Shown: positions 1 to 41,930 of the stretch, piece after piece
Numbering within the stretch: position 1 is the first letter of the stretch
Layout: each line of letters starts with the position of its first letter
Source: a virus
Strand: one strand, 5' to 3'
IMG/VR virus record: IMGVR_UViG_3300029231_000022
Span: 1 to 41,930 of that record
Length of the DNA stretch: 41,930 nt
The notes under the pieces: model-generated
What the model was told of the DNA's origin: nothing
Database searches by the model: none
Seen by the model: only the letters and a program-made list of their open reading frames with translations
Position numbers and translations under genes: made by a program

Positions 1-99
1 GGAAGTAGTCTCCCGTTAAATTCTCAAGGTCGTAAAACGCCCCGTCCTGTATCTGGAGGTTGTGGTCGTAGCCGTAAAAGACCTCCGTCACCGCCTGCT
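1..99. repeat. 99-bp terminal direct repeat, identical to 41832..41930 (circular-closure overlap)
   Basis: Nt 1-99 (ggaagtagtc...ccgcctgct) recur exactly at 41832-41930, and an ORF reads through the junction. Confidence 0.95.
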
Positions 100-133
100 C
101 CTTGGCAGGCGTATTTTTCTGCACAAATAGCAT
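1..133 (-). CDS. 5' end of the junction-spanning virion protein gene (continues 41930->40174)
   Basis: ATG at 133-131 is preceded by GAGGTG. It is in frame with the GTG the ORF track used at 41922 (= nt 91). Joined length is 1791 nt, 596 aa. Confidence 0.7.
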   Translation of the reverse strand, partial: MLFVQKNTPAKEQAVTEVFYGYDHNLQIQDGAFYDLENLTGDYF

Positions 134-142
134 CTTCTCACC

Positions 143-520
143 TCACAGCCTGAAATGCGTCGCCCGCTCGCGGGGCATATAGCTGCGGTTGATGTAATTC
201 TGCCACGCGGTAAAATACTGATTGTAGCTGCCCGCAGCGGCGTTGTAACGGTCGGTCTCGCCATTTGCCTCCGCGATCTTCATGTCCAAGTACCACCGAT
301 AAATTTCGTCGTAAGGCGCTCCGATCAAAAGCACCGTCCTGTCCAGGTCCTGCTCCGGGCGGTACGGGTGAAATTCTTCCGGCACGTCCATCTCGTGCGC
401 CCGCAGCACCTCTCTGTGCGCGATCCCGTCCAGCTCCGCCAGCCATCTGATCTTGTCCTCCATGTCGTACTGATTCGGCGTCAGCCGGTCTACGATCTCC
501 AAAGCCTGTGTAATGGTCAT
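143..520 (-). CDS. Hypothetical head-completion/connector-position protein (125 aa)
   Basis: ORF MTITQALEIVDRL... lies two genes downstream of the capsid gene (after the 75-aa ORF). No motif recognised. Confidence 0.6.
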   Translation of the reverse strand: MTITQALEIVDRLTPNQYDMEDKIRWLAELDGIAHREVLRAHEMDVPEEFHPYRPEQDLDRTVLLIGAPYDEIYRWYLDMKIAEANGETDRYNAAAGSYNQYFTAWQNYINRSYMPRERATHFRL

Positions 521-570
521 CCTGTCCCCTCCTTTGGAAAAAGGGGCGCTTGCGCGCCCCCTCTGTCTTA

Positions 571-798
571 TTAGGTCTGTGCGCGCACGCTGCGCTCATA
601 CGCTGCTGCGGCGGCGGTCGCTCTGCGCGCCTCCCGCAGCGCCTCGTATACCGGCAGCGGCACGTCTACCTCCACGCCCTTCGGCACTTGGTAGCGCTTG
701 CCGTTCACGCACACAAACTGCATTTTCTCCTCATTCGACTGTGCCGGCGGGAGAAATACCGTTCTGGTCTCTTTCCAGATGTCCACCGTCTTTGCCAT
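571..798 (-). CDS. Small hypothetical protein (75 aa) downstream of the capsid gene
   Basis: Internal ATG (MAKTVDIWKE...) sits 1 nt after the capsid stop. The upstream part of track ORF 571..900 overlaps the capsid gene. Confidence 0.55.
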   Translation of the reverse strand: MAKTVDIWKETRTVFLPPAQSNEEKMQFVCVNGKRYQVPKGVEVDVPLPVYEALREARRATAAAAAYERSVRAQT

Positions 799-799
799 C

Positions 800-2080
800 T
801 CAGTTCTCCTCGTCCACGTCCGAATACTCGCCGCAGCTCTCGATGCGGACCATGCGATCCTCATACAGGATAAGGCTCGCGTTCTCGAACTTGTAGCCAA
901 GCGTCGAGAACTGATCCAGCGGACCGCCTGCGGTGGCTTTGTCCTTGATGATCATCTGGAGGTTGCCGCCCTCCGGGTCGATCATGCCGTAGGCGTCCTT
1001 GCCGAGCACCATCGTCGCATACACTGCCAGACCGCCAGCGCCGCCCTCGCCCGGCGCGATCACAGCGCCCGCCTCGATGTTGTTGACGTTCTCCTTCACG
1101 GTGATGCTGGACGCGGTGTTGCTCGCCACCTCGCACAGCACATCGCCCACAAGGATCAGCCTGCCCTTGAGCGCGTCCGTCGCCACCGTGCCGCCCTCGA
1201 ACGTGATGTTCTTGCCCGCCGAGGAAATGGCGGTCTTGACCTTGAGCGTCCGGCTGTCCGAGGCAAGGTCTGCACCCGCGAAGATCTTCGCTTCCGTGGT
1301 CTCCACGAAGCGCACGCCGTGCAGCTCGCCGATCTCGCCGGTGAAAATTTCCGTGGTCGCCGCGTACTTGTGCGCCTCGATCCACTCCGCACTGCTGCGC
1401 AGGTCATACGCGACGGACGGATGGATGATGGCGATGTACTTGCCATTGATGGTCGGCGCTTTGAGCTTCTTGAGCGTGGTCACTGCCTTGTTGATCTCGT
1501 CCGGGGTCAGCCGGGCGGTCTTGTCAAGCCCCGCTCTGGTCGCGACCTTCGTGTGTACGCCGTTTACCACCTTGTCGCAGAGCTGCTTGTTCGTACCGGC
1601 GACCACGACGTTTCTCACGAGCTTGTCCTGCGTCGTGCCCGCCGACGCGCCCAGCTCCGTGGTCGCGCCCAGGATCACGTCGTCGATCGCGTGCAGCTCC
1701 AAAATGTCGGTGACCGCCGTGTATGTGCCGTGCTGCGTCAGCGCCTTGGAAATGCTCGTAGAGCCGAGTTTCTGCGCCGCCGGGATCACGCCCTCCTGCA
1801 GCTCGCCCGCGTCCTCCAGCGTGTTCCACTTGCGGAACTCGATGATCCTGCCGCGATTCTTCGGCAGCCCCTGCTTCTTGGCAAACTGGCTGTGCACCAG
1901 ATTTGCACGCGCGTTTTCCAGCAGCTCCGTGTCGTAGTACTCCTTCATCTGCACGCTCAGATCGTTCCTCCCGCTGAAGGATTCCTGCGCGCCGGTGTAG
2001 GCGTTCACATAGCCGTCAGTCGCGTTCACCAGCGTCCCGGCGTCCGCCAAGAGCTGGATGTTGAGTTTCAATGCTCCCAT
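800..2080 (-). CDS. Major capsid protein
   Basis: 426 aa, directly after the scaffold gene. N-terminus MGALKLNIQLLAD carries an L27-like Prp cleavage motif shared with the scaffold. Confidence 0.8.
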   Translation of the reverse strand: MGALKLNIQLLADAGTLVNATDGYVNAYTGAQESFSGRNDLSVQMKEYYDTELLENARANLVHSQFAKKQGLPKNRGRIIEFRKWNTLEDAGELQEGVIPAAQKLGSTSISKALTQHGTYTAVTDILELHAIDDVILGATTELGASAGTTQDKLVRNVVVAGTNKQLCDKVVNGVHTKVATRAGLDKTARLTPDEINKAVTTLKKLKAPTINGKYIAIIHPSVAYDLRSSAEWIEAHKYAATTEIFTGEIGELHGVRFVETTEAKIFAGADLASDSRTLKVKTAISSAGKNITFEGGTVATDALKGRLILVGDVLCEVASNTASSITVKENVNNIEAGAVIAPGEGGAGGLAVYATMVLGKDAYGMIDPEGGNLQMIIKDKATAGGPLDQFSTLGYKFENASLILYEDRMVRIESCGEYSDVDEEN

Positions 2081-2102
2081 ATCATGCTCCTTTCCGGGAG
2101 CG

Positions 2103-2954
2103 TCAGAATGTAATGCGCTCCCCTCGTGCGACCCGCTTTCTGATCTCCTCCCGCTGCTGCGGGGTGAGCTTGCGCGGGTCGATTTTTGTTACCTGTCCTG
2201 CCGGAGAGCCGAGCGCCCCCTCCTGGGGTCTCATGCCGTTTGCCTGCACCTGCGCCACGGTGCGCTGCATCCCATACTGCATCGCCGCCTGCTGGAGGTC
2301 TCGGTAGTGCGCCGCCTCGTATGCCTGCATCGGGTCAAAGCCCGCCGTGAGCAGTGACATAAACGCGCGGTTTCCAAGCTCCGACGAAAGGTCTGCCTGC
2401 GGATACCGCTGCCGGACCTCTGCAAAGCTCTCCTGCAATGCCGCGAACCGCTGCCTCTGCTCCTCCTCGGCGCGCATCTGCGCGCTTTCCTGCTTGAGCC
2501 GCGCGTTCTCGCGTTCGGCGTTTTTGATCCGCCGCATCGCGTCCACCGGCAAGCCTGCCTGCGCCGCCTCCTGCTCATACCAGCGGTTGTCCTGCGATAG
2601 CTTTTCTCCCAGCGCGTCCAGATCGACCTTGCTCATGTCCGAGGTGTCCATGCCGTATATCTGTCCGATCCATGACACGATCGGCAGCAGCTTCTCCATC
2701 TGCTGCTTCTGCGCCTCCGCGCCTCTGAGCCTGCCGCGCACCGCCTTCTGCAAGGCTGCGTTGTACTCCTTCTCGTACCTGCCGCCCTTGCCGGTCAGTG
2801 CCTCAAACGTCTCTCCCTGCTGTACCTGTTCGGCGGGTACTTGTGCGCTCTGCCCCTGCGCCTGCGCGTCCGCAGTTGCCGGAGCTGCCGCACCGCCGGA
2901 TGTGGCGGGCATCTCTACGCCGTCAGCCAAAAGCTGAATGTTGAGCCTTTCCAT
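2103..2954 (-). CDS. Scaffolding protein
   Basis: 283 aa, rich in Q/E/A/R (coiled-coil-like). Lies between Prp and capsid. N-terminus is MERLNIQLLAD. Confidence 0.75.
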   Translation of the reverse strand: MERLNIQLLADGVEMPATSGGAAAPATADAQAQGQSAQVPAEQVQQGETFEALTGKGGRYEKEYNAALQKAVRGRLRGAEAQKQQMEKLLPIVSWIGQIYGMDTSDMSKVDLDALGEKLSQDNRWYEQEAAQAGLPVDAMRRIKNAERENARLKQESAQMRAEEEQRQRFAALQESFAEVRQRYPQADLSSELGNRAFMSLLTAGFDPMQAYEAAHYRDLQQAAMQYGMQRTVAQVQANGMRPQEGALGSPAGQVTKIDPRKLTPQQREEIRKRVARGERITF

Positions 2955-2986
2955 AAAGCCCTCCCGTAAAAATCCTGTGTTGGTAA

Positions 2987-3038
2987 GGCGGTCTCGCGTC
3001 CGCCGCCTGTGTTTTTTCGGCGGTCTCGCGTCCGCCGC
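2987..3038. repeat. Two exact 20-mers GGCGGTCTCGCGTCCGCCGC with 32-nt period
   Basis: Copies at 2987-3006 and 3019-3038. Each can fold GGCGG-8nt-CCGCC. They lie just upstream of the scaffold start. Confidence 0.85.
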
Positions 3039-3041
3039 TAT

Positions 3042-3179
3042 TTCGCGGGGTCTCCCCCGTTAAAGCCACTCTTGTAGGGGCGGACGCCTCTGTCCGCCCG
3101 TCTGCCTTCCCCTTGAGGGGAAGGTGGCGCGAAGCGCCGGATGAGGAGAAGCGTTGTACATTCCGCGCTGTCGCCACGT
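3042..3179. repeat. Composite palindromic mini-element (intergenic, Prp/scaffold)
   Basis: Hairpin GGGCGGAC-GCCTCT-GTCCGCCC at 3078-3099. CCTTCCCC-TTGA-GGGGAAGG at 3105-3124, then T and GGCGC-GAA-GCGCC at 3126-3138. Tail is GTCGCCACGTT. Confidence 0.85.
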
Positions 3180-3500
3180 TTACTGCTCCCTCTCGAATCG
3201 CACATTCTGTGGATACTCATGCGCCACCATCTGCATCCCCAGCAGTGCCGTGTCCCACATCGCCCGCACCACCCGCTCACGCTTCGGCGCGCACGCAATG
3301 GTGATGTCTCCGGGCTGCATATCCACCACCGGCTCTGCCCGCAGCAGCCCCTCGCTTTCCGCTTTTAGGAGCATCCCGCCCAGCGCGTAGGAGAGGATCG
3401 TCACCGCCGCGCAGACAATATCCTGCCCCGCCGGAGCGTATCCCGCGTGCCCTGTGATCCGCAGGCTGTAGCCTTTACACTGGATGCTTATCATGCTCAC
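3180..3500 (-). CDS. prp: Prp-like cysteine protease (ribosomal-processing protease family)
   Basis: 106 aa with the GHAGYAPAGQDIVCAAV His/Cys motif typical of Prp/YsxB. Located between portal and scaffold. Confidence 0.8.
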   Translation of the reverse strand: MSMISIQCKGYSLRITGHAGYAPAGQDIVCAAVTILSYALGGMLLKAESEGLLRAEPVVDMQPGDITIACAPKRERVVRAMWDTALLGMQMVAHEYPQNVRFEREQ

Positions 3501-5407
3501 CCCTCCGGCTGTGACGCCTGCTGCGCCCTCTGCCGCGCGTTCGCGGTCACGCTGCTCTCCTTCTCCCCGGTCTCAAGGCTCACATCCGCGTTTCCCTGCG
3601 GCACAGTCTGCCCCGCCCCGGAGAGGATCGCCTGCGCCAGCCCGTCCGCTTTTTCCGGCGCGTACTGCTGTACGAGCTGCAAGGCAAACTGCTGCCACTG
3701 CGCGAGCTGCTGCTGCAGATCCCCGTTTGCCCGGATCTTCTGCATCACCTCGTACTTGTCCTCAAAATCCATCATATCCAGGCACGCCATCGCCTGCGGC
3801 GCGAGCTGCGGGTTGAAGAATCCCAGGTTGTAAAACTGCAAAGCCAATTCGTTTTGCGCAAGCTTTGTGTATTCCGTCTGCTTCTGCGCCGAAACGATGA
3901 TGTCAAATACCGGCTTCCGCCCGCCTGACTTTAGCCCCTCGTTGGAATACGTCACATACTCGTCCGCCCCCAGCGCCCCTGTGATGCGGAATCTGCGCGG
4001 CAGGTCATAAAACTGCCGGATGCGCTCGATCACCATCCCGATCATCCGCCGGTACGCGCGGTACGCGCTCTTCGTCGCGTCCTTGCTGCTCCTGCCGGAG
4101 GCTTCCTGCAAGGCTGCGATCGCCGACGCAGCAGTCACGCCGCCGCCCGCCGAGCCGTTGTTGACGTCCGTGTTGCCCGTCACCCACTTGAGTTCCTCGA
4201 TCTTGCTCGCCCGCATCTCAAGATAATTCCCGCTCAGAGGATTCACCACGATCTGCGCCAGCGAATCCTGCCCCAGATTGCCGTCGGTGTGTACAAACGG
4301 CTTTGTCCAGTCGGCAAATTCCTTCTCGTTGATCGCGGCGTCGCTTCGCGCGAACCATCGCGGACTTGCCGCCATGATCGTATTCTTCACGATCGCCTGA
4401 TCCATGCGGTCGATCTGCTCCTGCGCGCTCTTGCCGATGTCGATATACCCGTACCCGCAGATGCTCCCCTTCACCGGGAACAGTGCGTCGAATACGAACG
4501 GATACTCGCCGTCGGTGTAAAACCCGACCTCGGCAGGCGCTTGCGCAATGGGCACGTCCAGCACCGTCCCGTCCGCCTGCGGCATCTGCATCACGGGCGG
4601 CTGTGTGTCGTTTTCCGACGCATATAAAACCTCGTCGCCGCAGAACCGGCAGTAGTGCAAAAGCGTTTTTCCGCCCACGCGCTTTTTGTAATACCACTCC
4701 ACCACCAGCGCCTGCTCGCCTCTCTGCTGGTCGTCGTCTGTTTTATACTGCGCCAGCGTCAGCGCGCTCCCCTTGAGCTTGCCCTCCAGTTGCGGATACC
4801 GGCTCACAAGGTCGCTCTTGTCATACGCCCGGACAAAAAATACGTTTTGGGAATCCTGAATGTCTTTAATGCCCGGCTGCCAGAAGATGTTGAGCACGTC
4901 CACGCCGCAGATCGCCACGTCGCCCAAGCCGCCCTGCTTGCTGCTGTCCCATAAAACGGACCAAATGAGCGTCCCCGACTGCACCTTGTCCCACAGCGTA
5001 TCGCTGTATACCTGCTCAAAATCGTTGTGCTCCAAAATGCACGGCACGATCTGCGTGAGCATCCGCGCCTCCAGCGCGTCCGTCTGCTCGCGCGGTCGTA
5101 GGTTTGCCTCCGGGTATGCCTGGATGCCGTCCGCGTGCTTACCCATCAGGACGTTAAAAAGCCACCCGCTCGCAGGTCGGTCGTCGCGGGGATTGCCCTT
5201 TTCGTCAAACTGCCCCCACTGCCGCAGCTTCCACCACTCGTTGTTGGCGATCACGCGGTTTTCAAGCTGCGTTTTGCCGCTTTTGTACTGGATCAGCGTC
5301 TGCATCGCCGTGCGCACCTGCTCCGCCCCGATCGGCTGCACCTGCGCCTCCCGCAAAACCTCCTCCACCTGCGTTACCTGTTCGTTCTCTCCCATCCTGT
5401 CCTCCAT
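3497..5407 (-). CDS. Portal protein
   Basis: 636 aa, the first gene downstream of TerL and upstream of Prp/scaffold/capsid. Start overlap and RBS are consistent with that operon. Confidence 0.8.
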   Translation of the reverse strand: MEDRMGENEQVTQVEEVLREAQVQPIGAEQVRTAMQTLIQYKSGKTQLENRVIANNEWWKLRQWGQFDEKGNPRDDRPASGWLFNVLMGKHADGIQAYPEANLRPREQTDALEARMLTQIVPCILEHNDFEQVYSDTLWDKVQSGTLIWSVLWDSSKQGGLGDVAICGVDVLNIFWQPGIKDIQDSQNVFFVRAYDKSDLVSRYPQLEGKLKGSALTLAQYKTDDDQQRGEQALVVEWYYKKRVGGKTLLHYCRFCGDEVLYASENDTQPPVMQMPQADGTVLDVPIAQAPAEVGFYTDGEYPFVFDALFPVKGSICGYGYIDIGKSAQEQIDRMDQAIVKNTIMAASPRWFARSDAAINEKEFADWTKPFVHTDGNLGQDSLAQIVVNPLSGNYLEMRASKIEELKWVTGNTDVNNGSAGGGVTAASAIAALQEASGRSSKDATKSAYRAYRRMIGMVIERIRQFYDLPRRFRITGALGADEYVTYSNEGLKSGGRKPVFDIIVSAQKQTEYTKLAQNELALQFYNLGFFNPQLAPQAMACLDMMDFEDKYEVMQKIRANGDLQQQLAQWQQFALQLVQQYAPEKADGLAQAILSGAGQTVPQGNADVSLETGEKESSVTANARQRAQQASQPEG

Positions 5408-5420
5408 CCGTTTCTCCCAA

Positions 5421-5506
5421 GGCTTCCCTTGGTGACCAAGGGGAGCTGTCGCCGCAGGCGACTGAGGGGATCAGAACTCCCCCGCTCGCACCCGCTCCCG
5501 CGTTTG
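5421..5506. repeat. Palindromic mini-element filling the TerL-portal intergenic gap
   Basis: GCTTCCCTT-GGTGACC-AAGGGGAGC at 5422-5446. GTCGCC-GCA-GGCGAC at 5448-5462. Then TGAGGGGATCAGAAC and tail ...CGCGTTTGC abutting the TerL stop. Confidence 0.85.
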
Positions 5507-6859
5507 CTATCCCCCAAACTGATCCAGCGGGTCATTCAGCAGCACCCGCCGCGCCACCGGGCGCATCGCCTTGATCGGTCGGCTCATGCAAAAATACCGT
5601 ACCTCGTCGCACGCATGATCCTCCATCGTCGTATCCAGATCCTCGACGTGCGTCTTGCTGTACATCATCATCGGCATCGTGCGGATAATGGCGTCGCAGC
5701 CCTTGAAAAAATACATCCGCGCGTAGCCGCCCTCGTCAAATTGCAGCCGGTAGTGCACTTGCATCCAGCCCGGTATCCGGGCGTTGTCGCCCTTGGAAAA
5801 GTACACCCCGTACCGCGCTGCCGTCTGTGCAATGCTCTCGCCGTGCGATGCGTCCCAGATCGCGGGGTCTGCAACGCCCTGTATCTCCTTGCCCCGCAGC
5901 CACGGGTGTTCCCGCTCTGTTTTGCGTATCTCCTCAAACTGCCGGTCCGGCGACCACTTTACGCCCTCGTTCGGCTCGCCTGTCCAGCCGTAAAGCTCCA
6001 GAATACGGTACAGCACGCCGTCGTAATCCACCGCCCACCAGGCGCAGGAAAACGGCTTTCCGTAGCCGAAATCGTAGCTTCTGTAAATTCTCCATCCCGC
6101 GTCCGGCTCAAACGGCGCGATGACGTGTGTAAATCTCCTGTCCTCGTAGTGCGCCGGGTCGTCCCGAAACTCTTCGAAGAACTGCCCCTCGAATACGTCC
6201 CAGCGCCCTTCCAGCCACGCCGCTCGCTGCGCCGGCGGCAGGCTCTTGAGGTTGCTCAAATACTCCGGCTGCGCCTGCATGAGCGCCTTGTTGTCCGTCA
6301 CGAGTGCCTGGATAAAGCTGTAATCCTCCGGCTTCTCCTCGCCCTCGAAGCGGCGGTCGATGAAAAGGCGCTTGAAATACCCGTGGCTCGGACCGCCGGG
6401 GTTGAGCGTGTAGTACGTCCGCTTCGGGAAATTGTTCACGCCGCGCACCGTGACGTTGATGTCCCGCAGCCAGTGCTCCTGGAGCTGCGCCGCCTCGTCG
6501 AAAAAGATCACGTCGTACTCCGCGCCCTGATATTGCAGCAGATCGCCGTCGTTGTCGCAGTACCCGAAGTAGATCGCCGATCCGTTTGCAAACGTGAATA
6601 CCTTGTCGGTGTTGTTGTACCGCGCTACGCCGTTGAGCAGCTGCCGCAGCGGCACGATGTGGTTGTTGTACAGTTCCTTGTAGCTCCGCCGCACAATGAG
6701 CACCTTGATTCCCGCCCATGCGCCGCAGAGTAAAAACGCCTTGATGCGCACCGCCCAGCTCTTCCCACCTCCACGCGCGCCGCCGTATGCCACATGGCGG
6801 TGCGTGTCCGTCAAAAACTGCCGCTGCTTGTCGCTGGGATTGATCTTGATCGTCCTCAT
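5507..6859 (-). CDS. terL: Terminase large subunit
   Basis: 450 aa. Walker A is GGARGGGKS and Walker B-like is DVIFFDEA. Position is TerS-TerL-portal. Confidence 0.9.
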   Translation of the reverse strand: MRTIKINPSDKQRQFLTDTHRHVAYGGARGGGKSWAVRIKAFLLCGAWAGIKVLIVRRSYKELYNNHIVPLRQLLNGVARYNNTDKVFTFANGSAIYFGYCDNDGDLLQYQGAEYDVIFFDEAAQLQEHWLRDINVTVRGVNNFPKRTYYTLNPGGPSHGYFKRLFIDRRFEGEEKPEDYSFIQALVTDNKALMQAQPEYLSNLKSLPPAQRAAWLEGRWDVFEGQFFEEFRDDPAHYEDRRFTHVIAPFEPDAGWRIYRSYDFGYGKPFSCAWWAVDYDGVLYRILELYGWTGEPNEGVKWSPDRQFEEIRKTEREHPWLRGKEIQGVADPAIWDASHGESIAQTAARYGVYFSKGDNARIPGWMQVHYRLQFDEGGYARMYFFKGCDAIIRTMPMMMYSKTHVEDLDTTMEDHACDEVRYFCMSRPIKAMRPVARRVLLNDPLDQFGG

Positions 6860-7347
6860 CTCGCCATATCCTGCATCGCGTTCTCAAATTCCACTCGCGC
6901 CCCGCCGTCCTTCGGCGCGGCGTCATTCCACCCGAACTTGCAGCCCAGCGCGTACTTCGCGCCGCTGGCTCTGCTCGTGGCGAGCTGCCGGATGTGGAAC
7001 GCCTCGATCCGCTGCTCCGCTCTCATGCAGATCGGCTCATAGCCCGCCTGCTGCCGCAGCTCCAGCCAGTCTGCATCGCTCATGCCCAGCGCCAGCAGCA
7101 GCCCCGGCAGGCTCGGCGGCTCGATCCACTGCGTCGCCATCGCCTGCCGCTTGCCGTGCATCACCGCCTCCAGCCTGTACAGGGGATGTCCGTAGCCGTC
7201 CAGCGCCTGCACGGTGATCGTCTCGCCGCCGATCACCTGCTCCTGCGTCACCGGCACGCGCCGGTATACCGGCTCGTCGTAGCTGATCCCGGCAAAATAC
7301 CGCCGCACCGCAGAGCCAAGCCTTGCAGGGCTGTCCAGCCGCTTCAT
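6856..7347 (-). CDS. terS: Putative terminase small subunit
   Basis: 163 aa, overlaps the TerL start by 4 nt. First gene after an intergenic hairpin. Confidence 0.6.
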   Translation of the reverse strand: MKRLDSPARLGSAVRRYFAGISYDEPVYRRVPVTQEQVIGGETITVQALDGYGHPLYRLEAVMHGKRQAMATQWIEPPSLPGLLLALGMSDADWLELRQQAGYEPICMRAEQRIEAFHIRQLATSRASGAKYALGCKFGWNDAAPKDGGARVEFENAMQDMAR

Positions 7348-7387
7348 CCGCGCACCCCCTTTTTCTTCCTGCTAAGAGTATAGCAGA

Positions 7388-7424
7388 GCCGACGCGAAAA
7401 TCTCTAGTGCACCTTCGCGTCGGC
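7388..7424 (-). promoter_or_regulatory. 11-bp-stem hairpin displaying the conserved 13-mer GGTGCACTAGAGA, upstream of TerS
   Basis: GCCGACGCGAA at 7388-7398 pairs with TTCGCGTCGGC at 7414-7424. The loop holds TCTCTAGTGCACC (7401-7413). Confidence 0.6.
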
Positions 7425-7533
7425 TGAAACCGTTGGTATGACTGGCTTTGCGCCGTTTCTTCCAAATTCAAGAAAACGCAGATACGCCGACCGGCGGCGC
7501 TGAAGCTCTCAGCGTCGCCCCCTTTTTGCCCGC

Positions 7534-7749
7534 TCACTCCGCGTCGTACAGCATCGTCAGCATGCGGTTTATCTCGCACTTTTCCCAGTTTTTGCAGCAG
7601 TACTCCCGTATCTGCCGCTTTTTTTCTGCCATGCGCTCATAACGCAGGACGATCTTTGATCGGTTTTCCAGCCCCTCGCACTGGATCTCCCACTTGTTGT
7701 CCGCCTTGTAAAACGGGCATCCCACGTCCGGGTTCTGCCATCCCTGCAT
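7534..7749 (-). CDS. Small Cys-rich protein (71 aa)
   Basis: ATG at 7749 with GGGAGG 9 nt upstream. Sequence MQGWQNPDVGCPFYKADNKWEIQCEG...CCKNWEKCE. Confidence 0.6.
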   Translation of the reverse strand: MQGWQNPDVGCPFYKADNKWEIQCEGLENRSKIVLRYERMAEKKRQIREYCCKNWEKCEINRMLTMLYDAE

Positions 7750-8527
7750 CCTGCTCAACCTCCCACAGCTTGACGTAGCGAATGTACTGCGGAGCGACGC
7801 GGCTGTTTTCAGCCCGCTCCAAAAGTGAGCACCCCGCCGGCACGCGCAGCTCGGCGTCGGAATGCACCGTGCGCTCATAGTCCGGCACGGGGTGGATGAG
7901 ATTGCGGCTCGGCTTGTAGCGCTTTTCGTCCTTCCCCGCCCGCACCTGGCGCAGGAGATATGCCACTAGGTCGTTGTGATCCGGCTCATCCCATAGCCGC
8001 TTTGCGCGCACCTCTCCGCAGCGCCACTTATCCGCGCACGCCTGCGCGCTGTCCGGGTCTACGATCACATGGTGGTGCAGGCGTGCAGGCTCGCCCGTCT
8101 TGCCGTTGCGGTCGGACGTGATCGCGAAATATCGCGCGCACGCGCCCCCCTTCACGCGCGCGCGACGAACTCGCCGCAGCCAAAGCTCCAGCTCTCGCTC
8201 CGCCTGATCGCGCAGCGTGTCCTCTGTCAGCTCCTGCCCAAGTGCGCGCACCCGGTCTGCGAGCTTTCCGATCGCCTCGTCCGTGTAGGTCAGCTCCAGC
8301 AGCACGCCGTCTGTGCGGTAAAAGCTTGCGTTGACCATCCGGCATACCGCCCGCATACCCTGTCCGGCTTTCCGCTCCTGCCGCGCGATCTCCCGTCTCG
8401 TTTTTTCCCGGTTTTGTGCAATGGCATCCGGCACGCGGAATTTGATCTTCTCCACCGTCTGTCCGACGGTGTAGCATCTCACCTTCCACGTCCCTTCCTG
8501 CCGCACCGGCAGCCACCGTCTTTCCAT
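7637..8527 (-). CDS. Rolling-circle Rep-like HUH endonuclease
   Basis: 296 aa. Motif 1-like is LLELTYTD, HUH is ARLHHHVIV, Tyr region is KRYKPSRN. The G/P/R-rich tail overlaps the next gene. Confidence 0.55.
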   Translation of the reverse strand: MERRWLPVRQEGTWKVRCYTVGQTVEKIKFRVPDAIAQNREKTRREIARQERKAGQGMRAVCRMVNASFYRTDGVLLELTYTDEAIGKLADRVRALGQELTEDTLRDQAERELELWLRRVRRARVKGGACARYFAITSDRNGKTGEPARLHHHVIVDPDSAQACADKWRCGEVRAKRLWDEPDHNDLVAYLLRQVRAGKDEKRYKPSRNLIHPVPDYERTVHSDAELRVPAGCSLLERAENSRVAPQYIRYVKLWEVEQDAGMAEPGRGMPVLQGGQQVGDPVRGAGKPIKDRPAL

Positions 8528-8677
8528 CGCCCTGTCCCCTTTTTATATAAAATGGTCGTAAACCTTCGCGCCTAGCAAGTTCCGCTACGCGCCCGCGCGC
8601 GTATTTAATATAGTATATCGCCTGACGGCTTCATCCAAAGCAGTCCAAAGCTGCCCTCGATGAAACTGTCAGCCTGC

Positions 8678-8800
8678 GCAAGCCTCCCCTTGGTGACGCC
8701 TATCGCAAGCCTCCCCTTGGTGACCAAGGGGAGGTGTCACGGCGCAGCCGTGACGGAAGGGATCAGAACTGCCCGCGTTCCGCTCTGCCGCCACGCTTGC
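8678..8800. repeat. Palindromic mini-element with duplicated 5' arm (intergenic)
   Basis: GCAAGCCTCCCCTTGGTGAC at 8678-8697 and again at 8705-8724 (27-nt period). The full hairpin ends at 8734. GTCACGG-CGCAG-CCGTGAC follows, then GGGATCAGAAC and tail GCCACGCTTGC. Confidence 0.85.
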
Positions 8801-8813
8801 GTCCCGTCCTTTC

Positions 8814-8999
8814 TCACACGCCCTGAAACGTCTCCCGGACCTCCCCGCCGCGCGTCCGAAACGCCACAACGTGGAATCTCCCCGCCGGGTGCACATACGT
8901 CACCCGGCATCTTTGCGGCTTGTTTTTGATATTCGGCTTCTTGTCGTCGTCCTCGATCGTCTCCGGCGCTCTGCTCACGATGTCTCCGACCTTTAGCAT
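8814..8999 (-). CDS. Small hypothetical protein (61 aa)
   Basis: ORF MLKVGDIVSRAPETIEDDDKK... The start overlaps the preceding stop. Confidence 0.55.
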   Translation of the reverse strand: MLKVGDIVSRAPETIEDDDKKPNIKNKPQRCRVTYVHPAGRFHVVAFRTRGGEVRETFQGV

Positions 9000-9229
9000 A
9001 CACGTTCCTCCTCCGTTTTCTCTAGTGCACCACTGTCTGGGATTTTCTCCCTACCGACCCGCTTGCCTCGCAGCCCGTTCGGCAGCTCCTCCAGCGGCAG
9101 CTCCCGCCTGCGCTTAAATTCTCCCGCGTCAAAGCCGCAGCGCCGGCACTCCGCCCCGTTGGGCGATACATACGCGCACCCGCCCTGTAGGCAGTTCCCC
9201 CGCGCCCGCGTCTCCAGCTTTCCCCTCAT
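8993..9229 (-). CDS. Zn-ribbon-like small protein (78 aa)
   Basis: AAGGAGG RBS. Cys pattern is C..GGC...C..C. Confidence 0.55.
   Translation of the reverse strand: MRGKLETRARGNCLQGGCAYVSPNGAECRRCGFDAGEFKRRRELPLEELPNGLRGKRVGREKIPDSGALEKTEEERVC
9019..9031 (-). promoter_or_regulatory. Second copy of the 13-mer GGTGCACTAGAGA
   Basis: TCTCTAGTGCACC on the + strand, 20 nt upstream of the start at 8999. Confidence 0.5.
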
Positions 9230-9533
9230 GGCTTCCTCCTTTTTTCGTCAGCTCACCCAGCTCGTGCACCATCCGTTTCCCGATGTACTCGCAGTACGCA
9301 CGTTCGATCTGCGCGCCCGCGCTGTCTCCGGCGTCCGGCAGAAAGATCACGCAATCCGCCACATCGATCATCGCAAAGCAGATGCGCATATAGTCCGCCG
9401 CCGTCATCCCCTCCGGCAGCTCCGCCGGATTCAGGGCAATGTGTCCGAGTGCTTCCACCTGCCGCGCTGCGCAGGCAAACTTCCTCCGATACTCCGGGTC
9501 ACCCGTGATCTTCCCGGCAATGTAAATCTTCAC
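9129..9533 (-). CDS. DUF4406 / nucleoside deoxyribosyltransferase-like protein
   Basis: GTG start overlapping the ASCH stop. N-terminus VKIYIAGKITGD... is typical of that fold family (from memory). Confidence 0.55.
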   Translation of the reverse strand: MKIYIAGKITGDPEYRRKFACAARQVEALGHIALNPAELPEGMTAADYMRICFAMIDVADCVIFLPDAGDSAGAQIERAYCEYIGKRMVHELGELTKKGGSHEGKAGDAGAGELPTGRVRVCIAQRGGVPALRL

Positions 9534-10024
9534 GGCAATTCCTCCACATAGCACCAGCTCTGCGGCGGGCGCGTGATCGTCACAGGTTCTGCTCCGAATT
9601 TTGTCTGTCGCAAGCCGGTAAATTCGCGCAGTTCTCGCAGCGTATCGTAAATCTTGAGGTCGGAGATGTGCCAGCCGTAACCCTCGCAGCCTTTCATGTA
9701 TTCTCCAATTTCTTCTTCCTTCAAGCAAGTATCGCTCAACATCGGTACGCGGAACGAAAACGCTCCGATTTCATCGAAAAATATCCCCTGTTCTGGATAT
9801 ATATCTCTTTCGATTTTGTACATTTTGTCACACACAAATTCACCAATGACCTTGCCGCGCGCCTCGACCAGCCTGCGCGGGTCACCGTCTTTTGTGCAGT
9901 AGATGTGGCACTTAAACGGCGTTTCCAGTTTCGGTCTGTTCTTTCTGACTTCAATGGTTTTTTCTCCGCTTACGATCTTCTCACACCACTTCGGGCGGAT
10001 GCTGATAAGTACTGCTTTGCTCAT
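9530..10024 (-). CDS. ASCH (PUA-like) domain protein
   Basis: MSKAVLISIRPKWCEKIVSGEKTIEVRK is an ASCH-type N-terminus. Confidence 0.65.
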   Translation of the reverse strand: MSKAVLISIRPKWCEKIVSGEKTIEVRKNRPKLETPFKCHIYCTKDGDPRRLVEARGKVIGEFVCDKMYKIERDIYPEQGIFFDEIGAFSFRVPMLSDTCLKEEEIGEYMKGCEGYGWHISDLKIYDTLRELREFTGLRQTKFGAEPVTITRPPQSWCYVEELP

Positions 10025-10260
10025 GCTTCATCTCCCCCCAAATCGCCCAGCAGCTCCACCGTGACCACGACCCGCCCGGCGAATCCCCCGTTCCAGTCCT
10101 TTTTCGGCTTGAGCTTTTCCACCCCATCCATGACCGTTTTGATAATGTCCTGCGAGTTGCATATCAGGCAATCCTCCGTGTAAGACAGAACACCGCTCAT
10201 TTCAATTCCCACGCGTGGCCGCTGCTGATAAAGCCCCGTCATATAGTTCTTTTCATCCAT
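10021..10260 (-). CDS. Hypothetical protein (79 aa)
   Basis: ATG (MDEKNY...) with a GGAGGG RBS. The track ORF start lies inside the upstream gene. Confidence 0.5.
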   Translation of the reverse strand: MDEKNYMTGLYQQRPRVGIEMSGVLSYTEDCLICNSQDIIKTVMDGVEKLKPKKDWNGGFAGRVVVTVELLGDLGGDEA

Positions 10261-10486
10261 CCTTTTTGCCCTCCATCCTTTCATATCGCTTGCACGGTCC
10301 ATCGTTCACGCGATCTCTCAGTTCTTCCGCCGAAATCCGCTCGCCCTTTTCCAGCAGGCAGCGCCACGGGTAAACGTAATTCTCGCGGTGCTCAATGTGC
10401 CTGCACGATAAGCAGCACGGCGGCATCCTGATCTGCCCGCGCCCCCGGAGCGAATACATCCAGTTCTTCATTCGATACCCTTGCAT
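10253..10486 (-). CDS. Cys-rich hypothetical protein (77 aa)
   Basis: AAGGAGG RBS. Sequence contains CCLSCRH...C. Confidence 0.55.
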   Translation of the reverse strand: MQGYRMKNWMYSLRGRGQIRMPPCCLSCRHIEHRENYVYPWRCLLEKGERISAEELRDRVNDGPCKRYERMEGKKDG

Positions 10487-10496
10487 TTTTCCTCCT

Positions 10497-10877
10497 TCAC
10501 GGGCGTAGCACCCGCAGGAATGTTCTGTATTCCATCACATCCCGCAGCGGATCGTAGGATGCCCTGATCTCGATCAAATCGCGGATCTCCTCGGCATAAA
10601 ACTGATACGCCGCCTGCCTTGATACCATCTGCCACGCCGCTGCGCCCTTAAAATTTGCAAGCTCCTCTCTTGTGAGGTGGAAATCTTTGTTCAGCGTGAC
10701 TACATCTCTGTGCTCTGTGCTGCGCTTTGTGCAGCTCTCGCTCCACTGCTCCAGTATCTTCTCGTTTTCCTTTTCCGCTTCTCTCCTTCGCCTGTCGCAA
10801 CCCCCGCGCACCACCCATCCGATTGCACCGCACACCAGCAGTGCGAGCGCAAAAATCACCCAGTGCATCTCAATCAT
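10497..10877 (-). CDS. Membrane-anchored hypothetical protein (126 aa)
   Basis: Start MIEMHWVIFALALLVCGAIGWVV gives an N-terminal TM helix. ATGA overlap with the upstream stop. Confidence 0.55.
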   Translation of the reverse strand: MIEMHWVIFALALLVCGAIGWVVRGGCDRRRREAEKENEKILEQWSESCTKRSTEHRDVVTLNKDFHLTREELANFKGAAAWQMVSRQAAYQFYAEEIRDLIEIRASYDPLRDVMEYRTFLRVLRP

Positions 10878-11056
10878 TTTTCTGTCCCTCCATCCATCTT
10901 CGCACCGCAGTTGGGGCAGTAGAAAAAGCTGCTCCAGATCTCTGCTTTCAAAATCCGTTCCGCCTGCCACTTGGTCAGATGCGGCGCTCGCTTCTTCGGC
11001 GGCAGCTCGCCTTTTGCTGCTGCGATGGCGGTCGGGTTGTGTTTATGTTGCCCCAT
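10874..11056 (-). CDS. Small Zn-ribbon-like protein (60 aa)
   Basis: AGGAGGG RBS. C-terminal motif is CPNCGAKM. Confidence 0.55.
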   Translation of the reverse strand: MGQHKHNPTAIAAAKGELPPKKRAPHLTKWQAERILKAEIWSSFFYCPNCGAKMDGGTEK

Positions 11057-11072
11057 CGGTTACCCTCCTGTT

Positions 11073-11312
11073 CTATGCTTCAGTGGCTTGTTCTTCCGTG
11101 TCGTAAATATACACACCGCCCAAAATCCCGCCATCGCACTCATAGCTTGCAATCGGGCATTTCGGGTTTTCCTCGTGAGCGTGGTGAAGCATAAATCCAA
11201 GCCCACTATAGGGATGTTCTCTATATGCCTCATCATGTAGATTCCCTTCGTCATCGCACAGAACAAGGCTAACTTTACCGCCGCAGAACGGACATGATTT
11301 CAATTCAGGCAC
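11073..11312 (-). CDS. lar: Lar-family restriction-alleviation-like protein
   Basis: The (V)PELKSCPFCGGKV N-terminus matches the Lar-family hallmark ELKPCPFCGG. The GTG/TTG start is uncertain. Confidence 0.55.
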   Translation of the reverse strand: MPELKSCPFCGGKVSLVLCDDEGNLHDEAYREHPYSGLGFMLHHAHEENPKCPIASYECDGGILGGVYIYDTEEQATEA

Positions 11313-11787
11313 CCTTCTTGCCCTCCATCGCCCGCTCGACCTCAATGCAGGTATAGTGACGGCTGAAATAATCCCAATTTGCCGCGCAGGCGCTTCCCGC
11401 ATCGTCCGGCGTTGCGCCCTCATCATCAAAGTAGATGTTGATGTTCGTCCCAAATGGCTCTATGCTGACGATTACTGCGGTTATTCGCACTGCTCGACCG
11501 TCCGCATCTGCCCAGCGTTCTCCCACCTTGCACGGCAGTACCACCAGCCGACCGTCCTTGTCTGCCTTCATCAGCTCCACCATCCAAGCGACGGAATATC
11601 CGTCCTCATTTAATCCATCTTCAATTTGCCGTGCGTGCGCTGCCGCCGTTGGCGAAATGCGCGCATCTTCGTACAGTTTCAGCCGATCCCACACCTGCTT
11701 CTGCGTGCAGTTGTTGTCATACGGACACGGCAGCTCGCGGCACTGTACAATGTCGCAGAAGTTTCCATCAAAGGTTATTCGTTCCAT
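11305..11787 (-). CDS. Cys-rich hypothetical protein (160 aa)
   Basis: The second ATG (MERITFDG...) has better RBS spacing than the track start. Motif CPYDNNC...WDRLKLYED. Confidence 0.55.
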   Translation of the reverse strand: MERITFDGNFCDIVQCRELPCPYDNNCTQKQVWDRLKLYEDARISPTAAAHARQIEDGLNEDGYSVAWMVELMKADKDGRLVVLPCKVGERWADADGRAVRITAVIVSIEPFGTNINIYFDDEGATPDDAGSACAANWDYFSRHYTCIEVERAMEGKKGA

Positions 11788-12115
11788 TGGCATCCTCCTT
11801 GTCCTCGAACTGCTTCAAGTGTTCGCGCAGCTCTGCGCACACCCAGCCTGCCTGATATAGCAGCGCTATAACGTGTTCTGGAGTGTCTACATCATCCCAT
11901 AGCCATTCAGCCATCATCATGGAGTAGGAGTCGTCCGATATGCTCAAATCTACGCTCGGGATATTCCACCTGACCATATCGCGCGACAGTTCAAACAGGC
12001 TGACGTCTGTTCCGCCCTTCCCATAGCCGCGCACCCAGACTTCCTTGTCCTTGATGTAGAAAAGGTTCAGCGCCATTTCAAAATTGTTTTTCGGGGTATC
12101 CGTTGTAAGTCTCAT
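11768..12115 (-). CDS. Hypothetical protein (115 aa)
   Basis: ATGA overlap start, MRLTTDTPKNNFEMALNLFYIKD... Confidence 0.55.
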   Translation of the reverse strand: MRLTTDTPKNNFEMALNLFYIKDKEVWVRGYGKGGTDVSLFELSRDMVRWNIPSVDLSISDDSYSMMMAEWLWDDVDTPEHVIALLYQAGWVCAELREHLKQFEDKEDANGTNNL

Positions 12116-12534
12116 GCTTTTTCTCCTTCCTCCGGCACTTCCGGCAAGCCGCGCCATTCCCAGCGGCTGGAATTGACGCATTGGTGACATGGACAATTTT
12201 TCGTCACACAGTTCATGCAGTCTATGACATCCGCATCATAAAATTCGCAGTAGTTGAAATGCTTACAATCCGAACACGCGCGCTTCGCTTTTATCTGCTC
12301 AAGCAGCGCGTCCCTCTCGGCTTCTGCCTTCGCGTTCTCGGCGGTCAAGCGCTCGATCGCATCCGCGGCATCAGAAATGATCTGGTACACCTTGCACGAT
12401 GCCCACCCGCACAGCTTTTGCCATTCTTCAAGATTCTCCGTTGCCCAATACGGGCATTTCTTACATCCTTCGTTCGTGGCTTTCTCATGTCTAGCCCGAC
12501 ACCGCAGCGCCTGCACGATCTCTTTTCCAGTCAT
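12112..12534 (-). CDS. Cys-rich hypothetical protein (140 aa)
   Basis: MTGKEIVQALRCRARHEK...CKKCPYW, a coiled-coil centre and a C-rich C-terminus. Confidence 0.6.
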   Translation of the reverse strand: MTGKEIVQALRCRARHEKATNEGCKKCPYWATENLEEWQKLCGWASCKVYQIISDAADAIERLTAENAKAEAERDALLEQIKAKRACSDCKHFNYCEFYDADVIDCMNCVTKNCPCHQCVNSSRWEWRGLPEVPEEGEKA

Positions 12535-13409
12535 AGGGTTTCTTCCTCCATCCCTTCAAGAACCATTTGCCCCGGCAGCACGCCGTCCTCCATCCACCAG
12601 TGCATCACGTCATCACCTGTTTGCCAGTCGCTAGTCAAGCCTCGCTTTTTCCGTTCCGCAAGCATCCTGTCAAATGCCCGCACATACGCAGCTTTGATCT
12701 TTGGATACCGTGCAAACTCCGTGATTCTGTGTTTGCTAGCCATCGGGCAGCCAATGCACCCCACGCGCTTCCATCCGCAATCATACAGAGGGTTCATGCA
12801 GATGTGCTCCGCGGATACATAGTCCCATATATCCGCCTCCTTCCACCCGATGATTGGATTGACAACGCGTTTCCCTTTTAACTGGCAGCTCTCAAATGCC
12901 ATGCGGCTCTCGTCGTTGTCGTTCATCAGCGTCAGTTTTTTGTTGATATTTTTGTGCTGCACTTCCAGCATTCCGCGTTTTTTTCGCTTTACGGATTCTG
13001 CCCAGCGGACGCCGGTTGCGATAAATTGTCCCTTTCCGCCGCCCTCTTTGAGTGCTGTGCAGCAATATCGCATGAGGCGTGTCGGCGGCATGAGTCTCCT
13101 CGGAATCAAATTCCACATCGTAACATTTCTGCCGTCCGGCGTTTTGTGCGTGTCGATGGTGCACGGGACGCCTTGTAGCTCCAATCGGCGGAAGGTAGCC
13201 CGCACATGGTGTACCGTCTCCGGCGCGTCTGCCGTGGTCAGCGAGTGCAGCGCCTCATACGGGATACCTGCTTTCCCTGCCAGATGCAGGAGCACGTCCG
13301 AATCCTTCCCGCCGGAGTAGGTGATGACAAGCGGCTGCTTGTACAGCTTCAGCGACATTTCAGACGCCACTTTCAAAAGCTCTATCGCAGAGTGTTCCAG
13401 ATCACTCAC
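12531..13409 (-). CDS. PAPS reductase / PP-loop ATPase family protein
   Basis: The SGGKDS PP-loop sits near the N-terminus. Length 292 aa. Confidence 0.8.
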   Translation of the reverse strand: MSDLEHSAIELLKVASEMSLKLYKQPLVITYSGGKDSDVLLHLAGKAGIPYEALHSLTTADAPETVHHVRATFRRLELQGVPCTIDTHKTPDGRNVTMWNLIPRRLMPPTRLMRYCCTALKEGGGKGQFIATGVRWAESVKRKKRGMLEVQHKNINKKLTLMNDNDESRMAFESCQLKGKRVVNPIIGWKEADIWDYVSAEHICMNPLYDCGWKRVGCIGCPMASKHRITEFARYPKIKAAYVRAFDRMLAERKKRGLTSDWQTGDDVMHWWMEDGVLPGQMVLEGMEEETL

Positions 13410-13485
13410 CGTATCCGTCCCTCCTTTTTTTCTCTTCTCCGCTTGCGCAATCCCGCAGCGCCTGCACGTTCTCTTTTTCCGTCAT
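13402..13485 (-). CDS. Unlisted 27-aa ORF (MTEKENVQALRDCASGEEKKRRDGYGE)
   Basis: ATGA overlap with the Dam stop. The N-terminus parallels MTGKEIVQALRC of 12112..12534. It fills the only gap here. Confidence 0.3.
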   Translation of the reverse strand: MTEKENVQALRDCASGEEKKRRDGYGE

Positions 13486-13919
13486 AACTGCTCCTTTACC
13501 AGCTCCGATCGAAATATCACAACCATAGATGGAAATGTTGCGCTGTTTTTACTCCCACCGAATTTCAGTCTCCCGGCAACAAACCTAATTTCTGCCTTCC
13601 CATAAACATAGTTATGAAACCACTTCGTGTCCGTTCGCGCCGGTAACAGCATAACGACTGTCGCCCCCTCGTCCGCTGACTTGCTCGCCTTTTCGACCCA
13701 CTGCCCGATTTCTCGCCCGTATGGCGGATTGCAAAAGCAAGTTCCCGTCCACTTCTGTTTAAGCGCATCGTCTTCCGGCGTAAAATAGCGCTCGCATTTG
13801 GCGTTTTCTGGAAGCGCACAAACATCTATCGTAAAATCAAACTCCTCGTTTAGCTTATTGAAAAAGTCCTGCGGCGTACTCCACACCGTCTCTTTTGACG
13901 AAAACAGCACTCTGTTCAC
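13482..13919 (-). CDS. dam: Phage-type DNA N6-adenine methyltransferase
   Basis: 145 aa with NPPY (FCNPPYGREI). Organised like the small phage Dam family. Confidence 0.8.
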   Translation of the reverse strand: MNRVLFSSKETVWSTPQDFFNKLNEEFDFTIDVCALPENAKCERYFTPEDDALKQKWTGTCFCNPPYGREIGQWVEKASKSADEGATVVMLLPARTDTKWFHNYVYGKAEIRFVAGRLKFGGSKNSATFPSMVVIFRSELVKEQL

Positions 13920-14119
13920 CGTATCCGCCCCTCCTTCCGCATTTTATCCCGCTCCCGCACCCGCCGCTCCTGTGCGGGCGTGTTGCCGGTGTTGTTGCTG
14001 TGCACCGCATTGCGTGCATATTCCGCCATCTTGTGCTCCGCGTATTCCAGATACGCCGCGCAGTCAAGCCGGCACGTCGCGCTGCGCCTCTTGCAACCCT
14101 TCTTGCATGGGCATTTCAT
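13916..14119 (-). CDS. Cys-rich small protein (67 aa)
   Basis: Internal ATG, MKCPCKKGCKRRSATCRLDCAAY... Confidence 0.5.
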   Translation of the reverse strand: MKCPCKKGCKRRSATCRLDCAAYLEYAEHKMAEYARNAVHSNNTGNTPAQERRVRERDKMRKEGRIR

Positions 14120-14264
14120 CGTCCGTTCCCTCCCAATATAGGCACACCGGGATGCTCTCCCGGTGCTCCGCCGCCAGATGGCAGAATGCCCCGACGCCGC
14201 GCTGCGCGCAGTTGCGGCAGCCGTCATACCCGTCCGGCACGAGCCATCCGTTTACCTCTTTCAT
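14064..14264 (-). CDS. Small Cys-containing protein (66 aa)
   Basis: ATGA overlap start, MKEVNGWLVPDGYDGCRNC... Confidence 0.5.
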   Translation of the reverse strand: MKEVNGWLVPDGYDGCRNCAQRGVGAFCHLAAEHRESIPVCLYWEGTDDEMPMQEGLQEAQRDVPA

Positions 14265-14500
14265 CCCTTGCACTTCCTCGCGCTGCACGCGCTGTAATTT
14301 TCAAGCCGTTTCCAGTCCAACCCCCAGTGCTCCAGCGCCGCCTTGATCGCCGCCTGCGGGCTGGGGGCGCGAACGCGCAGGACTGTGTTCCCGCGCGTCA
14401 CCCACCATTCTGCCTTGCCCTTGTACTCCCCGGCACAAACAGTGTTCTCCTGCCGGCGAAAGCCGCCCGCCTGATACCCGCATATCATTCCGTCCACCAT
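14261..14500 (-). CDS. Hypothetical protein (79 aa)
   Basis: ATG at 14500 with GGGAGG 7 nt upstream, MVDGMICGYQAGG... Confidence 0.5.
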   Translation of the reverse strand: MVDGMICGYQAGGFRRQENTVCAGEYKGKAEWWVTRGNTVLRVRAPSPQAAIKAALEHWGLDWKRLENYSACSARKCKG

Positions 14501-15126
14501 ACCGTCGCCTCCCGCACGCCCAGCTTCAGCGCCTCCTCGTGCGTCTGCACGGCAAGGTCGACGTGCCCGCCCAGCACGGCGCTGCCCGTGTCCTCCGCAA
14601 TGTAGCTGTGCAGCACGCCGTCGCCGTAGTCCACAAAAATCTCCGCCCCCAGCGGGATCACGTTGGGATCGACTGCCGCCGACCGCCCCGCCGTCACGTC
14701 TGTGCCCGTCGCGGTCTTGCCCGTCCCGCCGCCGCATACGTGTTCCCGTTTTTCGCAGCAGTAGTATGTAATGGTGCACTCCCGGAGCACGCCATCAAAC
14801 CCGCGCAGCTCGTCCAGATCGTTCCGCTCCGTCTCCGGGTATTCATTTTCCAGCAGCACGATCTCATACTCCAGCTCCCGTGTTTCCGCTGCCTCCCCTT
14901 GGTTACGCCCCTCGCTTGCCTCCCCTTGGTGACCAAGGGGAGGTGGCGCGCAGCGACGGAGGGGATCAGAGCTGCCCCCGTTCTGCTCTGTCGCCACGTT
15001 TGCTTCCGCGCGCGCCCGCGCCGCCCGCGCCGTTCCCAGCACCAGCAGCTCAAGCACCGCCAGCGCCAGCACCACCATCAGCACAAACTCGCCGACCACC
15101 CGCAGCGTCTCACGTCTCTTTCCCAT
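14485..15126 (-). CDS. Membrane-anchored 3D-domain (RlpA/MltA-like) protein
   Basis: Start MGKRRETLRVVGEFVLMVVLALAV gives a TM helix. C-terminus has ITYYC...GTGKTATGT...VAVDPNVIPLGAEIFV...AEDTGSAV, a 3D-domain signature. An element is inserted between them. Confidence 0.65.
   Translation of the reverse strand: MGKRRETLRVVGEFVLMVVLALAVLELLVLGTARAARARAEANVATEQNGGSSDPLRRCAPPPLGHQGEASEGRNQGEAAETRELEYEIVLLENEYPETERNDLDELRGFDGVLRECTITYYCCEKREHVCGGGTGKTATGTDVTAGRSAAVDPNVIPLGAEIFVDYGDGVLHSYIAEDTGSAVLGGHVDLAVQTHEEALKLGVREATVWWTE
14890..15012. repeat. Palindromic mini-element with duplicated 5' arm, in-frame in the 3D-domain gene
   Basis: TGCCTCCCCTTGG at 14890 and 14917 (27-nt period). Full hairpin runs 14917-14943. 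Translated as NGGSSDPLRRCAPPPLGHQGEASEGRNQGEA. Confidence 0.85.
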
Positions 15127-15137
15127 CGTTCTCTCCT

Positions 15138-15665
15138 TTACTCCGCGATCGCCAGCAGCACGCGGTGCAGCTCGTCCGTGTTTGCCATCGGCATCACCAA
15201 GCCCACCAGCATAAACCCCGCCTTTGCCGCGACCATCTCCGGGCATCCCGCCGGAGCGCGCAGCGTCAGCTCCACGTTTTCATACTCCGCAAGGATCGGC
15301 GCGAGCAGCGCACGGTCCACCCAGCGTACCCCGACGCCCGGCACGACCAGCGGCATCAGCTCCCGACCTTCGTAGTTCACGCTCACGCTCTGCCGCACAG
15401 CAGCTTTTTCTCCGTCTGCCGTATCCAAAAAGCAGATAGAGGGCGGCGCTTCCCGCTCCCGAATGCGCATGGCGTCCTTCTGCTTGTCGTTCAGCTCCAG
15501 CAGGCTCGGCAGATTCTCCGCCCGCAAATGCGGCAGCCCCTCCACCGGGTACAGTGCCCGCCCGTCCGTGATCCATTGCTGCACGCACCCGGAGCGATCC
15601 GTGTAGTTCACCAGCTCTGCCCAGCCCTCCTGCTTGCAGAGCTGCGCGATCTTCTTGATCTTCAT
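15138..15665 (-). CDS. Hypothetical protein (175 aa)
   Basis: ATGA overlap start, MKIKKIAQLCKQEGW... Confidence 0.55.
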   Translation of the reverse strand: MKIKKIAQLCKQEGWAELVNYTDRSGCVQQWITDGRALYPVEGLPHLRAENLPSLLELNDKQKDAMRIREREAPPSICFLDTADGEKAAVRQSVSVNYEGRELMPLVVPGVGVRWVDRALLAPILAEYENVELTLRAPAGCPEMVAAKAGFMLVGLVMPMANTDELHRVLLAIAE

Positions 15666-15943
15666 TCCTCTCCGCGCTCCTTCCGCAGTGCCCCGATGTC
15701 GATCGCCACCGCCGTTGAAGCCGCCATGATCTGATCCGCGATCTTGCATCCCTTCTCTCCGATCACCTGGCGCATCGCCTGCGCGATCATCTGCATCGCC
15801 GCCACAAGGATCGGCAGATCATCCCACGACGTTGCATTTACCATCGCATTCATGAATGCTCCATAGTGCGCAAGCCCTGCCTGTATCGCTTTGGCGGCTG
15901 CTTCGCGATCCTGCGCCTTGCAAATTCTCTCCGCGTAACTCAT
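15662..15943 (-). CDS. Hypothetical protein (93 aa)
   Basis: ATGA overlap start, MSYAERICKAQDRE... Confidence 0.5.
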   Translation of the reverse strand: MSYAERICKAQDREAAAKAIQAGLAHYGAFMNAMVNATSWDDLPILVAAMQMIAQAMRQVIGEKGCKIADQIMAASTAVAIDIGALRKERGEE

Positions 15944-16176
15944 TCTTTCTCCTCCTGTATACGCTCCGCGATCCACTGATCCAGCAGTCGCGGAAAAACC
16001 TGAAATACTGCCGACGTTTCCGTCTTGATCGCAATGCCGAACGGATACACACCTTGGATCAGCCCCGCCCGCATCGTCTCTCCCGAAATCTTCATGCCCA
16101 GGTTGCGCAGCCGCTGCGCTGCCGCCTCCGGCGTGATCGTCGCCAGCGCCATCGACGCCGGTCTGTCTCCGTACAT
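15940..16176 (-). CDS. Putative small DNA-binding protein (78 aa)
   Basis: GAGGGGG RBS. ITPEAAAQRLRNLGMKISGETMRAGL looks HTH-like. Confidence 0.45.
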   Translation of the reverse strand: MYGDRPASMALATITPEAAAQRLRNLGMKISGETMRAGLIQGVYPFGIAIKTETSAVFQVFPRLLDQWIAERIQEEKE

Positions 16177-16189
16177 ACCGTTTGCCCCC

Positions 16190-16645
16190 TCACCAATTCA
16201 CACACAATTCAAAGTCCGTGACCTCAAATCCAATTTCCGTACCTGCTCCTGTAGGGGCGGACGCCTCTGTCCGCCCATAGGCTCCCCTTGGTGACCAAGG
16301 GGAGCTGGCGCTGGAAGCGCCTGAGGGGATCAGAGCCTCCCCGCTTGCAGCCGCTTCCGCGTTCGCACCCTTGTCCAGATAGTTCCTCCCGAACTCCCGC
16401 GCAAAGTCCGCAGTGCTCCATCCCATCCTCTCCATCGCAAGCCGCTGCCCGTATTCGTGCAACGCCTGCGCCGTGTCGCGGCAGCGGTGCGCCGCCCGCT
16501 CGCCGAAGATGTGGCAGCTCCCGTGGCAAAGATCCACCACCAGCCCGAGCTTTTCGCTCTTCCGCCGGTTCGCCCCGCCGAAAATGTGGTGACGATCCAA
16601 CGGCTCATCCGCCCCGTTCTTCCCACACAGCCAGCACGTCCGCAT
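16190..16645 (-). CDS. HNH / His-Me-finger-like endonuclease with element-derived C-terminal insert
   Basis: CWLCG...LDRHHIFGG...LCHGSCH pattern. Residues ~100-135 are encoded by repeat modules. Confidence 0.5.
   Translation of the reverse strand: MRTCWLCGKNGADEPLDRHHIFGGANRRKSEKLGLVVDLCHGSCHIFGERAAHRCRDTAQALHEYGQRLAMERMGWSTADFAREFGRNYLDKGANAEAAASGEALIPSGASSASSPWSPRGAYGRTEASAPTGAGTEIGFEVTDFELCVNW
16249..16366. repeat. Palindromic mini-elements (two modules) in-frame in the HNH-like gene
   Basis: GGGCGGAC-GCCTCT-GTCCGCCC at 16255-16276. GCTCCCCTT-GGTGACC-AAGGGGAGC at 16281-16305. GGCGC-TGGAA-GCGCC at 16307-16321. Confidence 0.85.
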
Positions 16646-16891
16646 TCATCTCACTCCTTCTTCTCGCCCCGCCATCAAGTCCTTTGTAACCTCAAGCGCA
16701 TTGTCTAATTTCTTATCCAGTTCTTGAAGCGCTGCCACCATCTCTGCCTTCGCAGCGGCATATCCCATTGCATAGCCGTCCGTGATAAGCGCTGCCGTTT
16801 TCGCAAATTCCTTTGTCTGCTCCGGCGTCATCCGTTTCAGCGTTTCGACGAGTTCCCGAATTGTCTTTTCGTGCTCCTCCGAAAGCCTCAC
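16646..16891 (-). CDS. Hypothetical protein (81 aa)
   Basis: GTG start with a GGAGGGG RBS, MRLSEEHEKTIRELVETLK... Confidence 0.55.
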   Translation of the reverse strand: MRLSEEHEKTIRELVETLKRMTPEQTKEFAKTAALITDGYAMGYAAAKAEMVAALQELDKKLDNALEVTKDLMAGREEGVR

Positions 16892-16894
16892 GTC

Positions 16895-17038
16895 TCACCC
16901 CTCCTTCTTCTCGCCCGCCAGCTTCGCCCCGGCAGTCATGCCCTGCAAATACAGCAGCGCGCCCTCGCGTACCTCCTTCGGCAGCTTGTCCAGCTCCCGC
17001 GTCAGGCTCTCCGCCTGCTTCTTCTGTTCTTCTGACAT
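16895..17038 (-). CDS. Unlisted 47-aa ORF, first gene of the early leftward block
   Basis: GAGGTG RBS then ATG, MSEEQKKQAESLTRELDKLPKEVREGALLYLQGMTAGAKLAGEKKEG. Confidence 0.5.
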   Translation of the reverse strand: MSEEQKKQAESLTRELDKLPKEVREGALLYLQGMTAGAKLAGEKKEG

Positions 17039-17052
17039 CCTTTTCACCTCGC

Positions 17053-17081
17053 TTGTCCTGTTCCCCGCTTTGTGCTATTCT
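17053..17081 (+). promoter_or_regulatory. Candidate sigma-70-type promoter for 17114..17488
   Basis: TTGTCC, 17 nt, TATTCT, 33 nt before the ATG. Confidence 0.35.
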
Positions 17082-17113
17082 GTAAATATCAATCTTGAAA
17101 AGGAGCTTTTCTC

Positions 17114-17488
17114 ATGCCCACATGGATCACCCCTGTTTCGAATCTTCTCGCCGTCCTGCTTTCCGCTTATCTCTCTTACCGTGTTTCAAAGCTCACGCTT
17201 CACGCCGAACTGAAAAAACTTGATGCCGTCTGGAAGCACGAACGGCAAGCACAGGATGATGCCGATTTTGCAGAAATGGTCGCCGCTGTTTCCGTTTATC
17301 TCTCGCACCCGACCTATGAATTTCTGGAACGCTCTGCGCGTGCCGTCGGCGTGTATCGCGCAAAATCCCCCGCGGACATATCCGCCTCCGTTGACGAGCT
17401 TGGCGGCAGCCTGTCCACGCGGGATTCCGCTGCCATTTCCGCCGCTCTCTCCCGCCTACTGGAACATCGCCGCATAAGCCACCGTTGA
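17114..17488 (+). CDS. Membrane-anchored protein of the lysogeny side (124 aa)
   Basis: AAGGAG RBS. N-terminal TM is WITPVSNLLAVLLSAYLSY. Confidence 0.65.
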   Translation: MPTWITPVSNLLAVLLSAYLSYRVSKLTLHAELKKLDAVWKHERQAQDDADFAEMVAAVSVYLSHPTYEFLERSARAVGVYRAKSPADISASVDELGGSLSTRDSAAISAALSRLLEHRRISHR

Positions 17489-17650
17489 AGCCGCGCCCGC
17501 CAGCAGCATCAAAAGATTCCCGCTCTGGCATTTGACCCGCTCCCAGATGTTCCCCTCGCCGTGCAGGATCGACGTTATGATGACCACCGCTCCGTTCGCC
17601 AGCACAGCCATCGCGCCGCCTGCAAGAACGCTCGTTATTTTGATCGTCAC
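17456..17650 (-). CDS. Small two-TM membrane protein (64 aa), first gene of the lytic-side transcript
   Basis: GGGAGGTGAGG RBS with a GTG start. Sequence VTIKITSVLAGGAMAVLANGAVVIITSIL...LLMLLAGAASTVAYAAM. Confidence 0.5.
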   Translation of the reverse strand: MTIKITSVLAGGAMAVLANGAVVIITSILHGEGNIWERVKCQSGNLLMLLAGAASTVAYAAMFQ

Positions 17651-17687
17651 CCGCTCCTCACCTCCCGCTCGTTTATCTCTTGGCACT

Positions 17688-17716
17688 ATGCTAGCATCTC
17701 TTTAGGATGTTGTCAA
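17688..17716 (-). promoter_or_regulatory. Candidate lytic-side promoter
   Basis: On the minus strand TTGACA, 17 nt, TAGCAT. The -10 lies in the 10-nt palindrome ATGCTAGCAT. Confidence 0.5.
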
Positions 17717-17748
17717 GCATTATTTTATCTCTTTCGCATATTTTTTCG

Positions 17749-17777
17749 TTGACTTTTATCCCTCTCTGTGCTAACTT
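17749..17777 (+). promoter_or_regulatory. Candidate repressor promoter
   Basis: TTGACT, 17 nt, TAACTT. Back-to-back with the minus-strand promoter. Confidence 0.45.
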
Positions 17778-17802
17778 ATTTTCAAGAAAGGTGGTGATTC
17801 CC

Positions 17803-18189
17803 TTGAATACCATTCATGAACGTCTTGCTTTTCTCATTAAAGACCAAGGTTTAACGCAATCTAAATTTGCTGACGAAGTACACCTTACGCAATCACACGT
17901 TTCCGGGTTATGCTCTGGTGCAAAAAATTTGAGCGACCGCACCATTTCCGACATCTGCCGTGTCTGGAACGTGTCCGAGGCGTGGCTGCGCGAGGGCGAG
18001 GGTGAGATGTACGTCAAGCGCTCCGCCAACGAGGAGCTGGCGATCCTCGTCAACGATCTCATGTCCGATGCCGATGAATCCTTCCGCAAGCGCTTCGTCA
18101 CCGCGCTGCTGGAGCTTCCCCCGGACCTCTGGTCCGCCTTTGAGAAGTTCGTCAAAGACCTCGCACAAAAAGAAAGCACCGAGGACTGA
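17803..18189 (+). CDS. XRE-family HTH repressor (CI-like)
   Basis: TTG start after AAGGTGGTGA. HTH is QGLTQSKFADEVHLTQSHVSGLCSG. Confidence 0.75.
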   Translation: MNTIHERLAFLIKDQGLTQSKFADEVHLTQSHVSGLCSGAKNLSDRTISDICRVWNVSEAWLREGEGEMYVKRSANEELAILVNDLMSDADESFRKRFVTALLELPPDLWSAFEKFVKDLAQKESTED

Positions 18190-18209
18190 CCCGTCCCCGG
18201 TGCTTTTTT
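18174..18209 (+). terminator. Rho-independent terminator after the repressor gene
   Basis: AAGCACCG...CGGTGCTT stem with an inner GGAC/GTCC pair, followed by TTTTTT. Confidence 0.65.
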
Positions 18210-18307
18210 ATAAATTCCGCCGTGTTATTTTGTTGAATATCCCGAATTGCAATGCCCTCCGCCGCACGATAACATATAGGCAAATAAAGTATGCGGGGGT
18301 CTTTCCT

Positions 18308-18925
18308 ATGCACGATGGTCTACACATAAACATATTCGACATCATCGTTGTCAGCTCGCTCTGCTGGTTCTTTTGCTCTCTATTTCTCTTCCGTTTAGCC
18401 AAGCTCCGCGAGAAAAACCGTTTGAAATTCTTCCAGTGCCTTTACCTTGTCGGCTATTATATTCTTGTGATTCCATCCGTACCCATGTGCTTTTTTTCTG
18501 CTTTGACTACCGGCTGGATGTCCGAGAGTAAGGACAACACGCTTTCTAAGTTGTTCTCCCCAATCCGTCCTTGGAGTCGGTTTGACCCAACGGATGATGA
18601 GTACTATGCTTTGGAGCGCCACAAATCCGTAATTGCAGGTCTGAAGCTAGTTTCATGTATGCTCGTTGTTCTTTTGCTTCTCGTCACGTTTTTGGTCGTT
18701 CAATTCGTTTCCGACCGCCCTATATCCATATCGACCTCCGCTCCTTCAGTATTTATGACGTCTGACGCGGGGTACGACGAAGAAGATACTGTTTATGTCA
18801 CAGAAAACGGAAGCCGCTTTCACCGCAAAAACTGTACAACAATCAGCGATAGTCATGTAACCGCTCTGTCCCGCGACGATGCCATCGCAAACGACTACGA
18901 ACCCTGTAAAAAATGCAATCCCTGA
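18308..18925 (+). CDS. Multi-TM membrane protein with C-terminal Zn-ribbon-like motif (moron)
   Basis: ATG at 18308. Several hydrophobic helices. C-terminus is YVTENGSRFHRKNCTTI...YEPCKKCNP. The region is visibly AT-richer than its flanks. Confidence 0.65.
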   Translation: MHDGLHINIFDIIVVSSLCWFFCSLFLFRLAKLREKNRLKFFQCLYLVGYYILVIPSVPMCFFSALTTGWMSESKDNTLSKLFSPIRPWSRFDPTDDEYYALERHKSVIAGLKLVSCMLVVLLLLVTFLVVQFVSDRPISISTSAPSVFMTSDAGYDEEDTVYVTENGSRFHRKNCTTISDSHVTALSRDDAIANDYEPCKKCNP

Positions 18926-18941
18926 TTCGCGCAAAGAAAAC

Positions 18942-18967
18942 CGCCGGAGCGCTGACCCGCTCCGGCG
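18942..18967. terminator. Hairpin between convergent genes (T-rich only on the minus side)
   Basis: GCCGGAGCG-CTGACC-CGCTCCGGC. The minus strand continues GGTTTTCTTTG. Confidence 0.5.
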
Positions 18968-18973
18968 CTTCCT

Positions 18974-19072
18974 CTACTTCGTCAGATTCTGTATGAACCT
19001 CCACACGATCCATACCGTATCTGCCCGCATTGTCTCCACCAGCTCCACGATCTCACGCTTCTTCTGCTCCAT
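18974..19072 (-). CDS. 32-aa ORF (MEQKKREIVELVETMRADTVWIVWRFIQNLTK)
   Basis: GGAGAGGAG RBS. The upstream part of the track ORF lacks support. Confidence 0.4.
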   Translation of the reverse strand: MEQKKREIVELVETMRADTVWIVWRFIQNLTK

Positions 19073-19237
19073 TGTTTTCTCCTCTCCGTATGACCCGCAC
19101 TTATATGTTAGAACATACGTTCTGTATTTGCAATTGTGAATCTCTCCAAATCTCTGCGGCGGATTTTTACCCCTCCAAAAATCCGCCGCGTTTTTTGTGC
19201 ATCCTGCCACTTTCGCGCTTCCAGATATTGTGTTACC

Positions 19238-19420
19238 CTAGGATAAGAGAGATTCCTTTCGCTTTGGCTGTGCGCCCATCGCGCACGCAACGCTCACCCA
19301 AACCGGCGAGCCGGAGATGTATTCGATCTTAAATCCCTGCACGTTCTGTATCTCCTGCCCGTCCAGCATCACGCGCACCCGCTCGCCCTCTGCTTCCACC
19401 GTGATCCTTCTCATCTGCAT
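19238..19420 (-). CDS. Small hypothetical protein (60 aa)
   Basis: GGGGAGG RBS, MQMRRITVEAEGERVRVMLDGQEIQNVQGF... Confidence 0.45.
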   Translation of the reverse strand: MQMRRITVEAEGERVRVMLDGQEIQNVQGFKIEYISGSPVWVSVACAMGAQPKRKESLLS

Positions 19421-19609
19421 ATCCTCCCCGTCAGCCCGGTCTCCCGCGGCTGTTTTTTGTTCTCGTTTCCTGTACCTATATCGTACCAGCATCTTCCTGC
19501 AAATGTCCATACTCCAAATTGCGAATCGCTACCCTGATTTTGAAATACCGTGACCTGAATTGCAAATTTCTTATCCTGTTTTTAAAAACCTGTTTTGGAG
19601 GCGTATATC

Positions 19610-20176
19610 TTGACATCCACGGAGAAATTGCAGCCCTATTTTGAATCGTATTCACAGAAGATCAAGCAGCGGCGAAACGAACTTGGTATGTCCTCGAAAG
19701 CGCTCGCCGCAAAGTCCGGCGTCCCGTACTCAAACATTTGCCGCGTCGATACCGGCGCGCAGGCGAACCCGCTGCTCTATAACGCCGCCGCCACGGCTGA
19801 CGTTCTGGGTCTCTCGCTGGACGAGCTGTGCGGTCTTACCGTCCCCGAAAATAATACCGATGAGCTCAAATCCCGCTGCCGAAAGCTGGAGCTCGAAAAC
19901 GCCCGTCTTGCAGCCACAAGAGCCGCGCAGCATGAGCAGATCAAGGCTGTGCATTCCCTCTGCTACGTTCTGGTCTTTTTCTGCGTGCTGCTCGCGCTGT
20001 CTCTTGTTTCCTATCTGCTCATCGATTCGCAGGTCACCGACGCCGGGATCATTCGCGGCGGTAAGCTCTCCGTCGCTGCATGGCTTTTTATTTCCCTGAT
20101 CGCCGCCTCCGTCATTTCCATCGGCATCGTGATCCTGCTCATCATCCGTAAAGAACGCCGGGAGGTCTCCGCATAA
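19610..20176 (+). CDS. Membrane-anchored XRE-family HTH protein
   Basis: GGAGG, 8 nt, TTG. HTH is LGMSSKALAAKSGVPYSNICRV. A coiled-coil follows, then two C-terminal TM helices. Confidence 0.65.
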   Translation: MTSTEKLQPYFESYSQKIKQRRNELGMSSKALAAKSGVPYSNICRVDTGAQANPLLYNAAATADVLGLSLDELCGLTVPENNTDELKSRCRKLELENARLAATRAAQHEQIKAVHSLCYVLVFFCVLLALSLVSYLLIDSQVTDAGIIRGGKLSVAAWLFISLIAASVISIGIVILLIIRKERREVSA

Positions 20177-21243
20177 TGCAATGTCTCAAATGTAAAAAAG
20201 AAATCCCGCCTGACGCGCTGTTCTGCCCGTGGTGCGGCAGACGGCAGCAGCCGGAGGCGCGTAAGGCGCTCAAGCGCCCCAATGGCACCGGCTCTGTCTA
20301 TAAGCTCTCCGGCAGGCGCACGCGCCCATGGATCGCCACCCGCAGCAAGGTCGTCATCGGCTACTACGCCAAAAAGACCGAGGCGCTGGAGGCGCTCGCC
20401 CGCCTGCAAGGGCGCACTCTGGACGAGCGCTATAACATGACCTTCGCCGATGTCTATGCCGACTGGAAGCTGGAGCATTTCCGCACCATCGGTCCGCAGG
20501 GCGTCGAATCCTATACCCGCGCCTATGAGGTGTTCGCGCCCCTGCATAATAAAAAATTCCGCACGCTGCGCACGGCGGATTTTCAGTCTATCATCGACGC
20601 GCACCCGGAGCTGTCCTACTCGTCACTCTCCAAGTATAAGCAGCTCTGTACCCAGCTTGCGCGCTTCGCCATCCGTCAGGAGGTCTGCACCACGGACTTT
20701 GCCACCTTCATTAAGCTGCCGGAAAACGAGAAGCAGGAGAAAGAGATTTTCAGCGACGACGAGATCAAAAAGCTCATCGACGACGGAAGCGAGCCTGCAA
20801 AGATCGTTCTCATGCTGATCTATACGGGTATGCGCATTGGGGAGCTGTTCTCCCTCCCGCTCGCGGATTATCATGAGACATATTGCATCGGCGGCGAAAA
20901 GACAAAAGCCGGGCGCAACCGCGTCATTCCCATCCGCGCCCCCGCCCGTCCATACTTTGCCGATCTGTCCGCCAGAGCCTCCGACGACCTCCTGATCTCC
21001 GGCTACAAAGGGCAGCACAGCGTTCCCAACTTCCGCAGGCGGGACTACTACCCGCTCCTGGAGCGTTTGGGCATCGAAAAGAAAACGCCTCACGCCACCC
21101 GCCACACCTTCGCCTCGCAGGCAGTCTCCCGCGGTGTTCCTCGCGAGGTCCTTCAAAAGGTCCTCGGTCACGCCAGCTATACCACCACCGCCGATGTCTA
21201 TGTACACGCCGATATAGCCCAGCTCGTGAGCGCCATCGGCTGA
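20176..21243 (+). CDS. int: Tyrosine integrase with N-terminal zinc ribbon
   Basis: CLKC...CPWCG at the N-terminus. C-terminal catalytic region has HATRHTFAS, LGHASYTTT and VYVH. Confidence 0.9.
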   Translation: MQCLKCKKEIPPDALFCPWCGRRQQPEARKALKRPNGTGSVYKLSGRRTRPWIATRSKVVIGYYAKKTEALEALARLQGRTLDERYNMTFADVYADWKLEHFRTIGPQGVESYTRAYEVFAPLHNKKFRTLRTADFQSIIDAHPELSYSSLSKYKQLCTQLARFAIRQEVCTTDFATFIKLPENEKQEKEIFSDDEIKKLIDDGSEPAKIVLMLIYTGMRIGELFSLPLADYHETYCIGGEKTKAGRNRVIPIRAPARPYFADLSARASDDLLISGYKGQHSVPNFRRRDYYPLLERLGIEKKTPHATRHTFASQAVSRGVPREVLQKVLGHASYTTTADVYVHADIAQLVSAIG

Positions 21244-21257
21244 TTTTTTGTCAGCAA

Positions 21258-21289
21258 TTTGTTAGTAACCCAAACGGTGTCTAACAAAC
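21258..21289. repeat. Candidate integrase arm-type sites (P arm)
   Basis: TTTGTTAGTAAC at 21258-21269 and inverted GTCTAACAAAC at 21279-21289. Confidence 0.5.
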
Positions 21290-21381
21290 TATTCCCGCAT
21301 TTTGTTCAGTACATTAAAGTTATCCATATAAAACCCACCGATAACCCCGTCAAAATTGTTCAAAAAAATTCGGCAGTCTAT

Positions 21382-21426
21382 CTTTTAAGCAGGGTGTCTG
21401 GAGTTCGAATCTCCAGCGGGTCACCA
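21382..21426 (+). other. attP core: 3' half of a tRNA-Lys(UUU)
   Basis: Anticodon loop CTTTTAA, stem strand GCAGG, variable GTGTC, T-arm TGGAG-TTCGAAT-CTCCA, acceptor GCGGGTC, then A and CCA. That is exactly 45 nt (tRNA positions 32-76). No 5' half lies upstream. Confidence 0.8.
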
Positions 21427-21427
21427 T

Positions 21428-21462
21428 AAAAACCCTGAAACCGCAACGGTTTCAGGGTTTTT
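21428..21462 (+). terminator. Rho-independent terminator immediately after the tRNA fragment
   Basis: AAAAACCCTGAAACCG-CAA-CGGTTTCAGGGTTTTT. Confidence 0.8.
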
Positions 21463-21481
21463 CATTTTCTGGTATTTTTGA

Positions 21482-21504
21482 TTTGTTAGTAACGTGTTAG
21501 TAAC
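21482..21504. repeat. Candidate integrase arm-type sites (P' arm), tandem
   Basis: TTTGTTAGTAAC at 21482-21493 and GTGTTAGTAAC at 21494-21504. Confidence 0.5.
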
Positions 21505-21513
21505 GTCCGGCGT

Positions 21514-21981
21514 TCAGCCTTTTGCCACGCACCGATAATACGCCGCGATTTTCTTTTCCGCGCCGCCGCCGTCGCGATCCATCAAAAACGCCCTTGCCAT
21601 CTTTGCGTAGTAGTCCGGGCGATCCACGCCGTACTCGCGCGCGACCGCGCAATAGTCCGAGTAGATCATGTTCATCGCCGCGTACCACGCCGACGTGCCC
21701 AGCGCCTGCGCATCCACGCCGATGCTCCGCGCCGCCGCTGTCGTCTGCTCCTGCGTCCAGTGCTCGCCTGTGCTGCCGTCCTCGTTTTCCATTTCGGACA
21801 CCCACGCCCGCGCGTCTGCCTCTGTAAAGGTCTCCGCGTGCTCGCCGTGCAGCGCGTCCAGACTGCACAGCAGCCCCGCAATAATGCCCGCCTCCTCGAT
21901 ATGTCCAAGCGTCATCGGCTCGTCGATGAGCTTGTGCAGCCGCTCATGGAGCTTGCGTTTGTATTCGCATTTTTCCATCAC
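21514..21981 (-). CDS. Hypothetical att-proximal cargo protein (155 aa)
   Basis: ORF MMEKCEYKRKLHERLHKLIDE... Overlaps the upstream stop by 4 nt. Confidence 0.6.
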   Translation of the reverse strand: MMEKCEYKRKLHERLHKLIDEPMTLGHIEEAGIIAGLLCSLDALHGEHAETFTEADARAWVSEMENEDGSTGEHWTQEQTTAAARSIGVDAQALGTSAWYAAMNMIYSDYCAVAREYGVDRPDYYAKMARAFLMDRDGGGAEKKIAAYYRCVAKG

Positions 21982-22319
21982 ATTTCCTCCTGCACCATGC
22001 TGTACAGCCTGTCCAAGTCGTTCACGTCAAATCGCAGCTCCCCAATAATGGGGATGTTGACCGGCAGCTTCTTGCCGTCCAGCTTCGGACGTGCGACACT
22101 GTACAGCTTTTCCACGTCCACGTTGCCGCTCTCATCCATCACGCCCATCATCTGCACCACAGGATGCTCCCGCAGCGCAAGGAGCTTGTCTCTGCCGCCC
22201 TCCATCACGAGTGCCAGCATGATTCCCGCGCCGATGCCCTTGCCGGTCGGCAGGCGTGGTAAAACCTCATTGTCCGCAAAGCGCGTCACCGCGCGCATGA
22301 TCTGGTCGATCGTCGCCAT
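21978..22319 (-). CDS. Hypothetical att-proximal cargo protein (113 aa)
   Basis: ORF MATIDQIMRAVTRFADNEVLPRLP... Confidence 0.6.
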   Translation of the reverse strand: MATIDQIMRAVTRFADNEVLPRLPTGKGIGAGIMLALVMEGGRDKLLALREHPVVQMMGVMDESGNVDVEKLYSVARPKLDGKKLPVNIPIIGELRFDVNDLDRLYSMVQEEM

Positions 22320-22368
22320 GCTCTACCTCCGTTTCGTGCGGGGCGGCTTGTGCCGCCCCTTTTGTGTG

Positions 22369-22917
22369 TCAGTTGCCGCAGCACCCGCCGCACTTGGGAA
22401 GCGGGTTGTAGAGCGACTGTGCCGTTGTGCCCGTGCCGGTGGTAACGTCTGCGACCATCTTCGGGTAAAACGTCGCGTTTGCATAGGTGACAATGCTGTT
22501 GTCAGCGCAGCAGCGGCGCTCTGCCTCCATCTTGATCTTCTCGTTCAGACGCTCCTCCACGCAGGCGATGTCCTGCCGCGCCAGCACAAAGCTGTCCTCG
22601 GTCTTCTGGTTGTGCACCGCCTGTGCCGCCAGCCCATTACGCACGTCCTTGAGCTGCCCGTCGATGTACGCGTACACCTCCAACATCTTCTGATCGTTGT
22701 AGGTGTTGGCTTTCAGCAGCGCGATCTCGCTGTCCTTCGCCGCCAGCTTCCCTTCCCGGTCCAGCTCGTACCGTGTCACCGGCGTGTTCTCGCTGCAGCC
22801 ACCGTTCTGCCAGCCGCCAAACAGATTGCCAAGACCCCCGTTCAGAACACCCAGCCCCGTTCCGATCGCGCCCAGCGTGACGCCCAGGTTGCCCTTGCCA
22901 TTGCTTGCATACTCCAT
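22369..22917 (-). CDS. Gly-rich N-terminus / coiled-coil / Cys-tail protein (182 aa)
   Basis: Contains GNLGVTLGAIGTGLGVLNGGLGNLFGGW and ends LPKCGGCCGN. First gene after the late-operon terminator. Confidence 0.6.
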   Translation of the reverse strand: MEYASNGKGNLGVTLGAIGTGLGVLNGGLGNLFGGWQNGGCSENTPVTRYELDREGKLAAKDSEIALLKANTYNDQKMLEVYAYIDGQLKDVRNGLAAQAVHNQKTEDSFVLARQDIACVEERLNEKIKMEAERRCCADNSIVTYANATFYPKMVADVTTGTGTTAQSLYNPLPKCGGCCGN

Positions 22918-23020
22918 TGCTCATACCTCCTTCGTGTAGTAAGCCTTCCGGCTTCCACCGTCAGTATGCGCTTTTCCTTTTTTCGATGTGCCTCACTTGT
23001 GCATCACCTCCGCTCAAAAA

Positions 23021-23048
23021 AAAGACCGTGCATTTCTGCACGGTCTTT
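23021..23048 (-). terminator. Strong terminator ending the late/lysis operon
   Basis: AAAGACCGTGCA-TTTC-TGCACGGTCTTT. On the minus strand it is followed by TTTTTTTT. Confidence 0.8.
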
Positions 23049-23055
23049 TCTCTGT

Positions 23056-23301
23056 TCAGTTCAGCAGTCTCGACGTTCTCTGCATCCTTCTCAAGATGTC
23101 CGGCAGCCGCCTTTGCACCGTCGCGCGCCCTAGATACAGTTCCGTCGCCACATCCACCTGCGGCAGCTTATCCACATAATAGAGCTTTGCGATCTGCGTA
23201 TCCTCTCTGCCAAGATTCGACTCGCGGATCACGGTCTCCATGCCCTGCCGCGTCATGCACTCCAGCTCCGGCGGCAGCGTCATTCTGGCGCGTGGCGACA
23301 T
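23056..23301 (-). CDS. Sigma-70 region-4-like HTH protein (81 aa)
   Basis: IAKLYYVDKLPQVDVATELYLGRATVQRRLPDILRRM resembles a region-4 / LuxR-type HTH. Confidence 0.5.
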   Translation of the reverse strand: MSPRARMTLPPELECMTRQGMETVIRESNLGREDTQIAKLYYVDKLPQVDVATELYLGRATVQRRLPDILRRMQRTSRLLN

Positions 23302-23305
23302 CCCA

Positions 23306-23962
23306 TCACTTCCTTTTCAGCGTCGCAATATTCCCCTGAAAGCCGACCTCCAGATCCAGCGCCTTTGCGATGTCGCGCACCTTGACGTAATTCGTTCCGC
23401 CCTTGAGGATGCGGTTGACCTCGACCTTCTTTCCATCGACGATCATATAGCTCTTTTCGACCACCTCGCCCACCTCCTCTACCTGTCTGCGGAATTTTTC
23501 CAGTCCGTCACCCTTGACCCAATACGCCGGGCACTGTTTCCCGGTCACGTCATAGTGCCGGATAATGTGGTCATAGGGGATCTTGTACTGCTTGCAGAGC
23601 TGGTACACCAGCTCCGCCGCGTTCTGGAGGGTCTTGTTTGTCGCCATCACGCGCCCGTCCCGCTTCGCGTCGCACAGCTCCACGCCGATAGAATTTGCAT
23701 TCCGGCAATAGGGATGCTTATACGTCCGCGCCCCGCAGTGATAGGCAACGTAGTCATCCGGCACGCTGCGCGTGATGGAATCATCGTCCACGAAATAGTG
23801 CGCCGATGCGACGGGATTGAGCGGCTGCTGAAAGTAGCGCCCGTTTGATTCGTCCGAGTCACCATCGTTAGCAGTATAGTGCATAACGATCCACTCGATC
23901 TTCTGTGTGCGCTTGCCGCCGTAGTTGGAGCGGTGCGCAAGCTGCGTTTTGATCTGCACCAT
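23306..23962 (-). CDS. Endolysin, N-acetylmuramoyl-L-alanine amidase (Amidase_2/PGRP type)
   Basis: IEWIVMHYTAN...SAHYFVDD...AYHCG...NSIGVELC. A C-terminal ~50-aa putative wall-binding module follows. Confidence 0.8.
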   Translation of the reverse strand: MVQIKTQLAHRSNYGGKRTQKIEWIVMHYTANDGDSDESNGRYFQQPLNPVASAHYFVDDDSITRSVPDDYVAYHCGARTYKHPYCRNANSIGVELCDAKRDGRVMATNKTLQNAAELVYQLCKQYKIPYDHIIRHYDVTGKQCPAYWVKGDGLEKFRRQVEEVGEVVEKSYMIVDGKKVEVNRILKGGTNYVKVRDIAKALDLEVGFQGNIATLKRK

Positions 23963-23966
23963 AGCG

Positions 23967-24035
23967 TCACCCCCGCATCAGGAGAAACAGCATCACACAG
24001 GCTGCGGCAAAGCACGCGATCCCCAGCCACATCAT
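23967..24035 (-). CDS. Unlisted 22-aa hydrophobic peptide between holin and endolysin
   Basis: ATGA overlap with the holin stop. MMWLGIACFAAACVMLFLLMRG ends 4 nt before the endolysin ATG. Confidence 0.4.
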   Translation of the reverse strand: MMWLGIACFAAACVMLFLLMRG

Positions 24036-24244
24036 GCCTGCGTCCCTCCGTCCTTGTCCACGGCGTCCTGCATCTTCTGGCTCTGCGTGCCGAAGTAGAA
24101 CGCGATGATGACCGCATAGATGGTCATAAAGTCCTGACTGATCTTCCCGACGATTGCCATGTACGCGAACACCGCCGTCAGCACCAGCGTCACCAGCGAC
24201 TTGACGCTCAGAAGATTCCCCAGCCGCTTCTTGATTTGTTCCAT
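24032..24244 (-). CDS. Holin-like two-TM protein (70 aa)
   Basis: SLVTLVLTAVFAYMAIV and MTIYAVIIAFYFG helices with a charged C-terminus. It lies just upstream of the endolysin; only the 22-aa ORF 23967..24035 lies between them. Confidence 0.6.
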   Translation of the reverse strand: MEQIKKRLGNLLSVKSLVTLVLTAVFAYMAIVGKISQDFMTIYAVIIAFYFGTQSQKMQDAVDKDGGTQA

Positions 24245-24496
24245 TTAATTTTCCTCCCCATCATTTTTGTCCTTTGCAAACACTCTCTTGAATGCCAGCA
24301 GCGCCAGCTCTCCGCCGAAGAACGCCCCGGCAAAGGTCAGCACGTCCGACAGGTCGCACGTCCAGTCCAGCACCGCGCACAGCGTCTTGAGCCCCACCGC
24401 CCAGATCAGCACGCCCGTCAGAACGCGGATGCAGTAGATCACGATGGTCTTTGCCATTTCCCCCTTGCGCCAGCGGCGCTTGTTTCTGAGCATCAT
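24245..24496 (-). CDS. Second holin-like membrane protein (83 aa)
   Basis: ATGA overlap start, MMLRNKRRWRKGEMAKTIVIYCIRVLTGVLIWAV... Two hydrophobic helices. Confidence 0.5.
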   Translation of the reverse strand: MMLRNKRRWRKGEMAKTIVIYCIRVLTGVLIWAVGLKTLCAVLDWTCDLSDVLTFAGAFFGGELALLAFKRVFAKDKNDGEEN

Positions 24497-24792
24497 TTCA
24501 GCCCCAGCCGCACCAGTGCATACGCGATGAGCCCGCCCACAAGCGCCGTCAGCGCCGTTTTGAGCACCGTGTCCCACGCCTTTCCGGGCTTGTCCCGCAA
24601 AGCCTGCACCGAGCTGTCCAGCTGCTCAAAGCGCGTGTTGAGCTGCTTGAGCTGCTCCGCCATCACCATCACCGAGGATGATAATTCGTACAGCACCTTG
24701 TTGTCCTTTTCCAGGTCCTCGATTCTGCGCTTGTTCCCCTCACTGAGCTTTTCCACCCGCGTCATGCGGTGCTCCATGCTGATCTCATCCAT
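24493..24792 (-). CDS. xhlA: XhlA-like protein (coiled-coil plus C-terminal TM)
   Basis: RMTRVEKLSEGNKRRIEDLEKDNK... then TALTALVGGLIAYALV. Sits at the head of the lysis cassette. Confidence 0.55.
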   Translation of the reverse strand: MDEISMEHRMTRVEKLSEGNKRRIEDLEKDNKVLYELSSSVMVMAEQLKQLNTRFEQLDSSVQALRDKPGKAWDTVLKTALTALVGGLIAYALVRLGLK

Positions 24793-24894
24793 CTCTTATC
24801 TCCTTTTGTTTTTTAGTCCGGCAGCTCTGCCCGGATTCCCGCCTTTGCCGCCGCGATGTCTTTCAAATAGTTTTTCCGCACACTGCTCACGTCC

Positions 24895-25767
24895 TTACCC
24901 CTCGATCTCTTTCCATCCTGCCGGATATGCCGTAGGTGACCACACATTATTATCTATCGTGCTTTCATATACCTTGTTTTCAAAAGACACCTTATCACCC
25001 TTTTTATATGCGTCATTCGAGCCGGTTGGCTGAACGAACTCCGGGACGCTCACCGCAGGATCATCCGGCGCATCCGCAGAATTTCCGTCTACTCCTTTGT
25101 CCTCCCATGCAGCGGCATAATCCTTTGGACTGTGCGCCGTATCGCTTTTACACATCCAGAATTTCTTTTCAAAAATCATCCACTCGCCGCTCTTATACAT
25201 ATCGTGCGCCCCCATCGGCTGCACAAATTCTCTTGCAGTCTCCTTGGACTTTCCATGAAGCGGGCGATTGAACGTATACCATGCCGAATTTCCCGGCACA
25301 ATATCGGGATGAACGGCATTGTCGTATGCCTGAAAGCACTCCCATGTCTGTCTGTTGGCGTTATAAATCTCGCCCACAATATGCTTTCCATATTCCCAAT
25401 CGGCGTATAAGCCGCTCACCGTAATTCTTGCCTCATCTGTTTCAGCCGGAACACTGCCAGCCGCCATCATCATTTTCACAGCGCACAAAACGGACACTGC
25501 TTCGTTATATACCACTTCCTGCGCCTGCGGCTCAACCGGCTGCACCTCCGGCACATTCGTCAGCCGGAAGCCCCCCGCGATCGCCTCCTGCCGCAGATAG
25601 TCGGCAGCATTATCCGAGCCGACTTCAAATCCATCGTCCCGATACCTTGTTATGACGCCGCTGACCGCGCCGATGCCCTCCAGCCCGTCTGCCGCATAGC
25701 TCACGCTCTGCGCTGTCCTGACCCGCACTGCGTTCTGATATGTGCTGCCGTTCACTGTGATGTACAT
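24895..25767 (-). CDS. Carbohydrate-binding (CBM5/12-like) virion-associated protein
   Basis: GGAGGGGGG RBS then ATG (MYITVNG...). Repeated AxDxYKxGDxVxFExKxYxS...W.P motif, e.g. NDAYKKGDKVSFENKVYESTIDNNVWSP. Confidence 0.5.
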   Translation of the reverse strand: MYITVNGSTYQNAVRVRTAQSVSYAADGLEGIGAVSGVITRYRDDGFEVGSDNAADYLRQEAIAGGFRLTNVPEVQPVEPQAQEVVYNEAVSVLCAVKMMMAAGSVPAETDEARITVSGLYADWEYGKHIVGEIYNANRQTWECFQAYDNAVHPDIVPGNSAWYTFNRPLHGKSKETAREFVQPMGAHDMYKSGEWMIFEKKFWMCKSDTAHSPKDYAAAWEDKGVDGNSADAPDDPAVSVPEFVQPTGSNDAYKKGDKVSFENKVYESTIDNNVWSPTAYPAGWKEIEG

Positions 25768-25822
25768 TTTCTCCCCCCTCCGGCGCAAAAGCGCCGCGAA
25801 TTTTGTCTATGTTTGTTTAATT

Positions 25823-26167
25823 TTACCATGCACAAATTGTGTAGCTTTTTCCATTAGTAAGTGTAAAAGCCGTCGTGATCGTTCCAGTTTCAGGGTCAAT
25901 CCCCATTGCCGCAAGCTGATTCTGATTCGATGGTTGTGAGTAATAATTGAGATTTGAGTCTGAATTGGTTCCCACTGCAAATTTGAATCCGTTTTCAAGG
26001 CAAACCGCAGCGAGTGCCATAAACATATAATAATCTCCACCTTGAAATGTGAAATTCTTCTTCCCGACAAGCCTAGCGTCTGTGTAACTGTATGTGTTGT
26101 TTCCATTAAATTGAAATTCAACAACTTCGCTTCCACCAGCCAGACTTCTCGCAATATTGCACATCAT
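25823..26167 (-). CDS. Hypothetical protein (114 aa) in the AT-richer fibre-distal cassette
   Basis: ORF MMCNIARSLAGGSEVVEFQF... Confidence 0.55.
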   Translation of the reverse strand: MMCNIARSLAGGSEVVEFQFNGNNTYSYTDARLVGKKNFTFQGGDYYMFMALAAVCLENGFKFAVGTNSDSNLNYYSQPSNQNQLAAMGIDPETGTITTAFTLTNGKSYTICAW

Positions 26168-26246
26168 GCGGGCGTCACCCCGCTTTTATTTAGATGGGAT
26201 TTACCCCCCCGATGGGAATTTTTGCAAATTTAATCATGGTATCCTC

Positions 26247-26951
26247 CTATGCAAGCGTATATATGTTATTGCTTCCTTTTGCGACAATGGTTTCCGGGTC
26301 GAGCACAAATGCTGGGCGCACGCCTGCCGCACTCGACGAATCCCAGCTTGTCCGCCCACCGTTTTTTGTAACGACCCGGCCACTGCCGTTCCCCTGCGGT
26401 CGGCTGCGCATCCACCATTCATGTGCAACGCCGTTCTTGTTAGAAATGCGAAGCGGTGACGCATCATTCGTCATCTGAAAATATTCCAGTTTTGCACCAT
26501 CATAGTCGATACTTTCCATAGGTTCGCTCTGGAAGAAGCCGGTCTCTATCAAAGATAAGGCAAAAACATAGCGTTCCAGCTTCTGATATGTAGCGTCATT
26601 GTCCACAACAACAATTTGCGCAGAGAAGATGGCGCTTTTTGCTTTGTCAGACAGTCTTGCGTAAAACGTCGTGTTCATAGCTGTATCCAACCTTGAATAG
26701 GCATAGGGCATAGATTTTTTACTGCCGGATGTATTCGGACCATACACAGAATCCGTATCAGAGCAGTCCTGCATCAGCATCCATGTACCATCGCACCCCG
26801 CACCATATAGGTTATTATTTCCTGGTACGCCCTGATTGACGACAATAAAATTCTTCATCGTTCCATCCACAGCAATCTGAATGATACTGCCGACATCCAA
26901 AGTGCCAACTTTCACACCCCCAGAAGACCGCCTCTTGATATTACAGATCAT
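26247..26951 (-). CDS. DUF6273-like protein (WWxRS...GVRPAF)
   Basis: GAGGGGG RBS then ATG (MICNIKRR...). C-terminus is HEWWMRSRP...AAGVRPAFVLD. Confidence 0.55.
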   Translation of the reverse strand: MICNIKRRSSGGVKVGTLDVGSIIQIAVDGTMKNFIVVNQGVPGNNNLYGAGCDGTWMLMQDCSDTDSVYGPNTSGSKKSMPYAYSRLDTAMNTTFYARLSDKAKSAIFSAQIVVVDNDATYQKLERYVFALSLIETGFFQSEPMESIDYDGAKLEYFQMTNDASPLRISNKNGVAHEWWMRSRPQGNGSGRVVTKNGGRTSWDSSSAAGVRPAFVLDPETIVAKGSNNIYTLA

Positions 26952-26962
26952 GCCGCACCCCC

Positions 26963-28468
26963 TCAATCATACGTCGTAACGCGAATCGGAATATTCACGG
27001 TCGGCGTGTCCACCGTCGCCGGGAATTTCACCGTCAGGCTGTTCGCCGCCGTATTCGCGATGGCGCTTGCCGAAATGCCCAGCCATGCCTTCGAAAGCTC
27101 CGCGTCTGCCGCTGCGTCTGTGCCGCTCAGTGCCACGTCCACGAACGGCGCGGCGTTGTAGCTGGCTTTCAGCCCCGTCACCGAGACTGTCTGCGTTTTC
27201 CATGTCCCCGAGGTCACCCATCCCGCAGCCGTCAGCGTCGCCGTGTACACCGCCCCGAGCGTGATGTCGCCGGATAATGCTTTGCCGTTTACCTTGCGGG
27301 AGGTCGGCACTGCCCCGACCTCACTCGCCGTGTAGGTCGGCTTTTCTTCCGCCTTCGCCCAGTCCGGCACGGTCGGGTCGGTCTCCGTGTAGCTCTGCAA
27401 CGCCGTATCCGCCTTGCCGAGCGACGTCTGCACGTCCTTCGCAAGGTCGGCTTTGGCGACCGTGGACTTAAATGCCATGCTGCCGAGGTCGGCAAAATAC
27501 CGATAGATCTTGCCAAACATTGTGGACAGCTTTTCACCCGCCTTGAGATTGCTGCGTGTTTCTGCAATGCTGATACCCGATGTCACATTGCTGCCGTCCC
27601 CGCTCTTGGCGAGCTTTGTGTCCGCTGTATCCTGCGCTCTCGTTGCCGCAATCTGCGCGCTGCTTGCAGCCGACTGCGCGCTGCTTGCGGCTGACTGTGC
27701 GCTGTCTGCGGCTGACTGTGCGCTGCTTGCGGCTGACTGTGCGCTGCTCGCCGCCGACGCCGCAGCAGTTGCTTCATCCATCGCCGCGCCCGCCTGTTCG
27801 TCCGCATACGCAAAAATGTCCTGCGCCTTGCCCTGCGGGTCGTAGGTGGACGTGTGCATATCGCCCGAGCCTGTCCCGTCCTGCCCGTCATTGATCTTGA
27901 ATACGTGATCCCCGTTCTCGTCCGTGATGGTCACGGTCGTCACCTTGCCGGTCTTGCTGATCTGCACCGTCGGGCTGTAGCCCGGTGCGCCCGTGCTGCC
28001 CTGCGGCCCGCGAATGTTTTTCGTCCCCGGGTTCTGCAGCCCGCCGTCGTTCGTCCACGAAAGCTCACCGTCGTCGTTCACGCTCGGCGTGAACCTGAAG
28101 CCCCGCGGCCCGCGGATGTTCTTCGTCGCCGGATTCTGCAGCCCGCCGTCGTTCGTCCACGAAAGCTCACCGTCGTCGCTGACCTCCGGCGTGAACCTGA
28201 AGCCCCGCGGCCCGCGAATGTTTTTCGTCGCCGGATTCTCAAGACCGCCGTTGTTCGTCCACGAAACATTGCCGCTGTCATCCACGCTCGGTGTGAACGT
28301 AAAGCCCCGCTCGCCCTGCGGTCCTACCGCGCTTCCAATGTCAGCCACCGTCCCGTCCGTCAGCGTCAGCAGCAGATGCCCGTTCTCGTCGATCTCCGCC
28401 GCTTTCACCCCGCGCGAAACGTAGCCATTCAGCCGCAGCACCGCCTCCGGCGGAAATTCATATACCAT
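26963..28468 (-). CDS. Tail fibre protein with internal repeats
   Basis: 501 aa. Three 34-aa repeats (GPRGFRFTP..D.GELSWTNDGGLQNP.TKNIR) and five SAASSAQ heptads. Also KPTYTASEVGAVP...VNGKALSGDITLG, a fibre-type motif. Confidence 0.75.
   Translation of the reverse strand: MVYEFPPEAVLRLNGYVSRGVKAAEIDENGHLLLTLTDGTVADIGSAVGPQGERGFTFTPSVDDSGNVSWTNNGGLENPATKNIRGPRGFRFTPEVSDDGELSWTNDGGLQNPATKNIRGPRGFRFTPSVNDDGELSWTNDGGLQNPGTKNIRGPQGSTGAPGYSPTVQISKTGKVTTVTITDENGDHVFKINDGQDGTGSGDMHTSTYDPQGKAQDIFAYADEQAGAAMDEATAAASAASSAQSAASSAQSAADSAQSAASSAQSAASSAQIAATRAQDTADTKLAKSGDGSNVTSGISIAETRSNLKAGEKLSTMFGKIYRYFADLGSMAFKSTVAKADLAKDVQTSLGKADTALQSYTETDPTVPDWAKAEEKPTYTASEVGAVPTSRKVNGKALSGDITLGAVYTATLTAAGWVTSGTWKTQTVSVTGLKASYNAAPFVDVALSGTDAAADAELSKAWLGISASAIANTAANSLTVKFPATVDTPTVNIPIRVTTYD
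27653..27757. repeat. 5 x 21-bp tandem repeat (coding SAASSAQ heptads)
   Basis: Units CTG(C/T)GCGCTG(C/T)(T/C)(T/C)GC(A/G/C)GC(C/T)GA start at 27653, 27674, 27695, 27716 and 27737. Confidence 0.85.
28005..28310. repeat. 3 x 102-bp tandem repeat (34-aa fibre repeat)
   Basis: GGCCCGCG(A/G)ATGTT recurs at 28005, 28107 and 28209. Confidence 0.85.
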
Positions 28469-28483
28469 CGTTCTTCACTCCCC

Positions 28484-28849
28484 TCATTGCACTAGGCACT
28501 TGTTCCCCTTCGCCAGCGTCGTTCTCCGTGCGCCGTCCGTGTCTGTGTATTCATACTCCACGTCGTAGGTGTAGTCCCCCTCCGGGAACAGCGCCGTTGT
28601 CGCCTTGTCAAATACCAGTACCACCGCATCGCCGCTGATCGTTGGCACAAATTCCTTTACAAGTGTGTGCGTTTCGTCATAAAACCGTACCGTCACCGTA
28701 TCGCCGGCTTTCAGATGCACCCGCTCGCCATCCTGATCCTTGAGGTCTGCCTCAAGTCCCACACGGAAAACATCCCCCTCATACCAGCACAGCGTCCCAA
28801 ACGCAAACCGTGGCGACGGCTTTGCCGCCGGAATATCCATACTCATCAC
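28484..28849 (-). CDS. Small virion-associated hypothetical protein (121 aa)
   Basis: GGGAGGAGGTG RBS. Lies between the giant ORF and the fibre gene. Confidence 0.6.
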   Translation of the reverse strand: MMSMDIPAAKPSPRFAFGTLCWYEGDVFRVGLEADLKDQDGERVHLKAGDTVTVRFYDETHTLVKEFVPTISGDAVVLVFDKATTALFPEGDYTYDVEYEYTDTDGARRTTLAKGNKCLVQ

Positions 28850-28882
28850 CTCCTCCCTATTGTATCAGCCTCCGGCGGCAAA

Positions 28883-28895
28883 TCTCTAGTGCACC
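28883..28895 (-). promoter_or_regulatory. Third copy of the 13-mer GGTGCACTAGAGA
   Basis: TCTCTAGTGCACC on the + strand, 34 nt upstream of the 28849 start. Flanked by GGCAAA/TTTGTC, which can pair. Confidence 0.5.
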
Positions 28896-28899
28896 TTTG

Positions 28900-31800
28900 T
28901 CACGAATCTTCCTTGTCCCATTTCATCATGTCGTTCCACTTTTCCATGTAGCCCGCCGCGCGGTAGAACACGTTCGCCTGCCTTGCGATCTCGTTCTTTT
29001 CCTGCCGGGTCTCGGCGGCTTTGTACAGGGGCTTGAAGTATCTCGTGATCTGCGAGGAGATGTCCCGCTTCTGCACGCCGTGGCTCAGATAGTATTGCAC
29101 TGTCTCCTTCGCGTCCGTGTTCTGCTCCATCGCGTCCGTCAGTTTGCCGTACTTGGAGTAGTCAGGTCCGCCCTTCCATTCCTCCAGCATCCAGTAGGTG
29201 TCGTCCTCGGATTCATTCAGATTCTTGCTCAGAATGCGCGTTGCCATCTTCTCGTCGATGCTGCCCGACTGGAATGCCTCCTTCACCTCCGCGATTACGC
29301 CCTTCTGTATCTCCTTCCGCGCGTCGCTGTCCGAAAGCCCCTCCTGCTCCTTGAGCGCCTTGAGCTGCGACTTGTAGATCGGCTCGTACCCGTCCAGCTT
29401 CAGATCTCGTATCTTGCGATACATCTGCGCATAGTTGGCTTTGCTCGCCCGGTCTCGTTTCGCCCGCGCCTCCTTCGCCGCCTGCTCCTCTTCCGAAATG
29501 GCGGTCGCCTCCGCGTTGTTGATCGCGCTCTGGACCTTCTCGTCCGCCAGTTCCTCATCTAGGTCCATGTAGGCGTCCAACTGCGCGCGCTCGGTGTCGC
29601 TCGCGATCACGTTGTAGTAATACAGCGCCTTTGCCTCGTCCGAAATGTCATAGTCCCGCAGCGCTTCGAGCTTTGCCGCCTTCTTGCTTACGCCCTCCGG
29701 CACGTCCACGTCCTTCATCGCCTGAATGAGTTTCCACGCCTCGCGCTGCTTCACGTCCGCCGCGCTCATCGCGAGGTACGCGTTCGTCTCCTTCGTGCTG
29801 AGTTTTGAGAATCCGCCCTGTACCCAATCGCGCGCCTCCTTCGTGGCGTTGCGTCCGAATACGCCTGCCTGCACGTCGCGCAGCACGGTCATCACGCCCT
29901 CGTCGGTAAACACCGGGTACTGCATCTGAAGCTCGCCCTTGTTGTTTCGGTAGAACTTGCCGCCCTTTGCCACGGCGTAAATGCCCTGCGCCACCTTGCG
30001 TATCTGCCCGCCTCCGAACGGCAGCCCCAGATACAGCAGCGGGTCTCGGACTTCCTCCCATAGCTTCGCGTTCTTCGTCTCGCTGTCTAGCTCCTTGTTC
30101 GTCGCCACCTTCCAGATCGCAGACACATCCGGCAGCGCCGAGGAAAACGGCACGCGTCCGCCGCCGAGCACCCCGCCTGCCATCGGCAGCTCCTCGGCGG
30201 TGCTCGTCAAAAAGTTCGTCACCGTGTTCCCAAAGCCCGCAGGCTTTCCCTCATGGATAAAGCCAGCCTCCGAGCCGAACGCCACGTCGAGGACGTTGTT
30301 GAGCTTATAACCCGTCGCGTCGCCCACCAGCTCGTTCGTCATGTCGATCGGGTCAAGCGCCGCCCGTCTGCCCACGACCTTCTCGTAGAGTTCGTTGTAT
30401 GCCCACGCCGAGAAAAACATCTTGAACAGCGCCCACGCCAGCGCCTGCAAGCTCCGCTTGCGCATCTCGCGCGGCAGGTCCTTGAAGATGTTGGAGAACT
30501 GATTGTTCACCTCCAACTGGAATTGTGTAAACAGCTTCACAAACGGGTTTCTGGACTGGAACATCGTCGGCGTCGCGCCCTTGCTTCTGTCCGCCATGAT
30601 GTTTGCCGCAAAGCGATCCGCCTCGCGCATCGCGTCCTCCTCCAGCATCCCGCGCCGGAGGTTTTGGTTGTACCGCGCCCGGACGATCGTGTCTGCCGTG
30701 AATGTGTCGATCCACTCCATGGGCATAGACAGCTTTGCGCTCAAATTTCCCTGCCATGTCCGCACCAGCGGATCGCTGCCCCGGCGGTTCGTCAGGAACG
30801 CGCTGCGCTCCCAAAAGCCGTCGTCGTTCTTCATCGCCGCGAGGGTCTGCCCCATCGCCTGCACCATATCGCCCGTGGATACATAGCCCCACGCCTGCGT
30901 CAGCGGAATAAAGTTCGTCAGCCACGACCCCGGATTCATCGCCACCATGTTTGCCGCCGCGCGGCTCTCCAGCCAGCTCATCGCGTTGTAGAACCCGCGC
31001 CCCAGCACGCTCTCCACGCCCCGGTCGAGCTTGCTCTTCTTGTTCGCCAGCAGGTTTGTGTACTCATCCAGCCACGCCGCAAAGCCTGAAAGCTCAAACT
31101 TTGCGTTCTCATAGAGGTCCTTGATGCGCAGTTCCTTGTCCTGCTCGCTGATGCTATCATCCGCCCGGATCGCATCCACCCGCTCGCGCACGCCCTCGTT
31201 CGATGTGCGGTATCGGACCTCCGAGGCAAATGCCCGCAGCCGCTGGATGTTGTCCGTCTGGAATACGATGTCCGCCGCGCCCTCGATGTACTTGTCAAAG
31301 CCCTCCACCGCGTCATACGCTGTGTTAAAGCCAAGGCGCTCCTGCGCGTTTCCAAACCATGTGATACCGGGCTTAAAGGTGTGTGTCAGTCCGTTGATGG
31401 TCGTCGGCAGCGCCGTCACATCCGCTTTGATGCCCAGCGCCTTGCCCATCACCGCCAGCACGCCGTCCGTCTGTCCCGGCTGGAAGTGCGGAAAATACCC
31501 CTTGCGGTAGTCGATCGGCTCATAGCCGTTGCGCACGCGCACGTCGTTCATCTGCGTAAACAGCTCGTCGTAGATCCTTCTGAACTCCCCAACGGCACGC
31601 TCGACCTTCTCCTTTCGGATTCCGGGGTTCTTCTCCCACAGCTCGCGTACCACGGCTTCCCACTCGGCAAGCGTCTTTCCGTCCCGCTTCGCGTCCATGG
31701 GGCGCTTTGTGAGCTGCCGGATGTTGTCCATCGCCTCTCCGTAGAGCTGCACCGCGTGCGCCTCGCTCACCACGTCCCCGGCTTTGACCTTCCGGCTCAG

Positions 31801-34800
31801 ATCCAGCTTTCTCACGCGAGCGCGGTATTCGTTCTTAAAGCGCGTGGACTTCGCCTGCTGCGTGTGTACCGGCTCAAAGATCGTCTCGTTGATCCTCTTC
31901 GCGTCCGCCGCCGGGAACACGTCCTCCACGTTCCGCTCCGCCGTCTCGCGGTCATACCGAAATCCCGGCGCAAGCCCCTTCTTGTCCTTCGCCTGTTCGC
32001 TGTTTGTAAGCAAAGGACGCACCTGCTCGCGGTAGTCCTCCTTCACGCCCCTGCGCCACCGGGCGATCTGCGCCGTGAGCGCGGCATAGTCTGCCTTTGC
32101 CTCGTACACGTTCAGAATGCTCTTCGCGTTCTTCCTGTCCTGAATGTCCTCCGGCGCAAGCTCTCCGCGCAGCAGCCGGTCCAGTATCCGCTCGTCCTCG
32201 TCCGTCAGCAGATTCTTGCTCTGCACCCGCTCATAGGCGCGTCTGGCTTCCCTCTGCCGCTTGTAGAGTTCTTCTACCTCCGCCTGCGACTTCGGCGCTT
32301 CCTGCGCCAGCTTCGTCCGCTCGCGGCTCTCTGCCCACGCTCTGGCGGTGCGCAGCGAGGCTTTCATGTCCTCCACGGCAGCCTCAAAGTCATGCCTTGC
32401 CCACCGCTTATAGTCCCCGCCGTCGCCCTTGTGCGCCTCGTCCAGCGTCTGCTTCGTGATCTGGATCTTATCCGCCACCTCGATCATGCGCATCAGCTGA
32501 TCCGCCGGGTTCATGATCGCCTCCGGGAACAGCCCCGGCGCTTCGTCGTGGAGCTCTCCGTACAGCGTGTCGATGCCGATGCCCTCGTTGTTGAGTAAGA
32601 TCTTCCCGCGCACCGCCCGCCGGAACTGCTCAAGGTCTGCAAACTCCGCCCGCACCTCCGGCGTCACCCGGATGCCCGTCTTGAGCAGCTTGTCGCGGAT
32701 GTGCTTGAAGTCGTGGAAGAACTCGTAGTTTACCTCAATGCCCTCGTCGTAGGCTTTGTCAAACGCTCGGTCGATGTCATTTTGCGCGATCTTGCCGGTT
32801 TTCAGGAACTCTTTCATCAGTTCTTGCAGCGCAGGTTTTACGATTCGCTGCTGTTCGTTGTACGGGACGCTCATTGCCCGTCCCGCCTGCCGCACCGCGC
32901 TGTTCACCGCCTGATCCACAAACGCCCGCGCCTTCCCCGGCAGCTTGTCGTAGCTGTACACCTTCGGCTTCTCTCCCGTCTCCGAAGCCTCCCCTTGGTG
33001 ACCAAGGGGAGGTGGCGCGGAGCGACGGAGGGGATCAGAACTACCCCCGTTCTGCTCTTCCGCCACGTTTGCTTCCGCGTTTGCATCCCGCGTCTCCGGC
33101 GATAGCTTTGCAGTCAGTCTCCCTGAATCGTCCAGCCTTACGACGTCAGAAAATTTTTCGCCGCGCAGGTTGACACTTCTGCCCTTGTAGGATATACTAC
33201 CGATATAACCGTTGCGCAGAAGCTCTCGGGACGCTATTGTAAGCCCGAATTGGCGAAGAAGCGCAGCGGTTCTTTTTTTGTCCGCATACAGTACCTCGCT
33301 CGCCTGCACGAACGCAGCCGGGTTTTTCTTCGTAAACGCCGTGTTCACCTTCTGCATATCGTCAAGCTGGAATCCGTTTTCCTGCGGTCTCAGATCCAGC
33401 ACCGTCAGAATTGGCTTTTCATTTTGCGCTTTCAGCGAACCGAAAATCACCAATCTGCTATTGTCGTTTCCGCGAGCATTCGTCCCTTTGCTTTTCAAGA
33501 TCATCACAGGATCGTCCAGAATTTCCGGGATTCGTTCGATCTCGCGCAGCGTCATTTCCGGGTGCTCCGCCAGAATGGTGCGGATTTTCTCGCCGTTCAT
33601 GTAGATGTCGCTTTCGATCGCGCCCAGCCCTTGCAGCACATCGCCCGTCGTGCCCAGCGTAAAAGAAGCATCCGACGGCATCCCGTCTCCCGCCCACTCC
33701 TTCAATTTTTCTGCATACGCAGCATCGACGCTGTACGCCTCCGGCGGACCTCTGGTCTGTGCCGGTTTTTTTGCGCTCTGGCTCGCGTTGCTGTCTGCGG
33801 CGGCTCTGACGCTGCTCTGGAGCTTGTCCGCGCCCAAGCCCATGCGGTTGATACCCGCGTAGGCGTCGCACACGATCTCGTCCAGATACGCGCTCAGATC
33901 CTCGCCTGTGTAGCAGCCCTCGTAGGCCTCGCAGTATTTCCGCGCCAGCTTATCCCGCTGCTCCCGCGAAAGCCCCAGCGCGTCGATCAGGCGCTCCCGC
34001 AGCCCCGGTTCTGCTTCCAGCCGCAGGTGCATCGCCTCGTGCTCGGCGGTCTTGATAACGCCGTCCTTCGCGTCAATGTTGATCCATACGGTCGTTCCCT
34101 GTGCAACACCCTGTACGCTCATCTCTCTGCCGCCTGCGGTCCTGATCCTGATCGACCCGCTCACAAGACGCACGTCGTCCGCGCCGGCATCTGTAAGGAT
34201 TTGCTTTGCCTGCTTGAGGGCGGGATATTCCTGCACCATCGCGTCCGGCACGCGGTAGAACATTTTCTGCTCCGAGCCGTTTTCGATCCCGTCCGCCTTT
34301 GGGCTTAACCGTTCCGCTTTCGCAGTGCCGAGGACACTTTGGATTCTAAGGCTTTCCTTGACGCCGAATCCGCCTGCGGATTCTTTCTCTGCTCCTCCTG
34401 CTCCTCTGCCCACGCGTCCAGACGGCTCATCGGAATCCATACCTGCATCCCGTTCGCCGCCGTTACCAATACCCGCTGTTCCATTTTCTTCTCCTTTCCG
34501 CCTGCCTTCCTTGTAGGCTTCCTGCAATACCTCGTCCGCAATGCCCCTCTGAGAATCCTCCCGCTTGAATTTCCAGCCGAACCGTCCCTTCCCGTAGGCG
34601 ACACGCACCGCCTCTGCATACGTCGGGATGTCCATCTGCACGCGGTCGTTTGCATCAAAATACCCGGAGATAAAATATTGCGTCATCGCAAAGCCGTATT
34701 CGCGCTGCTTTGCGATCCGCTCCAGCTCCGCCGCGTCCTGCTCCTCTGCCGCTCTCCTTGCCGCAAGCTCGGCGGCGCTCTCCTGCGCCTGTGCGGACTG

Positions 34801-37512
34801 CTCTGTCTCGCGCAGCTCCTTGTCGGATAGGGTCTGTGTCTCGCGTCCCATCTCCTTCTGCTGCCGCTCGTTCTCCAGCCGCGCCCGCGCAACGCTCGCC
34901 ACGTCCTGCATATCCCGCTCCTTCGCTTCCAGATACGCCTCGTCCTGCGCGATCTGCTCCCGCAGCTCCCGCACCCGCGCATTTATGGCTTCCCCTCGGG
35001 GGGAAGCTGTCGCCGTAGGCGACTGATGAGGGGAAGGCTCGTTATTTCTGACCTGCTGTGCGTTTGCTCCTTCCAGCCCCCGCAGCTCCGCCGTCCGCGC
35101 ATCGTACTCCTTTAGCCGCGCCTTATACTCGCGCAGCGTGTCTCCGACCTTCCCGAACAGCTTGTCGCCCTTCACGCGCCCGCGTACATCCTCCTGCCCC
35201 GCCTGCCGCAAGACCGTCCGCACCTCCGGCTCACCGTTCGCACCCACGGTTTCCTGCGCACCTGTAGGGGCGGACGCCTCTGTCCGCCCGGCGTTCTCCG
35301 TTCCGACCTGCCGCGCGTTTGCACTCTCCAAAGCCTCCCCTTGGTGACCAAGGTAGCGAAGCGGCGGCGCGGTGTTATCAGACAGCCCGGTGGGCTGTCT
35401 GTCCCGCGCCGTGACCGAGCCGTAGCGAGACGGTGGCGCGGAGCGCCGGAAGGGATCAGAACTACCCCCGTTCTGAGCTGCCGCCACGTCTGCCTCCAGC
35501 TCCATATTGTCCGGCAGCCCGTCCCCGTCCTCGTCGATCACGTCCATATTGGACGGAATGTCGTCCTCCACGTCCATATTCTCCGGCAAATCTGCCGGGC
35601 GCTGCACGCCGATTGTCGGCACGGTATCCCCTGCCTTCCCCTCGGGGGGAAGGTGGCGCGAAGCGCCGGATGAGGGGAAGGCTTCCCCGCTTGCAGCCGT
35701 TGCCGCGTTTCCTCCCGTCACCGGCGTATTCGGCGTATCGCTCGCGCCGGTACGGAACGCGTCCTCGATCTCGCTCGTCAGCAGCCGCACCGTCTGTGCG
35801 CCTACGCCCGACGTGCCCGCCGCTGCCGCAGCAGTGCCCGTATCGCCCGCGAGCATGATGTTGATATTCCCGATGGCAACGTCCAAGCCCTTCTGGATGT
35901 CGTTCACGAACTCCTGCTGTCCGGCGTAGTAGGTGCTTCCCACCTCCGCCTTTAGTTCCTTCACATGCGTCCGCAGGTCACGCAGCGCCTGCTCATATTC
36001 CTCCTGCGTCGCATACTGCCTGCCGTTCATGTGGTTCTGGATGGCGTCAAACTCCTGCGTGATCTGGTCATACTTTGCCTTGACCTGCTCGCTCGCCGCC
36101 TTCGTGCTCCGCATGGCGCTCAGGTAGCCGTCCACCATCGCGAATGCAAACGACATTCCAAGCTCCGTGGCGATCTCTTCCTTCGTCATCTTCCGCCCGG
36201 ACGCCACGGCACTCACCCCGGTGTTCGCCGCCGAGAACGTCGCCGATGCCGCCGTCTGCCGCAGATACTCCTTGAACGGCGTCATCATCTGCTTGTCCGT
36301 CAGCAGCTTCGCAACGCCCGACGATACCAGCCCCGACGCAATCGACCCCGCCGCGCCGCCTGCCGCGCTGGCAAGCGTGCGCTGCGCGAATTGCCCGCCG
36401 GTCATCTCGCCCGTGGCAAGACCGCCCGCGCTCTGGATCGCCTCCCGCGCCGCAAACGAAAGCGCCGTCTGTCCTGCGGAAATTGCCGCCTGTCCCAGCT
36501 TTGTTGCGCCCAGCGCCGTCTTTGCAAGCGCACCCGCCGCAGGGTTGAGTGCCCCCTGCGTCAGCAGTGCCGTGCCCGCTCCAATGCCGACCTTGGTCGC
36601 CCAGGTAATACCCGGCTCTGCCGCCTGCGCCTGCTTTCCCGCCTGCTCCGAGCTTTGCAGCGTCTTGATGCCCGTCTCATCTCCTGCCGCCGCAGCGCGC
36701 AGCTTCGCCATGGATAAAAGCCCCGTGGATTCCACCGCCGCCGACCGAAACGCCGTGCTCTTCGGATGCAGCCGCGCGTAAAGCTGGTCGTAGATTGCGA
36801 CCTGCCGGGTGTATTCCTCGTTGTCTCCGCGCATATACGCGTCCCACGCCGGGGCGTAGTCCGACGGATTGTACGCGTTGCCGGTCAGGTTCTGCACCTG
36901 CGCCGCCTTCAGCAGCGCCTTTGCTGCCTTCTTCTCGTCCTCGCCCCACTGCATCCTGCTCAACATCTCGCCGCGCTTGGCAATGCCCTCCGTGTCCGTG
37001 GGCGTCTGTGCCAGCACCTTCTTGAAAAGATCGTCCGCCCAGTGCCCCTGCCACTTCTTCATTGCCGCGTCGCTGCCGTGGTCGCCGTAGTCGATCGCCG
37101 GCGCTTCTTCCTTGGGCGTCGTATCCTGCCGGTATCTTCCCAGCGCCCCCATAGTCGGCGTGTCCAGCGAATAAGCCGGCTTTCCCGCCGTCATCCCGCG
37201 CATCGCCCTGTACCGCTGCTGCGTGATGCTGTCCACCGCCGCCTTGTACTGCTCAAACGTCACCCCGCCCTGCGCCTTGTACCGCTCCTGCGTCAGACTG
37301 TCCGAGCCTGCCTCCCCTTGGTGACCAAGGGGAGGTGGCGCGGAGCGCCGGAGGGGATCAGAACTATCCCCTCTCCGAGTTGTTGCCACGTTCGCCGCCG
37401 GCGCGGCAGCCGCCCCGCTCTTTCGATAGCTGCCGCTCTGCTTATACTCCGTCCATTTCCCCGTCCGGCGCTCCTGCTCCTGCTGTTTTTTATACTCGCT
37501 CCATGCTCCCAT
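28900..37512 (-). CDS. Giant 2870-aa virion-block protein (multidomain; possible polyvalent/ejection protein)
   Basis: Single uninterrupted ORF. Gly/Ala-rich hydrophobic stretch at aa ~300-440. HEAMH (HExxH) at nt 34027-34041. Six in-frame repeat-element insertions. Confidence 0.85.
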   Translation of the reverse strand: MGAWSEYKKQQEQERRTGKWTEYKQSGSYRKSGAAAAPAANVATTRRGDSSDPLRRSAPPPLGHQGEAGSDSLTQERYKAQGGVTFEQYKAAVDSITQQRYRAMRGMTAGKPAYSLDTPTMGALGRYRQDTTPKEEAPAIDYGDHGSDAAMKKWQGHWADDLFKKVLAQTPTDTEGIAKRGEMLSRMQWGEDEKKAAKALLKAAQVQNLTGNAYNPSDYAPAWDAYMRGDNEEYTRQVAIYDQLYARLHPKSTAFRSAAVESTGLLSMAKLRAAAAGDETGIKTLQSSEQAGKQAQAAEPGITWATKVGIGAGTALLTQGALNPAAGALAKTALGATKLGQAAISAGQTALSFAAREAIQSAGGLATGEMTGGQFAQRTLASAAGGAAGSIASGLVSSGVAKLLTDKQMMTPFKEYLRQTAASATFSAANTGVSAVASGRKMTKEEIATELGMSFAFAMVDGYLSAMRSTKAASEQVKAKYDQITQEFDAIQNHMNGRQYATQEEYEQALRDLRTHVKELKAEVGSTYYAGQQEFVNDIQKGLDVAIGNINIMLAGDTGTAAAAAGTSGVGAQTVRLLTSEIEDAFRTGASDTPNTPVTGGNAATAASGEAFPSSGASRHLPPEGKAGDTVPTIGVQRPADLPENMDVEDDIPSNMDVIDEDGDGLPDNMELEADVAAAQNGGSSDPFRRSAPPSRYGSVTARDRQPTGLSDNTAPPLRYLGHQGEALESANARQVGTENAGRTEASAPTGAQETVGANGEPEVRTVLRQAGQEDVRGRVKGDKLFGKVGDTLREYKARLKEYDARTAELRGLEGANAQQVRNNEPSPHQSPTATASPRGEAINARVRELREQIAQDEAYLEAKERDMQDVASVARARLENERQQKEMGRETQTLSDKELRETEQSAQAQESAAELAARRAAEEQDAAELERIAKQREYGFAMTQYFISGYFDANDRVQMDIPTYAEAVRVAYGKGRFGWKFKREDSQRGIADEVLQEAYKEGRRKGEENGTAGIGNGGERDAGMDSDEPSGRVGRGAGGAEKESAGGFGVKESLRIQSVLGTAKAERLSPKADGIENGSEQKMFYRVPDAMVQEYPALKQAKQILTDAGADDVRLVSGSIRIRTAGGREMSVQGVAQGTTVWINIDAKDGVIKTAEHEAMHLRLEAEPGLRERLIDALGLSREQRDKLARKYCEAYEGCYTGEDLSAYLDEIVCDAYAGINRMGLGADKLQSSVRAAADSNASQSAKKPAQTRGPPEAYSVDAAYAEKLKEWAGDGMPSDASFTLGTTGDVLQGLGAIESDIYMNGEKIRTILAEHPEMTLREIERIPEILDDPVMILKSKGTNARGNDNSRLVIFGSLKAQNEKPILTVLDLRPQENGFQLDDMQKVNTAFTKKNPAAFVQASEVLYADKKRTAALLRQFGLTIASRELLRNGYIGSISYKGRSVNLRGEKFSDVVRLDDSGRLTAKLSPETRDANAEANVAEEQNGGSSDPLRRSAPPPLGHQGEASETGEKPKVYSYDKLPGKARAFVDQAVNSAVRQAGRAMSVPYNEQQRIVKPALQELMKEFLKTGKIAQNDIDRAFDKAYDEGIEVNYEFFHDFKHIRDKLLKTGIRVTPEVRAEFADLEQFRRAVRGKILLNNEGIGIDTLYGELHDEAPGLFPEAIMNPADQLMRMIEVADKIQITKQTLDEAHKGDGGDYKRWARHDFEAAVEDMKASLRTARAWAESRERTKLAQEAPKSQAEVEELYKRQREARRAYERVQSKNLLTDEDERILDRLLRGELAPEDIQDRKNAKSILNVYEAKADYAALTAQIARWRRGVKEDYREQVRPLLTNSEQAKDKKGLAPGFRYDRETAERNVEDVFPAADAKRINETIFEPVHTQQAKSTRFKNEYRARVRKLDLSRKVKAGDVVSEAHAVQLYGEAMDNIRQLTKRPMDAKRDGKTLAEWEAVVRELWEKNPGIRKEKVERAVGEFRRIYDELFTQMNDVRVRNGYEPIDYRKGYFPHFQPGQTDGVLAVMGKALGIKADVTALPTTINGLTHTFKPGITWFGNAQERLGFNTAYDAVEGFDKYIEGAADIVFQTDNIQRLRAFASEVRYRTSNEGVRERVDAIRADDSISEQDKELRIKDLYENAKFELSGFAAWLDEYTNLLANKKSKLDRGVESVLGRGFYNAMSWLESRAAANMVAMNPGSWLTNFIPLTQAWGYVSTGDMVQAMGQTLAAMKNDDGFWERSAFLTNRRGSDPLVRTWQGNLSAKLSMPMEWIDTFTADTIVRARYNQNLRRGMLEEDAMREADRFAANIMADRSKGATPTMFQSRNPFVKLFTQFQLEVNNQFSNIFKDLPREMRKRSLQALAWALFKMFFSAWAYNELYEKVVGRRAALDPIDMTNELVGDATGYKLNNVLDVAFGSEAGFIHEGKPAGFGNTVTNFLTSTAEELPMAGGVLGGGRVPFSSALPDVSAIWKVATNKELDSETKNAKLWEEVRDPLLYLGLPFGGGQIRKVAQGIYAVAKGGKFYRNNKGELQMQYPVFTDEGVMTVLRDVQAGVFGRNATKEARDWVQGGFSKLSTKETNAYLAMSAADVKQREAWKLIQAMKDVDVPEGVSKKAAKLEALRDYDISDEAKALYYYNVIASDTERAQLDAYMDLDEELADEKVQSAINNAEATAISEEEQAAKEARAKRDRASKANYAQMYRKIRDLKLDGYEPIYKSQLKALKEQEGLSDSDARKEIQKGVIAEVKEAFQSGSIDEKMATRILSKNLNESEDDTYWMLEEWKGGPDYSKYGKLTDAMEQNTDAKETVQYYLSHGVQKRDISSQITRYFKPLYKAAETRQEKNEIARQANVFYRAAGYMEKWNDMMKWDKEDS
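32985..33090. repeat. Palindromic mini-element, in-frame in the giant ORF
   Basis: CCTCCCCTT-GGTGACC-AAGGGGAGG at 32988-33012, plus the B and C modules and tail. Flanked by CGTCTCCG at 32977-32984 and 33091-33098. Confidence 0.85.
34988..35067. repeat. Palindromic mini-element (TCGG-loop type), in-frame in the giant ORF
   Basis: GCTTCCCC-TCGG-GGGGAAGC, T, GTCGCC-GTA-GGCGAC, then TGATGAGGGGAAGG. Confidence 0.85.
35262..35322. repeat. GGGCGGAC-GCCTCT-GTCCGCCC hairpin module, in-frame in the giant ORF
   Basis: Same 22-nt hairpin as at 3078 and 16255. Tail is ...CCGCGCGTTTGC. Confidence 0.8.
35332..35494. repeat. GGTGACC-type element interrupted by a 78-nt nested hairpin insert
   Basis: The A hairpin is truncated after AAGG (35353). 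Insert 35354-35431 contains GGCGCGG..AGACAGCCC-GGT-GGGCTGTCT..CCGCGCC. The element resumes at GGTGGCGCGGAGCGCC. Confidence 0.8.
35633..35712. repeat. Palindromic mini-element (TCGG-loop type), in-frame in the giant ORF
   Basis: CCTTCCCC-TCGG-GGGGAAGG, T, GGCGC-GAA-GCGCC, then GGATGAGGGGAAGGCTTCCCC. Confidence 0.85.
37308..37396. repeat. Palindromic mini-element near the giant ORF N-terminus (aa ~38-68)
   Basis: Three clean hairpins: CCTCCCCTT/AAGGGGAGG, GGCGC/GCGCC and GAGGGGA-TCAGAACTA-TCCCCTC. Confidence 0.85.
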
Positions 37513-37525
37513 GCTCTTCTCCTTC

Positions 37526-38611
37526 TCAGTACTTCGGCAGCGTGTACCCGTGGTTGTTCAGAATGCCCGCCACCGTGTTCCACTGCTTGCGCGATAGCTT
37601 GCTCTCGTACTTTGACATGATCTGGTCCACCGTCTGCGCATCGCCCTTCGCCGCATTCTGCTTGACCGCATACAGCATATTGTCAAACATCGTCTTGCTC
37701 AGACCTGCGCCAAACTCCGTCCACGCCGAATCGCTGCCGCTCCCGGAGCTCTTGCCGCCCCCCGATCCGCCCGCCGCCTTCTGCGCTGCTGCATAATAGC
37801 TCTGCTCATCCTGCTGCTTTTGCAGCCAATAGCTCCGCTCCGCCGCCCAGCGGTTGTAATCGTCCTGCGCCGCCGCCTGCGCCGCAGACTGTGCCAGCGA
37901 CAGCTCGTTAAAGTAATCGCTCATCTGGTCGCGGTACTTGCTGTAGTCCTGCTGCTCGCGGTCGTTGAGCATTCCCCACTGGTCAAGCATCCTTGCGCCC
38001 TCGTCGCTGTACTGCTGATACGCCTGCCCGTACAGCTCCGGCACAACGTCATTGAGGCTCTGGAGATACGCGTCATACGTCTGCTGCCCCACGCTCTGCC
38101 CGTAGCTCGACCCGTACCCGCCCGTCAGGGCGGCAGCCTGCCCCATCGTGTCCATCATCGCCGTCCTGCCGAGATTCTGATACTGCATCTTGTACTGCTG
38201 ATACATCGGGTCATCGTACACGTCGTACTTGAATTTCTCGCGGTTTGTGATCTTGTCATACAGCGCGTCCAGCTCCGCGCCCCACTTCGATTCATACGCC
38301 CCCGGCTTCGACCCCTGCACGCCCGCGAGATAGCTCTGCGCCGCCCGCACCGCCGACGACGGCGTGTACCCGCTCTCCAATCTGGATAGCCTTTCCGTCG
38401 TCTGTGAGCTTGCGCCCGGAATGCCGCTTCTGGTGTCGTACCCGCCGCCGTAGTTGTGGATCGTCTGCTGCTTGTTTACGAGCCTTGACGTGTACCTCCC
38501 GTTCTCGCCCACGCCTGTGATCTCATAGGTGCCGCCCCCGGTCACAACACGGTCGCCCGTCGTCAAACCCGCAGGCGCTTGCCCGCCCTTCTCAACTCTG
38601 TAAATGCCCAC
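37526..38611 (-). CDS. Virion-block hypothetical protein (361 aa), Q/Y-rich
   Basis: GTG start (MGIYRVEKGG...). Lies 14 nt upstream of the giant ORF. Confidence 0.65.
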   Translation of the reverse strand: MGIYRVEKGGQAPAGLTTGDRVVTGGGTYEITGVGENGRYTSRLVNKQQTIHNYGGGYDTRSGIPGASSQTTERLSRLESGYTPSSAVRAAQSYLAGVQGSKPGAYESKWGAELDALYDKITNREKFKYDVYDDPMYQQYKMQYQNLGRTAMMDTMGQAAALTGGYGSSYGQSVGQQTYDAYLQSLNDVVPELYGQAYQQYSDEGARMLDQWGMLNDREQQDYSKYRDQMSDYFNELSLAQSAAQAAAQDDYNRWAAERSYWLQKQQDEQSYYAAAQKAAGGSGGGKSSGSGSDSAWTEFGAGLSKTMFDNMLYAVKQNAAKGDAQTVDQIMSKYESKLSRKQWNTVAGILNNHGYTLPKY

Positions 38612-38614
38612 GTT

Positions 38615-38947
38615 TTAGCCCCCTTTTCTGGTTTCTGCGCTTGGCTCTCCCTTTGGGAGAGCTGTCGCCGTAGGCGACTGAGAGGGTTCACCCTCCGCCC
38701 CCCTTGCCTTCCCCTCGGGGGGAAGGTGGCGCGAAGCGCCGGATGAGGGGAAGGGCTGTGCGCTCTGCTCTGTCTGCACGTTCACTTCCGCGTTTTCGCC
38801 CTCCCGCAGTTCCCGCTCCACGACCGTCAGCAGCTCCGCCCGCAGTTCCCGCAGGCACTGCTCCGCCGCCAGCGGCGGCAGGGCGGAATCGTTGATCGCC
38901 TGCACAATATCGTCCCGCAGCTTAAAATACCGTTTCGTAAAATTCAT
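38615..38947 (-). CDS. 110-aa protein whose C-terminal half is repeat-element encoded
   Basis: The N-terminal ~55 aa look ordinary (MNFTKRYFKLRDDIVQAINDS...). Residues ~50-110 map onto the modules at 38643-38800. Confidence 0.55.
   Translation of the reverse strand: MNFTKRYFKLRDDIVQAINDSALPPLAAEQCLRELRAELLTVVERELREGENAEVNVQTEQSAQPFPSSGASRHLPPEGKARGAEGEPSQSPTATALPKGEPSAETRKGG
38643..38800. repeat. Two tandem palindromic mini-elements inside the 3' half of 38615..38947
   Basis: GCTCTCC-CTTTG-GGAGAGC with GTCGCC-GTA-GGCGAC. Then CCTTCCCC-TCGG-GGGGAAGG with GGCGC-GAA-GCGCC and a tail. Confidence 0.85.
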
Positions 38948-38956
38948 TCCGTCCTC

Positions 38957-40177
38957 CTATCCCGTCGGCAGCCCGACGATGTTGTTCACAAAATTAAAGT
39001 CCACTGTATCCGCGCTGAAACTGATTTTTCCGCCTGTGTCCAGCTTGATCCAGCAGTCGCTCCCCGCTCCTGCGTTGCTGATAAACAGATCGCCGCCCTT
39101 TGCCGTGATCCGCATCGCCGCCTCGGAGTTCAGCACCACCGCATACGCACCCGTGCTTGCCGACCCGATGGAAAGCCCGTCGTCGTCTACCAGCAGCATC
39201 AAATCGTTGATCTTTTTCCCGGTCACGTCGATCATGCCCGCATACGCCATCAGCTCGTCTACCTTTTCGTTCAGATCCAGCAGTGCGTCATACACATCCA
39301 CGTTCCCGAATTTGAGCGCATTCAGGCTCATCACGCCTTTTGCGTCCACCTTGCACTTCGTCCCGATGGAAAGCCCGCTCGTCCCGAAATACAAGCCCCC
39401 TTCCGCGCCGTAGCTGCTTTTGCCGTACCAGATGCTTGATCCCGTCACGTTCCACGGTCCGAGCTTCGACCCTTCCGCCGCCGTCAGCGTGCCGGTCAGC
39501 ACCGCCCCGGACGCCTCCAGTGTCCCGGATGGGAAGTGCAGCTTCTTTCCCGACAGATACGCCACCTTTAAGCCCTGCTGCCAGAAGGCGATTTCTCCCG
39601 GCGTCACGGTCACCACCTCGCCCTGCGTCTCGTCGATGACCTCGCCGTTCAGCTCCGTCTTTGTGGATATGTTCCCCACGCCTACGCCGTACACCGGCTG
39701 CGCGTTCTCGTCGTGGAATAAAAGCCCCGTCTTGACGTACTGCCGCGACGTCACGCCGTACCGCTCATCCTTGCTGTTGATGCCCGCCGTGTAATCAAAA
39801 AGCTGTGTAATGCCCTTGCTGTTGATCTCGATGGTCGCGCTCGTCGCCTCCGCGTACTCGCCGAACGTGGACTTTGCCACATACCCGCCCTGTAACGTCT
39901 TGGTGAACTGCTCGGAGTTCTCCATCGAAAAGTCCGCCGTCTTGATGATGAGCTGCTTGAGCGAGGCAAACGCGCTCTGTTTCTTTTCCTTCTCGGTCCT
40001 CAGTGCCGCGTCCTCGTTGATGCCCGTGGAAATTTCCTGCAAGATCGCCTCCGCCGACCAGTCCGCGAGATTCAGCTGGTCAATGATGTCCCGCATCGAC
40101 CGCTGTAATGCCGCGAGCTGCTCCTGCACCGACCCCTCTGTCCGCTTCGGATACGCTAAATTCAGGCTGCCCATCAC
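38957..40177 (-). CDS. Virion structural protein (406 aa), fibre/spike-like
   Basis: ORF overlaps the upstream gene by 4 nt. Coiled-coil N-terminus and beta-rich G/S/T-rich remainder. Confidence 0.6.
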   Translation of the reverse strand: MMGSLNLAYPKRTEGSVQEQLAALQRSMRDIIDQLNLADWSAEAILQEISTGINEDAALRTEKEKKQSAFASLKQLIIKTADFSMENSEQFTKTLQGGYVAKSTFGEYAEATSATIEINSKGITQLFDYTAGINSKDERYGVTSRQYVKTGLLFHDENAQPVYGVGVGNISTKTELNGEVIDETQGEVVTVTPGEIAFWQQGLKVAYLSGKKLHFPSGTLEASGAVLTGTLTAAEGSKLGPWNVTGSSIWYGKSSYGAEGGLYFGTSGLSIGTKCKVDAKGVMSLNALKFGNVDVYDALLDLNEKVDELMAYAGMIDVTGKKINDLMLLVDDDGLSIGSASTGAYAVVLNSEAAMRITAKGGDLFISNAGAGSDCWIKLDTGGKISFSADTVDFNFVNNIVGLPTG

Positions 40178-41930
40178 ACATCACTCCCCGCCTCCAGCAC
40201 GCGCGACAGCGAAAGCAGCCGGAAATCCCCCGTGCCGGATATTTTGAATTGCAGGTGGTCGCACCGCCGCGGGCGGATCGGGAGCAGAAACGATCGAATG
40301 CCCCGCCCCTCCATGTGCCCGCAGTGCCGCCACTGCTTGTCAGAATCATATTGCACCCAAAAATCGCACCGTGACCCCCGCGGAAGCTGCATCCGCAGAT
40401 TCAGCCGCGAGATGTATTTCTTGCCCACCAAGCCGTAGGTCATGATGCCGGTCTCCGCCCACCACGAAACAGGCGCTTCCGGCGTGCCCTCCTGCCCCAT
40501 CAGGTCCAAAACCGTCACGCTCCCGCTCTGATCCTTCGCCGCGTAGAGCGTATCCCTGCCGCTCGTGAGCGCTGTGAGCGTTTCTGCGCCGCTTTCCGCG
40601 TGCCATAGCCCCCGCATCGTGTCGTACACAAAAAGCCGCTGTGCGCCGTCCGGCGCGCTCATGGCGATGTAATACTTGCCCCGTGCGGTCGCCGCCATTG
40701 CGTTTTTGTAGAGGATGCCGCCCAGCGCGTCCGAAATGCGGGACGGCGCGCCCCCGTCGTAGCGGTACACGCCCAGCCGCGACTTGTAGTACAAAACGTT
40801 ATCGACCACGCACAGGCTCTTGCCCGACCCGTCCTGCACGCCCTCGCAGGTGAGCTGCACCACCTGATGTGCGCCCTTGCTGGACGGATACACCCTGTGG
40901 ATAAAATCCTCCTTGAAAAACATCGGGCTGTCGTTATACGTCGCCGCGCCCGTCCACTTCCCGTCCGTGCCGACGCTCGCCCGGTACGAATCGGTCGAAA
41001 TGCCCATGTAGCACTCCCAGTTGCGGAAGTCTCCCAGCTTGCAGCAGTAAATTTCGTTCAGCATATCGCCGTCCTGCCCCACGCCGTAATAGCAGCCCCA
41101 AAGCCGGTTGCCGCACTCCGTCACATAGTCCAGCTCCGGCAGGCGGCGGTTCGTGATAATTTCCCCGCTCGTCTGCTCTGCTGTGGTATCCAGAATGCCG
41201 GTGATGATGATGTAGTCGTCCGCCGCGCCGTATAAAACGTGCGACCCGTTCAGCGCCTTCGCCTGCTCCGTCCCTGTGATGCCGCTCAAAATGATCCCGT
41301 CGTACTGCTTCATGCCCACGCCGATGCCGCCGAGCGATAATTTCACATACGTCGTCGCCACCTGCACCCACTGTGCCGAGCTTGCCGACCACTGCTTGAG
41401 CGCGTGCGGCTCAGAGCCTGTGTCCACCCAATACATCCCGTTCGTGCGGTCTGTCGGCTCTGTGTCCGTCGCCGAGGCTGTAATGCCCGCCCCATCCGGC
41501 GTGCAGAGCGTGATCGTCAGCTTCGCCGCGCTCGTCGGCGTCACGGTGTTCTTGCGCGCCATGTACCCGGCGTCCATTGGTTTGAGCGTGTTGTAGTAAA
41601 TGCCGTCCGGGAATATGCAGAGGTAAGCGCCCATGCTCACGAGCTGCTTTTCCCCCGCCGTGAGCGTCACGCCCTGCGGCAGCTCCTGCAAAATGCCCCC
41701 GCAGTAAAGCCCTGGCAGCGTTGCTCCCTGCCACACATACCACAGCACGCCGTCCCGCGCCGTCCAGCCCAGGAGCGACCCTTCGCCCAGCGCCTTCAGC
41801 GTGCTCCGCCGCATACGCGGCGCAAGCATCGGGAAGTAGTCTCCCGTTAAATTCTCAAGGTCGTAAAACGCCCCGTCCTGTATCTGGAGGTTGTGGTCGT
41901 AGCCGTAAAAGACCTCCGTCACCGCCTGCT
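40174..41930 (-). CDS. Virion structural protein (596 aa when joined to 133..100), function unknown
   Basis: The ORF runs off the window end and continues at nt 100-133 through the 99-bp overlap. W/Y/G-rich, beta-rich appearance. Confidence 0.7.
   Translation of the reverse strand, partial: QAVTEVFYGYDHNLQIQDGAFYDLENLTGDYFPMLAPRMRRSTLKALGEGSLLGWTARDGVLWYVWQGATLPGLYCGGILQELPQGVTLTAGEKQLVSMGAYLCIFPDGIYYNTLKPMDAGYMARKNTVTPTSAAKLTITLCTPDGAGITASATDTEPTDRTNGMYWVDTGSEPHALKQWSASSAQWVQVATTYVKLSLGGIGVGMKQYDGIILSGITGTEQAKALNGSHVLYGAADDYIIITGILDTTAEQTSGEIITNRRLPELDYVTECGNRLWGCYYGVGQDGDMLNEIYCCKLGDFRNWECYMGISTDSYRASVGTDGKWTGAATYNDSPMFFKEDFIHRVYPSSKGAHQVVQLTCEGVQDGSGKSLCVVDNVLYYKSRLGVYRYDGGAPSRISDALGGILYKNAMAATARGKYYIAMSAPDGAQRLFVYDTMRGLWHAESGAETLTALTSGRDTLYAAKDQSGSVTVLDLMGQEGTPEAPVSWWAETGIMTYGLVGKKYISRLNLRMQLPRGSRCDFWVQYDSDKQWRHCGHMEGRGIRSFLLPIRPRRCDHLQFKISGTGDFRLLSLSRVLEAGSDV
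41832..41930. repeat. Second copy of the 99-bp terminal repeat
   Basis: Identical to nt 1-99. Confidence 0.95.

What the first reader, a model, noticed from the sequence alone, without database searches (positions are those of the whole stretch)
3042..38800. Family of multi-hairpin GC-rich palindromic mini-elements at 12 loci, mostly translated in-frame inside phage genes
Related 60-160 nt modules occur at twelve loci: 3042-3179, 5421-5506, 8678-8800, 14890-15012, 16249-16366, 32985-33090, 34988-35067, 35262-35322, 35332-35494, 35633-35712, 37308-37396 and 38643-38800. Read on the + strand, most modules share one layout. Hairpin A is CCTCCCCTT-GGTGACC-AAGGGGAGG, CCTTCCCC-TCGG-GGGGAAGG or GCTCTCC-CTTTG-GGAGAGC. 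One unpaired T follows. Hairpin B is GGCGC-GRA-GCGCC, GTCGCC-GYA-GGCGAC or GTCACGG-CGCAG-CCGTGAC. Next is a conserved purine strand (T/G)GA(TGA)GGGGA. Hairpin C is often present, e.g. GAGGGGA-TCAGAACTA-TCCCCTC, and its loop carries GATC. The tail ends GCCACGTTTGC(TTCCGCG). A further hairpin, GGGCGGAC-GCCTCT-GTCCGCCC, occurs at three loci: beside such a module at 3078 and 16255, and alone at 35262-35322. Stem sequences differ between copies while pairing is kept, so the fold rather than a peptide looks conserved. All copies share one orientation. Nine loci lie inside CDSs and none breaks the frame. They are read as SSDPLRRSAPPPLGHQGEA, PSSGASRHLPPEGKA, GRTEASAPTG or SPTATASPRGEA-type peptides in four unrelated proteins: the giant ORF (six copies), the 3D-domain protein, the HNH-like protein and the 110-aa protein. 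The other three fill the only sizeable intergenic gaps in the minus-strand gene blocks. This resembles Rickettsia palindromic elements, which are selfish palindromes tolerated in-frame. I know of no description of this in a tailed phage. Other explanations are structured RNA or ssDNA signals, or RNA-level excision.
Basis: partly seen in the sequence, partly recalled or inferred. Interest (0 to 1): 0.9.

Follow-up and report, generated by a model that had tools for sequence, protein, structure and literature searches.

The report
Host triplex-type repeats inside phage genes
A temperate gut phage carries about a dozen copies of its host's palindromic repeat elements, most read in frame as extra linker peptides inside phage genes, and their sequence pattern suggests a folded three-stranded DNA structure of a kind so far described only between bacterial genes.

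Summary
Twelve loci hold 11 intact and one interrupted copy of a module made of hairpin A, one T, hairpin B and a purine strand. A GTAG-tagged hairpin D occurs at three loci. All copies lie on the + strand, and nine sit in open frames. The elements work at the DNA level: copies are read in different frames, both stems covary, and exact copies are scattered through Oscillospiraceae genomes, the probable host. Close relatives of the phage lose homology exactly at these loci. The same slot holds different modules or none, and size differences are multiples of three. Distant orthologues lack the modules.

One new point: the "conserved purine strand" is the mirror image of hairpin A's purine arm (G with G, A with A or T, closing C with T). 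This is the signature of an intrastrand purine-motif DNA triplex like E. coli BoxC/PIT/TMECO, but with mini-hairpin B in the second loop. The same layout occurs in many unrelated viral contigs and in rhizobial plasmids. Hairpin D is a REP-type element, and one candidate host encodes a RAYT-like transposase flanked by such REPs.

Best reading: host REP/BIME-like mosaic repeats colonised a prophage and survive as in-frame linkers and rearrangement hot spots. Triplex folding, mobilisation and translation are inferred. It is a new variant of known kinds.

The parts
3074..3099 (+). Hairpin D: GTAG-tagged REP-type hairpin GTAG-GGGCGGAC-GCCTCT-GTCCGCCC. Intergenic, upstream of module 1.
   Evidence: Absent in relatives L002 and L029, where window 3069-3103 is replaced by ATTTCCAAA. 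There are 12 exact copies in the sampled host loci.
3105..3146 (+). Module 1 (A2 type): hairpin A 3105-3124, T 3125, hairpin B 3126-3138, mirror purine strand 3139-3146. The tail runs to about 3179 and abuts the stop of the Prp-like gene (3180-3500).
   Evidence: triads 7/8.
5422..5506 (+). Module 2 (A1 type, C-closed): A 5422-5446, T 5447, B 5448-5462, purine strand 5463-5473, hairpin C and tail to 5506. It fills the gap between the TerL stop (5507) and the portal start (5407).
   Evidence: 9 contiguous triads. In the same slot L002 has a partial-plus-full A1 module with another hairpin B, and L019/L029 have an A2 module.
8678..8800 (+). Partial A1 5' arm (8682-8697) plus module 3: A 8710-8734, T 8735, B 8736-8754, purine strand 8755-8765, tail to about 8800. 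Intergenic, overlapping the 3' end of an 88-aa ORF.
   Evidence: Relative L029 has 1319 nt in place of window 8604-8831.
14890..15012 (+). Partial A1 arm plus module 4: A 14919-14943, T 14944, B 14945-14957 (one G.A mismatch), purine strand 14958-14968, tail 14993-15010. It is in frame in the linker of the 3D-domain protein (14485-15246, minus strand).
   Evidence: Orthologues carry other modules or none at this linker.
16251..16366 (+). Hairpin D (16251-16276) plus module 5 (C-closed A1): A 16281-16305, T 16306, B 16307-16321, purine strand 16322-16332, tail to 16366. It forms a C-terminal extension of g151 (16190-16645, minus strand) and is read in a different frame from the other A1 copies.
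   Evidence: phrog_7566 covers aa 1-90 only.
32985..33090 (+). Module 6 (A1): A 32988-33012, T 33013, B 33014-33026, purine strand 33027-33037, hairpin C about 33030-33054, tail 33062-33079. In frame in the giant ORF at aa 1475-1510.
   Evidence: At this position L177 and distant orthologues carry a whole variable domain instead.
34988..35067 (+). Module 7 (A2, C-closed): A 34988-35007, T 35008, B 35009-35023, purine strand 35024-35031, plus tail. In frame in the giant ORF at aa 816-842.
   Evidence: L176 has a variant module at this position and distant orthologues have a gap.
35262..35322 (+). Hairpin D unit (D 35264-35289 plus tail), part of an 81-nt in-frame block that is absent from L176 and L177.
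   Evidence: 81 nt is 27 codons.
35332..35494 (+). Module 8 (A1), interrupted. The 5' arm and loop of hairpin A are followed by a 75-nt palindromic insert (about 35354-35428). Then come B with the purine strand from 35432, and the tail.
   Evidence: L176/L177 have the simple module, and 75 nt is 25 codons. The insert is a recurrent host variant, with 12 host copies at the same position and compensatory stem changes.
35633..35712 (+). Module 9 (A2): A 35634-35653, T 35654, B 35655-35667, purine strand 35668-35675, plus tail. In frame in the giant ORF at aa 601-627.
   Evidence: L176/L177 differ in this segment.
37308..37396 (+). Module 10 (A1): A 37311-37335, T 37336, B 37337-37349, purine strand 37350-37360, hairpin C GAGGGGAT/ATCCCCTC, tail. 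In frame in the giant ORF at aa 39-69.
   Evidence: Present in L177, absent from L176.
38643..38800 (+). Module 11 (A3): A 38644-38662, T 38663, B 38664-38678, purine strand 38679-38686. Module 12 (A2): A 38707-38726, T 38727, B 38728-38740, purine strand 38741-38748, tail to about 38800. Both lie in the C-terminal tail of g110 (38615-38947, minus strand).
   Evidence: The orthologous gene has 0 modules in L003 and hairpin D plus 3 modules in L002.
28900..37512 (-). Giant ORF (2870 aa) with a MuF_C domain at aa 1312-1415. It hosts six element loci.
20176..21243 (+). Tyrosine integrase gene. This indicates a temperate phage, which as a prophage is exposed to the host's repeat pool.
   Evidence: A related phage lies on contigs of 114-189 kb.

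Best explanation
The loci are copies of a mosaic repeat system that belongs to the host chromosome (Oscillospiraceae, Avoscillospira-like) and has colonised this temperate phage.

There are two kinds of unit.
1. Hairpin D is a GTAG-tagged REP, the substrate type of REP-associated tyrosine transposases (RAYTs).
2. The core module reads, on the + strand: pyrimidine arm, loop, purine arm (together hairpin A), one T, a G+C-rich mini-hairpin B with a G-N-A loop, then a purine strand that mirrors the purine arm. As single-stranded DNA this can fold back onto hairpin A as a reverse-Hoogsteen third strand. That is a class II purine-motif intrastrand triplex like E. coli BoxC/PIT/TMECO, but with hairpin B as the second loop.

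Copies most likely enter and turn over in the prophage in two ways: ssDNA transposition by host enzymes, and recombination or gene conversion with chromosomal or sister copies. Selection keeps only copies in harmless places. These are the few intergenic gaps, gene 3' ends, and disordered linkers of the giant MuF-type protein and the 3D-domain protein. There they must be stop-free and a multiple of three in length, and they are simply translated as low-complexity linkers. Once present, they act as hot spots where related phages rearrange and swap segments.

Shown: the repeat family, stem and mirror covariation, identity with host copies, slot polymorphism among relatives, size differences in multiples of three, and absence from distant orthologues.

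Inferred: triplex folding in vivo, the mobilising enzyme, translation of the peptides, and a causal role in rearrangement.
For: Real family, single orientation.

DNA-level, not peptide-level: different reading frames. Hairpin A is perfect in 46/65 copies chosen only by hairpin B, against 0/65 shuffled, with 17 distinct arms. Hairpin B is present in 53/76 host copies chosen only by hairpin A, against 0/76 shuffled, with 24 distinct sequences and mostly GAA/GCA/GTA loops.

Mirror (triplex) code: a scanner that asks nothing of the downstream strand finds 296 modules in the loci held at that point, 202 of them unique. An earlier run found 171 in 2.36 Mb against 5 in a block-shuffled control. The analysis used the 154 unique copies with a T spacer. 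90% of positions are triad-compatible (G.GC, A.AT, T.AT, T.CG) in register. Controls give 46-49% when shifted, 52% for a direct-repeat control, and 68% (maximum 72.5%) after permuting strands among copies. There are 38 distinct purine arms (also z about 10). In the window, five A1 copies have 9 contiguous triads, A3 has 8/8 and the four A2 copies have 7/8.

Host origin: the exact 21-mer of hairpin A1 occurs in 88 stretches of bacterial genomes, all of them Oscillospiraceae, Clostridiales or other Firmicutes (Bacillota) MAGs as far as the listing shows, with many contigs per genome. The host sample holds 170 GTAG hairpins, including 12 exact copies of hairpin D. The 75-nt insert is a host variant. 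A RAYT-like gene flanked on both sides by GTAG REP doublets lies in Ca. Avoscillospira stercorigallinarum.

Turnover: homology between 92-98% identical relatives breaks at the element loci. The same slots hold different modules or none. Size differences are 81, 75 and 6 nt. The 39 distant relatives have 0 strict modules around the giant ORF. Element peptides fall in gaps of orthologues.

Temperate lifestyle: integrase; a related phage lies on 114-189 kb contigs.

Precedent: intrastrand triplex repeats mark rearrangement-prone loci in E. coli (PMC4666352). In-frame intragenic REPs are known in bacteria (PMC3733652).
Against: - No target-site duplication, terminal inverted repeat or clean excision footprint was seen, so transposition is not demonstrated. 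The data fit recombination just as well.
- The RAYT-like protein scores 71.4 bits, below NCBIfam's 80-bit cut-off. Its flanking REPs are a sister variant of hairpin D, not D itself.
- No enzyme is linked to the A-T-B-purine module.
- Triplex formation rests on covariation alone. The A2 subfamily has a consistent mismatch at triad 6, and many host A1 copies have GGAAGGG where GGAGGGG is expected.
- Hairpin C competes for the same purine strand.
- Uniform orientation of all 15 units is not explained by stop codons alone: 24/36 frames are open in the mRNA sense against 17/36 in the other sense.
- Host assignment rests on shared repeats, not on a CRISPR spacer or a mapped prophage.
Confidence: 0.7

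Rival explanations
1. Adaptive recombination linkers. The phage keeps the modules because identical, co-oriented, frame-compatible copies let domains of the giant MuF-type protein and other genes be swapped in frame between co-infecting phages or prophages. This overlaps with the best explanation but claims selection for the phage's benefit.
For: Homology between relatives breaks at modules. At giant-ORF aa 1475-1510 the module sits exactly where L177 and distant relatives carry different whole domains. All copies are co-oriented. Four of the five translated A1 copies share one frame.
Against: The same repeats are abundant in host chromosomes and in unrelated bacteria at ordinary intergenic sites, so no phage-specific benefit is needed. 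With only two open frames, sharing of a frame is not significant. No recombinant junction was traced to two identifiable parents.
Confidence: 0.25
2. A structured RNA on the transcripts, either a regulatory or stabilising element or a segment excised at the RNA level.
For: All units are co-oriented with respect to transcription in the window. The hairpins would also fold as RNA. REPs in bacteria are often transcribed and lie downstream of genes (PMC3733652).
Against: No Rfam family matches at E<=1. If the segments were excised, nothing would select for open frames and size differences in multiples of three, yet all nine intragenic loci keep the frame. The T-for-A and T-for-C substitutions fit the purine-motif code on the + strand, which is antisense to the mRNAs. 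According to PMC4666352 purine-motif triplexes do not form in RNA. In other contigs the modules appear in either orientation relative to neighbouring ORFs (with crude gene calls). No U-tract follows the hairpins on the mRNA strand at 5421-5506 (read directly from the sequence).
Confidence: 0.08
3. Phage-beneficial single-stranded DNA signals, for example replication pause or priming sites, packaging-related structures or decoys against host nucleases. These would act on one strand, which would explain the uniform orientation.
For: All 15 units have the same strand orientation, and this is not fully explained by stop codons. G-N-A triloop mini-hairpins of the GCGAAGC type are unusually stable as DNA (from memory, Hirao and colleagues). 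Purine-motif triplexes can arrest polymerases (PMC4666352).
Against: The loci differ in presence or absence, or in module content, among phages that are 92-98% identical elsewhere. The modules are absent around the giant ORF in 39 distant relatives. This argues against an essential signal. The same elements are ordinary chromosomal repeats of the host.
Confidence: 0.1
4. Ordinary low-complexity peptide linkers or protein repeats kept by selection on the protein.
For: The peptides recur in four proteins and sit in linkers.
Against: The same DNA is read in different frames. It also occurs intergenically in the window and in host genomes. The stems covary. Orthologues lack the segments or carry other modules.
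Confidence: 0.02

Closest known systems
Intrastrand triplex repeats BoxC / PIT / TMECO of E. coli and other bacteria (Hoyne et al. 2000 as cited in, and Holder et al. 2015, PMC4666352)
   Same: The order is pyrimidine arm, loop, purine arm, loop, mirror purine strand (class II purine motif). G.GC, A.AT and T.AT triads are used. The elements are multi-copy and highly conserved. Their loci are unusually rearranged between close relatives. A BoxC-like motif (CCCTCTCCC-CCC-GGGAGAGGG-TTA-GGGTGAGGG) sits next to a GTAG REP in viral locus L133.
   Different: Here the second loop is one T plus a 13-21-nt hairpin. That is beyond the 1-6 nt (ITxF) or 0-10 nt (Hoyne) loops searched, so this class would have been missed. 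The arm sequences differ from CCCTCNCCC. A T.CG triad occurs at the closing pair. TMECO is reported as always intergenic and not associated with phages, plasmids or transposons, whereas these copies are in a phage and mostly inside ORFs. Triplex folding was shown in vitro for TMECO but not here.
GTAG-tagged REPs, BIMEs and RAYT transposases (Nunvar 2010 PMC2817692, title and abstract only; Di Nocera 2013 PMC3733652)
   Same: Hairpin D has the GTAG head and a G+C-rich palindrome. It is in many copies in the candidate host. A RAYT-like gene flanked by REP doublets is present in a candidate host. The elements form mosaics of several motif types and, in the host, inverted doublets. They lie mostly downstream of genes. 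In-frame intragenic copies are known in some bacteria.
   Different: The A-T-B-purine module has no GTAG or CGTC tag and is not a simple palindrome. In the phage all copies share one orientation rather than alternating. No paper found in the library places REPs inside phage genes. The cognate enzyme is not identified.
Rickettsia palindromic elements (RPEs)
   Same: They are palindromic repeats of about 100-150 bp, inserted in frame into unrelated genes and translated as extra peptide segments (PMC10969869). Di Nocera equates RPE-4 and RPE-6 with CGTC REPs.
   Different: The elements here differ in sequence, modular anatomy (triplex-type module) and host clade. They are shared between a phage and its host chromosome. 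Each RPE family encodes a conserved peptide, whereas here the reading frame varies.
Rhizobial intergenic repeats (RIMEs, Sm-repeats, 'AB, C palindromes' of Sinorhizobium meliloti)
   Same: A module with the same layout (cttctcccc-ttgc-gggagaagg T GGCGCGAAGCGCC GGATGAGGGG) is found in 131 Rhizobium, Shinella, Sinorhizobium and other plasmid or chromid records. It lies at intergenic sites. S. meliloti has annotated palindromic repeat families (PMC2573895).
   Different: I could not read the papers that give those families' sequences, so identity with any named rhizobial family is untested. None of what I could read mentions a triplex code or phage or ORF locations.

Membership tests
Intrastrand triplex repeat, class II purine motif (BoxC/PIT/TMECO kind) | Order 5'-pyrimidine arm, loop, purine arm, loop, third purine-rich strand-3' on one strand | tested here: met
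   Seen in all 11 intact window modules and in 202 unique modules elsewhere.
Intrastrand triplex repeat, class II purine motif (BoxC/PIT/TMECO kind) | The third strand mirrors the duplex purine arm with G.GC and A/T.AT triads | tested here: met
   90% of positions are compatible in register. Controls give 46-52%, and permutation gives 68% (maximum 72.5%). There are 38 distinct arms. Permutation z is about 10.
Intrastrand triplex repeat, class II purine motif (BoxC/PIT/TMECO kind) | Short loops (1-6 nt in ITxF; 0-10 nt in Hoyne) and the TMECO consensus CCCTCNCCC-N3-6-GGGNGAGGG-N3-GGGNGAGGG | tested here: not met
   The second loop is T plus a 13-21-nt hairpin, and the arms are CCTCCCCTT, CCTTCCCC or GCTCTCC. 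So this is not a TMECO member but a variant of the kind.
Intrastrand triplex repeat, class II purine motif (BoxC/PIT/TMECO kind) | Triplex folding of the isolated strand (CD, NMR, footprinting) | not testable with these tools
   The folding tool models Watson-Crick pairs only.
REP / RAYT system (GTAG-tagged REPs), applied to hairpin D | GTAG tetranucleotide at the foot of a 20-40-nt G+C-rich palindrome | tested here: met
   GTAG-GGGCGGAC-GCCTCT-GTCCGCCC at 3074, 16251 and 35264. The definition is from PMC3733652.
REP / RAYT system (GTAG-tagged REPs), applied to hairpin D | High copy number in the bacterial chromosome | tested here: met
   12 exact copies and 170 GTAG hairpins in 537 kb of sampled host loci. 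At least 118 viral loci carry the GTAG-GGGCGGAC-N6-GTCCGCCC pattern.
REP / RAYT system (GTAG-tagged REPs), applied to hairpin D | A cognate RAYT gene flanked by the REPs | tested here: inconclusive
   L236 has a 159-aa HUH/Y protein between gyrB and gyrA, flanked on both sides by GTAG REP doublets. It scores 71.4 bits against REP_Tyr_transpos (cut-off 80), and its REPs are a sister variant of D. No such gene was seen in the phage ORFs scanned.
REP / RAYT system (GTAG-tagged REPs), applied to hairpin D | Extragenic location | tested here: not met
   Two of the three D copies lie in open frames: g151 and the giant ORF. Intragenic REPs are, however, documented in some bacteria.
Rickettsia palindromic elements | In-frame insertion into unrelated ORFs | tested here: met
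   Nine loci in four ORFs, with the frame kept.
Rickettsia palindromic elements | Sequence membership in an RPE family, or a conserved encoded peptide | tested here: not met
   The reading frame varies between copies. Host copies are in Oscillospiraceae. No direct comparison with RPE sequences was possible.
MITE | Terminal inverted repeats and target-site duplication | tested here: not met
   Junction alignments with relatives show replacement or cassette addition without a TSD. The element ends (AAGCC... and ...GTTTGC) are not inverted repeats.
Any Rfam RNA family | Covariance-model match | tested here: not met
   The only hit at E<=1 is a Leu_leader-like terminator at 23018-23089, unrelated to the loci.

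The most novel reading that the evidence does not exclude
The A-T-B-purine module would define an undescribed class of repeat found across several bacterial phyla. It would be a 'hairpin-bridged' intrastrand purine-motif DNA triplex that really folds in single-stranded DNA. It would spread between chromosomes, plasmids and phages, mobilised or resolved by an enzyme not yet identified, and would create rearrangement hot spots. In phages it would be domesticated or tolerated as translated in-frame linkers, which would make it the first triplex-type or REP-type element shown inside phage structural genes.
Probability: 0.35. Interest if true: 0.8.

Novelty: new variant of a known kind. Interest (0 to 1): 0.65.

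Why it matters
Three things would follow if this reading holds.

1. Repeat families treated as bacterial 'extragenic' furniture also invade temperate phage genomes. There they are translated inside structural and injected proteins. This affects phage gene calling, protein-domain annotation and alignment-based phylogeny in gut viromes.

2. The mirror-strand covariation extends the small known set of natural intrastrand-triplex repeats to a much larger family spanning several phyla. Earlier searches could not see it because they allowed only short loops. The family comes with dozens of natural compensatory variants, which make the fold directly testable in vitro.

3. The exact coincidence of these modules with homology breakpoints between near-identical phages offers a concrete sequence-level candidate for how mosaic phage genomes and polyvalent MuF-type proteins exchange segments.

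Tried and rejected
- **Ribozyme or known RNA.** CTGATGAG in one copy suggested a hammerhead, but the motif is not conserved and Rfam gives nothing at E<=1.
- **MITE model.** No TIRs or TSDs at junctions.
- **Cultured phages.** blastn of a whole module against INPHARED found nothing. The window has only a 263-nt match to one record.
- **Covariance model.** MAFFT put the 5' arms of hairpin A out of register, and the sequences had been chosen for perfect stems. A model or pair count on that alignment would have been circular. I used cross-selection tests instead and fuzzy searches for extra copies.
- **Gene context and orientation in other loci.** Stop-free stretches are too common at 60-70% G+C for my crude ORF calls to be decisive. 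Host A1 copies are depleted from long ORFs (median spanning stretch 186 codons against 456), but this is not conclusive.
- **Associated enzyme for the module.** A DUF559/Vsr-like ORF is flanked by inverted modules in L043/L057. It is the only case in all fetched loci, and three annotated rhizobial or Azospirillum copies have ordinary neighbours. The lead was dropped.
- **Rhizobial repeat papers.** Capela 2001 and Osteras 1995 are not held.
- **Sequence-string literature search** found nothing.
- **G-quadruplex reading of the G-runs.** It does not predict the A-to-A/T and C-to-T mirror correspondences.
- **Alternative Watson-Crick pairing of the purine strand with the 5' arm.** This is excluded for asymmetric arms, for example GGGGGAAGG with GGAAGGGGG.

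Full report
**What the window is.** The window is a complete phage genome of about 41.8 kb. Its first and last 99 nt are identical (D6), and nearly all genes lie on the minus strand. It encodes:
- a major head protein (800-2080);
- a Prp-like peptidase (3180-3500);
- a P22-type portal (3497-5407);
- TerL (5507-6859);
- a replication initiator (7637-8527);
- a 3D-domain protein (14485-15246);
- an amidase (23306-23962);
- a 2870-aa ORF with a MuF_C domain (28900-37512);
- a tyrosine integrase on the + strand (20176-21243).

So the phage is temperate. The identical capsid protein is found on 7 independent assemblies of 20-50 kb, and a related phage lies on contigs of 114-189 kb. The contig is therefore not an assembly artefact.

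**Check of the observation.** All twelve loci are as described.
- The repeat finder recovers the families on its own.
- The A1 hairpin 21-mer occurs 13 times within 3 mismatches, against none in 100 shuffles.
- I located 11 intact modules and one interrupted one, with exact coordinates.
- Every asymmetric part occurs only on the + strand and only at these loci.
- As single-stranded DNA, the loci fold into hairpins A, B and C as the minimum-energy structure. z-scores are -2.0 to -4.9 for seven of the eight segments. The 61-nt hairpin-D unit is not distinguishable from shuffles (z -0.62).
- Nine loci are in open minus-strand frames.

Two of the nine are C-terminal extensions rather than internal inserts. 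The PHROG family of g151 ends at aa 90, and the g110 orthologue of a relative has no modules.

**DNA-level or peptide-level.** The evidence points to the DNA level.
- The same DNA is read in different frames. A1 gives PPPLGHQGEA in four copies (and PPLRYLGHQGEA in the interrupted one) but SSPWSPRGA in g151. A2 gives HLPPEGKA or ASPRGEA.
- Three loci are intergenic.
- Stem covariation was tested without circularity. Among copies picked only by hairpin B and its immediate flanks, 46 of 65 have a perfect hairpin A of 6 bp or more abutting the T. None of 65 shuffles does. There are 17 different arms.
- Among host copies picked only by hairpin A, 53 of 76 have a hairpin B against 0 of 76 shuffles. 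There are 24 different sequences, and the loops are mostly GAA, GCA or GTA.
- No Rfam family matches.

**Relatives and empty sites.** Three IMG/VR phages are 92-98% identical to the window over most of the genome. Homology breaks precisely at the element loci.
- Hairpin D at 3074 is missing in two relatives. There, 35 nt of the window are replaced by 9 nt.
- The TerL-portal gap holds three different module combinations in three phages.
- The 3D-protein linker holds a partial-plus-full A1 module in the window, and hairpin D plus an A2-like module in two relatives. The lengths differ by 6 nt.
- In the giant ORF the window has an extra 81-nt hairpin-D unit. It also has a 75-nt palindrome inside hairpin A that the relatives lack.
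- The g110 gene has 0, 2 or 3-4 units in three phages.

Thirty-nine more distant relatives (37-59% protein identity) have no strict module within about 10 kb of the giant ORF's centre. Their proteins show gaps where the window has element peptides. At aa 1475-1510 the module stands where one close relative and the distant relatives carry whole, differing domains.

A database search with the 3D protein shows the same picture:
- an orthologue at 92% identity by the search's BLASTP (96% in the alignment) lacks the partial duplication;
- orthologues at 75-84% carry other modules;
- orthologues at about 70% carry only a decayed tail;
- orthologues at 65% identity or less have short linkers without modules.

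**Where the elements come from.** The exact 21-mer of hairpin A1 occurs in 88 stretches of the bacterial genome collection. As far as the listing shows, all are MAGs labelled Oscillospiraceae, Clostridiales or Firmicutes (Bacillota): Candidatus Avoscillospira species, several uncultured Oscillospiraceae, a Clostridiales bacterium, an uncultured Firmicutes bacterium and Ca. Avilachnospira. There are many contigs per genome.
- Those copies have the same layout, with many hairpin B variants. They often form inverted doublets and arrays.
- The same 537 kb of host sequence holds 170 GTAG-tagged hairpins, including 12 exact copies of the phage's hairpin D.
- It also holds 12 copies of the '75-nt insert inside hairpin A' variant, with compensatory stem changes relative to the phage copy.
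- One host locus encodes a 159-aa HUH/Y protein between gyrB and gyrA, flanked on both sides by GTAG REP doublets. This is the classical RAYT arrangement. It matches NCBIfam's REP-associated tyrosine transposase at 71.4 bits, below the 80-bit cut-off.

The phage elements are therefore members of the probable host's own repeat pool.

**The purine strand is a mirror of hairpin A.** A pattern search for hairpin B plus flanks returned 57 viral loci from many habitats. Nearly all have the full hairpin A, T, hairpin B, purine-strand layout, with different arm sequences. In these, the strand after hairpin B is the reverse (not the complement) of hairpin A's 3' purine arm:

| Purine arm of hairpin A | Strand after hairpin B |
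|---|---|
| GGAGAGG | GGAGAGG |
| GGGGGAGG | GGAGGGGG |
| GGGGGAAGG | GGAAGGGGG |
| GGGAGAAGG | GGATGAGGG |
| GGGGAGC | TGAGGGG |

I wrote a scanner that requires only hairpin A, one spacer base and hairpin B.
- It finds 171 modules in 2.36 Mb, against 5 in block-shuffled sequence.
- After the host loci were added it finds 296 modules, 202 of them unique.
- Among the 154 unique modules with a T spacer, 90% of positions obey G with G, A with A or T, and C with T in register.
- Controls give 46-49% when the register is shifted, 52% for a direct-repeat control, and 68% (never above 72.5% in 2000 trials) when third strands are permuted among copies.
- There are 38 different arms.

These are the triads of the antiparallel purine motif. 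G.GC and A/T.AT are as set out in PMC4666352. T.CG I recall from Beal and Dervan's work and did not check here. The order pyrimidine arm, purine arm, third strand is that paper's class II.

Watson-Crick alternatives fail for asymmetric arms. A G-quadruplex would not predict the A/T and C/T correspondences.

In the window, the five intact A1 copies have nine contiguous triads, ending where the purine run ends. A3 has 8 of 8. The four A2 copies have 7 of 8.

**Comparison with what is known.**
- Holder et al. (PMC4666352) describe the E. coli BoxC/PIT/TMECO repeat, CCCTCNCCC-N3-6-GGGNGAGGG-N3-GGGNGAGGG. They show it folds as a triplex in vitro and that its loci are unusually rearranged among strains. 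They state that it is always intergenic and not associated with phages, plasmids or transposons. The present module has a 14-22-nt second loop that is itself a hairpin, so it lies outside those searches.
- Di Nocera et al. (PMC3733652) define GTAG-tagged REPs and link them to RAYTs. They report in-frame intragenic REPs in a few bacteria, equating RPE-4 and RPE-6 with REPs. The terms Firmicutes, Clostridi- and phage do not occur in the main text of that paper.
- The MITE review confirms the in-frame habit of RPEs.
- I found no paper placing REP-type or triplex-type repeats inside phage genes.
- The proteobacterial form of the module occurs in 131 plasmid or chromid records, mainly Rhizobium, Shinella and Sinorhizobium but also Azospirillum, Xanthomonas and Planctomyces. 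It lies at ordinary intergenic sites. It may overlap repeat families annotated in S. meliloti, whose sequences I could not read.

**How it most likely works.** The steps shown are the anatomy, the covariation, the identity with host copies, the turnover at fixed slots, size differences in multiples of three, and absence from distant orthologues. The rest is inference, in four steps:
1. As a prophage, the genome is exposed to the host's repeat machinery and to homologous copies.
2. Units enter or are exchanged by ssDNA transposition (plausible for hairpin D through a RAYT) or by recombination or gene conversion. The shared tail ...GCGTTTGC flanks the 81-nt addition on both sides, which fits either route.
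3. In a tightly packed genome only copies in gaps, at gene ends and in disordered linkers survive. They must be stop-free and keep the frame, and they are then translated.
4. The structure-prone DNA (hairpins plus a possible triplex) promotes breakage and exchange. This would explain why homology between relatives ends there.

RNA-level excision is unlikely, because it would remove the need for open frames.

The uniform orientation remains only partly explained. In the mRNA sense, 24 of 36 frames are open, against 17 of 36 in the other sense.

**Verdict.** The family is a new variant of known kinds: REP/BIME-type host repeats combined with a hairpin-bridged intrastrand-triplex module. Its setting, in frame within genes of a temperate phage, had not been described in the literature I could search.

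Noticed in passing
window 1-99 and 41832-41930: Identical 99-nt direct repeat at both ends. The contig is a circularly closed or terminally redundant genome of about 41,831 bp (D6).
   Followed up: partly
window 27611-27778 and 27982-28310: About eight tandem copies of a 21-nt unit and three copies of a 102-nt unit lie inside the 501-aa ORF 26963-28468, which has no Pfam match (D2 and D4). This may be a repetitive fibre-like protein.
   Followed up: no
L002 9321-10190 (between window 5611 and 5616, in TerL): A close relative has an 870-nt insertion in the terminase gene. It carries an intein-like Hint N-terminus (CLTGDTLV...), an HNH endonuclease ORF (HVHHVDEDRSNN...) and a C-terminal ...VVSHNC splice-type motif. 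The window lacks it.
   Followed up: partly
window 32985-33090 (giant ORF aa 1475-1510); L177 and L186-L215 at the aligned position: Between conserved flanks, relatives carry different whole domains of about 250-350 aa, while the window and L176 carry only a 36-aa module peptide. This is a variable-cassette site of the MuF-type polyvalent protein.
   Followed up: partly
L236 329-805 (DVFN01000104.1, Ca. Avoscillospira stercorigallinarum): A RAYT-like HUH/Y transposase gene sits between gyrB and gyrA, with GTAG REP doublets on both sides.
   Followed up: partly
L133, about 50 nt upstream of its GTAG hairpin: A BoxC/TMECO-like short-loop triplex motif (CCCTCTCCC-CCC-GGGAGAGGG-TTA-GGGTGAGGG) lies directly next to a GTAG REP in an unrelated viral contig.
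   Followed up: no
L043 and L057 1523-1939: A DUF559/Vsr-like endonuclease ORF is flanked by modules in inverted orientation. This was the only such case among all fetched loci, and it was not seen next to rhizobial copies.
   Followed up: partly
window 23018-23089 (minus strand): A strong G+C hairpin followed by a U-run matches the terminator part of Rfam Leu_leader weakly (26 bits, E 0.23). It is probably an intrinsic terminator.
   Followed up: no
window 12491-12535 and 13442-13486: A 45-nt direct repeat (82% identity) overlaps the starts of two minus-strand ORFs, 12112-12534 and 12531-13409 (D20).
   Followed up: no
host loci L217-L296; window 14945-14957 and 33014-33026: Hairpin B often carries a G.A mismatch at its second pair (GGCACGGC-GAA-GCCGTGAC; GGCGC-GGA-GCGAC) or tandem G.A pairs (GGGTGAGC-GAA-GCGAACCC). 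The recurrence suggests that these non-canonical pairs are part of the conserved shape.
   Followed up: no
L058-L175 (many contigs of IMG/VR sample 3300045988): A family of gut phage contigs carries one GTAG hairpin (loop GGCTCT or GACTCT) at a conserved site just upstream of a gene start (...GAGAAAGAGGTG..ATGATGGCAAAGAG). Several of these contigs also carry a single GCTCCCCTTGTGAAGGGGAGC-T-GGCGCCGCAGCGCC-TGAGAGG module elsewhere.
   Followed up: no

Follow-up and report, generated by a model that had tools for sequence, protein, structure and literature searches.

A giant reading frame within the structural operon

The window analyzed here, that is, the whole stretch of 41,930 nucleotides, carries identical sequence at positions 1–99 and 41832–41930 and therefore represents a circularly assembled genome of 41,831 bp. 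One open reading frame (ORF) on the minus strand, at 28900..37512, occupies 20.6% of this genome, in agreement with the preliminary description, made from the sequence alone, of one unbroken 8.6-kb frame covering about a fifth of it. All the parts of this ORF described below lie on the same minus strand. It encodes 2870 aa followed by a TGA stop (28900–28902) and starts with an ATG located 13 nt past the stop of the preceding gene, with a canonical Shine–Dalgarno sequence (GAAGGAGA) 6 nt upstream. Uninterrupted counterparts of 2571–3516 aa were found in 56 protein clusters originating from separate metagenome contigs, many of them of 41–42 kb.

The gene order of the region runs from TerL through a P22-type portal, a Prp-like peptidase, the capsid gene and further genes to a phrog_511 "internal virion protein", three ORFs of 405, 117, and 361 aa and the giant ORF, which is followed by an ORF of 118 aa, a fibre-like protein and, further on, an amidase and an integrase. 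[quoted passage not shown] The phage is temperate, as indicated by the integrase (20176–21243) and by one relative that is a prophage beside smpB. Pfam and PHROGs searches of the neighborhood returned no tube, sheath, chaperone, or tape-measure matches, several neighbors having no annotation of any kind, and no tube or chaperone genes were found in the genomes L001, L002, and L096. The portal belongs to the P22/SU10 type, and this family assignment, together with the lack of tube, sheath, and tape-measure matches in a neighborhood with several unannotated genes, indicates that the phage is probably short-tailed (podovirus morphotype). Its host is probably an Oscillospiraceae bacterium.

Exchangeable front cassettes and a constant helical rear module

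The front half of the protein is a mosaic of exchangeable cassettes with fixed junctions. In the 56 giant relatives, mostly encoded on contigs of ~41–42 kb, the rear 40–49% is held in common at 90–98% identity, whereas the fronts differ, and in the comparison with L001 the DNA consists of blocks 94–96% identical, broken exactly at aa 601/642 and 1258/1471. The N-terminal leader (aa 1–135; 37108..37512) is kept in most relatives at 42–95% identity, even when a different cassette comes next, with breakpoints at aa 134–143. It is followed by cassette B (aa 136–599; 35716..37107), which includes the low-charge Gly/Ala-rich stretch already noticed at aa ~300–440 (nt 36193–36615); aa 301–400 are 45% Gly plus Ala and hold only seven charged residues. 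Homology searches with this N-terminal Gly/Ala-rich cassette yielded only five matches, all unnamed, and some relatives (e.g., P0023 and P0029) carry unrelated sequence in its place. Effector slot 1 (aa ~601/642) is filled here by a type-2 repeat element (35626..35719), and in P0009 and P0020 the sequence ...PVTGG is followed at this point by a PBECR3-containing cassette of ~150–230 aa. The left edge of effector slot 2 (aa 1259–1470; 33103..33738) is marked by the conserved junction motif TRGPPEAYS (aa 1253–1261; 33730..33756), a candidate processing site. This slot harbors a MuF_C cassette in the present protein and LPD23 plus LPD3 or other sequence in relatives, its length reaching 475 aa in P0020 versus 213 here.

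The MuF_C domain (Pfam: PF18819) was detected at aa 1312–1415 (nt 33268–33579; E = 2e-12; 47.5 bits against a cutoff of 27.6), spanning model positions 4–101 of 103, and was matched in 12 of 21 A2 members. The segment IRTILAEHPEMTLREIERIPEILDDP (nt ~33160–33660), which had been likened to MuF-C/LPD-type modules, thus received a significant Pfam match, and the cassette is accordingly assigned, on its profile similarity, as a predicted PBECR RNase-fold domain. The MuF N-terminal domain is absent from the giant protein. The fronts of the relatives contain further domains of the PolyVal network, namely ART-PolyVal, PBECR3, LPD3, and LPD23 (Pfam: PF18760, PF18812, PF18798, and PF18838), and one relative is named "PolyVal ADP-Ribosyltransferase" in nr. 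A MuF_C match above the gathering score, along with homologues of the same backbone bearing these four domains, corresponds to the domain content of polyvalent proteins.

The region at aa ~1049–1252 (33757..34368) is a predicted zincin-like metallopeptidase (MPTase-like) domain with HExxH...E motifs. Its HEAMH, at aa 1158–1162, is the sole HExxH of the protein and falls exactly at nt 34027–34041, where a zincin-type motif had been proposed. Downstream lies a conserved Glu-bearing helix (DEIVCDAYAGINR; nt 33844–33882), with DEIVCDAYAG at aa 1211, and the only three Cys residues of the protein are found at aa 1194, 1200, and 1215. Both the HExxH and the downstream (E/D)EIxxDAYAGxN helix are kept in homologues down to ~25% identity. 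The AlphaFold2 model, with pLDDT values of 85–97, displays a helix, a beta-sheet, the HExxH helix and then the Glu helix (strands at model positions 74–106, helices at 113–128 and 167–180); sequence and model together therefore present the zincin arrangement of an HExxH helix, a conserved Glu on the next helix and a small beta-sheet before them. The Pfam peptidase models, including MPTase-PolyVal, did not match the giant protein, and among 21 members one divergent sequence matched Tox-MPTase2 (E = 3e-4) and another a YgjP-like model (0.06). As a Foldseek search of the domain model against the PDB gave no significant match (best E 0.04, no zincin), the assignment rests on motifs and topology.

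The rear of the protein comprises a constant all-alpha C-terminal module (aa ~1519–2650; 29563..32958), which begins with YDKLPGKARAFVDQ and has its core at aa ~1740–2650. This module was recovered (E ≤ 1e-3) in 2,696 representatives of clusters at 50% identity, almost invariably at the C-terminus of giant proteins (2–3.9 kaa), and corresponds to no family in Pfam, PHROGs, or NCBIfam, whether the giant protein or standalone rear modules were searched. Related phages encode the effector part and the rear module in two separate genes that adjoin each other. An alternative C-terminal tail (aa 2771–2870; 28903..29202) is different in about half of the close relatives. In the predicted model, the C-terminal ~1350 aa are almost wholly helical and built from numerous short helices instead of a single long coiled coil, in keeping with the helical character ascribed to them in the preliminary description; the hydrophobic sections mentioned there were overstated, since no 19-aa window has a Kyte–Doolittle mean as high as 1.3, and therefore no classical transmembrane helix is predicted. 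Neither phmmer and profile searches against the PDB nor Foldseek (best E 0.2) related the rear module to any solved structure, in a library expected to contain T7-like and N4-like ejection proteins. Fold matches in BFVD numbered 60 at E < 1e-3, of which those with a name correspond mostly to rear pieces of polyvalent proteins from viruses. Many other BFVD matches are uncharacterized, and for the match named "Structural protein" of a Flavobacterium phage no virion evidence was found in the literature.

In-frame hairpin repeats in the linkers

A dispersed, multi-copy family of hairpin repeats occupies 11 sites in the window, all in a single orientation, among them five in linkers of the giant ORF, a further one in the gene of a 3D-domain protein, and two more in small ORFs. 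Within the giant ORF, a type-1 element at aa 37–77 (peptide ...SSDPLRRSAPPPLGHQGEA...; 37285..37406) is inserted in frame and is absent from this position in the 64%-identical orthologue P0039. The type-2 element of effector slot 1 covers aa 600–627 (...SGASRHLPPEGKA...), also in frame. At aa 671–752 (35258..35504), an element cluster consists of a type-1 copy, interrupted by a nested insertion, and then a type-3 unit (GRTEASAPTGA); the nested hairpin insertion of 75 nt (25 codons; 35354..35428) sits in the palindrome arm of the element and is missing in the ~97%-identical genome L096. A partial element at aa 828–843 (...SPTATASPRGEA...; 34970..35028) is likewise in frame and absent from P0039. 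Lastly, a type-1 element at aa 1478–1518 (32961..33087) forms an in-frame linker directly before the constant module; P0008, P0026, and P0043 lack it, and P0039 has an element of another type in its place. The family is thus characterized by in-frame insertion in real genes and by presence or absence among relatives.

Three hairpins exhibit compensatory changes in 2 of 21 predicted pairs, and Rfam holds no family matching the elements. The 23-nt palindromic core of the main type occurs in 86 stretches of Oscillospiraceae genomes, in which the open frames over the copies seem to be spurious translations of high-GC DNA. The phage genome showed no transposase gene, and neither terminal inverted repeats nor target-site duplications were identified for the repeats. 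The 75-nt insert starts and ends with TCGCTA(C), its flanks displaying no clean duplication, and only its ~25-nt hairpin core, common in gut metagenomes, recurs elsewhere; as the flanks differ around this shared core, no source element could be assigned to the insert. Regarding recombination, an element signature is found no more than 40 aa away from 12 of 82 cassette edges, compared with 6 of 82 random positions, and swapped cassettes also occur in relatives lacking the element, observations that say little for the repeats as obligatory recombination junctions.

The closest precedents are the Rickettsia palindromic elements (RPEs; Ogata et al. 2000, as summarized in PMC10969869) and the intragenic MITE/REP-like repeats, which are also short palindromic repeats placed in frame in coding genes; like the present elements, RPEs add a conserved peptide and leave the ORF intact. 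The elements described here differ from RPEs in lying in a phage genome, in having a core that also occurs in repeats of the family to which the host presumably belongs, and in occupying the intermodule linkers of a polyvalent protein. We found no description of palindromic repeats serving as coding sequence in phage structural-operon genes, and phages are unmentioned in a 2024 MITE review. These in-frame, host-type repeats show that short palindromes can be accommodated as coding sequence in such genes.

A putative packaged polyvalent protein and its alternatives

We consider it likely that the giant ORF encodes a phage-type polyvalent protein, probably packed in the capsid and ejected with the DNA, in which a rear carrier is joined to front effector cassettes. 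The earlier preference for a multidomain injected or internal protein over a tape measure is sustained by the MuF_C domain, the PolyVal domains of the relatives, the HExxH...E motifs, the location in the virion block and the variable length, packaging and injection themselves being presumed. The class of phage-type polyvalent proteins was defined by Iyer, Burroughs, Anand, de Souza, and Aravind (2017, J Bacteriol; PMC5512222), who predicted their packaging and their processing by the MPTase. The present protein resembles them as a giant polypeptide of several domains, with its gene standing among those for portal, terminase, and virion proteins, and in combining MuF-C (PBECR-fold) with a predicted zincin-like HExxH peptidase. 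It differs in its constant ~1100-aa helical C-terminal module, which has no Pfam family and gave no match when the domain descriptions of PMC5512222 were searched by term, in the lack of a MuF N-terminal domain, in linkers that carry in-frame dispersed repeats, and in giving no match to the MPTase-PolyVal model.

An experimental analogue is provided by gp47 of the Stx podophage phi24B (vb_24B_48; HM208303, 49148–57571), a protein of 2811 aa with MuF-C and LPD domains that proteomics identified in virions and for which the role of a capsid-packaged ejection protein was proposed (bioRxiv 10.64898/2026.04.10.717836). Both proteins have ~2800 aa, contain MuF_C and belong to temperate phages, short-tailed in the case of phi24B and probably so here; MuF_C is nevertheless the only domain in common, LPD5, LPD1, and LPD38 of gp47 being absent here. 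Alignment of the rear-module profile with gp47 gave an hhalign probability of 0.8%, so that no homology between the two is detectable, and tblastn of the giant protein against GenBank phages returned no match to gp47. From the genomic context and by analogy with the proteomics of gp47, we infer packaging in the virion and delivery into the host. The virion RNA polymerase gp50 of coliphage N4 (about 3500 aa) is comparable as a giant podovirus protein packaged in the head and ejected into the cell, the virion location being presumed in our case, and the passages of PMC5512222 on gp50 describe an MPTase-like region, a helical region for injection and an encapsidation region. The present protein differs from gp50 in that Pfam, PDB sequence, and Foldseek searches detected neither an RNA polymerase domain nor any resemblance to one, and an N4-type RNA polymerase was discarded. 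Among the podovirus ejection proteins reviewed in PMC8954989 (T7 gp14/gp15/gp16 and P22 gp7/gp20/gp16), gp16 is the one that the giant ORF resembles in its operon position, as the largest gene immediately ahead of the fibre genes, a resemblance confined to synteny. These ejection proteins are also all helical, poorly conserved, mosaic, and domain-swapping; the giant protein is two to four times larger, has no predicted C-terminal transmembrane helices, and showed no similarity to solved ejection proteins by phmmer, profile, or Foldseek searches of the PDB. The absence of a transmembrane helix and of detectable sequence or fold kinship between the rear module and solved ejection proteins counts against the packaging model, as do the unrelatedness of this module to gp47 and the failure of the peptidase domain to match MPTase-PolyVal or, by Foldseek, a zincin.

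In the mechanism that we propose, a single giant polypeptide would be made late, together with the virion proteins, probably packed in the capsid of the short-tailed temperate phage, and expelled with the DNA. The rear part (aa ~1520–2650), probably with the short N-terminal leader, would act as a carrier, required for the protein to enter the head and, at ejection, to pass through or to form a conduit. The front would consist of exchangeable cassettes on disordered linkers, comprising the Gly/Ala-rich cassette, the zincin-like peptidase and a MuF-C/PBECR effector slot, with ADP-ribosyltransferase, PBECR3, LPD3, or LPD23 in the slots of sister phages. The effectors may be active during the first minutes of infection, with host defenses or host RNA as their targets, and the peptidase would most likely release them through cuts at linker motifs; both the self-cleavage and the effector targets are putative.

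The protein could instead be an external or tail-associated structural component that penetrates the cell wall, its zincin degrading peptidoglycan and its helical rear forming a tail extension or needle. Fibre-like genes follow directly downstream of the gene, the host probably belongs to the thick-walled Firmicutes, the structural block revealed no other wall hydrolase of the virion, and the authors of the phi24B study suggested a peptidoglycan-degrading role for their metallopeptidase domain. We nonetheless regard this reading as unlikely, because PMC5512222 assigns processing or effector functions to the HExxH...E zincins of polyvalent proteins, Pfam detected no wall-binding or known hydrolase domain, and the swappable modules are of intracellular-acting types (RNase-fold and ADP-ribosyltransferase), which would make sense only with cytoplasmic delivery.

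Such conflict-type effectors, in a temperate phage with an integrase and a prophage relative, would also suit an unpackaged cytoplasmic effector or toxin produced from the prophage or late in infection, for instance in superinfection exclusion or interphage conflict. This appears improbable for a gene embedded, co-oriented, and tightly spaced in the structural operon; a constant helical module of ~1100 aa present in 2,696 clusters would be hard to explain in a soluble toxin, and the nearest experimental analogue was detected in virions.

A tape measure of a long-tailed phage with unrecognized tube and chaperone genes is highly improbable. The great length, the helical content, the Gly/Ala-rich stretch and the several unannotated neighbors would accord with it, but domain scans, suggested as a check in the preliminary description, returned MuF_C and no conventional tape-measure architecture, and the tape-measure, tube, sheath, and chaperone families of Pfam and PHROGs remained unmatched; that description had already pointed to an implausibly long implied tail and to the lack of accompanying tube or chaperone genes. 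The P22/SU10-type portal, the enzyme-type domains and the many short helices of the model likewise disagree with it. Tape measures usually scale at ~0.15 nm per residue, and the implied tail would reach ~430 nm; moreover, a length that cassette swaps shift between 2571 and 3516 aa in close relatives is unfit for a tail-length ruler. An assembly or frameshift artefact joining several genes, to which the split of the region in some related contigs might point (one in-frame TAA in L095, several fragments in L094), is scarcely credible given the canonical ribosome-binding site and the same unbroken frame in 56 protein clusters from separate contigs, including one counterpart genome ~97% identical across the aligned ~25 kb.

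It is conceivable, though rather doubtful, that at least one of two further, linked propositions holds, namely (a) that the repeats serve as linkers and as DNA homology for cassette exchange and (b) that the rear module is a carrier or ejection conduit. If (a) were true, the repeats would be more than tolerated passengers, providing ready-made disordered linkers and shared homology at module boundaries through which co-infecting or resident phages could swap effector cassettes, a case of repeat-assisted domain shuffling in a phage weapon gene. If (b) were true, phages of Gram-positive gut bacteria would possess a very large and so far undescribed family of giant proteins packaged in the head, with the ~1100-aa rear module as their carrier or ejection conduit; for such hosts, a 2022 review (PMC8954989) knew of no podovirus ejection proteins. 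Polyvalent proteins are believed to enter the cell ahead of all other phage proteins and thus to decide whether host defenses fall. The large conserved module that accompanies them here is unnamed in any domain library, and the dozens of near-identical gut phages bearing the same carrier with different cassettes at two fixed slots constitute a natural comparison series, suited to asking what each cassette counters and how cassettes move.

Integrity and genomic setting of the giant gene

The giant ORF (28900..37512, minus strand) encodes 2870 amino acids from an ATG start, with a ribosome-binding site (GAAGGAGA) located 6 nt 5′ of the start and a gap of 13 nt from the stop of the preceding gene. 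An exact terminal redundancy of 99 nt (window positions 1-99 are identical to 41832-41930) identifies the window as a complete genome in circular assembly (41,831 bp), of which the ORF occupies 20.6%. The preliminary description had reported a single ORF of this size and position filling a fifth of the genome, an observation that is exact in its coordinates and, as a whole, correct and well interpreted. Intact counterparts of 2571-3516 aa were found in 56 protein clusters on separate contigs, many of them 41-42 kb long, which rules out the ORF being an artefact. At the window end, a 582-aa ORF (40174-41922) probably starts past the last position, its orthologues being 596 aa long.

Gene order was taken from orthologous loci with pre-computed Pfam matches, in combination with our own scans. 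Almost every gene is encoded on the minus strand, and the integrase on the plus strand. The order starts with the large terminase, a P22/SU10-type portal, a Prp-like peptidase, a 283-aa protein, and the major head protein, followed by two small proteins, a 596-aa PHROG 511 'internal virion protein', and proteins of 405, 110, and 361 aa; then come the giant ORF, a 121-aa protein, a repeat-bearing fibre-like protein, and a DUF6273/Hoc-like protein, and the series ends with an amidase endolysin and the integrase (20176-21243). In line with the earlier remark that tube and chaperone genes are missing, the genome gave no match to any family of tube, sheath, chaperone, or tape-measure proteins. Since a 64%-identical relative (L002) is an integrated prophage adjoining smpB and none of these tail families was matched, the phage is temperate and most likely short-tailed, several neighboring genes being without annotation or solved relatives.

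The Prp-like cysteine peptidase gene (3180-3500, minus strand), assigned to phrog_4478 and, in orthologues, to PF04327, is flanked by the portal and putative scaffold genes, a position that suggests proteolytic maturation of head proteins; the giant protein could be a further substrate of this peptidase. Downstream of the giant ORF, the fibre-like protein (26963-28468, minus strand, 501 aa) is encoded with repeats at 27611-27778 and 27982-28310, comprising approximately seven tandem 21-nt and three tandem 102-nt units, and the lengths of its orthologues (528, 542, and 714 aa) suggest repeat-number variation in a receptor-binding protein. The integrase region (~20158-21524) is unalignable to the otherwise ~97%-identical genome L096 (integrases of 355 versus 347 aa); the integration module has been swapped, possibly along with the attachment site. 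Genes of the non-structural half include those for a PAPS-reductase-domain protein (12531-13409) and a DUF4406 protein (9129-9728), both on the minus strand.

Exchangeable cassettes and the constant rear module

A breakpoint comparison of the giant protein with 59 close homologues revealed recurrent similarity breaks at aa ~134-143, 613-649, 1258-1283, 1455-1469, and 2770. At the DNA level, blocks of 94-96% identity to the related phage L001 extend over aa 1-601, 642-674, 731-1258, and 1471-2642 and are broken by two replacements, here termed slots 1 and 2. After '...PVTGG' in slot 1, L001 has an extra ~230 aa and the window genome a short repeat element alone, and the insert of the relative P0009 contains a PBECR3 nuclease domain (aa 655-778). 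Slot 2, which follows the conserved TRGPPE (aa 1253-1258), holds a 213-aa MuF_C cassette in the window genome, LPD23 and LPD3 in P0009, and 475 aa of different sequence in L001. P0020 and further relatives carry an ART-PolyVal domain in this protein, and alternative versions likewise exist of the last 100 residues and of cassette B (aa 136-599). Together, these breaks, replacements, and alternative versions indicate that, on sequence comparison, the front half consists of exchangeable cassettes in series, with aa ~1520-2650 constant.

Other features noted earlier were also recovered. The Gly/Ala-rich stretch was borne out, with 45% Gly plus Ala and only 7 charged residues over aa 301-400; HEAMH at 34027-34041 is the sole HExxH in the protein; and the segment 'IRTILAEHPEMTLREIERIPEILDDP', tentatively likened to MuF-C, yielded a Pfam MuF_C match at aa 1312-1415 (E=2e-12, exceeding the gathering score). 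The C-terminal part had been described as helical and hydrophobic, of which the first holds, AlphaFold2 predicting almost all helix, and the second does not, as no 19-residue window over the giant protein reached the hydrophobicity expected of a classical membrane helix.

Queried with aa 1570-2769, an exhaustive HMMER search retrieved 2,696 cluster representatives at E<=1e-3 (1,648 of them at E<=1e-30), almost all with the match at the C-terminal end of proteins of 2,000-3,900 aa and a few standalone at 1,000-1,400 aa. Over this region, no Pfam, PHROG, or NCBIfam family was found in any matched protein; the matches are named 'hypothetical protein' only, and the sole species label is Dysosmobacter welbionis. 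The AlphaFold2 model (pLDDT 69.6, pTM 0.57) is nearly all helix, with many short and medium helices. Against the PDB, Foldseek gave a best E of 0.2 and a profile search no match, and among predicted viral structures 60 matches fell below 1e-3, most at 10-13% identity. The named ones were mostly rear fragments of other giant viral proteins (with the labels ART-PolyVal, LPD3, LPD38, MuF-C, or nuclease); the others included one podophage 'structural protein' and many uncharacterized proteins. In related phages, the effector part and the rear module are adjacent separate genes. In the related locus L095, a single in-frame TAA (9983-9985), at the equivalent of aa ~1740, divides the gene into effector and rear-module parts of 1859 and 1191 aa, respectively, and may reflect a true gene split, a nonsense mutation, or a site of read-through. 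Many distant matches also start at aa ~1740; hence, the core was placed at aa ~1740-2650. Within the module, two stretches that rank among the most conserved, aa 2033-2067 (TALPTTINGLTHTFKPG..., 31312-31416) and aa 2306-2338 (MADRSKG...FTQFQLEVNNQ, 30499-30597), have pLDDT below 50 and many invariant polar and aromatic residues, and may serve in contacts between subunits or with a partner, or form an active site.

In-frame hairpin elements in the linkers

The recurring peptide ...SSDPLRRSAPPPLGHQGEA... is encoded by a DNA element of ~110 nt forming three hairpins, the last of which is an 11-bp perfect palindrome (CCTCCCCTTGG-TCA-CCAAGGGGAGG); compensatory changes affect one middle-hairpin pair and the base pair closing the palindrome. 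This element and two related unit types occupy 11 sites in the window genome, all in the orientation of transcription: three between genes (3068-3186, 5400-5516, and 8663-8813), five in the giant ORF between aa 37 and 1518, and three in other ORFs (14893-15012, 16245-16375, and 38648-38795). One of the latter belongs to 14485-15246, the ORF of a 253-aa protein bearing a 3D domain at its C terminus, and two lie in small ORFs, including 38615-38947, in which ~49 of 110 residues are element-encoded. No Rfam family matched the elements. A 23-nt core of the main type (type 1), the core used for searching, matched 86 stretches in assembled Oscillospiraceae genomes, each genome having it on many contigs; by this sequence match, the type-1 element therefore has its core in common with a repeat dispersed in the presumed host family.

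Within the giant ORF, the copies are read in frame, sit precisely in inter-module linkers, and are polymorphic among relatives. The 64%-identical orthologue lacks three of them and has another unit type in place of one more, and P0008, P0026, and P0043 have a Glu-rich linker in place of the element before the constant module. L096 (aligned over ~25 kb of its 28.5-kb locus) lacks exactly 75 nt, or 25 codons, present at 35354-35428, where an in-frame hairpin is nested inside a palindrome arm; the ~25-nt core of this hairpin recurs in at least 120 gut-metagenome stretches with unrelated flanks. In their placement, the elements resemble the Rickettsia palindromic elements, which are likewise in frame (PMC10969869). 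The simplest explanation is that insertions persist only where the protein tolerates added disordered residues. Some swapped cassettes terminate exactly at an element edge and swaps occur also without elements; overall, the association that would link elements to cassette exchange is weak (12/82 cassette edges near an element versus 6/82 random positions).

Peptidase, junction motif, and proposed role

Homologues as divergent as ~25% identity retain the HExxH and, downstream of it, a (E/D)EIxxDAYAGxN helix, and AlphaFold2 predicts the order helix, β-sheet, HExxH helix, and Glu-bearing helix with pLDDT 85-97. The only three cysteines of the protein lie just past the HExxH. The Pfam MPTase-PolyVal model gave no match to this domain, Tox-MPTase2 matched only one of 21 members (E=3e-4), and Foldseek of the model against the PDB returned no significant match. 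The predicted fold fits the zincin-like MPTase, reported as the hub domain of polyvalent proteins (Iyer et al. 2017, PMC5512222), membership being partly shown. A motif of the form P..[RKQEA][YF]S[IVLA], often with acidic residues after it, recurs at junctions between domains of the collected giant proteins; here it reads 'TRGPPEAYSV', with TRGPPEAYS at aa 1253-1261 (33730-33756). Of 343 collected proteins, 167 have one copy or more, compared with 59 once the sequences are shuffled (about 3-fold), and 40 have two or more, compared with 3; some homologues have the motif on either side of MuF_C. As a lead, the motif may represent a cleavage site or a linker.

The giant protein belongs to the phage polyvalent proteins, a known class for which a carrier, effector, and processing logic has been set out (Iyer et al. 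2017, PMC5512222). The best-supported reading is a polyvalent protein that would be packaged in the head, ejected, and self-cleaved: the constant rear module, probably with the short conserved leader, would act as the carrier, the exchangeable effectors would enter the cell at the start of infection, and the zincin would cut the linkers and free them. The closest experimental case is gp47 of the Stx podophage phi24B, a 2811-aa MuF-C protein detected in virions and proposed as an ejection protein (bioRxiv 10.64898/2026.04.10.717836), in which we confirmed MuF_C, LPD38, LPD5, and LPD1. Its non-effector parts have no detectable relation to the rear module, and the giant protein would resemble gp47 and N4 vRNAP in outline of action while standing outside both families. 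The cassette variants at fixed junctions provide a natural series worth following, as are the very large unannotated module, a putative carrier, and the in-frame host-type repeats serving as linkers.

Follow-up and report, generated by a model that had tools for sequence, protein, structure and literature searches.

The DNA analysed here, referred to below as the window (41,930 nt), corresponds to IMG/VR record IMGVR_UViG_3300029231_000022, a circular genome of ~41.8 kb from a temperate phage of the P22-portal type. A giant ORF lying among virion genes encodes a phage polyvalent protein, a class predicted to be packaged in the virion (PMC5512222). This protein carries a Gly/Ala-rich region (aa ~268-410), an HExxH motif (aa 1158) and a MuF_C domain (PBECR; aa 1312-1415). 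Each of its 56 full-length relatives (2571-3516 aa) is likewise called as one ORF, and ART-PolyVal, PBECR3 and LPD domains have been swapped in among them. A preliminary description of this DNA had placed four insertion modules within 725 nt of the giant ORF, between the Gly/Ala-rich and HExxH regions. Those regions do lie on either side of the segment, and all four modules are present, each a copy of a repeat family found elsewhere in the genome. Motif scans of the window recovered 15 modules at 12 loci, all on one strand. The features discussed below are as follows.

28900..37512, minus strand: giant ORF, 2870 aa, phage polyvalent protein
37283..37402, minus strand: A unit close to the giant-ORF N-terminus, aa ~38-70
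35632..35712, minus strand: module 4 (site 4), B-type unit, aa 601-627, peptide GNAATAASGEAFPSSGASRHLPPEGKA
35488..35583, minus strand: native acidic stretch ENMDVEDDIPSNMDVIDEDGDGLPDNMELEAD, aa 644-675, not element-derived
35332..35494, minus strand: module 3, A-type unit, aa 674-727
35260..35322, minus strand: module 2, C-type unit, aa 731-751, peptide ANARQVGTENAGRTEASAPTG
35068..35235, minus strand: native charged helical segment GEPEVRTVLRQAG...YDARTAELRGLEG, aa 760-815, not element-derived
34987..35067, minus strand: module 1 (site 1), B'-type unit, aa 816-842, peptide ANAQQVRNNEPSPHQSPTATASPRGEA
32960..33079, minus strand: A unit, giant ORF aa ~1478-1517, directly after a recurrent homology breakpoint at aa 1469
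38656..38786, minus strand: B'' and B units in the C-terminal tail of a small ORF (38615-38947), with variable occupants
16245..16366, minus strand: A-like unit with a C hairpin after it, in frame towards the C-terminal end of an ORF (16190-16645)

In A and B units, which are ~80 nt long, a conserved head is combined with two palindromes, one variable (hairpin 2) and the other conserved (hairpin 1). C units are GTAG-tagged REP hairpins, GC-rich imperfect palindromes of ~26 nt. The A and B units are without the GTAG tag, and we know of no enzyme that mobilises them. Hairpin 2, which often begins CGTC, occurs with more than 15 different stem sequences, every one of them self-complementary, and fold z-scores of the modules overall range from -2.4 to -4.2. 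Among 1.84 billion representative proteins, the peptide encoded by the A unit was found in just two clusters, and this phage lineage accounts for both. In the unit at 16245..16366 hairpin 1 is read in a different frame, and a relative (P0093) carries a standard A unit at the matching site.

The four modules at 34988-35712 are in frame with the giant ORF and in sense orientation, encoding peptides such as SAPPPLGHQGEA. Module 4 comprises a head, a hairpin GGGGAAGCCTTCCCC, hairpin 2 GGCGCTTCGCGCC and hairpin 1 CTTCCCCCCGAGGGGAAG; its sequence (35632-35713) shares 78-84% identity with 3103-3184 and 38705-38786, and its RNA is predicted to fold at -39.9 kcal/mol (z = -2.4). Module 3, made up of the head GCAGACGTGGCGGCAGCTCAGAAC, then GGGGGTAGTTCTGATCCC, hairpin 2 GGCGCTCCGCGCC and hairpin 1 CTTGGTCACCAAGGGGAGG, is composite: its A unit is split by a 75-nt palindromic piece (~35356-35430; fold z = -3.7 and -4.2) bracketed by TCGCTAC repeats, and 35408-35500 and 35306-35365 are members of the 5-copy D1 and 6-copy D3 families. 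Module 2 joins a head-like sequence to a GTAG-tagged REP hairpin, which on the plus strand reads GTAG at 35264-35267, then GGGCGGAC GCCTCT GTCCGCCC; positions 35258-35289 are 97% identical to 16245-16276 and 94% to 3068-3099. Module 1 (head GCAAACGCACAGCAGGTCAGAAATAAC, hairpin 2 GTCGCCTACGGCGAC, hairpin 1 CTTCCCCCCGAGGGGAAG; fold z = -3.6) matches families D9 and D11 at 34986-35030. A hammerhead look-alike within it, CUGAUGAG, was rejected, as direct reading of the sequence found the other hammerhead elements absent.

Elements encode ~53% of the 243 residues of the segment, the acidic stretch and a short spacer ~20%, and a conserved helix ~23%. A scan statistic for at least 4 modules within 725 nt of this window gives weakly significant clustering (P ~0.009-0.027), a value inflated by the tendency of modules to lie side by side. 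The case for an insertion hotspot is carried instead by the comparative sequence evidence set out below.

The acidic spacer had been taken for mere low complexity; together with Pro643 it forms three PxNM[DE][VL] motifs, whose P, N and M are invariant in 10/10 aligned sequences, down to 43% identity, and a six-frame translation of the window contains this pattern nowhere else. The short charged helix proposed to lie between the modules is borne out, being conserved, confidently predicted (pLDDT 77-93) and helical in an element-free homologue too; within its pattern EPEVRTxLR...YKxRLxxYD the residues E-P-E-x-R-T-x-L-R, Y-K-x-R and Y-D are invariant.

AlphaFold2 was run on aa 508-962 of the giant ORF from shallow alignments (7-10 sequences). 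Residues ~555-758, which include modules 4, 3 and 2 and the acidic stretch, were predicted with pLDDT <50 and no secondary structure, and the helices flanking them reached pLDDT 77-93 from an equally shallow alignment. The middle of module 1, PSPHQSPTATASPR (aa 824-837), forms a predicted coil between two long helices (pLDDT 80-93). In more distant, element-free homologues (P0050-52, 55, 56, 58) the linker is a shorter native stretch rich in Gly, Gln, Pro and Thr, which is also predicted to be disordered, and the turn corresponding to module 1 is only 3 residues long, so that the layout seen in the window protein is kept. These predictions support two permissive places in the giant protein, a disordered inter-module linker (aa ~590-758) and a helix-turn-helix tip (aa ~816-842). 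The earlier proposal of an inter-domain linker in which insertions are tolerated or accumulate thus agrees with the predicted disorder, with the native linker of the element-free homologues and with the varying occupants in relatives; a conserved folded domain shared with those homologues was not seen, the linker being predicted disordered in both. Assigning all four modules to the linker holds for modules 4, 3 and 2 and fails for module 1, whose place is the turn that connects a pair of long helices.

Which repeats occupy three particular sites of the giant protein differs between near-identical phages. Among ~50 relatives that share the flanking anchors, these sites show 7, ~4 and 4 element combinations:

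Sites 3+2 (7 architectures in 49 proteins): A; A+C; A-nested; A-nested+C; B'; B''+C; A plus C hairpin only
Site 1: B'; B' variant; B'+C; A or A+partial
Site 4: B; PBECR3 domain; 67-aa remnant; B''-like

Four other proteins share the exact architecture of the window at sites 3+2. The A unit of module 3 occurs without the 75-nt piece in L002 and with it in L005, and in both the site of module 2 is empty, the insert amounting to 81 nt with flanks GCAAAC and GCGAAC. At site 1, hairpin 2 of the window differs from that of L003 by a compensatory pair. The N-terminal position (aa ~38-70) holds B'', B' or C units, or none, in relatives, and occupancy also varies at two small ORFs and one intergenic site. 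Six positions of the giant ORF bear elements, as do ~6 in the protein family as a whole; no relative had one within its C-terminal ~1300 aa.

All of these length differences, of 81 and 75 nt, preserve the frame. Repeats shared by phage and host can mislead assembly, and strongly structured hairpins might suggest excision, so the modules could conceivably stand outside the protein, through an artefact of gene calling or assembly that joins genes across repeats or through intron-like removal. We regard this as very improbable: a single ORF with in-frame elements recurs in >50 independent assemblies, the frame is preserved as just described, and an Rfam scan returned no family at threshold, introns and ribozymes included. 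The frame preservation across these assemblies suggests that the elements are translated.

The elements could instead have been co-opted as protein, either as flexible linkers or as cleavage sites that split the giant protein into effector and structural fragments, with its own HExxH region or a phage Prp-type protease as the possible cutter. The suggestion in the preliminary description that the modules could be processing linkers, if the giant protein is cleaved, accords with speculation already in print about polyvalent proteins (PMC5512222). Elements lie at or beside module junctions (aa ~40-70, ~600-650 and ~1469-1517), site 3 or site 1 is never empty in close relatives, and A units are read in one and the same frame at each of six sites. 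Among the phage genes is one for a Prp homologue (3180-3500, assigned through synteny with L001); the capsid and scaffold-like proteins of the phage begin with LNIQLLA|D, to which the third PxNM motif, NMELEAD, is partly similar; and some polyvalent proteins, besides their predicted packaging, are predicted to be self-processed by an embedded metallopeptidase (PMC5512222). However, unrelated peptides (PPPLGHQGEA, SPHQSPTATASPRGEA, GRTEASAPTG) interchange at one site, which argues against a sequence-specific cleavage site. Native linkers suffice in element-free homologues, conservation in the region falls on the PxNM motifs and the helix rather than on the elements, distant homologues do not retain the Ala-Asp of NMELEAD, and the giant protein contains no LNIQLLA-like site. 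We therefore consider co-option unlikely.

In some relatives a PBECR3 nuclease domain of 224-231 aa replaces module 4, and others have a different N-terminal module of ~700 aa, joined at the acidic motif; from these comparisons site 4 is a real module junction. The elements might also serve the phage at the level of nucleic acid, with mRNA hairpins stabilising or segmenting the 8.6-kb transcript or pausing ribosomes where domains meet, or with the repeats supplying portable homology for module shuffling. The hairpins are stable and maintained by compensatory change. All modules in all phage loci are in sense orientation, including three intergenic copies free of coding constraint, and direct reading of the sequence indicates that the reverse orientation would give two open frames as well. 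An A unit lies immediately next to the recurrent breakpoint at aa 1469, module 4 falls within the breakpoint zone at aa 600-649, and variant blocks flanking the element at aa 1478 assort independently in relatives. Against this, recurrent breakpoints at aa ~1260-1283 and ~2710-2770 have no element, the N-terminal swap joins at the acidic motif rather than at an element, module swaps do not fall at sites 3/2 and 1, and related phages without any elements have an identical gene layout; no hairpin elements were detected, for example, in 30 kb of the related phage L096. Single-strand transposition, if strand-specific, or gene conversion among co-oriented copies would also produce a uniform orientation. 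A nucleic-acid role accordingly seems doubtful to us, about as much so as co-option.

The probable source of the modules is bacterial. The A hairpin turned up in 88 stretches from Oscillospiraceae/Clostridiales genomes (one assembly has no fewer than 20 per genome), where it forms part of arrays, occurs in either orientation and lies mostly outside genes. Counterparts from the host exist for each phage module, with identities of 88-100% across ~50-108 nt: module 4 at 94% over 49 nt, module 3 as a composite 90.7% identical over 108 nt, module 1 at 87.7% over 81 nt, and module 2 through an exact 26-mer in host loci L010 and L011. The 593 kb of host loci contain 127 matches to GTAG hairpins and only one Y1 transposase gene (L025:323-808), which encodes a 161-aa IS200-like Y1_Tnp protein (PF01797, E = 6e-11) and has GTAGGGGCGGCC...GGCCGCCC hairpins on both sides; these have GTAGGGGCGG.../...CCGCCC ends in common with module 2 and differ from it in the middle. 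The window ORFs that were checked include no transposase gene. The sequences identify the modules as units of the REP/BIME-like palindromic arrays that Oscillospiraceae genomes carry, and the shared repeats, together with one prophage contig, make an Oscillospiraceae bacterium the likely host.

The explanation that we favour as probable is that REP/BIME-like pieces of the host entered permissive places in phage proteins and are read through in frame, with the hotspot produced jointly by selection and by attraction between elements. Pieces of the likely host's repeat arrays would have passed from host to phage, into the disordered linker and the helix-turn-helix tip. The ribosome most likely reads through them, yielding peptide rich in Gly, Ser, Pro, Ala and Arg that a disordered linker could absorb. 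Insertions into folded regions would be removed by selection, and elements would attract elements, new units arriving beside or inside existing ones or replacing them. The route may have been RAYT-type single-strand transposition, recombination or gene conversion between shared heads, or both; the head-like GCAAAC/GCGAAC around the C insertion and the TCGCTAC around the 75-nt piece fit inter-repeat recombination as well as, or better than, transposition. The insertions may be near-neutral; against this, among relatives with the same element, the residues that it encodes show no clear excess of variability over those on either side.

Several known systems resemble this arrangement in part. A lead of a different kind is a weak likeness in layout to the Whalefall-1 RNA motif (RF01762) on the plus strand at 34986-35039 and 38704-38756, where a CUCC...GGAG-type hairpin and a second hairpin are followed by AGGG-GAGG; membership was rejected at 17.8-19.1 bits against a gathering score of 37 (E = 0.24-0.65), antisense to the genes. 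The polyvalent proteins of Iyer et al. (2017, PMC5512222) share the giant multi-module ORF, the MuF_C domain (PBECR) and the position among virion genes, and domain shuffling and possible self-processing have been described for them. A term search of that text gave no occurrence of "linker" or "low-complexity", and host repeats in polyvalent-protein junctions go beyond it.

Rickettsia palindromic elements (RPEs) are likewise short palindromic repeats lying in frame in presumably functional protein genes (PMC3733652). Di Nocera et al. reported a CGTC tag for RPE-type repeats (PMC3733652), recalling the frequent start of hairpin 2 in A units. RPEs occupy Rickettsia chromosomes; the elements described here are carried by a phage and match repeats of the bacterium presumed to be its host. 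Their units are composite (a head with two or three hairpins) and form arrays, and several types interchange at one codon position among near-identical genomes.

The C units correspond to GTAG-tagged REPs and BIMEs in being ~26-nt GC-rich imperfect palindromes with GTAG at their start, highly repeated and mostly extragenic in Oscillospiraceae, where they are arrayed with other units in both orientations; the related hairpins around the host IS200-like Y1 gene recall REPtrons, where a RAYT tyrosine transposase gene has REPs on its flanks. Compared with a REP, the A and B units are longer and have no GTAG. Classical REPs are chromosomal and almost entirely extragenic, unlike the copies described here, which lie inside phage ORFs in one orientation and in frame. 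Xanthomonas recB is reported to contain intragenic REPs at a shared site (PMC3733652), and the literature searched gave no such report for a phage. In-frame palindromic elements are thus already known, as Rickettsia RPEs and intragenic REPs; what looks new is the turnover of host REP arrays within the linker of a phage virion protein.

The circular contig, about 41.8 kb in length (bases 1–99 recur at 41832–41930), is a temperate tailed phage whose minus strand carries most of the large family-matched ORFs, virion genes among them.

Phage genes identified in the window
800–2080, minus strand, capsid protein
3497–5407, P22-type portal
5507–6859, large terminase subunit
20176–21243, plus strand, integrase
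28900–37512, minus strand, giant ORF of 2870 amino acids
HTH regulator, also in the window

An LNIQLLAD start is common to the capsid protein and a 283-aa scaffold-like protein (2103–2954, minus strand), and this ...LNIQLLAD sequence resembles the site cut by Prp protease in ribosomal protein L27 and in some Firmicutes phages. An adjacent 106-aa ORF (3180–3500, minus strand) is a Prp homologue by synteny with the related phage locus L001. A 501-aa ORF (26963–28468) contains tandem repeats at 27611–27778 and 27982–28310, one with a 21-nt period encoding SAASSAQ-type repeats and the other with three copies of a 102-nt period encoding ...SWTNDGGLQNPATKNIRGPRGFRFTP....

The sole Pfam match above threshold in the giant protein is MuF_C (aa 1312–1415), and ART-PolyVal, PBECR3 and LPD domains occur in varying combinations across 56 close or moderately close relatives; on these grounds the protein is a phage polyvalent protein in the sense of PMC5512222. 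It is very large and multi-domain, with swappable effector domains, and is encoded among virion genes, its neighbors being portal, capsid and tail-like genes. Megablast of the giant gene against deposited phage genomes gave no match, nor did searches of the protein against PHROGs, NCBIfam and PDB sequences, and a search of IMG/VR for further DNA relatives returned only 2–3 contigs, all of one lineage. Hundreds of relatives seem to be represented in ENA assemblies. Locus L001 (L001:25600–28475) represents a related prophage within a 114-kb bacterial contig; its giant protein is 64% identical, and an smpB gene lies <2 kb past its last phage-like gene.

The preliminary description had singled out four modules at 34988–35712 as an insertion hotspot in a permissive inter-domain linker of this protein. 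According to a repeat finder, each of the four intervals belongs to a multi-copy family, and the layout of the giant ORF agrees with a position between the Gly/Ala-rich region and the HExxH motif.

Layout of the giant protein around 34988–35712
aa ~268–410, Gly/Ala-rich region
aa 601–627, module 4 (B unit)
aa 644–675, acidic stretch
aa 674–727, module 3 (A unit, interrupted by a 75-nt palindromic piece)
aa 731–751, module 2 (C unit)
aa 760–815, charged helix
aa 816–842, module 1 (B' unit)
aa 1158, HExxH motif

About half of the 243-residue stretch is repeat-derived, with native-to-element junctions such as ...NMELEADVAAAQNGGSSDPFR and ...SPHQSPTATASPR. Within the window, the clustering of at least four modules in 725 nt is weakly significant when taken alone (P about 0.009–0.027), a statistic that is inflated because modules tend to adjoin one another.

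Motif scans of the window revealed 15 modules, all on one strand and distributed over 12 loci, nine of which lie inside ORFs. The giant ORF contains seven modules at six positions, in frame and without stop codons, and three further ORFs carry units. Read in the mRNA sense, A- and B-type units comprise a conserved head (GCAAACGYGGCG...), a middle segment and two palindromes, first hairpin 2, which varies, and then hairpin 1, which is conserved and reads CTCCCCTTGGTCACCAAGGGGAG in A and CTTCCCCCCGAGGGGAAG in B units. C units consist of a GC-rich palindrome with an 8-bp stem, GGGCGGAC-GCCTCT-GTCCGCCC, that starts with GTAG on the strand opposite to the mRNA sense (plus strand, 35264–35267, 3074–3077 and 16251–16254); this tag is absent from hairpin 1 of A, B and B' units. 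More than 15 distinct hairpin-2 stems occur among A units, all of them self-complementary, and many begin with CGTC, the tag of the RPE-type repeat class according to Di Nocera et al. (PMC3733652). One compensatory pair was found in a unit of the module-1 type, GTCGCC/GGCGAC in the window versus GTCGGC/GCCGAC in the related locus L003, and informative G:T versus A:C mismatches in hairpin 2 are too few to infer the folded strand. Folding as RNA is strong in modules 1 and 4, in the 75-nt piece and in a reference A unit (z between −2.4 and −4.2); the 65 nt around module 2 are unremarkable overall (z = −0.6) but contain the 8-bp GC stem.

No Rfam 15 family reached its gathering threshold in the window, and a tRNA search of the window found none. 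The only sub-threshold Rfam matches were to atpB and to whalefall-1, the latter at 34986–35039 and 38704–38756 (plus strand, antisense; two B-type units) with 17.8–19.1 bits against a gathering score of 37. Known from metagenomes as an orphan motif, whalefall-1 could in its turn be a similarly organized REP-like repeat. A hammerhead ribozyme was considered on account of CUGAUGAG in module 1 (plus strand) and rejected: the GAAA element and stem arrangement are missing, and Rfam reports no ribozyme.

The proposal that the modules occupy a permissive linker is supported by structure prediction. In an AlphaFold2 model of aa 508–962, built from a 10-sequence alignment, aa 555–758, comprising modules 4, 3 and 2 and the acidic stretch, are predicted to lack secondary structure (pLDDT <50), and helices (pLDDT 77–93) are predicted for aa 761–823 and from aa 838 on, with the hairpin-encoded middle of module 1 forming the short coil between them (aa 824–837). 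Six more distant relatives (P0050–P0052, P0055, P0056 and P0058) are element-free at these sites, where they have instead a Gly/Gln/Pro-rich stretch (site 4), SGAEDAGAANAAETGTGTQTEQSTASGAQEVS (sites 3+2) and a short turn, AQTTDPERS (site 1). For P0050, pLDDT is <50 across most of residues 50–190 of the modeled segment, the equivalent linker, and a 3-residue break separates two helices at the module-1 position; the 30 kb examined of the phage encoding P0050 contain no hairpin elements. Element-free homologues have a native linker that is predicted to be disordered, and the linker part does not show a conserved folded domain shared with them.

The acidic spacer had been described as low-complexity sequence. 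It is indeed predicted to be disordered, but it is native and carries three conserved PxNM[DE][VL] motifs (PENMDV, PSNMDV and PDNMEL; 35488–35586, aa 643–675), whose P, N and M are invariant down to 43% identity, element-free homologues included. A six-frame translation of the window contains no other occurrence of the pattern. The helix EPEVRTxLR...YKxRLxxYD is likewise conserved, and both it and the PxNM motifs are clearly native sequence; the PxNM pattern may be a hitherto undescribed short linear motif lying in disordered sequence. Prp sites were set aside as an explanation for the motifs, as the giant protein lacks an LNIQLLA|D site and the resemblance of NMELEAD is partial and unconserved. 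In the element-free relative L096, head-like strings, GCGAACGCAGCGGAAACGGGAAC...GCAGACGGAAC, occur in the native linker DNA of sites 3+2 (L096:12030–12460). The peptide encoded there, ...AANAAETGTGTQTEQ..., is reminiscent of ANVATEQ, the peptide of the element head. Such strings might be left over from old, decayed elements, or they might represent a sequence preferred as a target.

That the linker is an insertion hotspot is supported by comparison of 49–50 relatives with shared flanking anchors, among which the occupants of each site vary.

Occupants of three sites in relatives of the giant protein (anchors; number of proteins in brackets)
Site 3+2 (NMELE ... EPEVRT): A (8), A+C (16), A-nested (4), A-nested+C (5, window included), B' (8), B''+C (7), A + bare C hairpin (1)
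Site 1 (TAELRGLE ... ELREQ): B' (37), B' variant (3), B'+C (6), A or A+partial (4)
Site 4 (TPNTPVTGG ... ENMDV): B (15), PBECR3 domain of 224–231 aa (12), 67-aa remnant of the PBECR3 domain (2), B''-like (1)

In DNA alignments the flanks match at nearly every base while the occupants differ. Exactly 81 nt make up the C insertion, between GCAAAC and GCGAAC, and exactly 75 nt the nested piece, between TCGCTAC repeats; these flanking sequences may be target-site duplications or may belong to the repeat units. The reading frame is preserved in all variants, and from this preservation in >50 assemblies we infer that the elements are translated; that the modules are an artefact or intron-like is very unlikely. 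Across the whole protein family, elements occupy only about six positions, three of which fall within the 243-aa stretch, and none lies in the conserved C-terminal ~1300 aa. The variability of element-encoded and flanking residues was also compared, uninformatively, as the protein sets differed between segments.

Alignment of the window protein with its relatives reveals recurrent homology breakpoints at aa ~600–649, ~1260–1283, ~1469 and ~2710–2770. The first includes module 4 and the third abuts an A unit at aa 1478–1517; no element is found at the other two. Breakpoints and elements coincide only partly, and we regard a role as recombination junctions, or one at the RNA level, as unlikely.

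The same behavior, one site with many occupants, is seen at three other places in the genome. The C-terminal tail of a small conserved ORF (38615–38947, minus strand) is a second variable site; the family members (L001:8619–8894, L002:614–898, L003:569–898, L004:580–870 and L096:8721–8912) measure 63 aa in the element-free phage and 91–110 aa elsewhere, with tails composed of A, A+partial, B+B'' or B+C units. A small Cys/His-rich protein (16190–16645, minus strand) bears an A-like unit and a C hairpin near its C-terminus; across hairpin 1 the reading frame differs from the usual one (SSPWSPRG), and in a relative, P0093, a standard-frame A unit occupies this position. Between terminase and portal, an intergenic A-like unit (5410–5507) fills the space from the terminase stop codon to the ribosome-binding site of the portal gene; in the related locus L098 (L098:9080–9230) this unit recurs, but its hairpin 2 differs.

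Repeats of these types are abundant in presumed hosts. An exact scan of one genome per species located the A hairpin in 88 stretches, all from Oscillospiraceae/Clostridiales metagenome-assembled genomes, Candidatus Avoscillospira species among them, with at least 20 copies in one uncultured Oscillospiraceae assembly. Host A units lie mostly between genes or near gene or ORF ends, and host units form arrays, in both orientations, beside GTAG hairpins. Every phage module has a host counterpart with 88–100% identity over about 50–108 nt (the whole B' unit, 87.7% over 81 nt; the composite A unit with the 75-nt piece, 90.7% over 108 nt). In 593 kb of host loci there are 127 GTAG-hairpin matches, including the exact module-2 26-mer, and variants that differ in sequence keep the stem. 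In one host genome only, that of Candidatus Avoscillospira stercorigallinarum, GTAG-tagged hairpin pairs (GTAGGGGCGGCC...GGCCGCCC) lie on both sides of a gene for a 161-aa IS200-like Y1 transposase (L025:323–808; PF01797 Y1_Tnp, E = 6e-11) with an HVHLL motif; this locus (130–900) directly precedes a gyrA-like gene. The window ORFs that were checked include no such transposase gene. The shared repeats point to Oscillospiraceae as the host of this uncultured gut phage lineage and offer a possible host marker.

The scheme best supported by these data is one in which selfish repeats of the likely host enter the phage, survive only in frame and in a disordered segment, turn or tail able to absorb Gly/Ser/Pro/Ala/Arg-rich residues, and subsequently draw in more units. 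An A or B unit invariably stands immediately upstream of each C hairpin, in the same order as in host arrays, so the inserted pieces look like array segments. RAYT-type single-strand transposition and recombination or gene conversion between shared heads are both plausible routes, and a temperate lifestyle would give opportunity for the latter two. The units share a uniform sense orientation, intergenic copies included, which stop codons do not explain, because two frames stay open in a reversed A unit as well; insertion restricted to one strand would fit, as would copying from one co-oriented unit to another.

Protein-level co-option of the elements as cleavable linkers, in line with PMC5512222, is possible, but unrelated peptides are interchangeable at one site and element-free relatives exist. 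Broader than the scheme of entry and in-frame survival is the combined proposal that host REP/BIME arrays largely build and continually remodel the linkers, with the units serving as recombination junctions that speed domain shuffling, which we consider unlikely. Were it true, a host Y1 transposase and its repeat arrays would invade phage coding DNA, the phage would survive because only disordered junctions accept inserts, and the head-like strings in the element-free native linker would be what is left of earlier invasions after decay. Should the units promote module exchange as well, mobile repeats would be linked to the diversification of injected phage effector proteins. As it stands, a compact phage genome appears able to take up selfish repeats of the host, even within virion genes that look essential, so long as they lie in frame in disordered segments, and near-identical phages with different units at one codon position constitute a natural experiment on the rate of, and selection on, REP-type movement. 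Repeat-derived stretches of this kind will also confuse homology searches, domain-boundary calls and assemblies.

Among known repeat classes, MITEs have terminal inverted repeats of 15–30 bp at both element ends, and in this the units differ from them: GCAAACG... at one end of the unit is no inverted repeat of ...GGGGAGGC at the other, and the palindromes are internal. The C units resemble GTAG-REPs in being short (about 20–40 nt), GC-rich imperfect palindromes, and they alone carry the tag. In presumed hosts the copies are many, dispersed and mainly extragenic, as in that class, whereas the phage departs from it, with 9/12 loci inside ORFs. The L025 locus, in one host genome, with its Y1 transposase flanked by GTAG hairpins, matches the published REPtron layout of REPs flanking a RAYT gene (PMC3733652).

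Intragenic REPs are known, including a shared site in Xanthomonas recB, as are in-frame palindromic RPEs in Rickettsia (PMC3733652). We found no report in the literature of host REP/BIME units inside phage genes or polyvalent-protein linkers. An exhaustive search of 1.84 billion representative proteins with the A-unit peptide returned two clusters only, both from this phage lineage, to which in-frame use of the A unit thus seems peculiar; a 62-aa element-peptide query of a 5.8-billion protein set gave no match, probably owing to a word-index limit. Like RPEs, the phage units lie in frame, without stops, in protein-coding genes, at positions that do not disturb the fold, namely a predicted disordered linker, a helix-helix turn and the C-terminal tails of small ORFs. 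The only sequence feature seen to be shared with the Rickettsia RPE families is the CGTC start of many hairpin-2 palindromes, and the units would represent a phage counterpart of the Rickettsia RPE phenomenon for which the presumed donor genome is identifiable.
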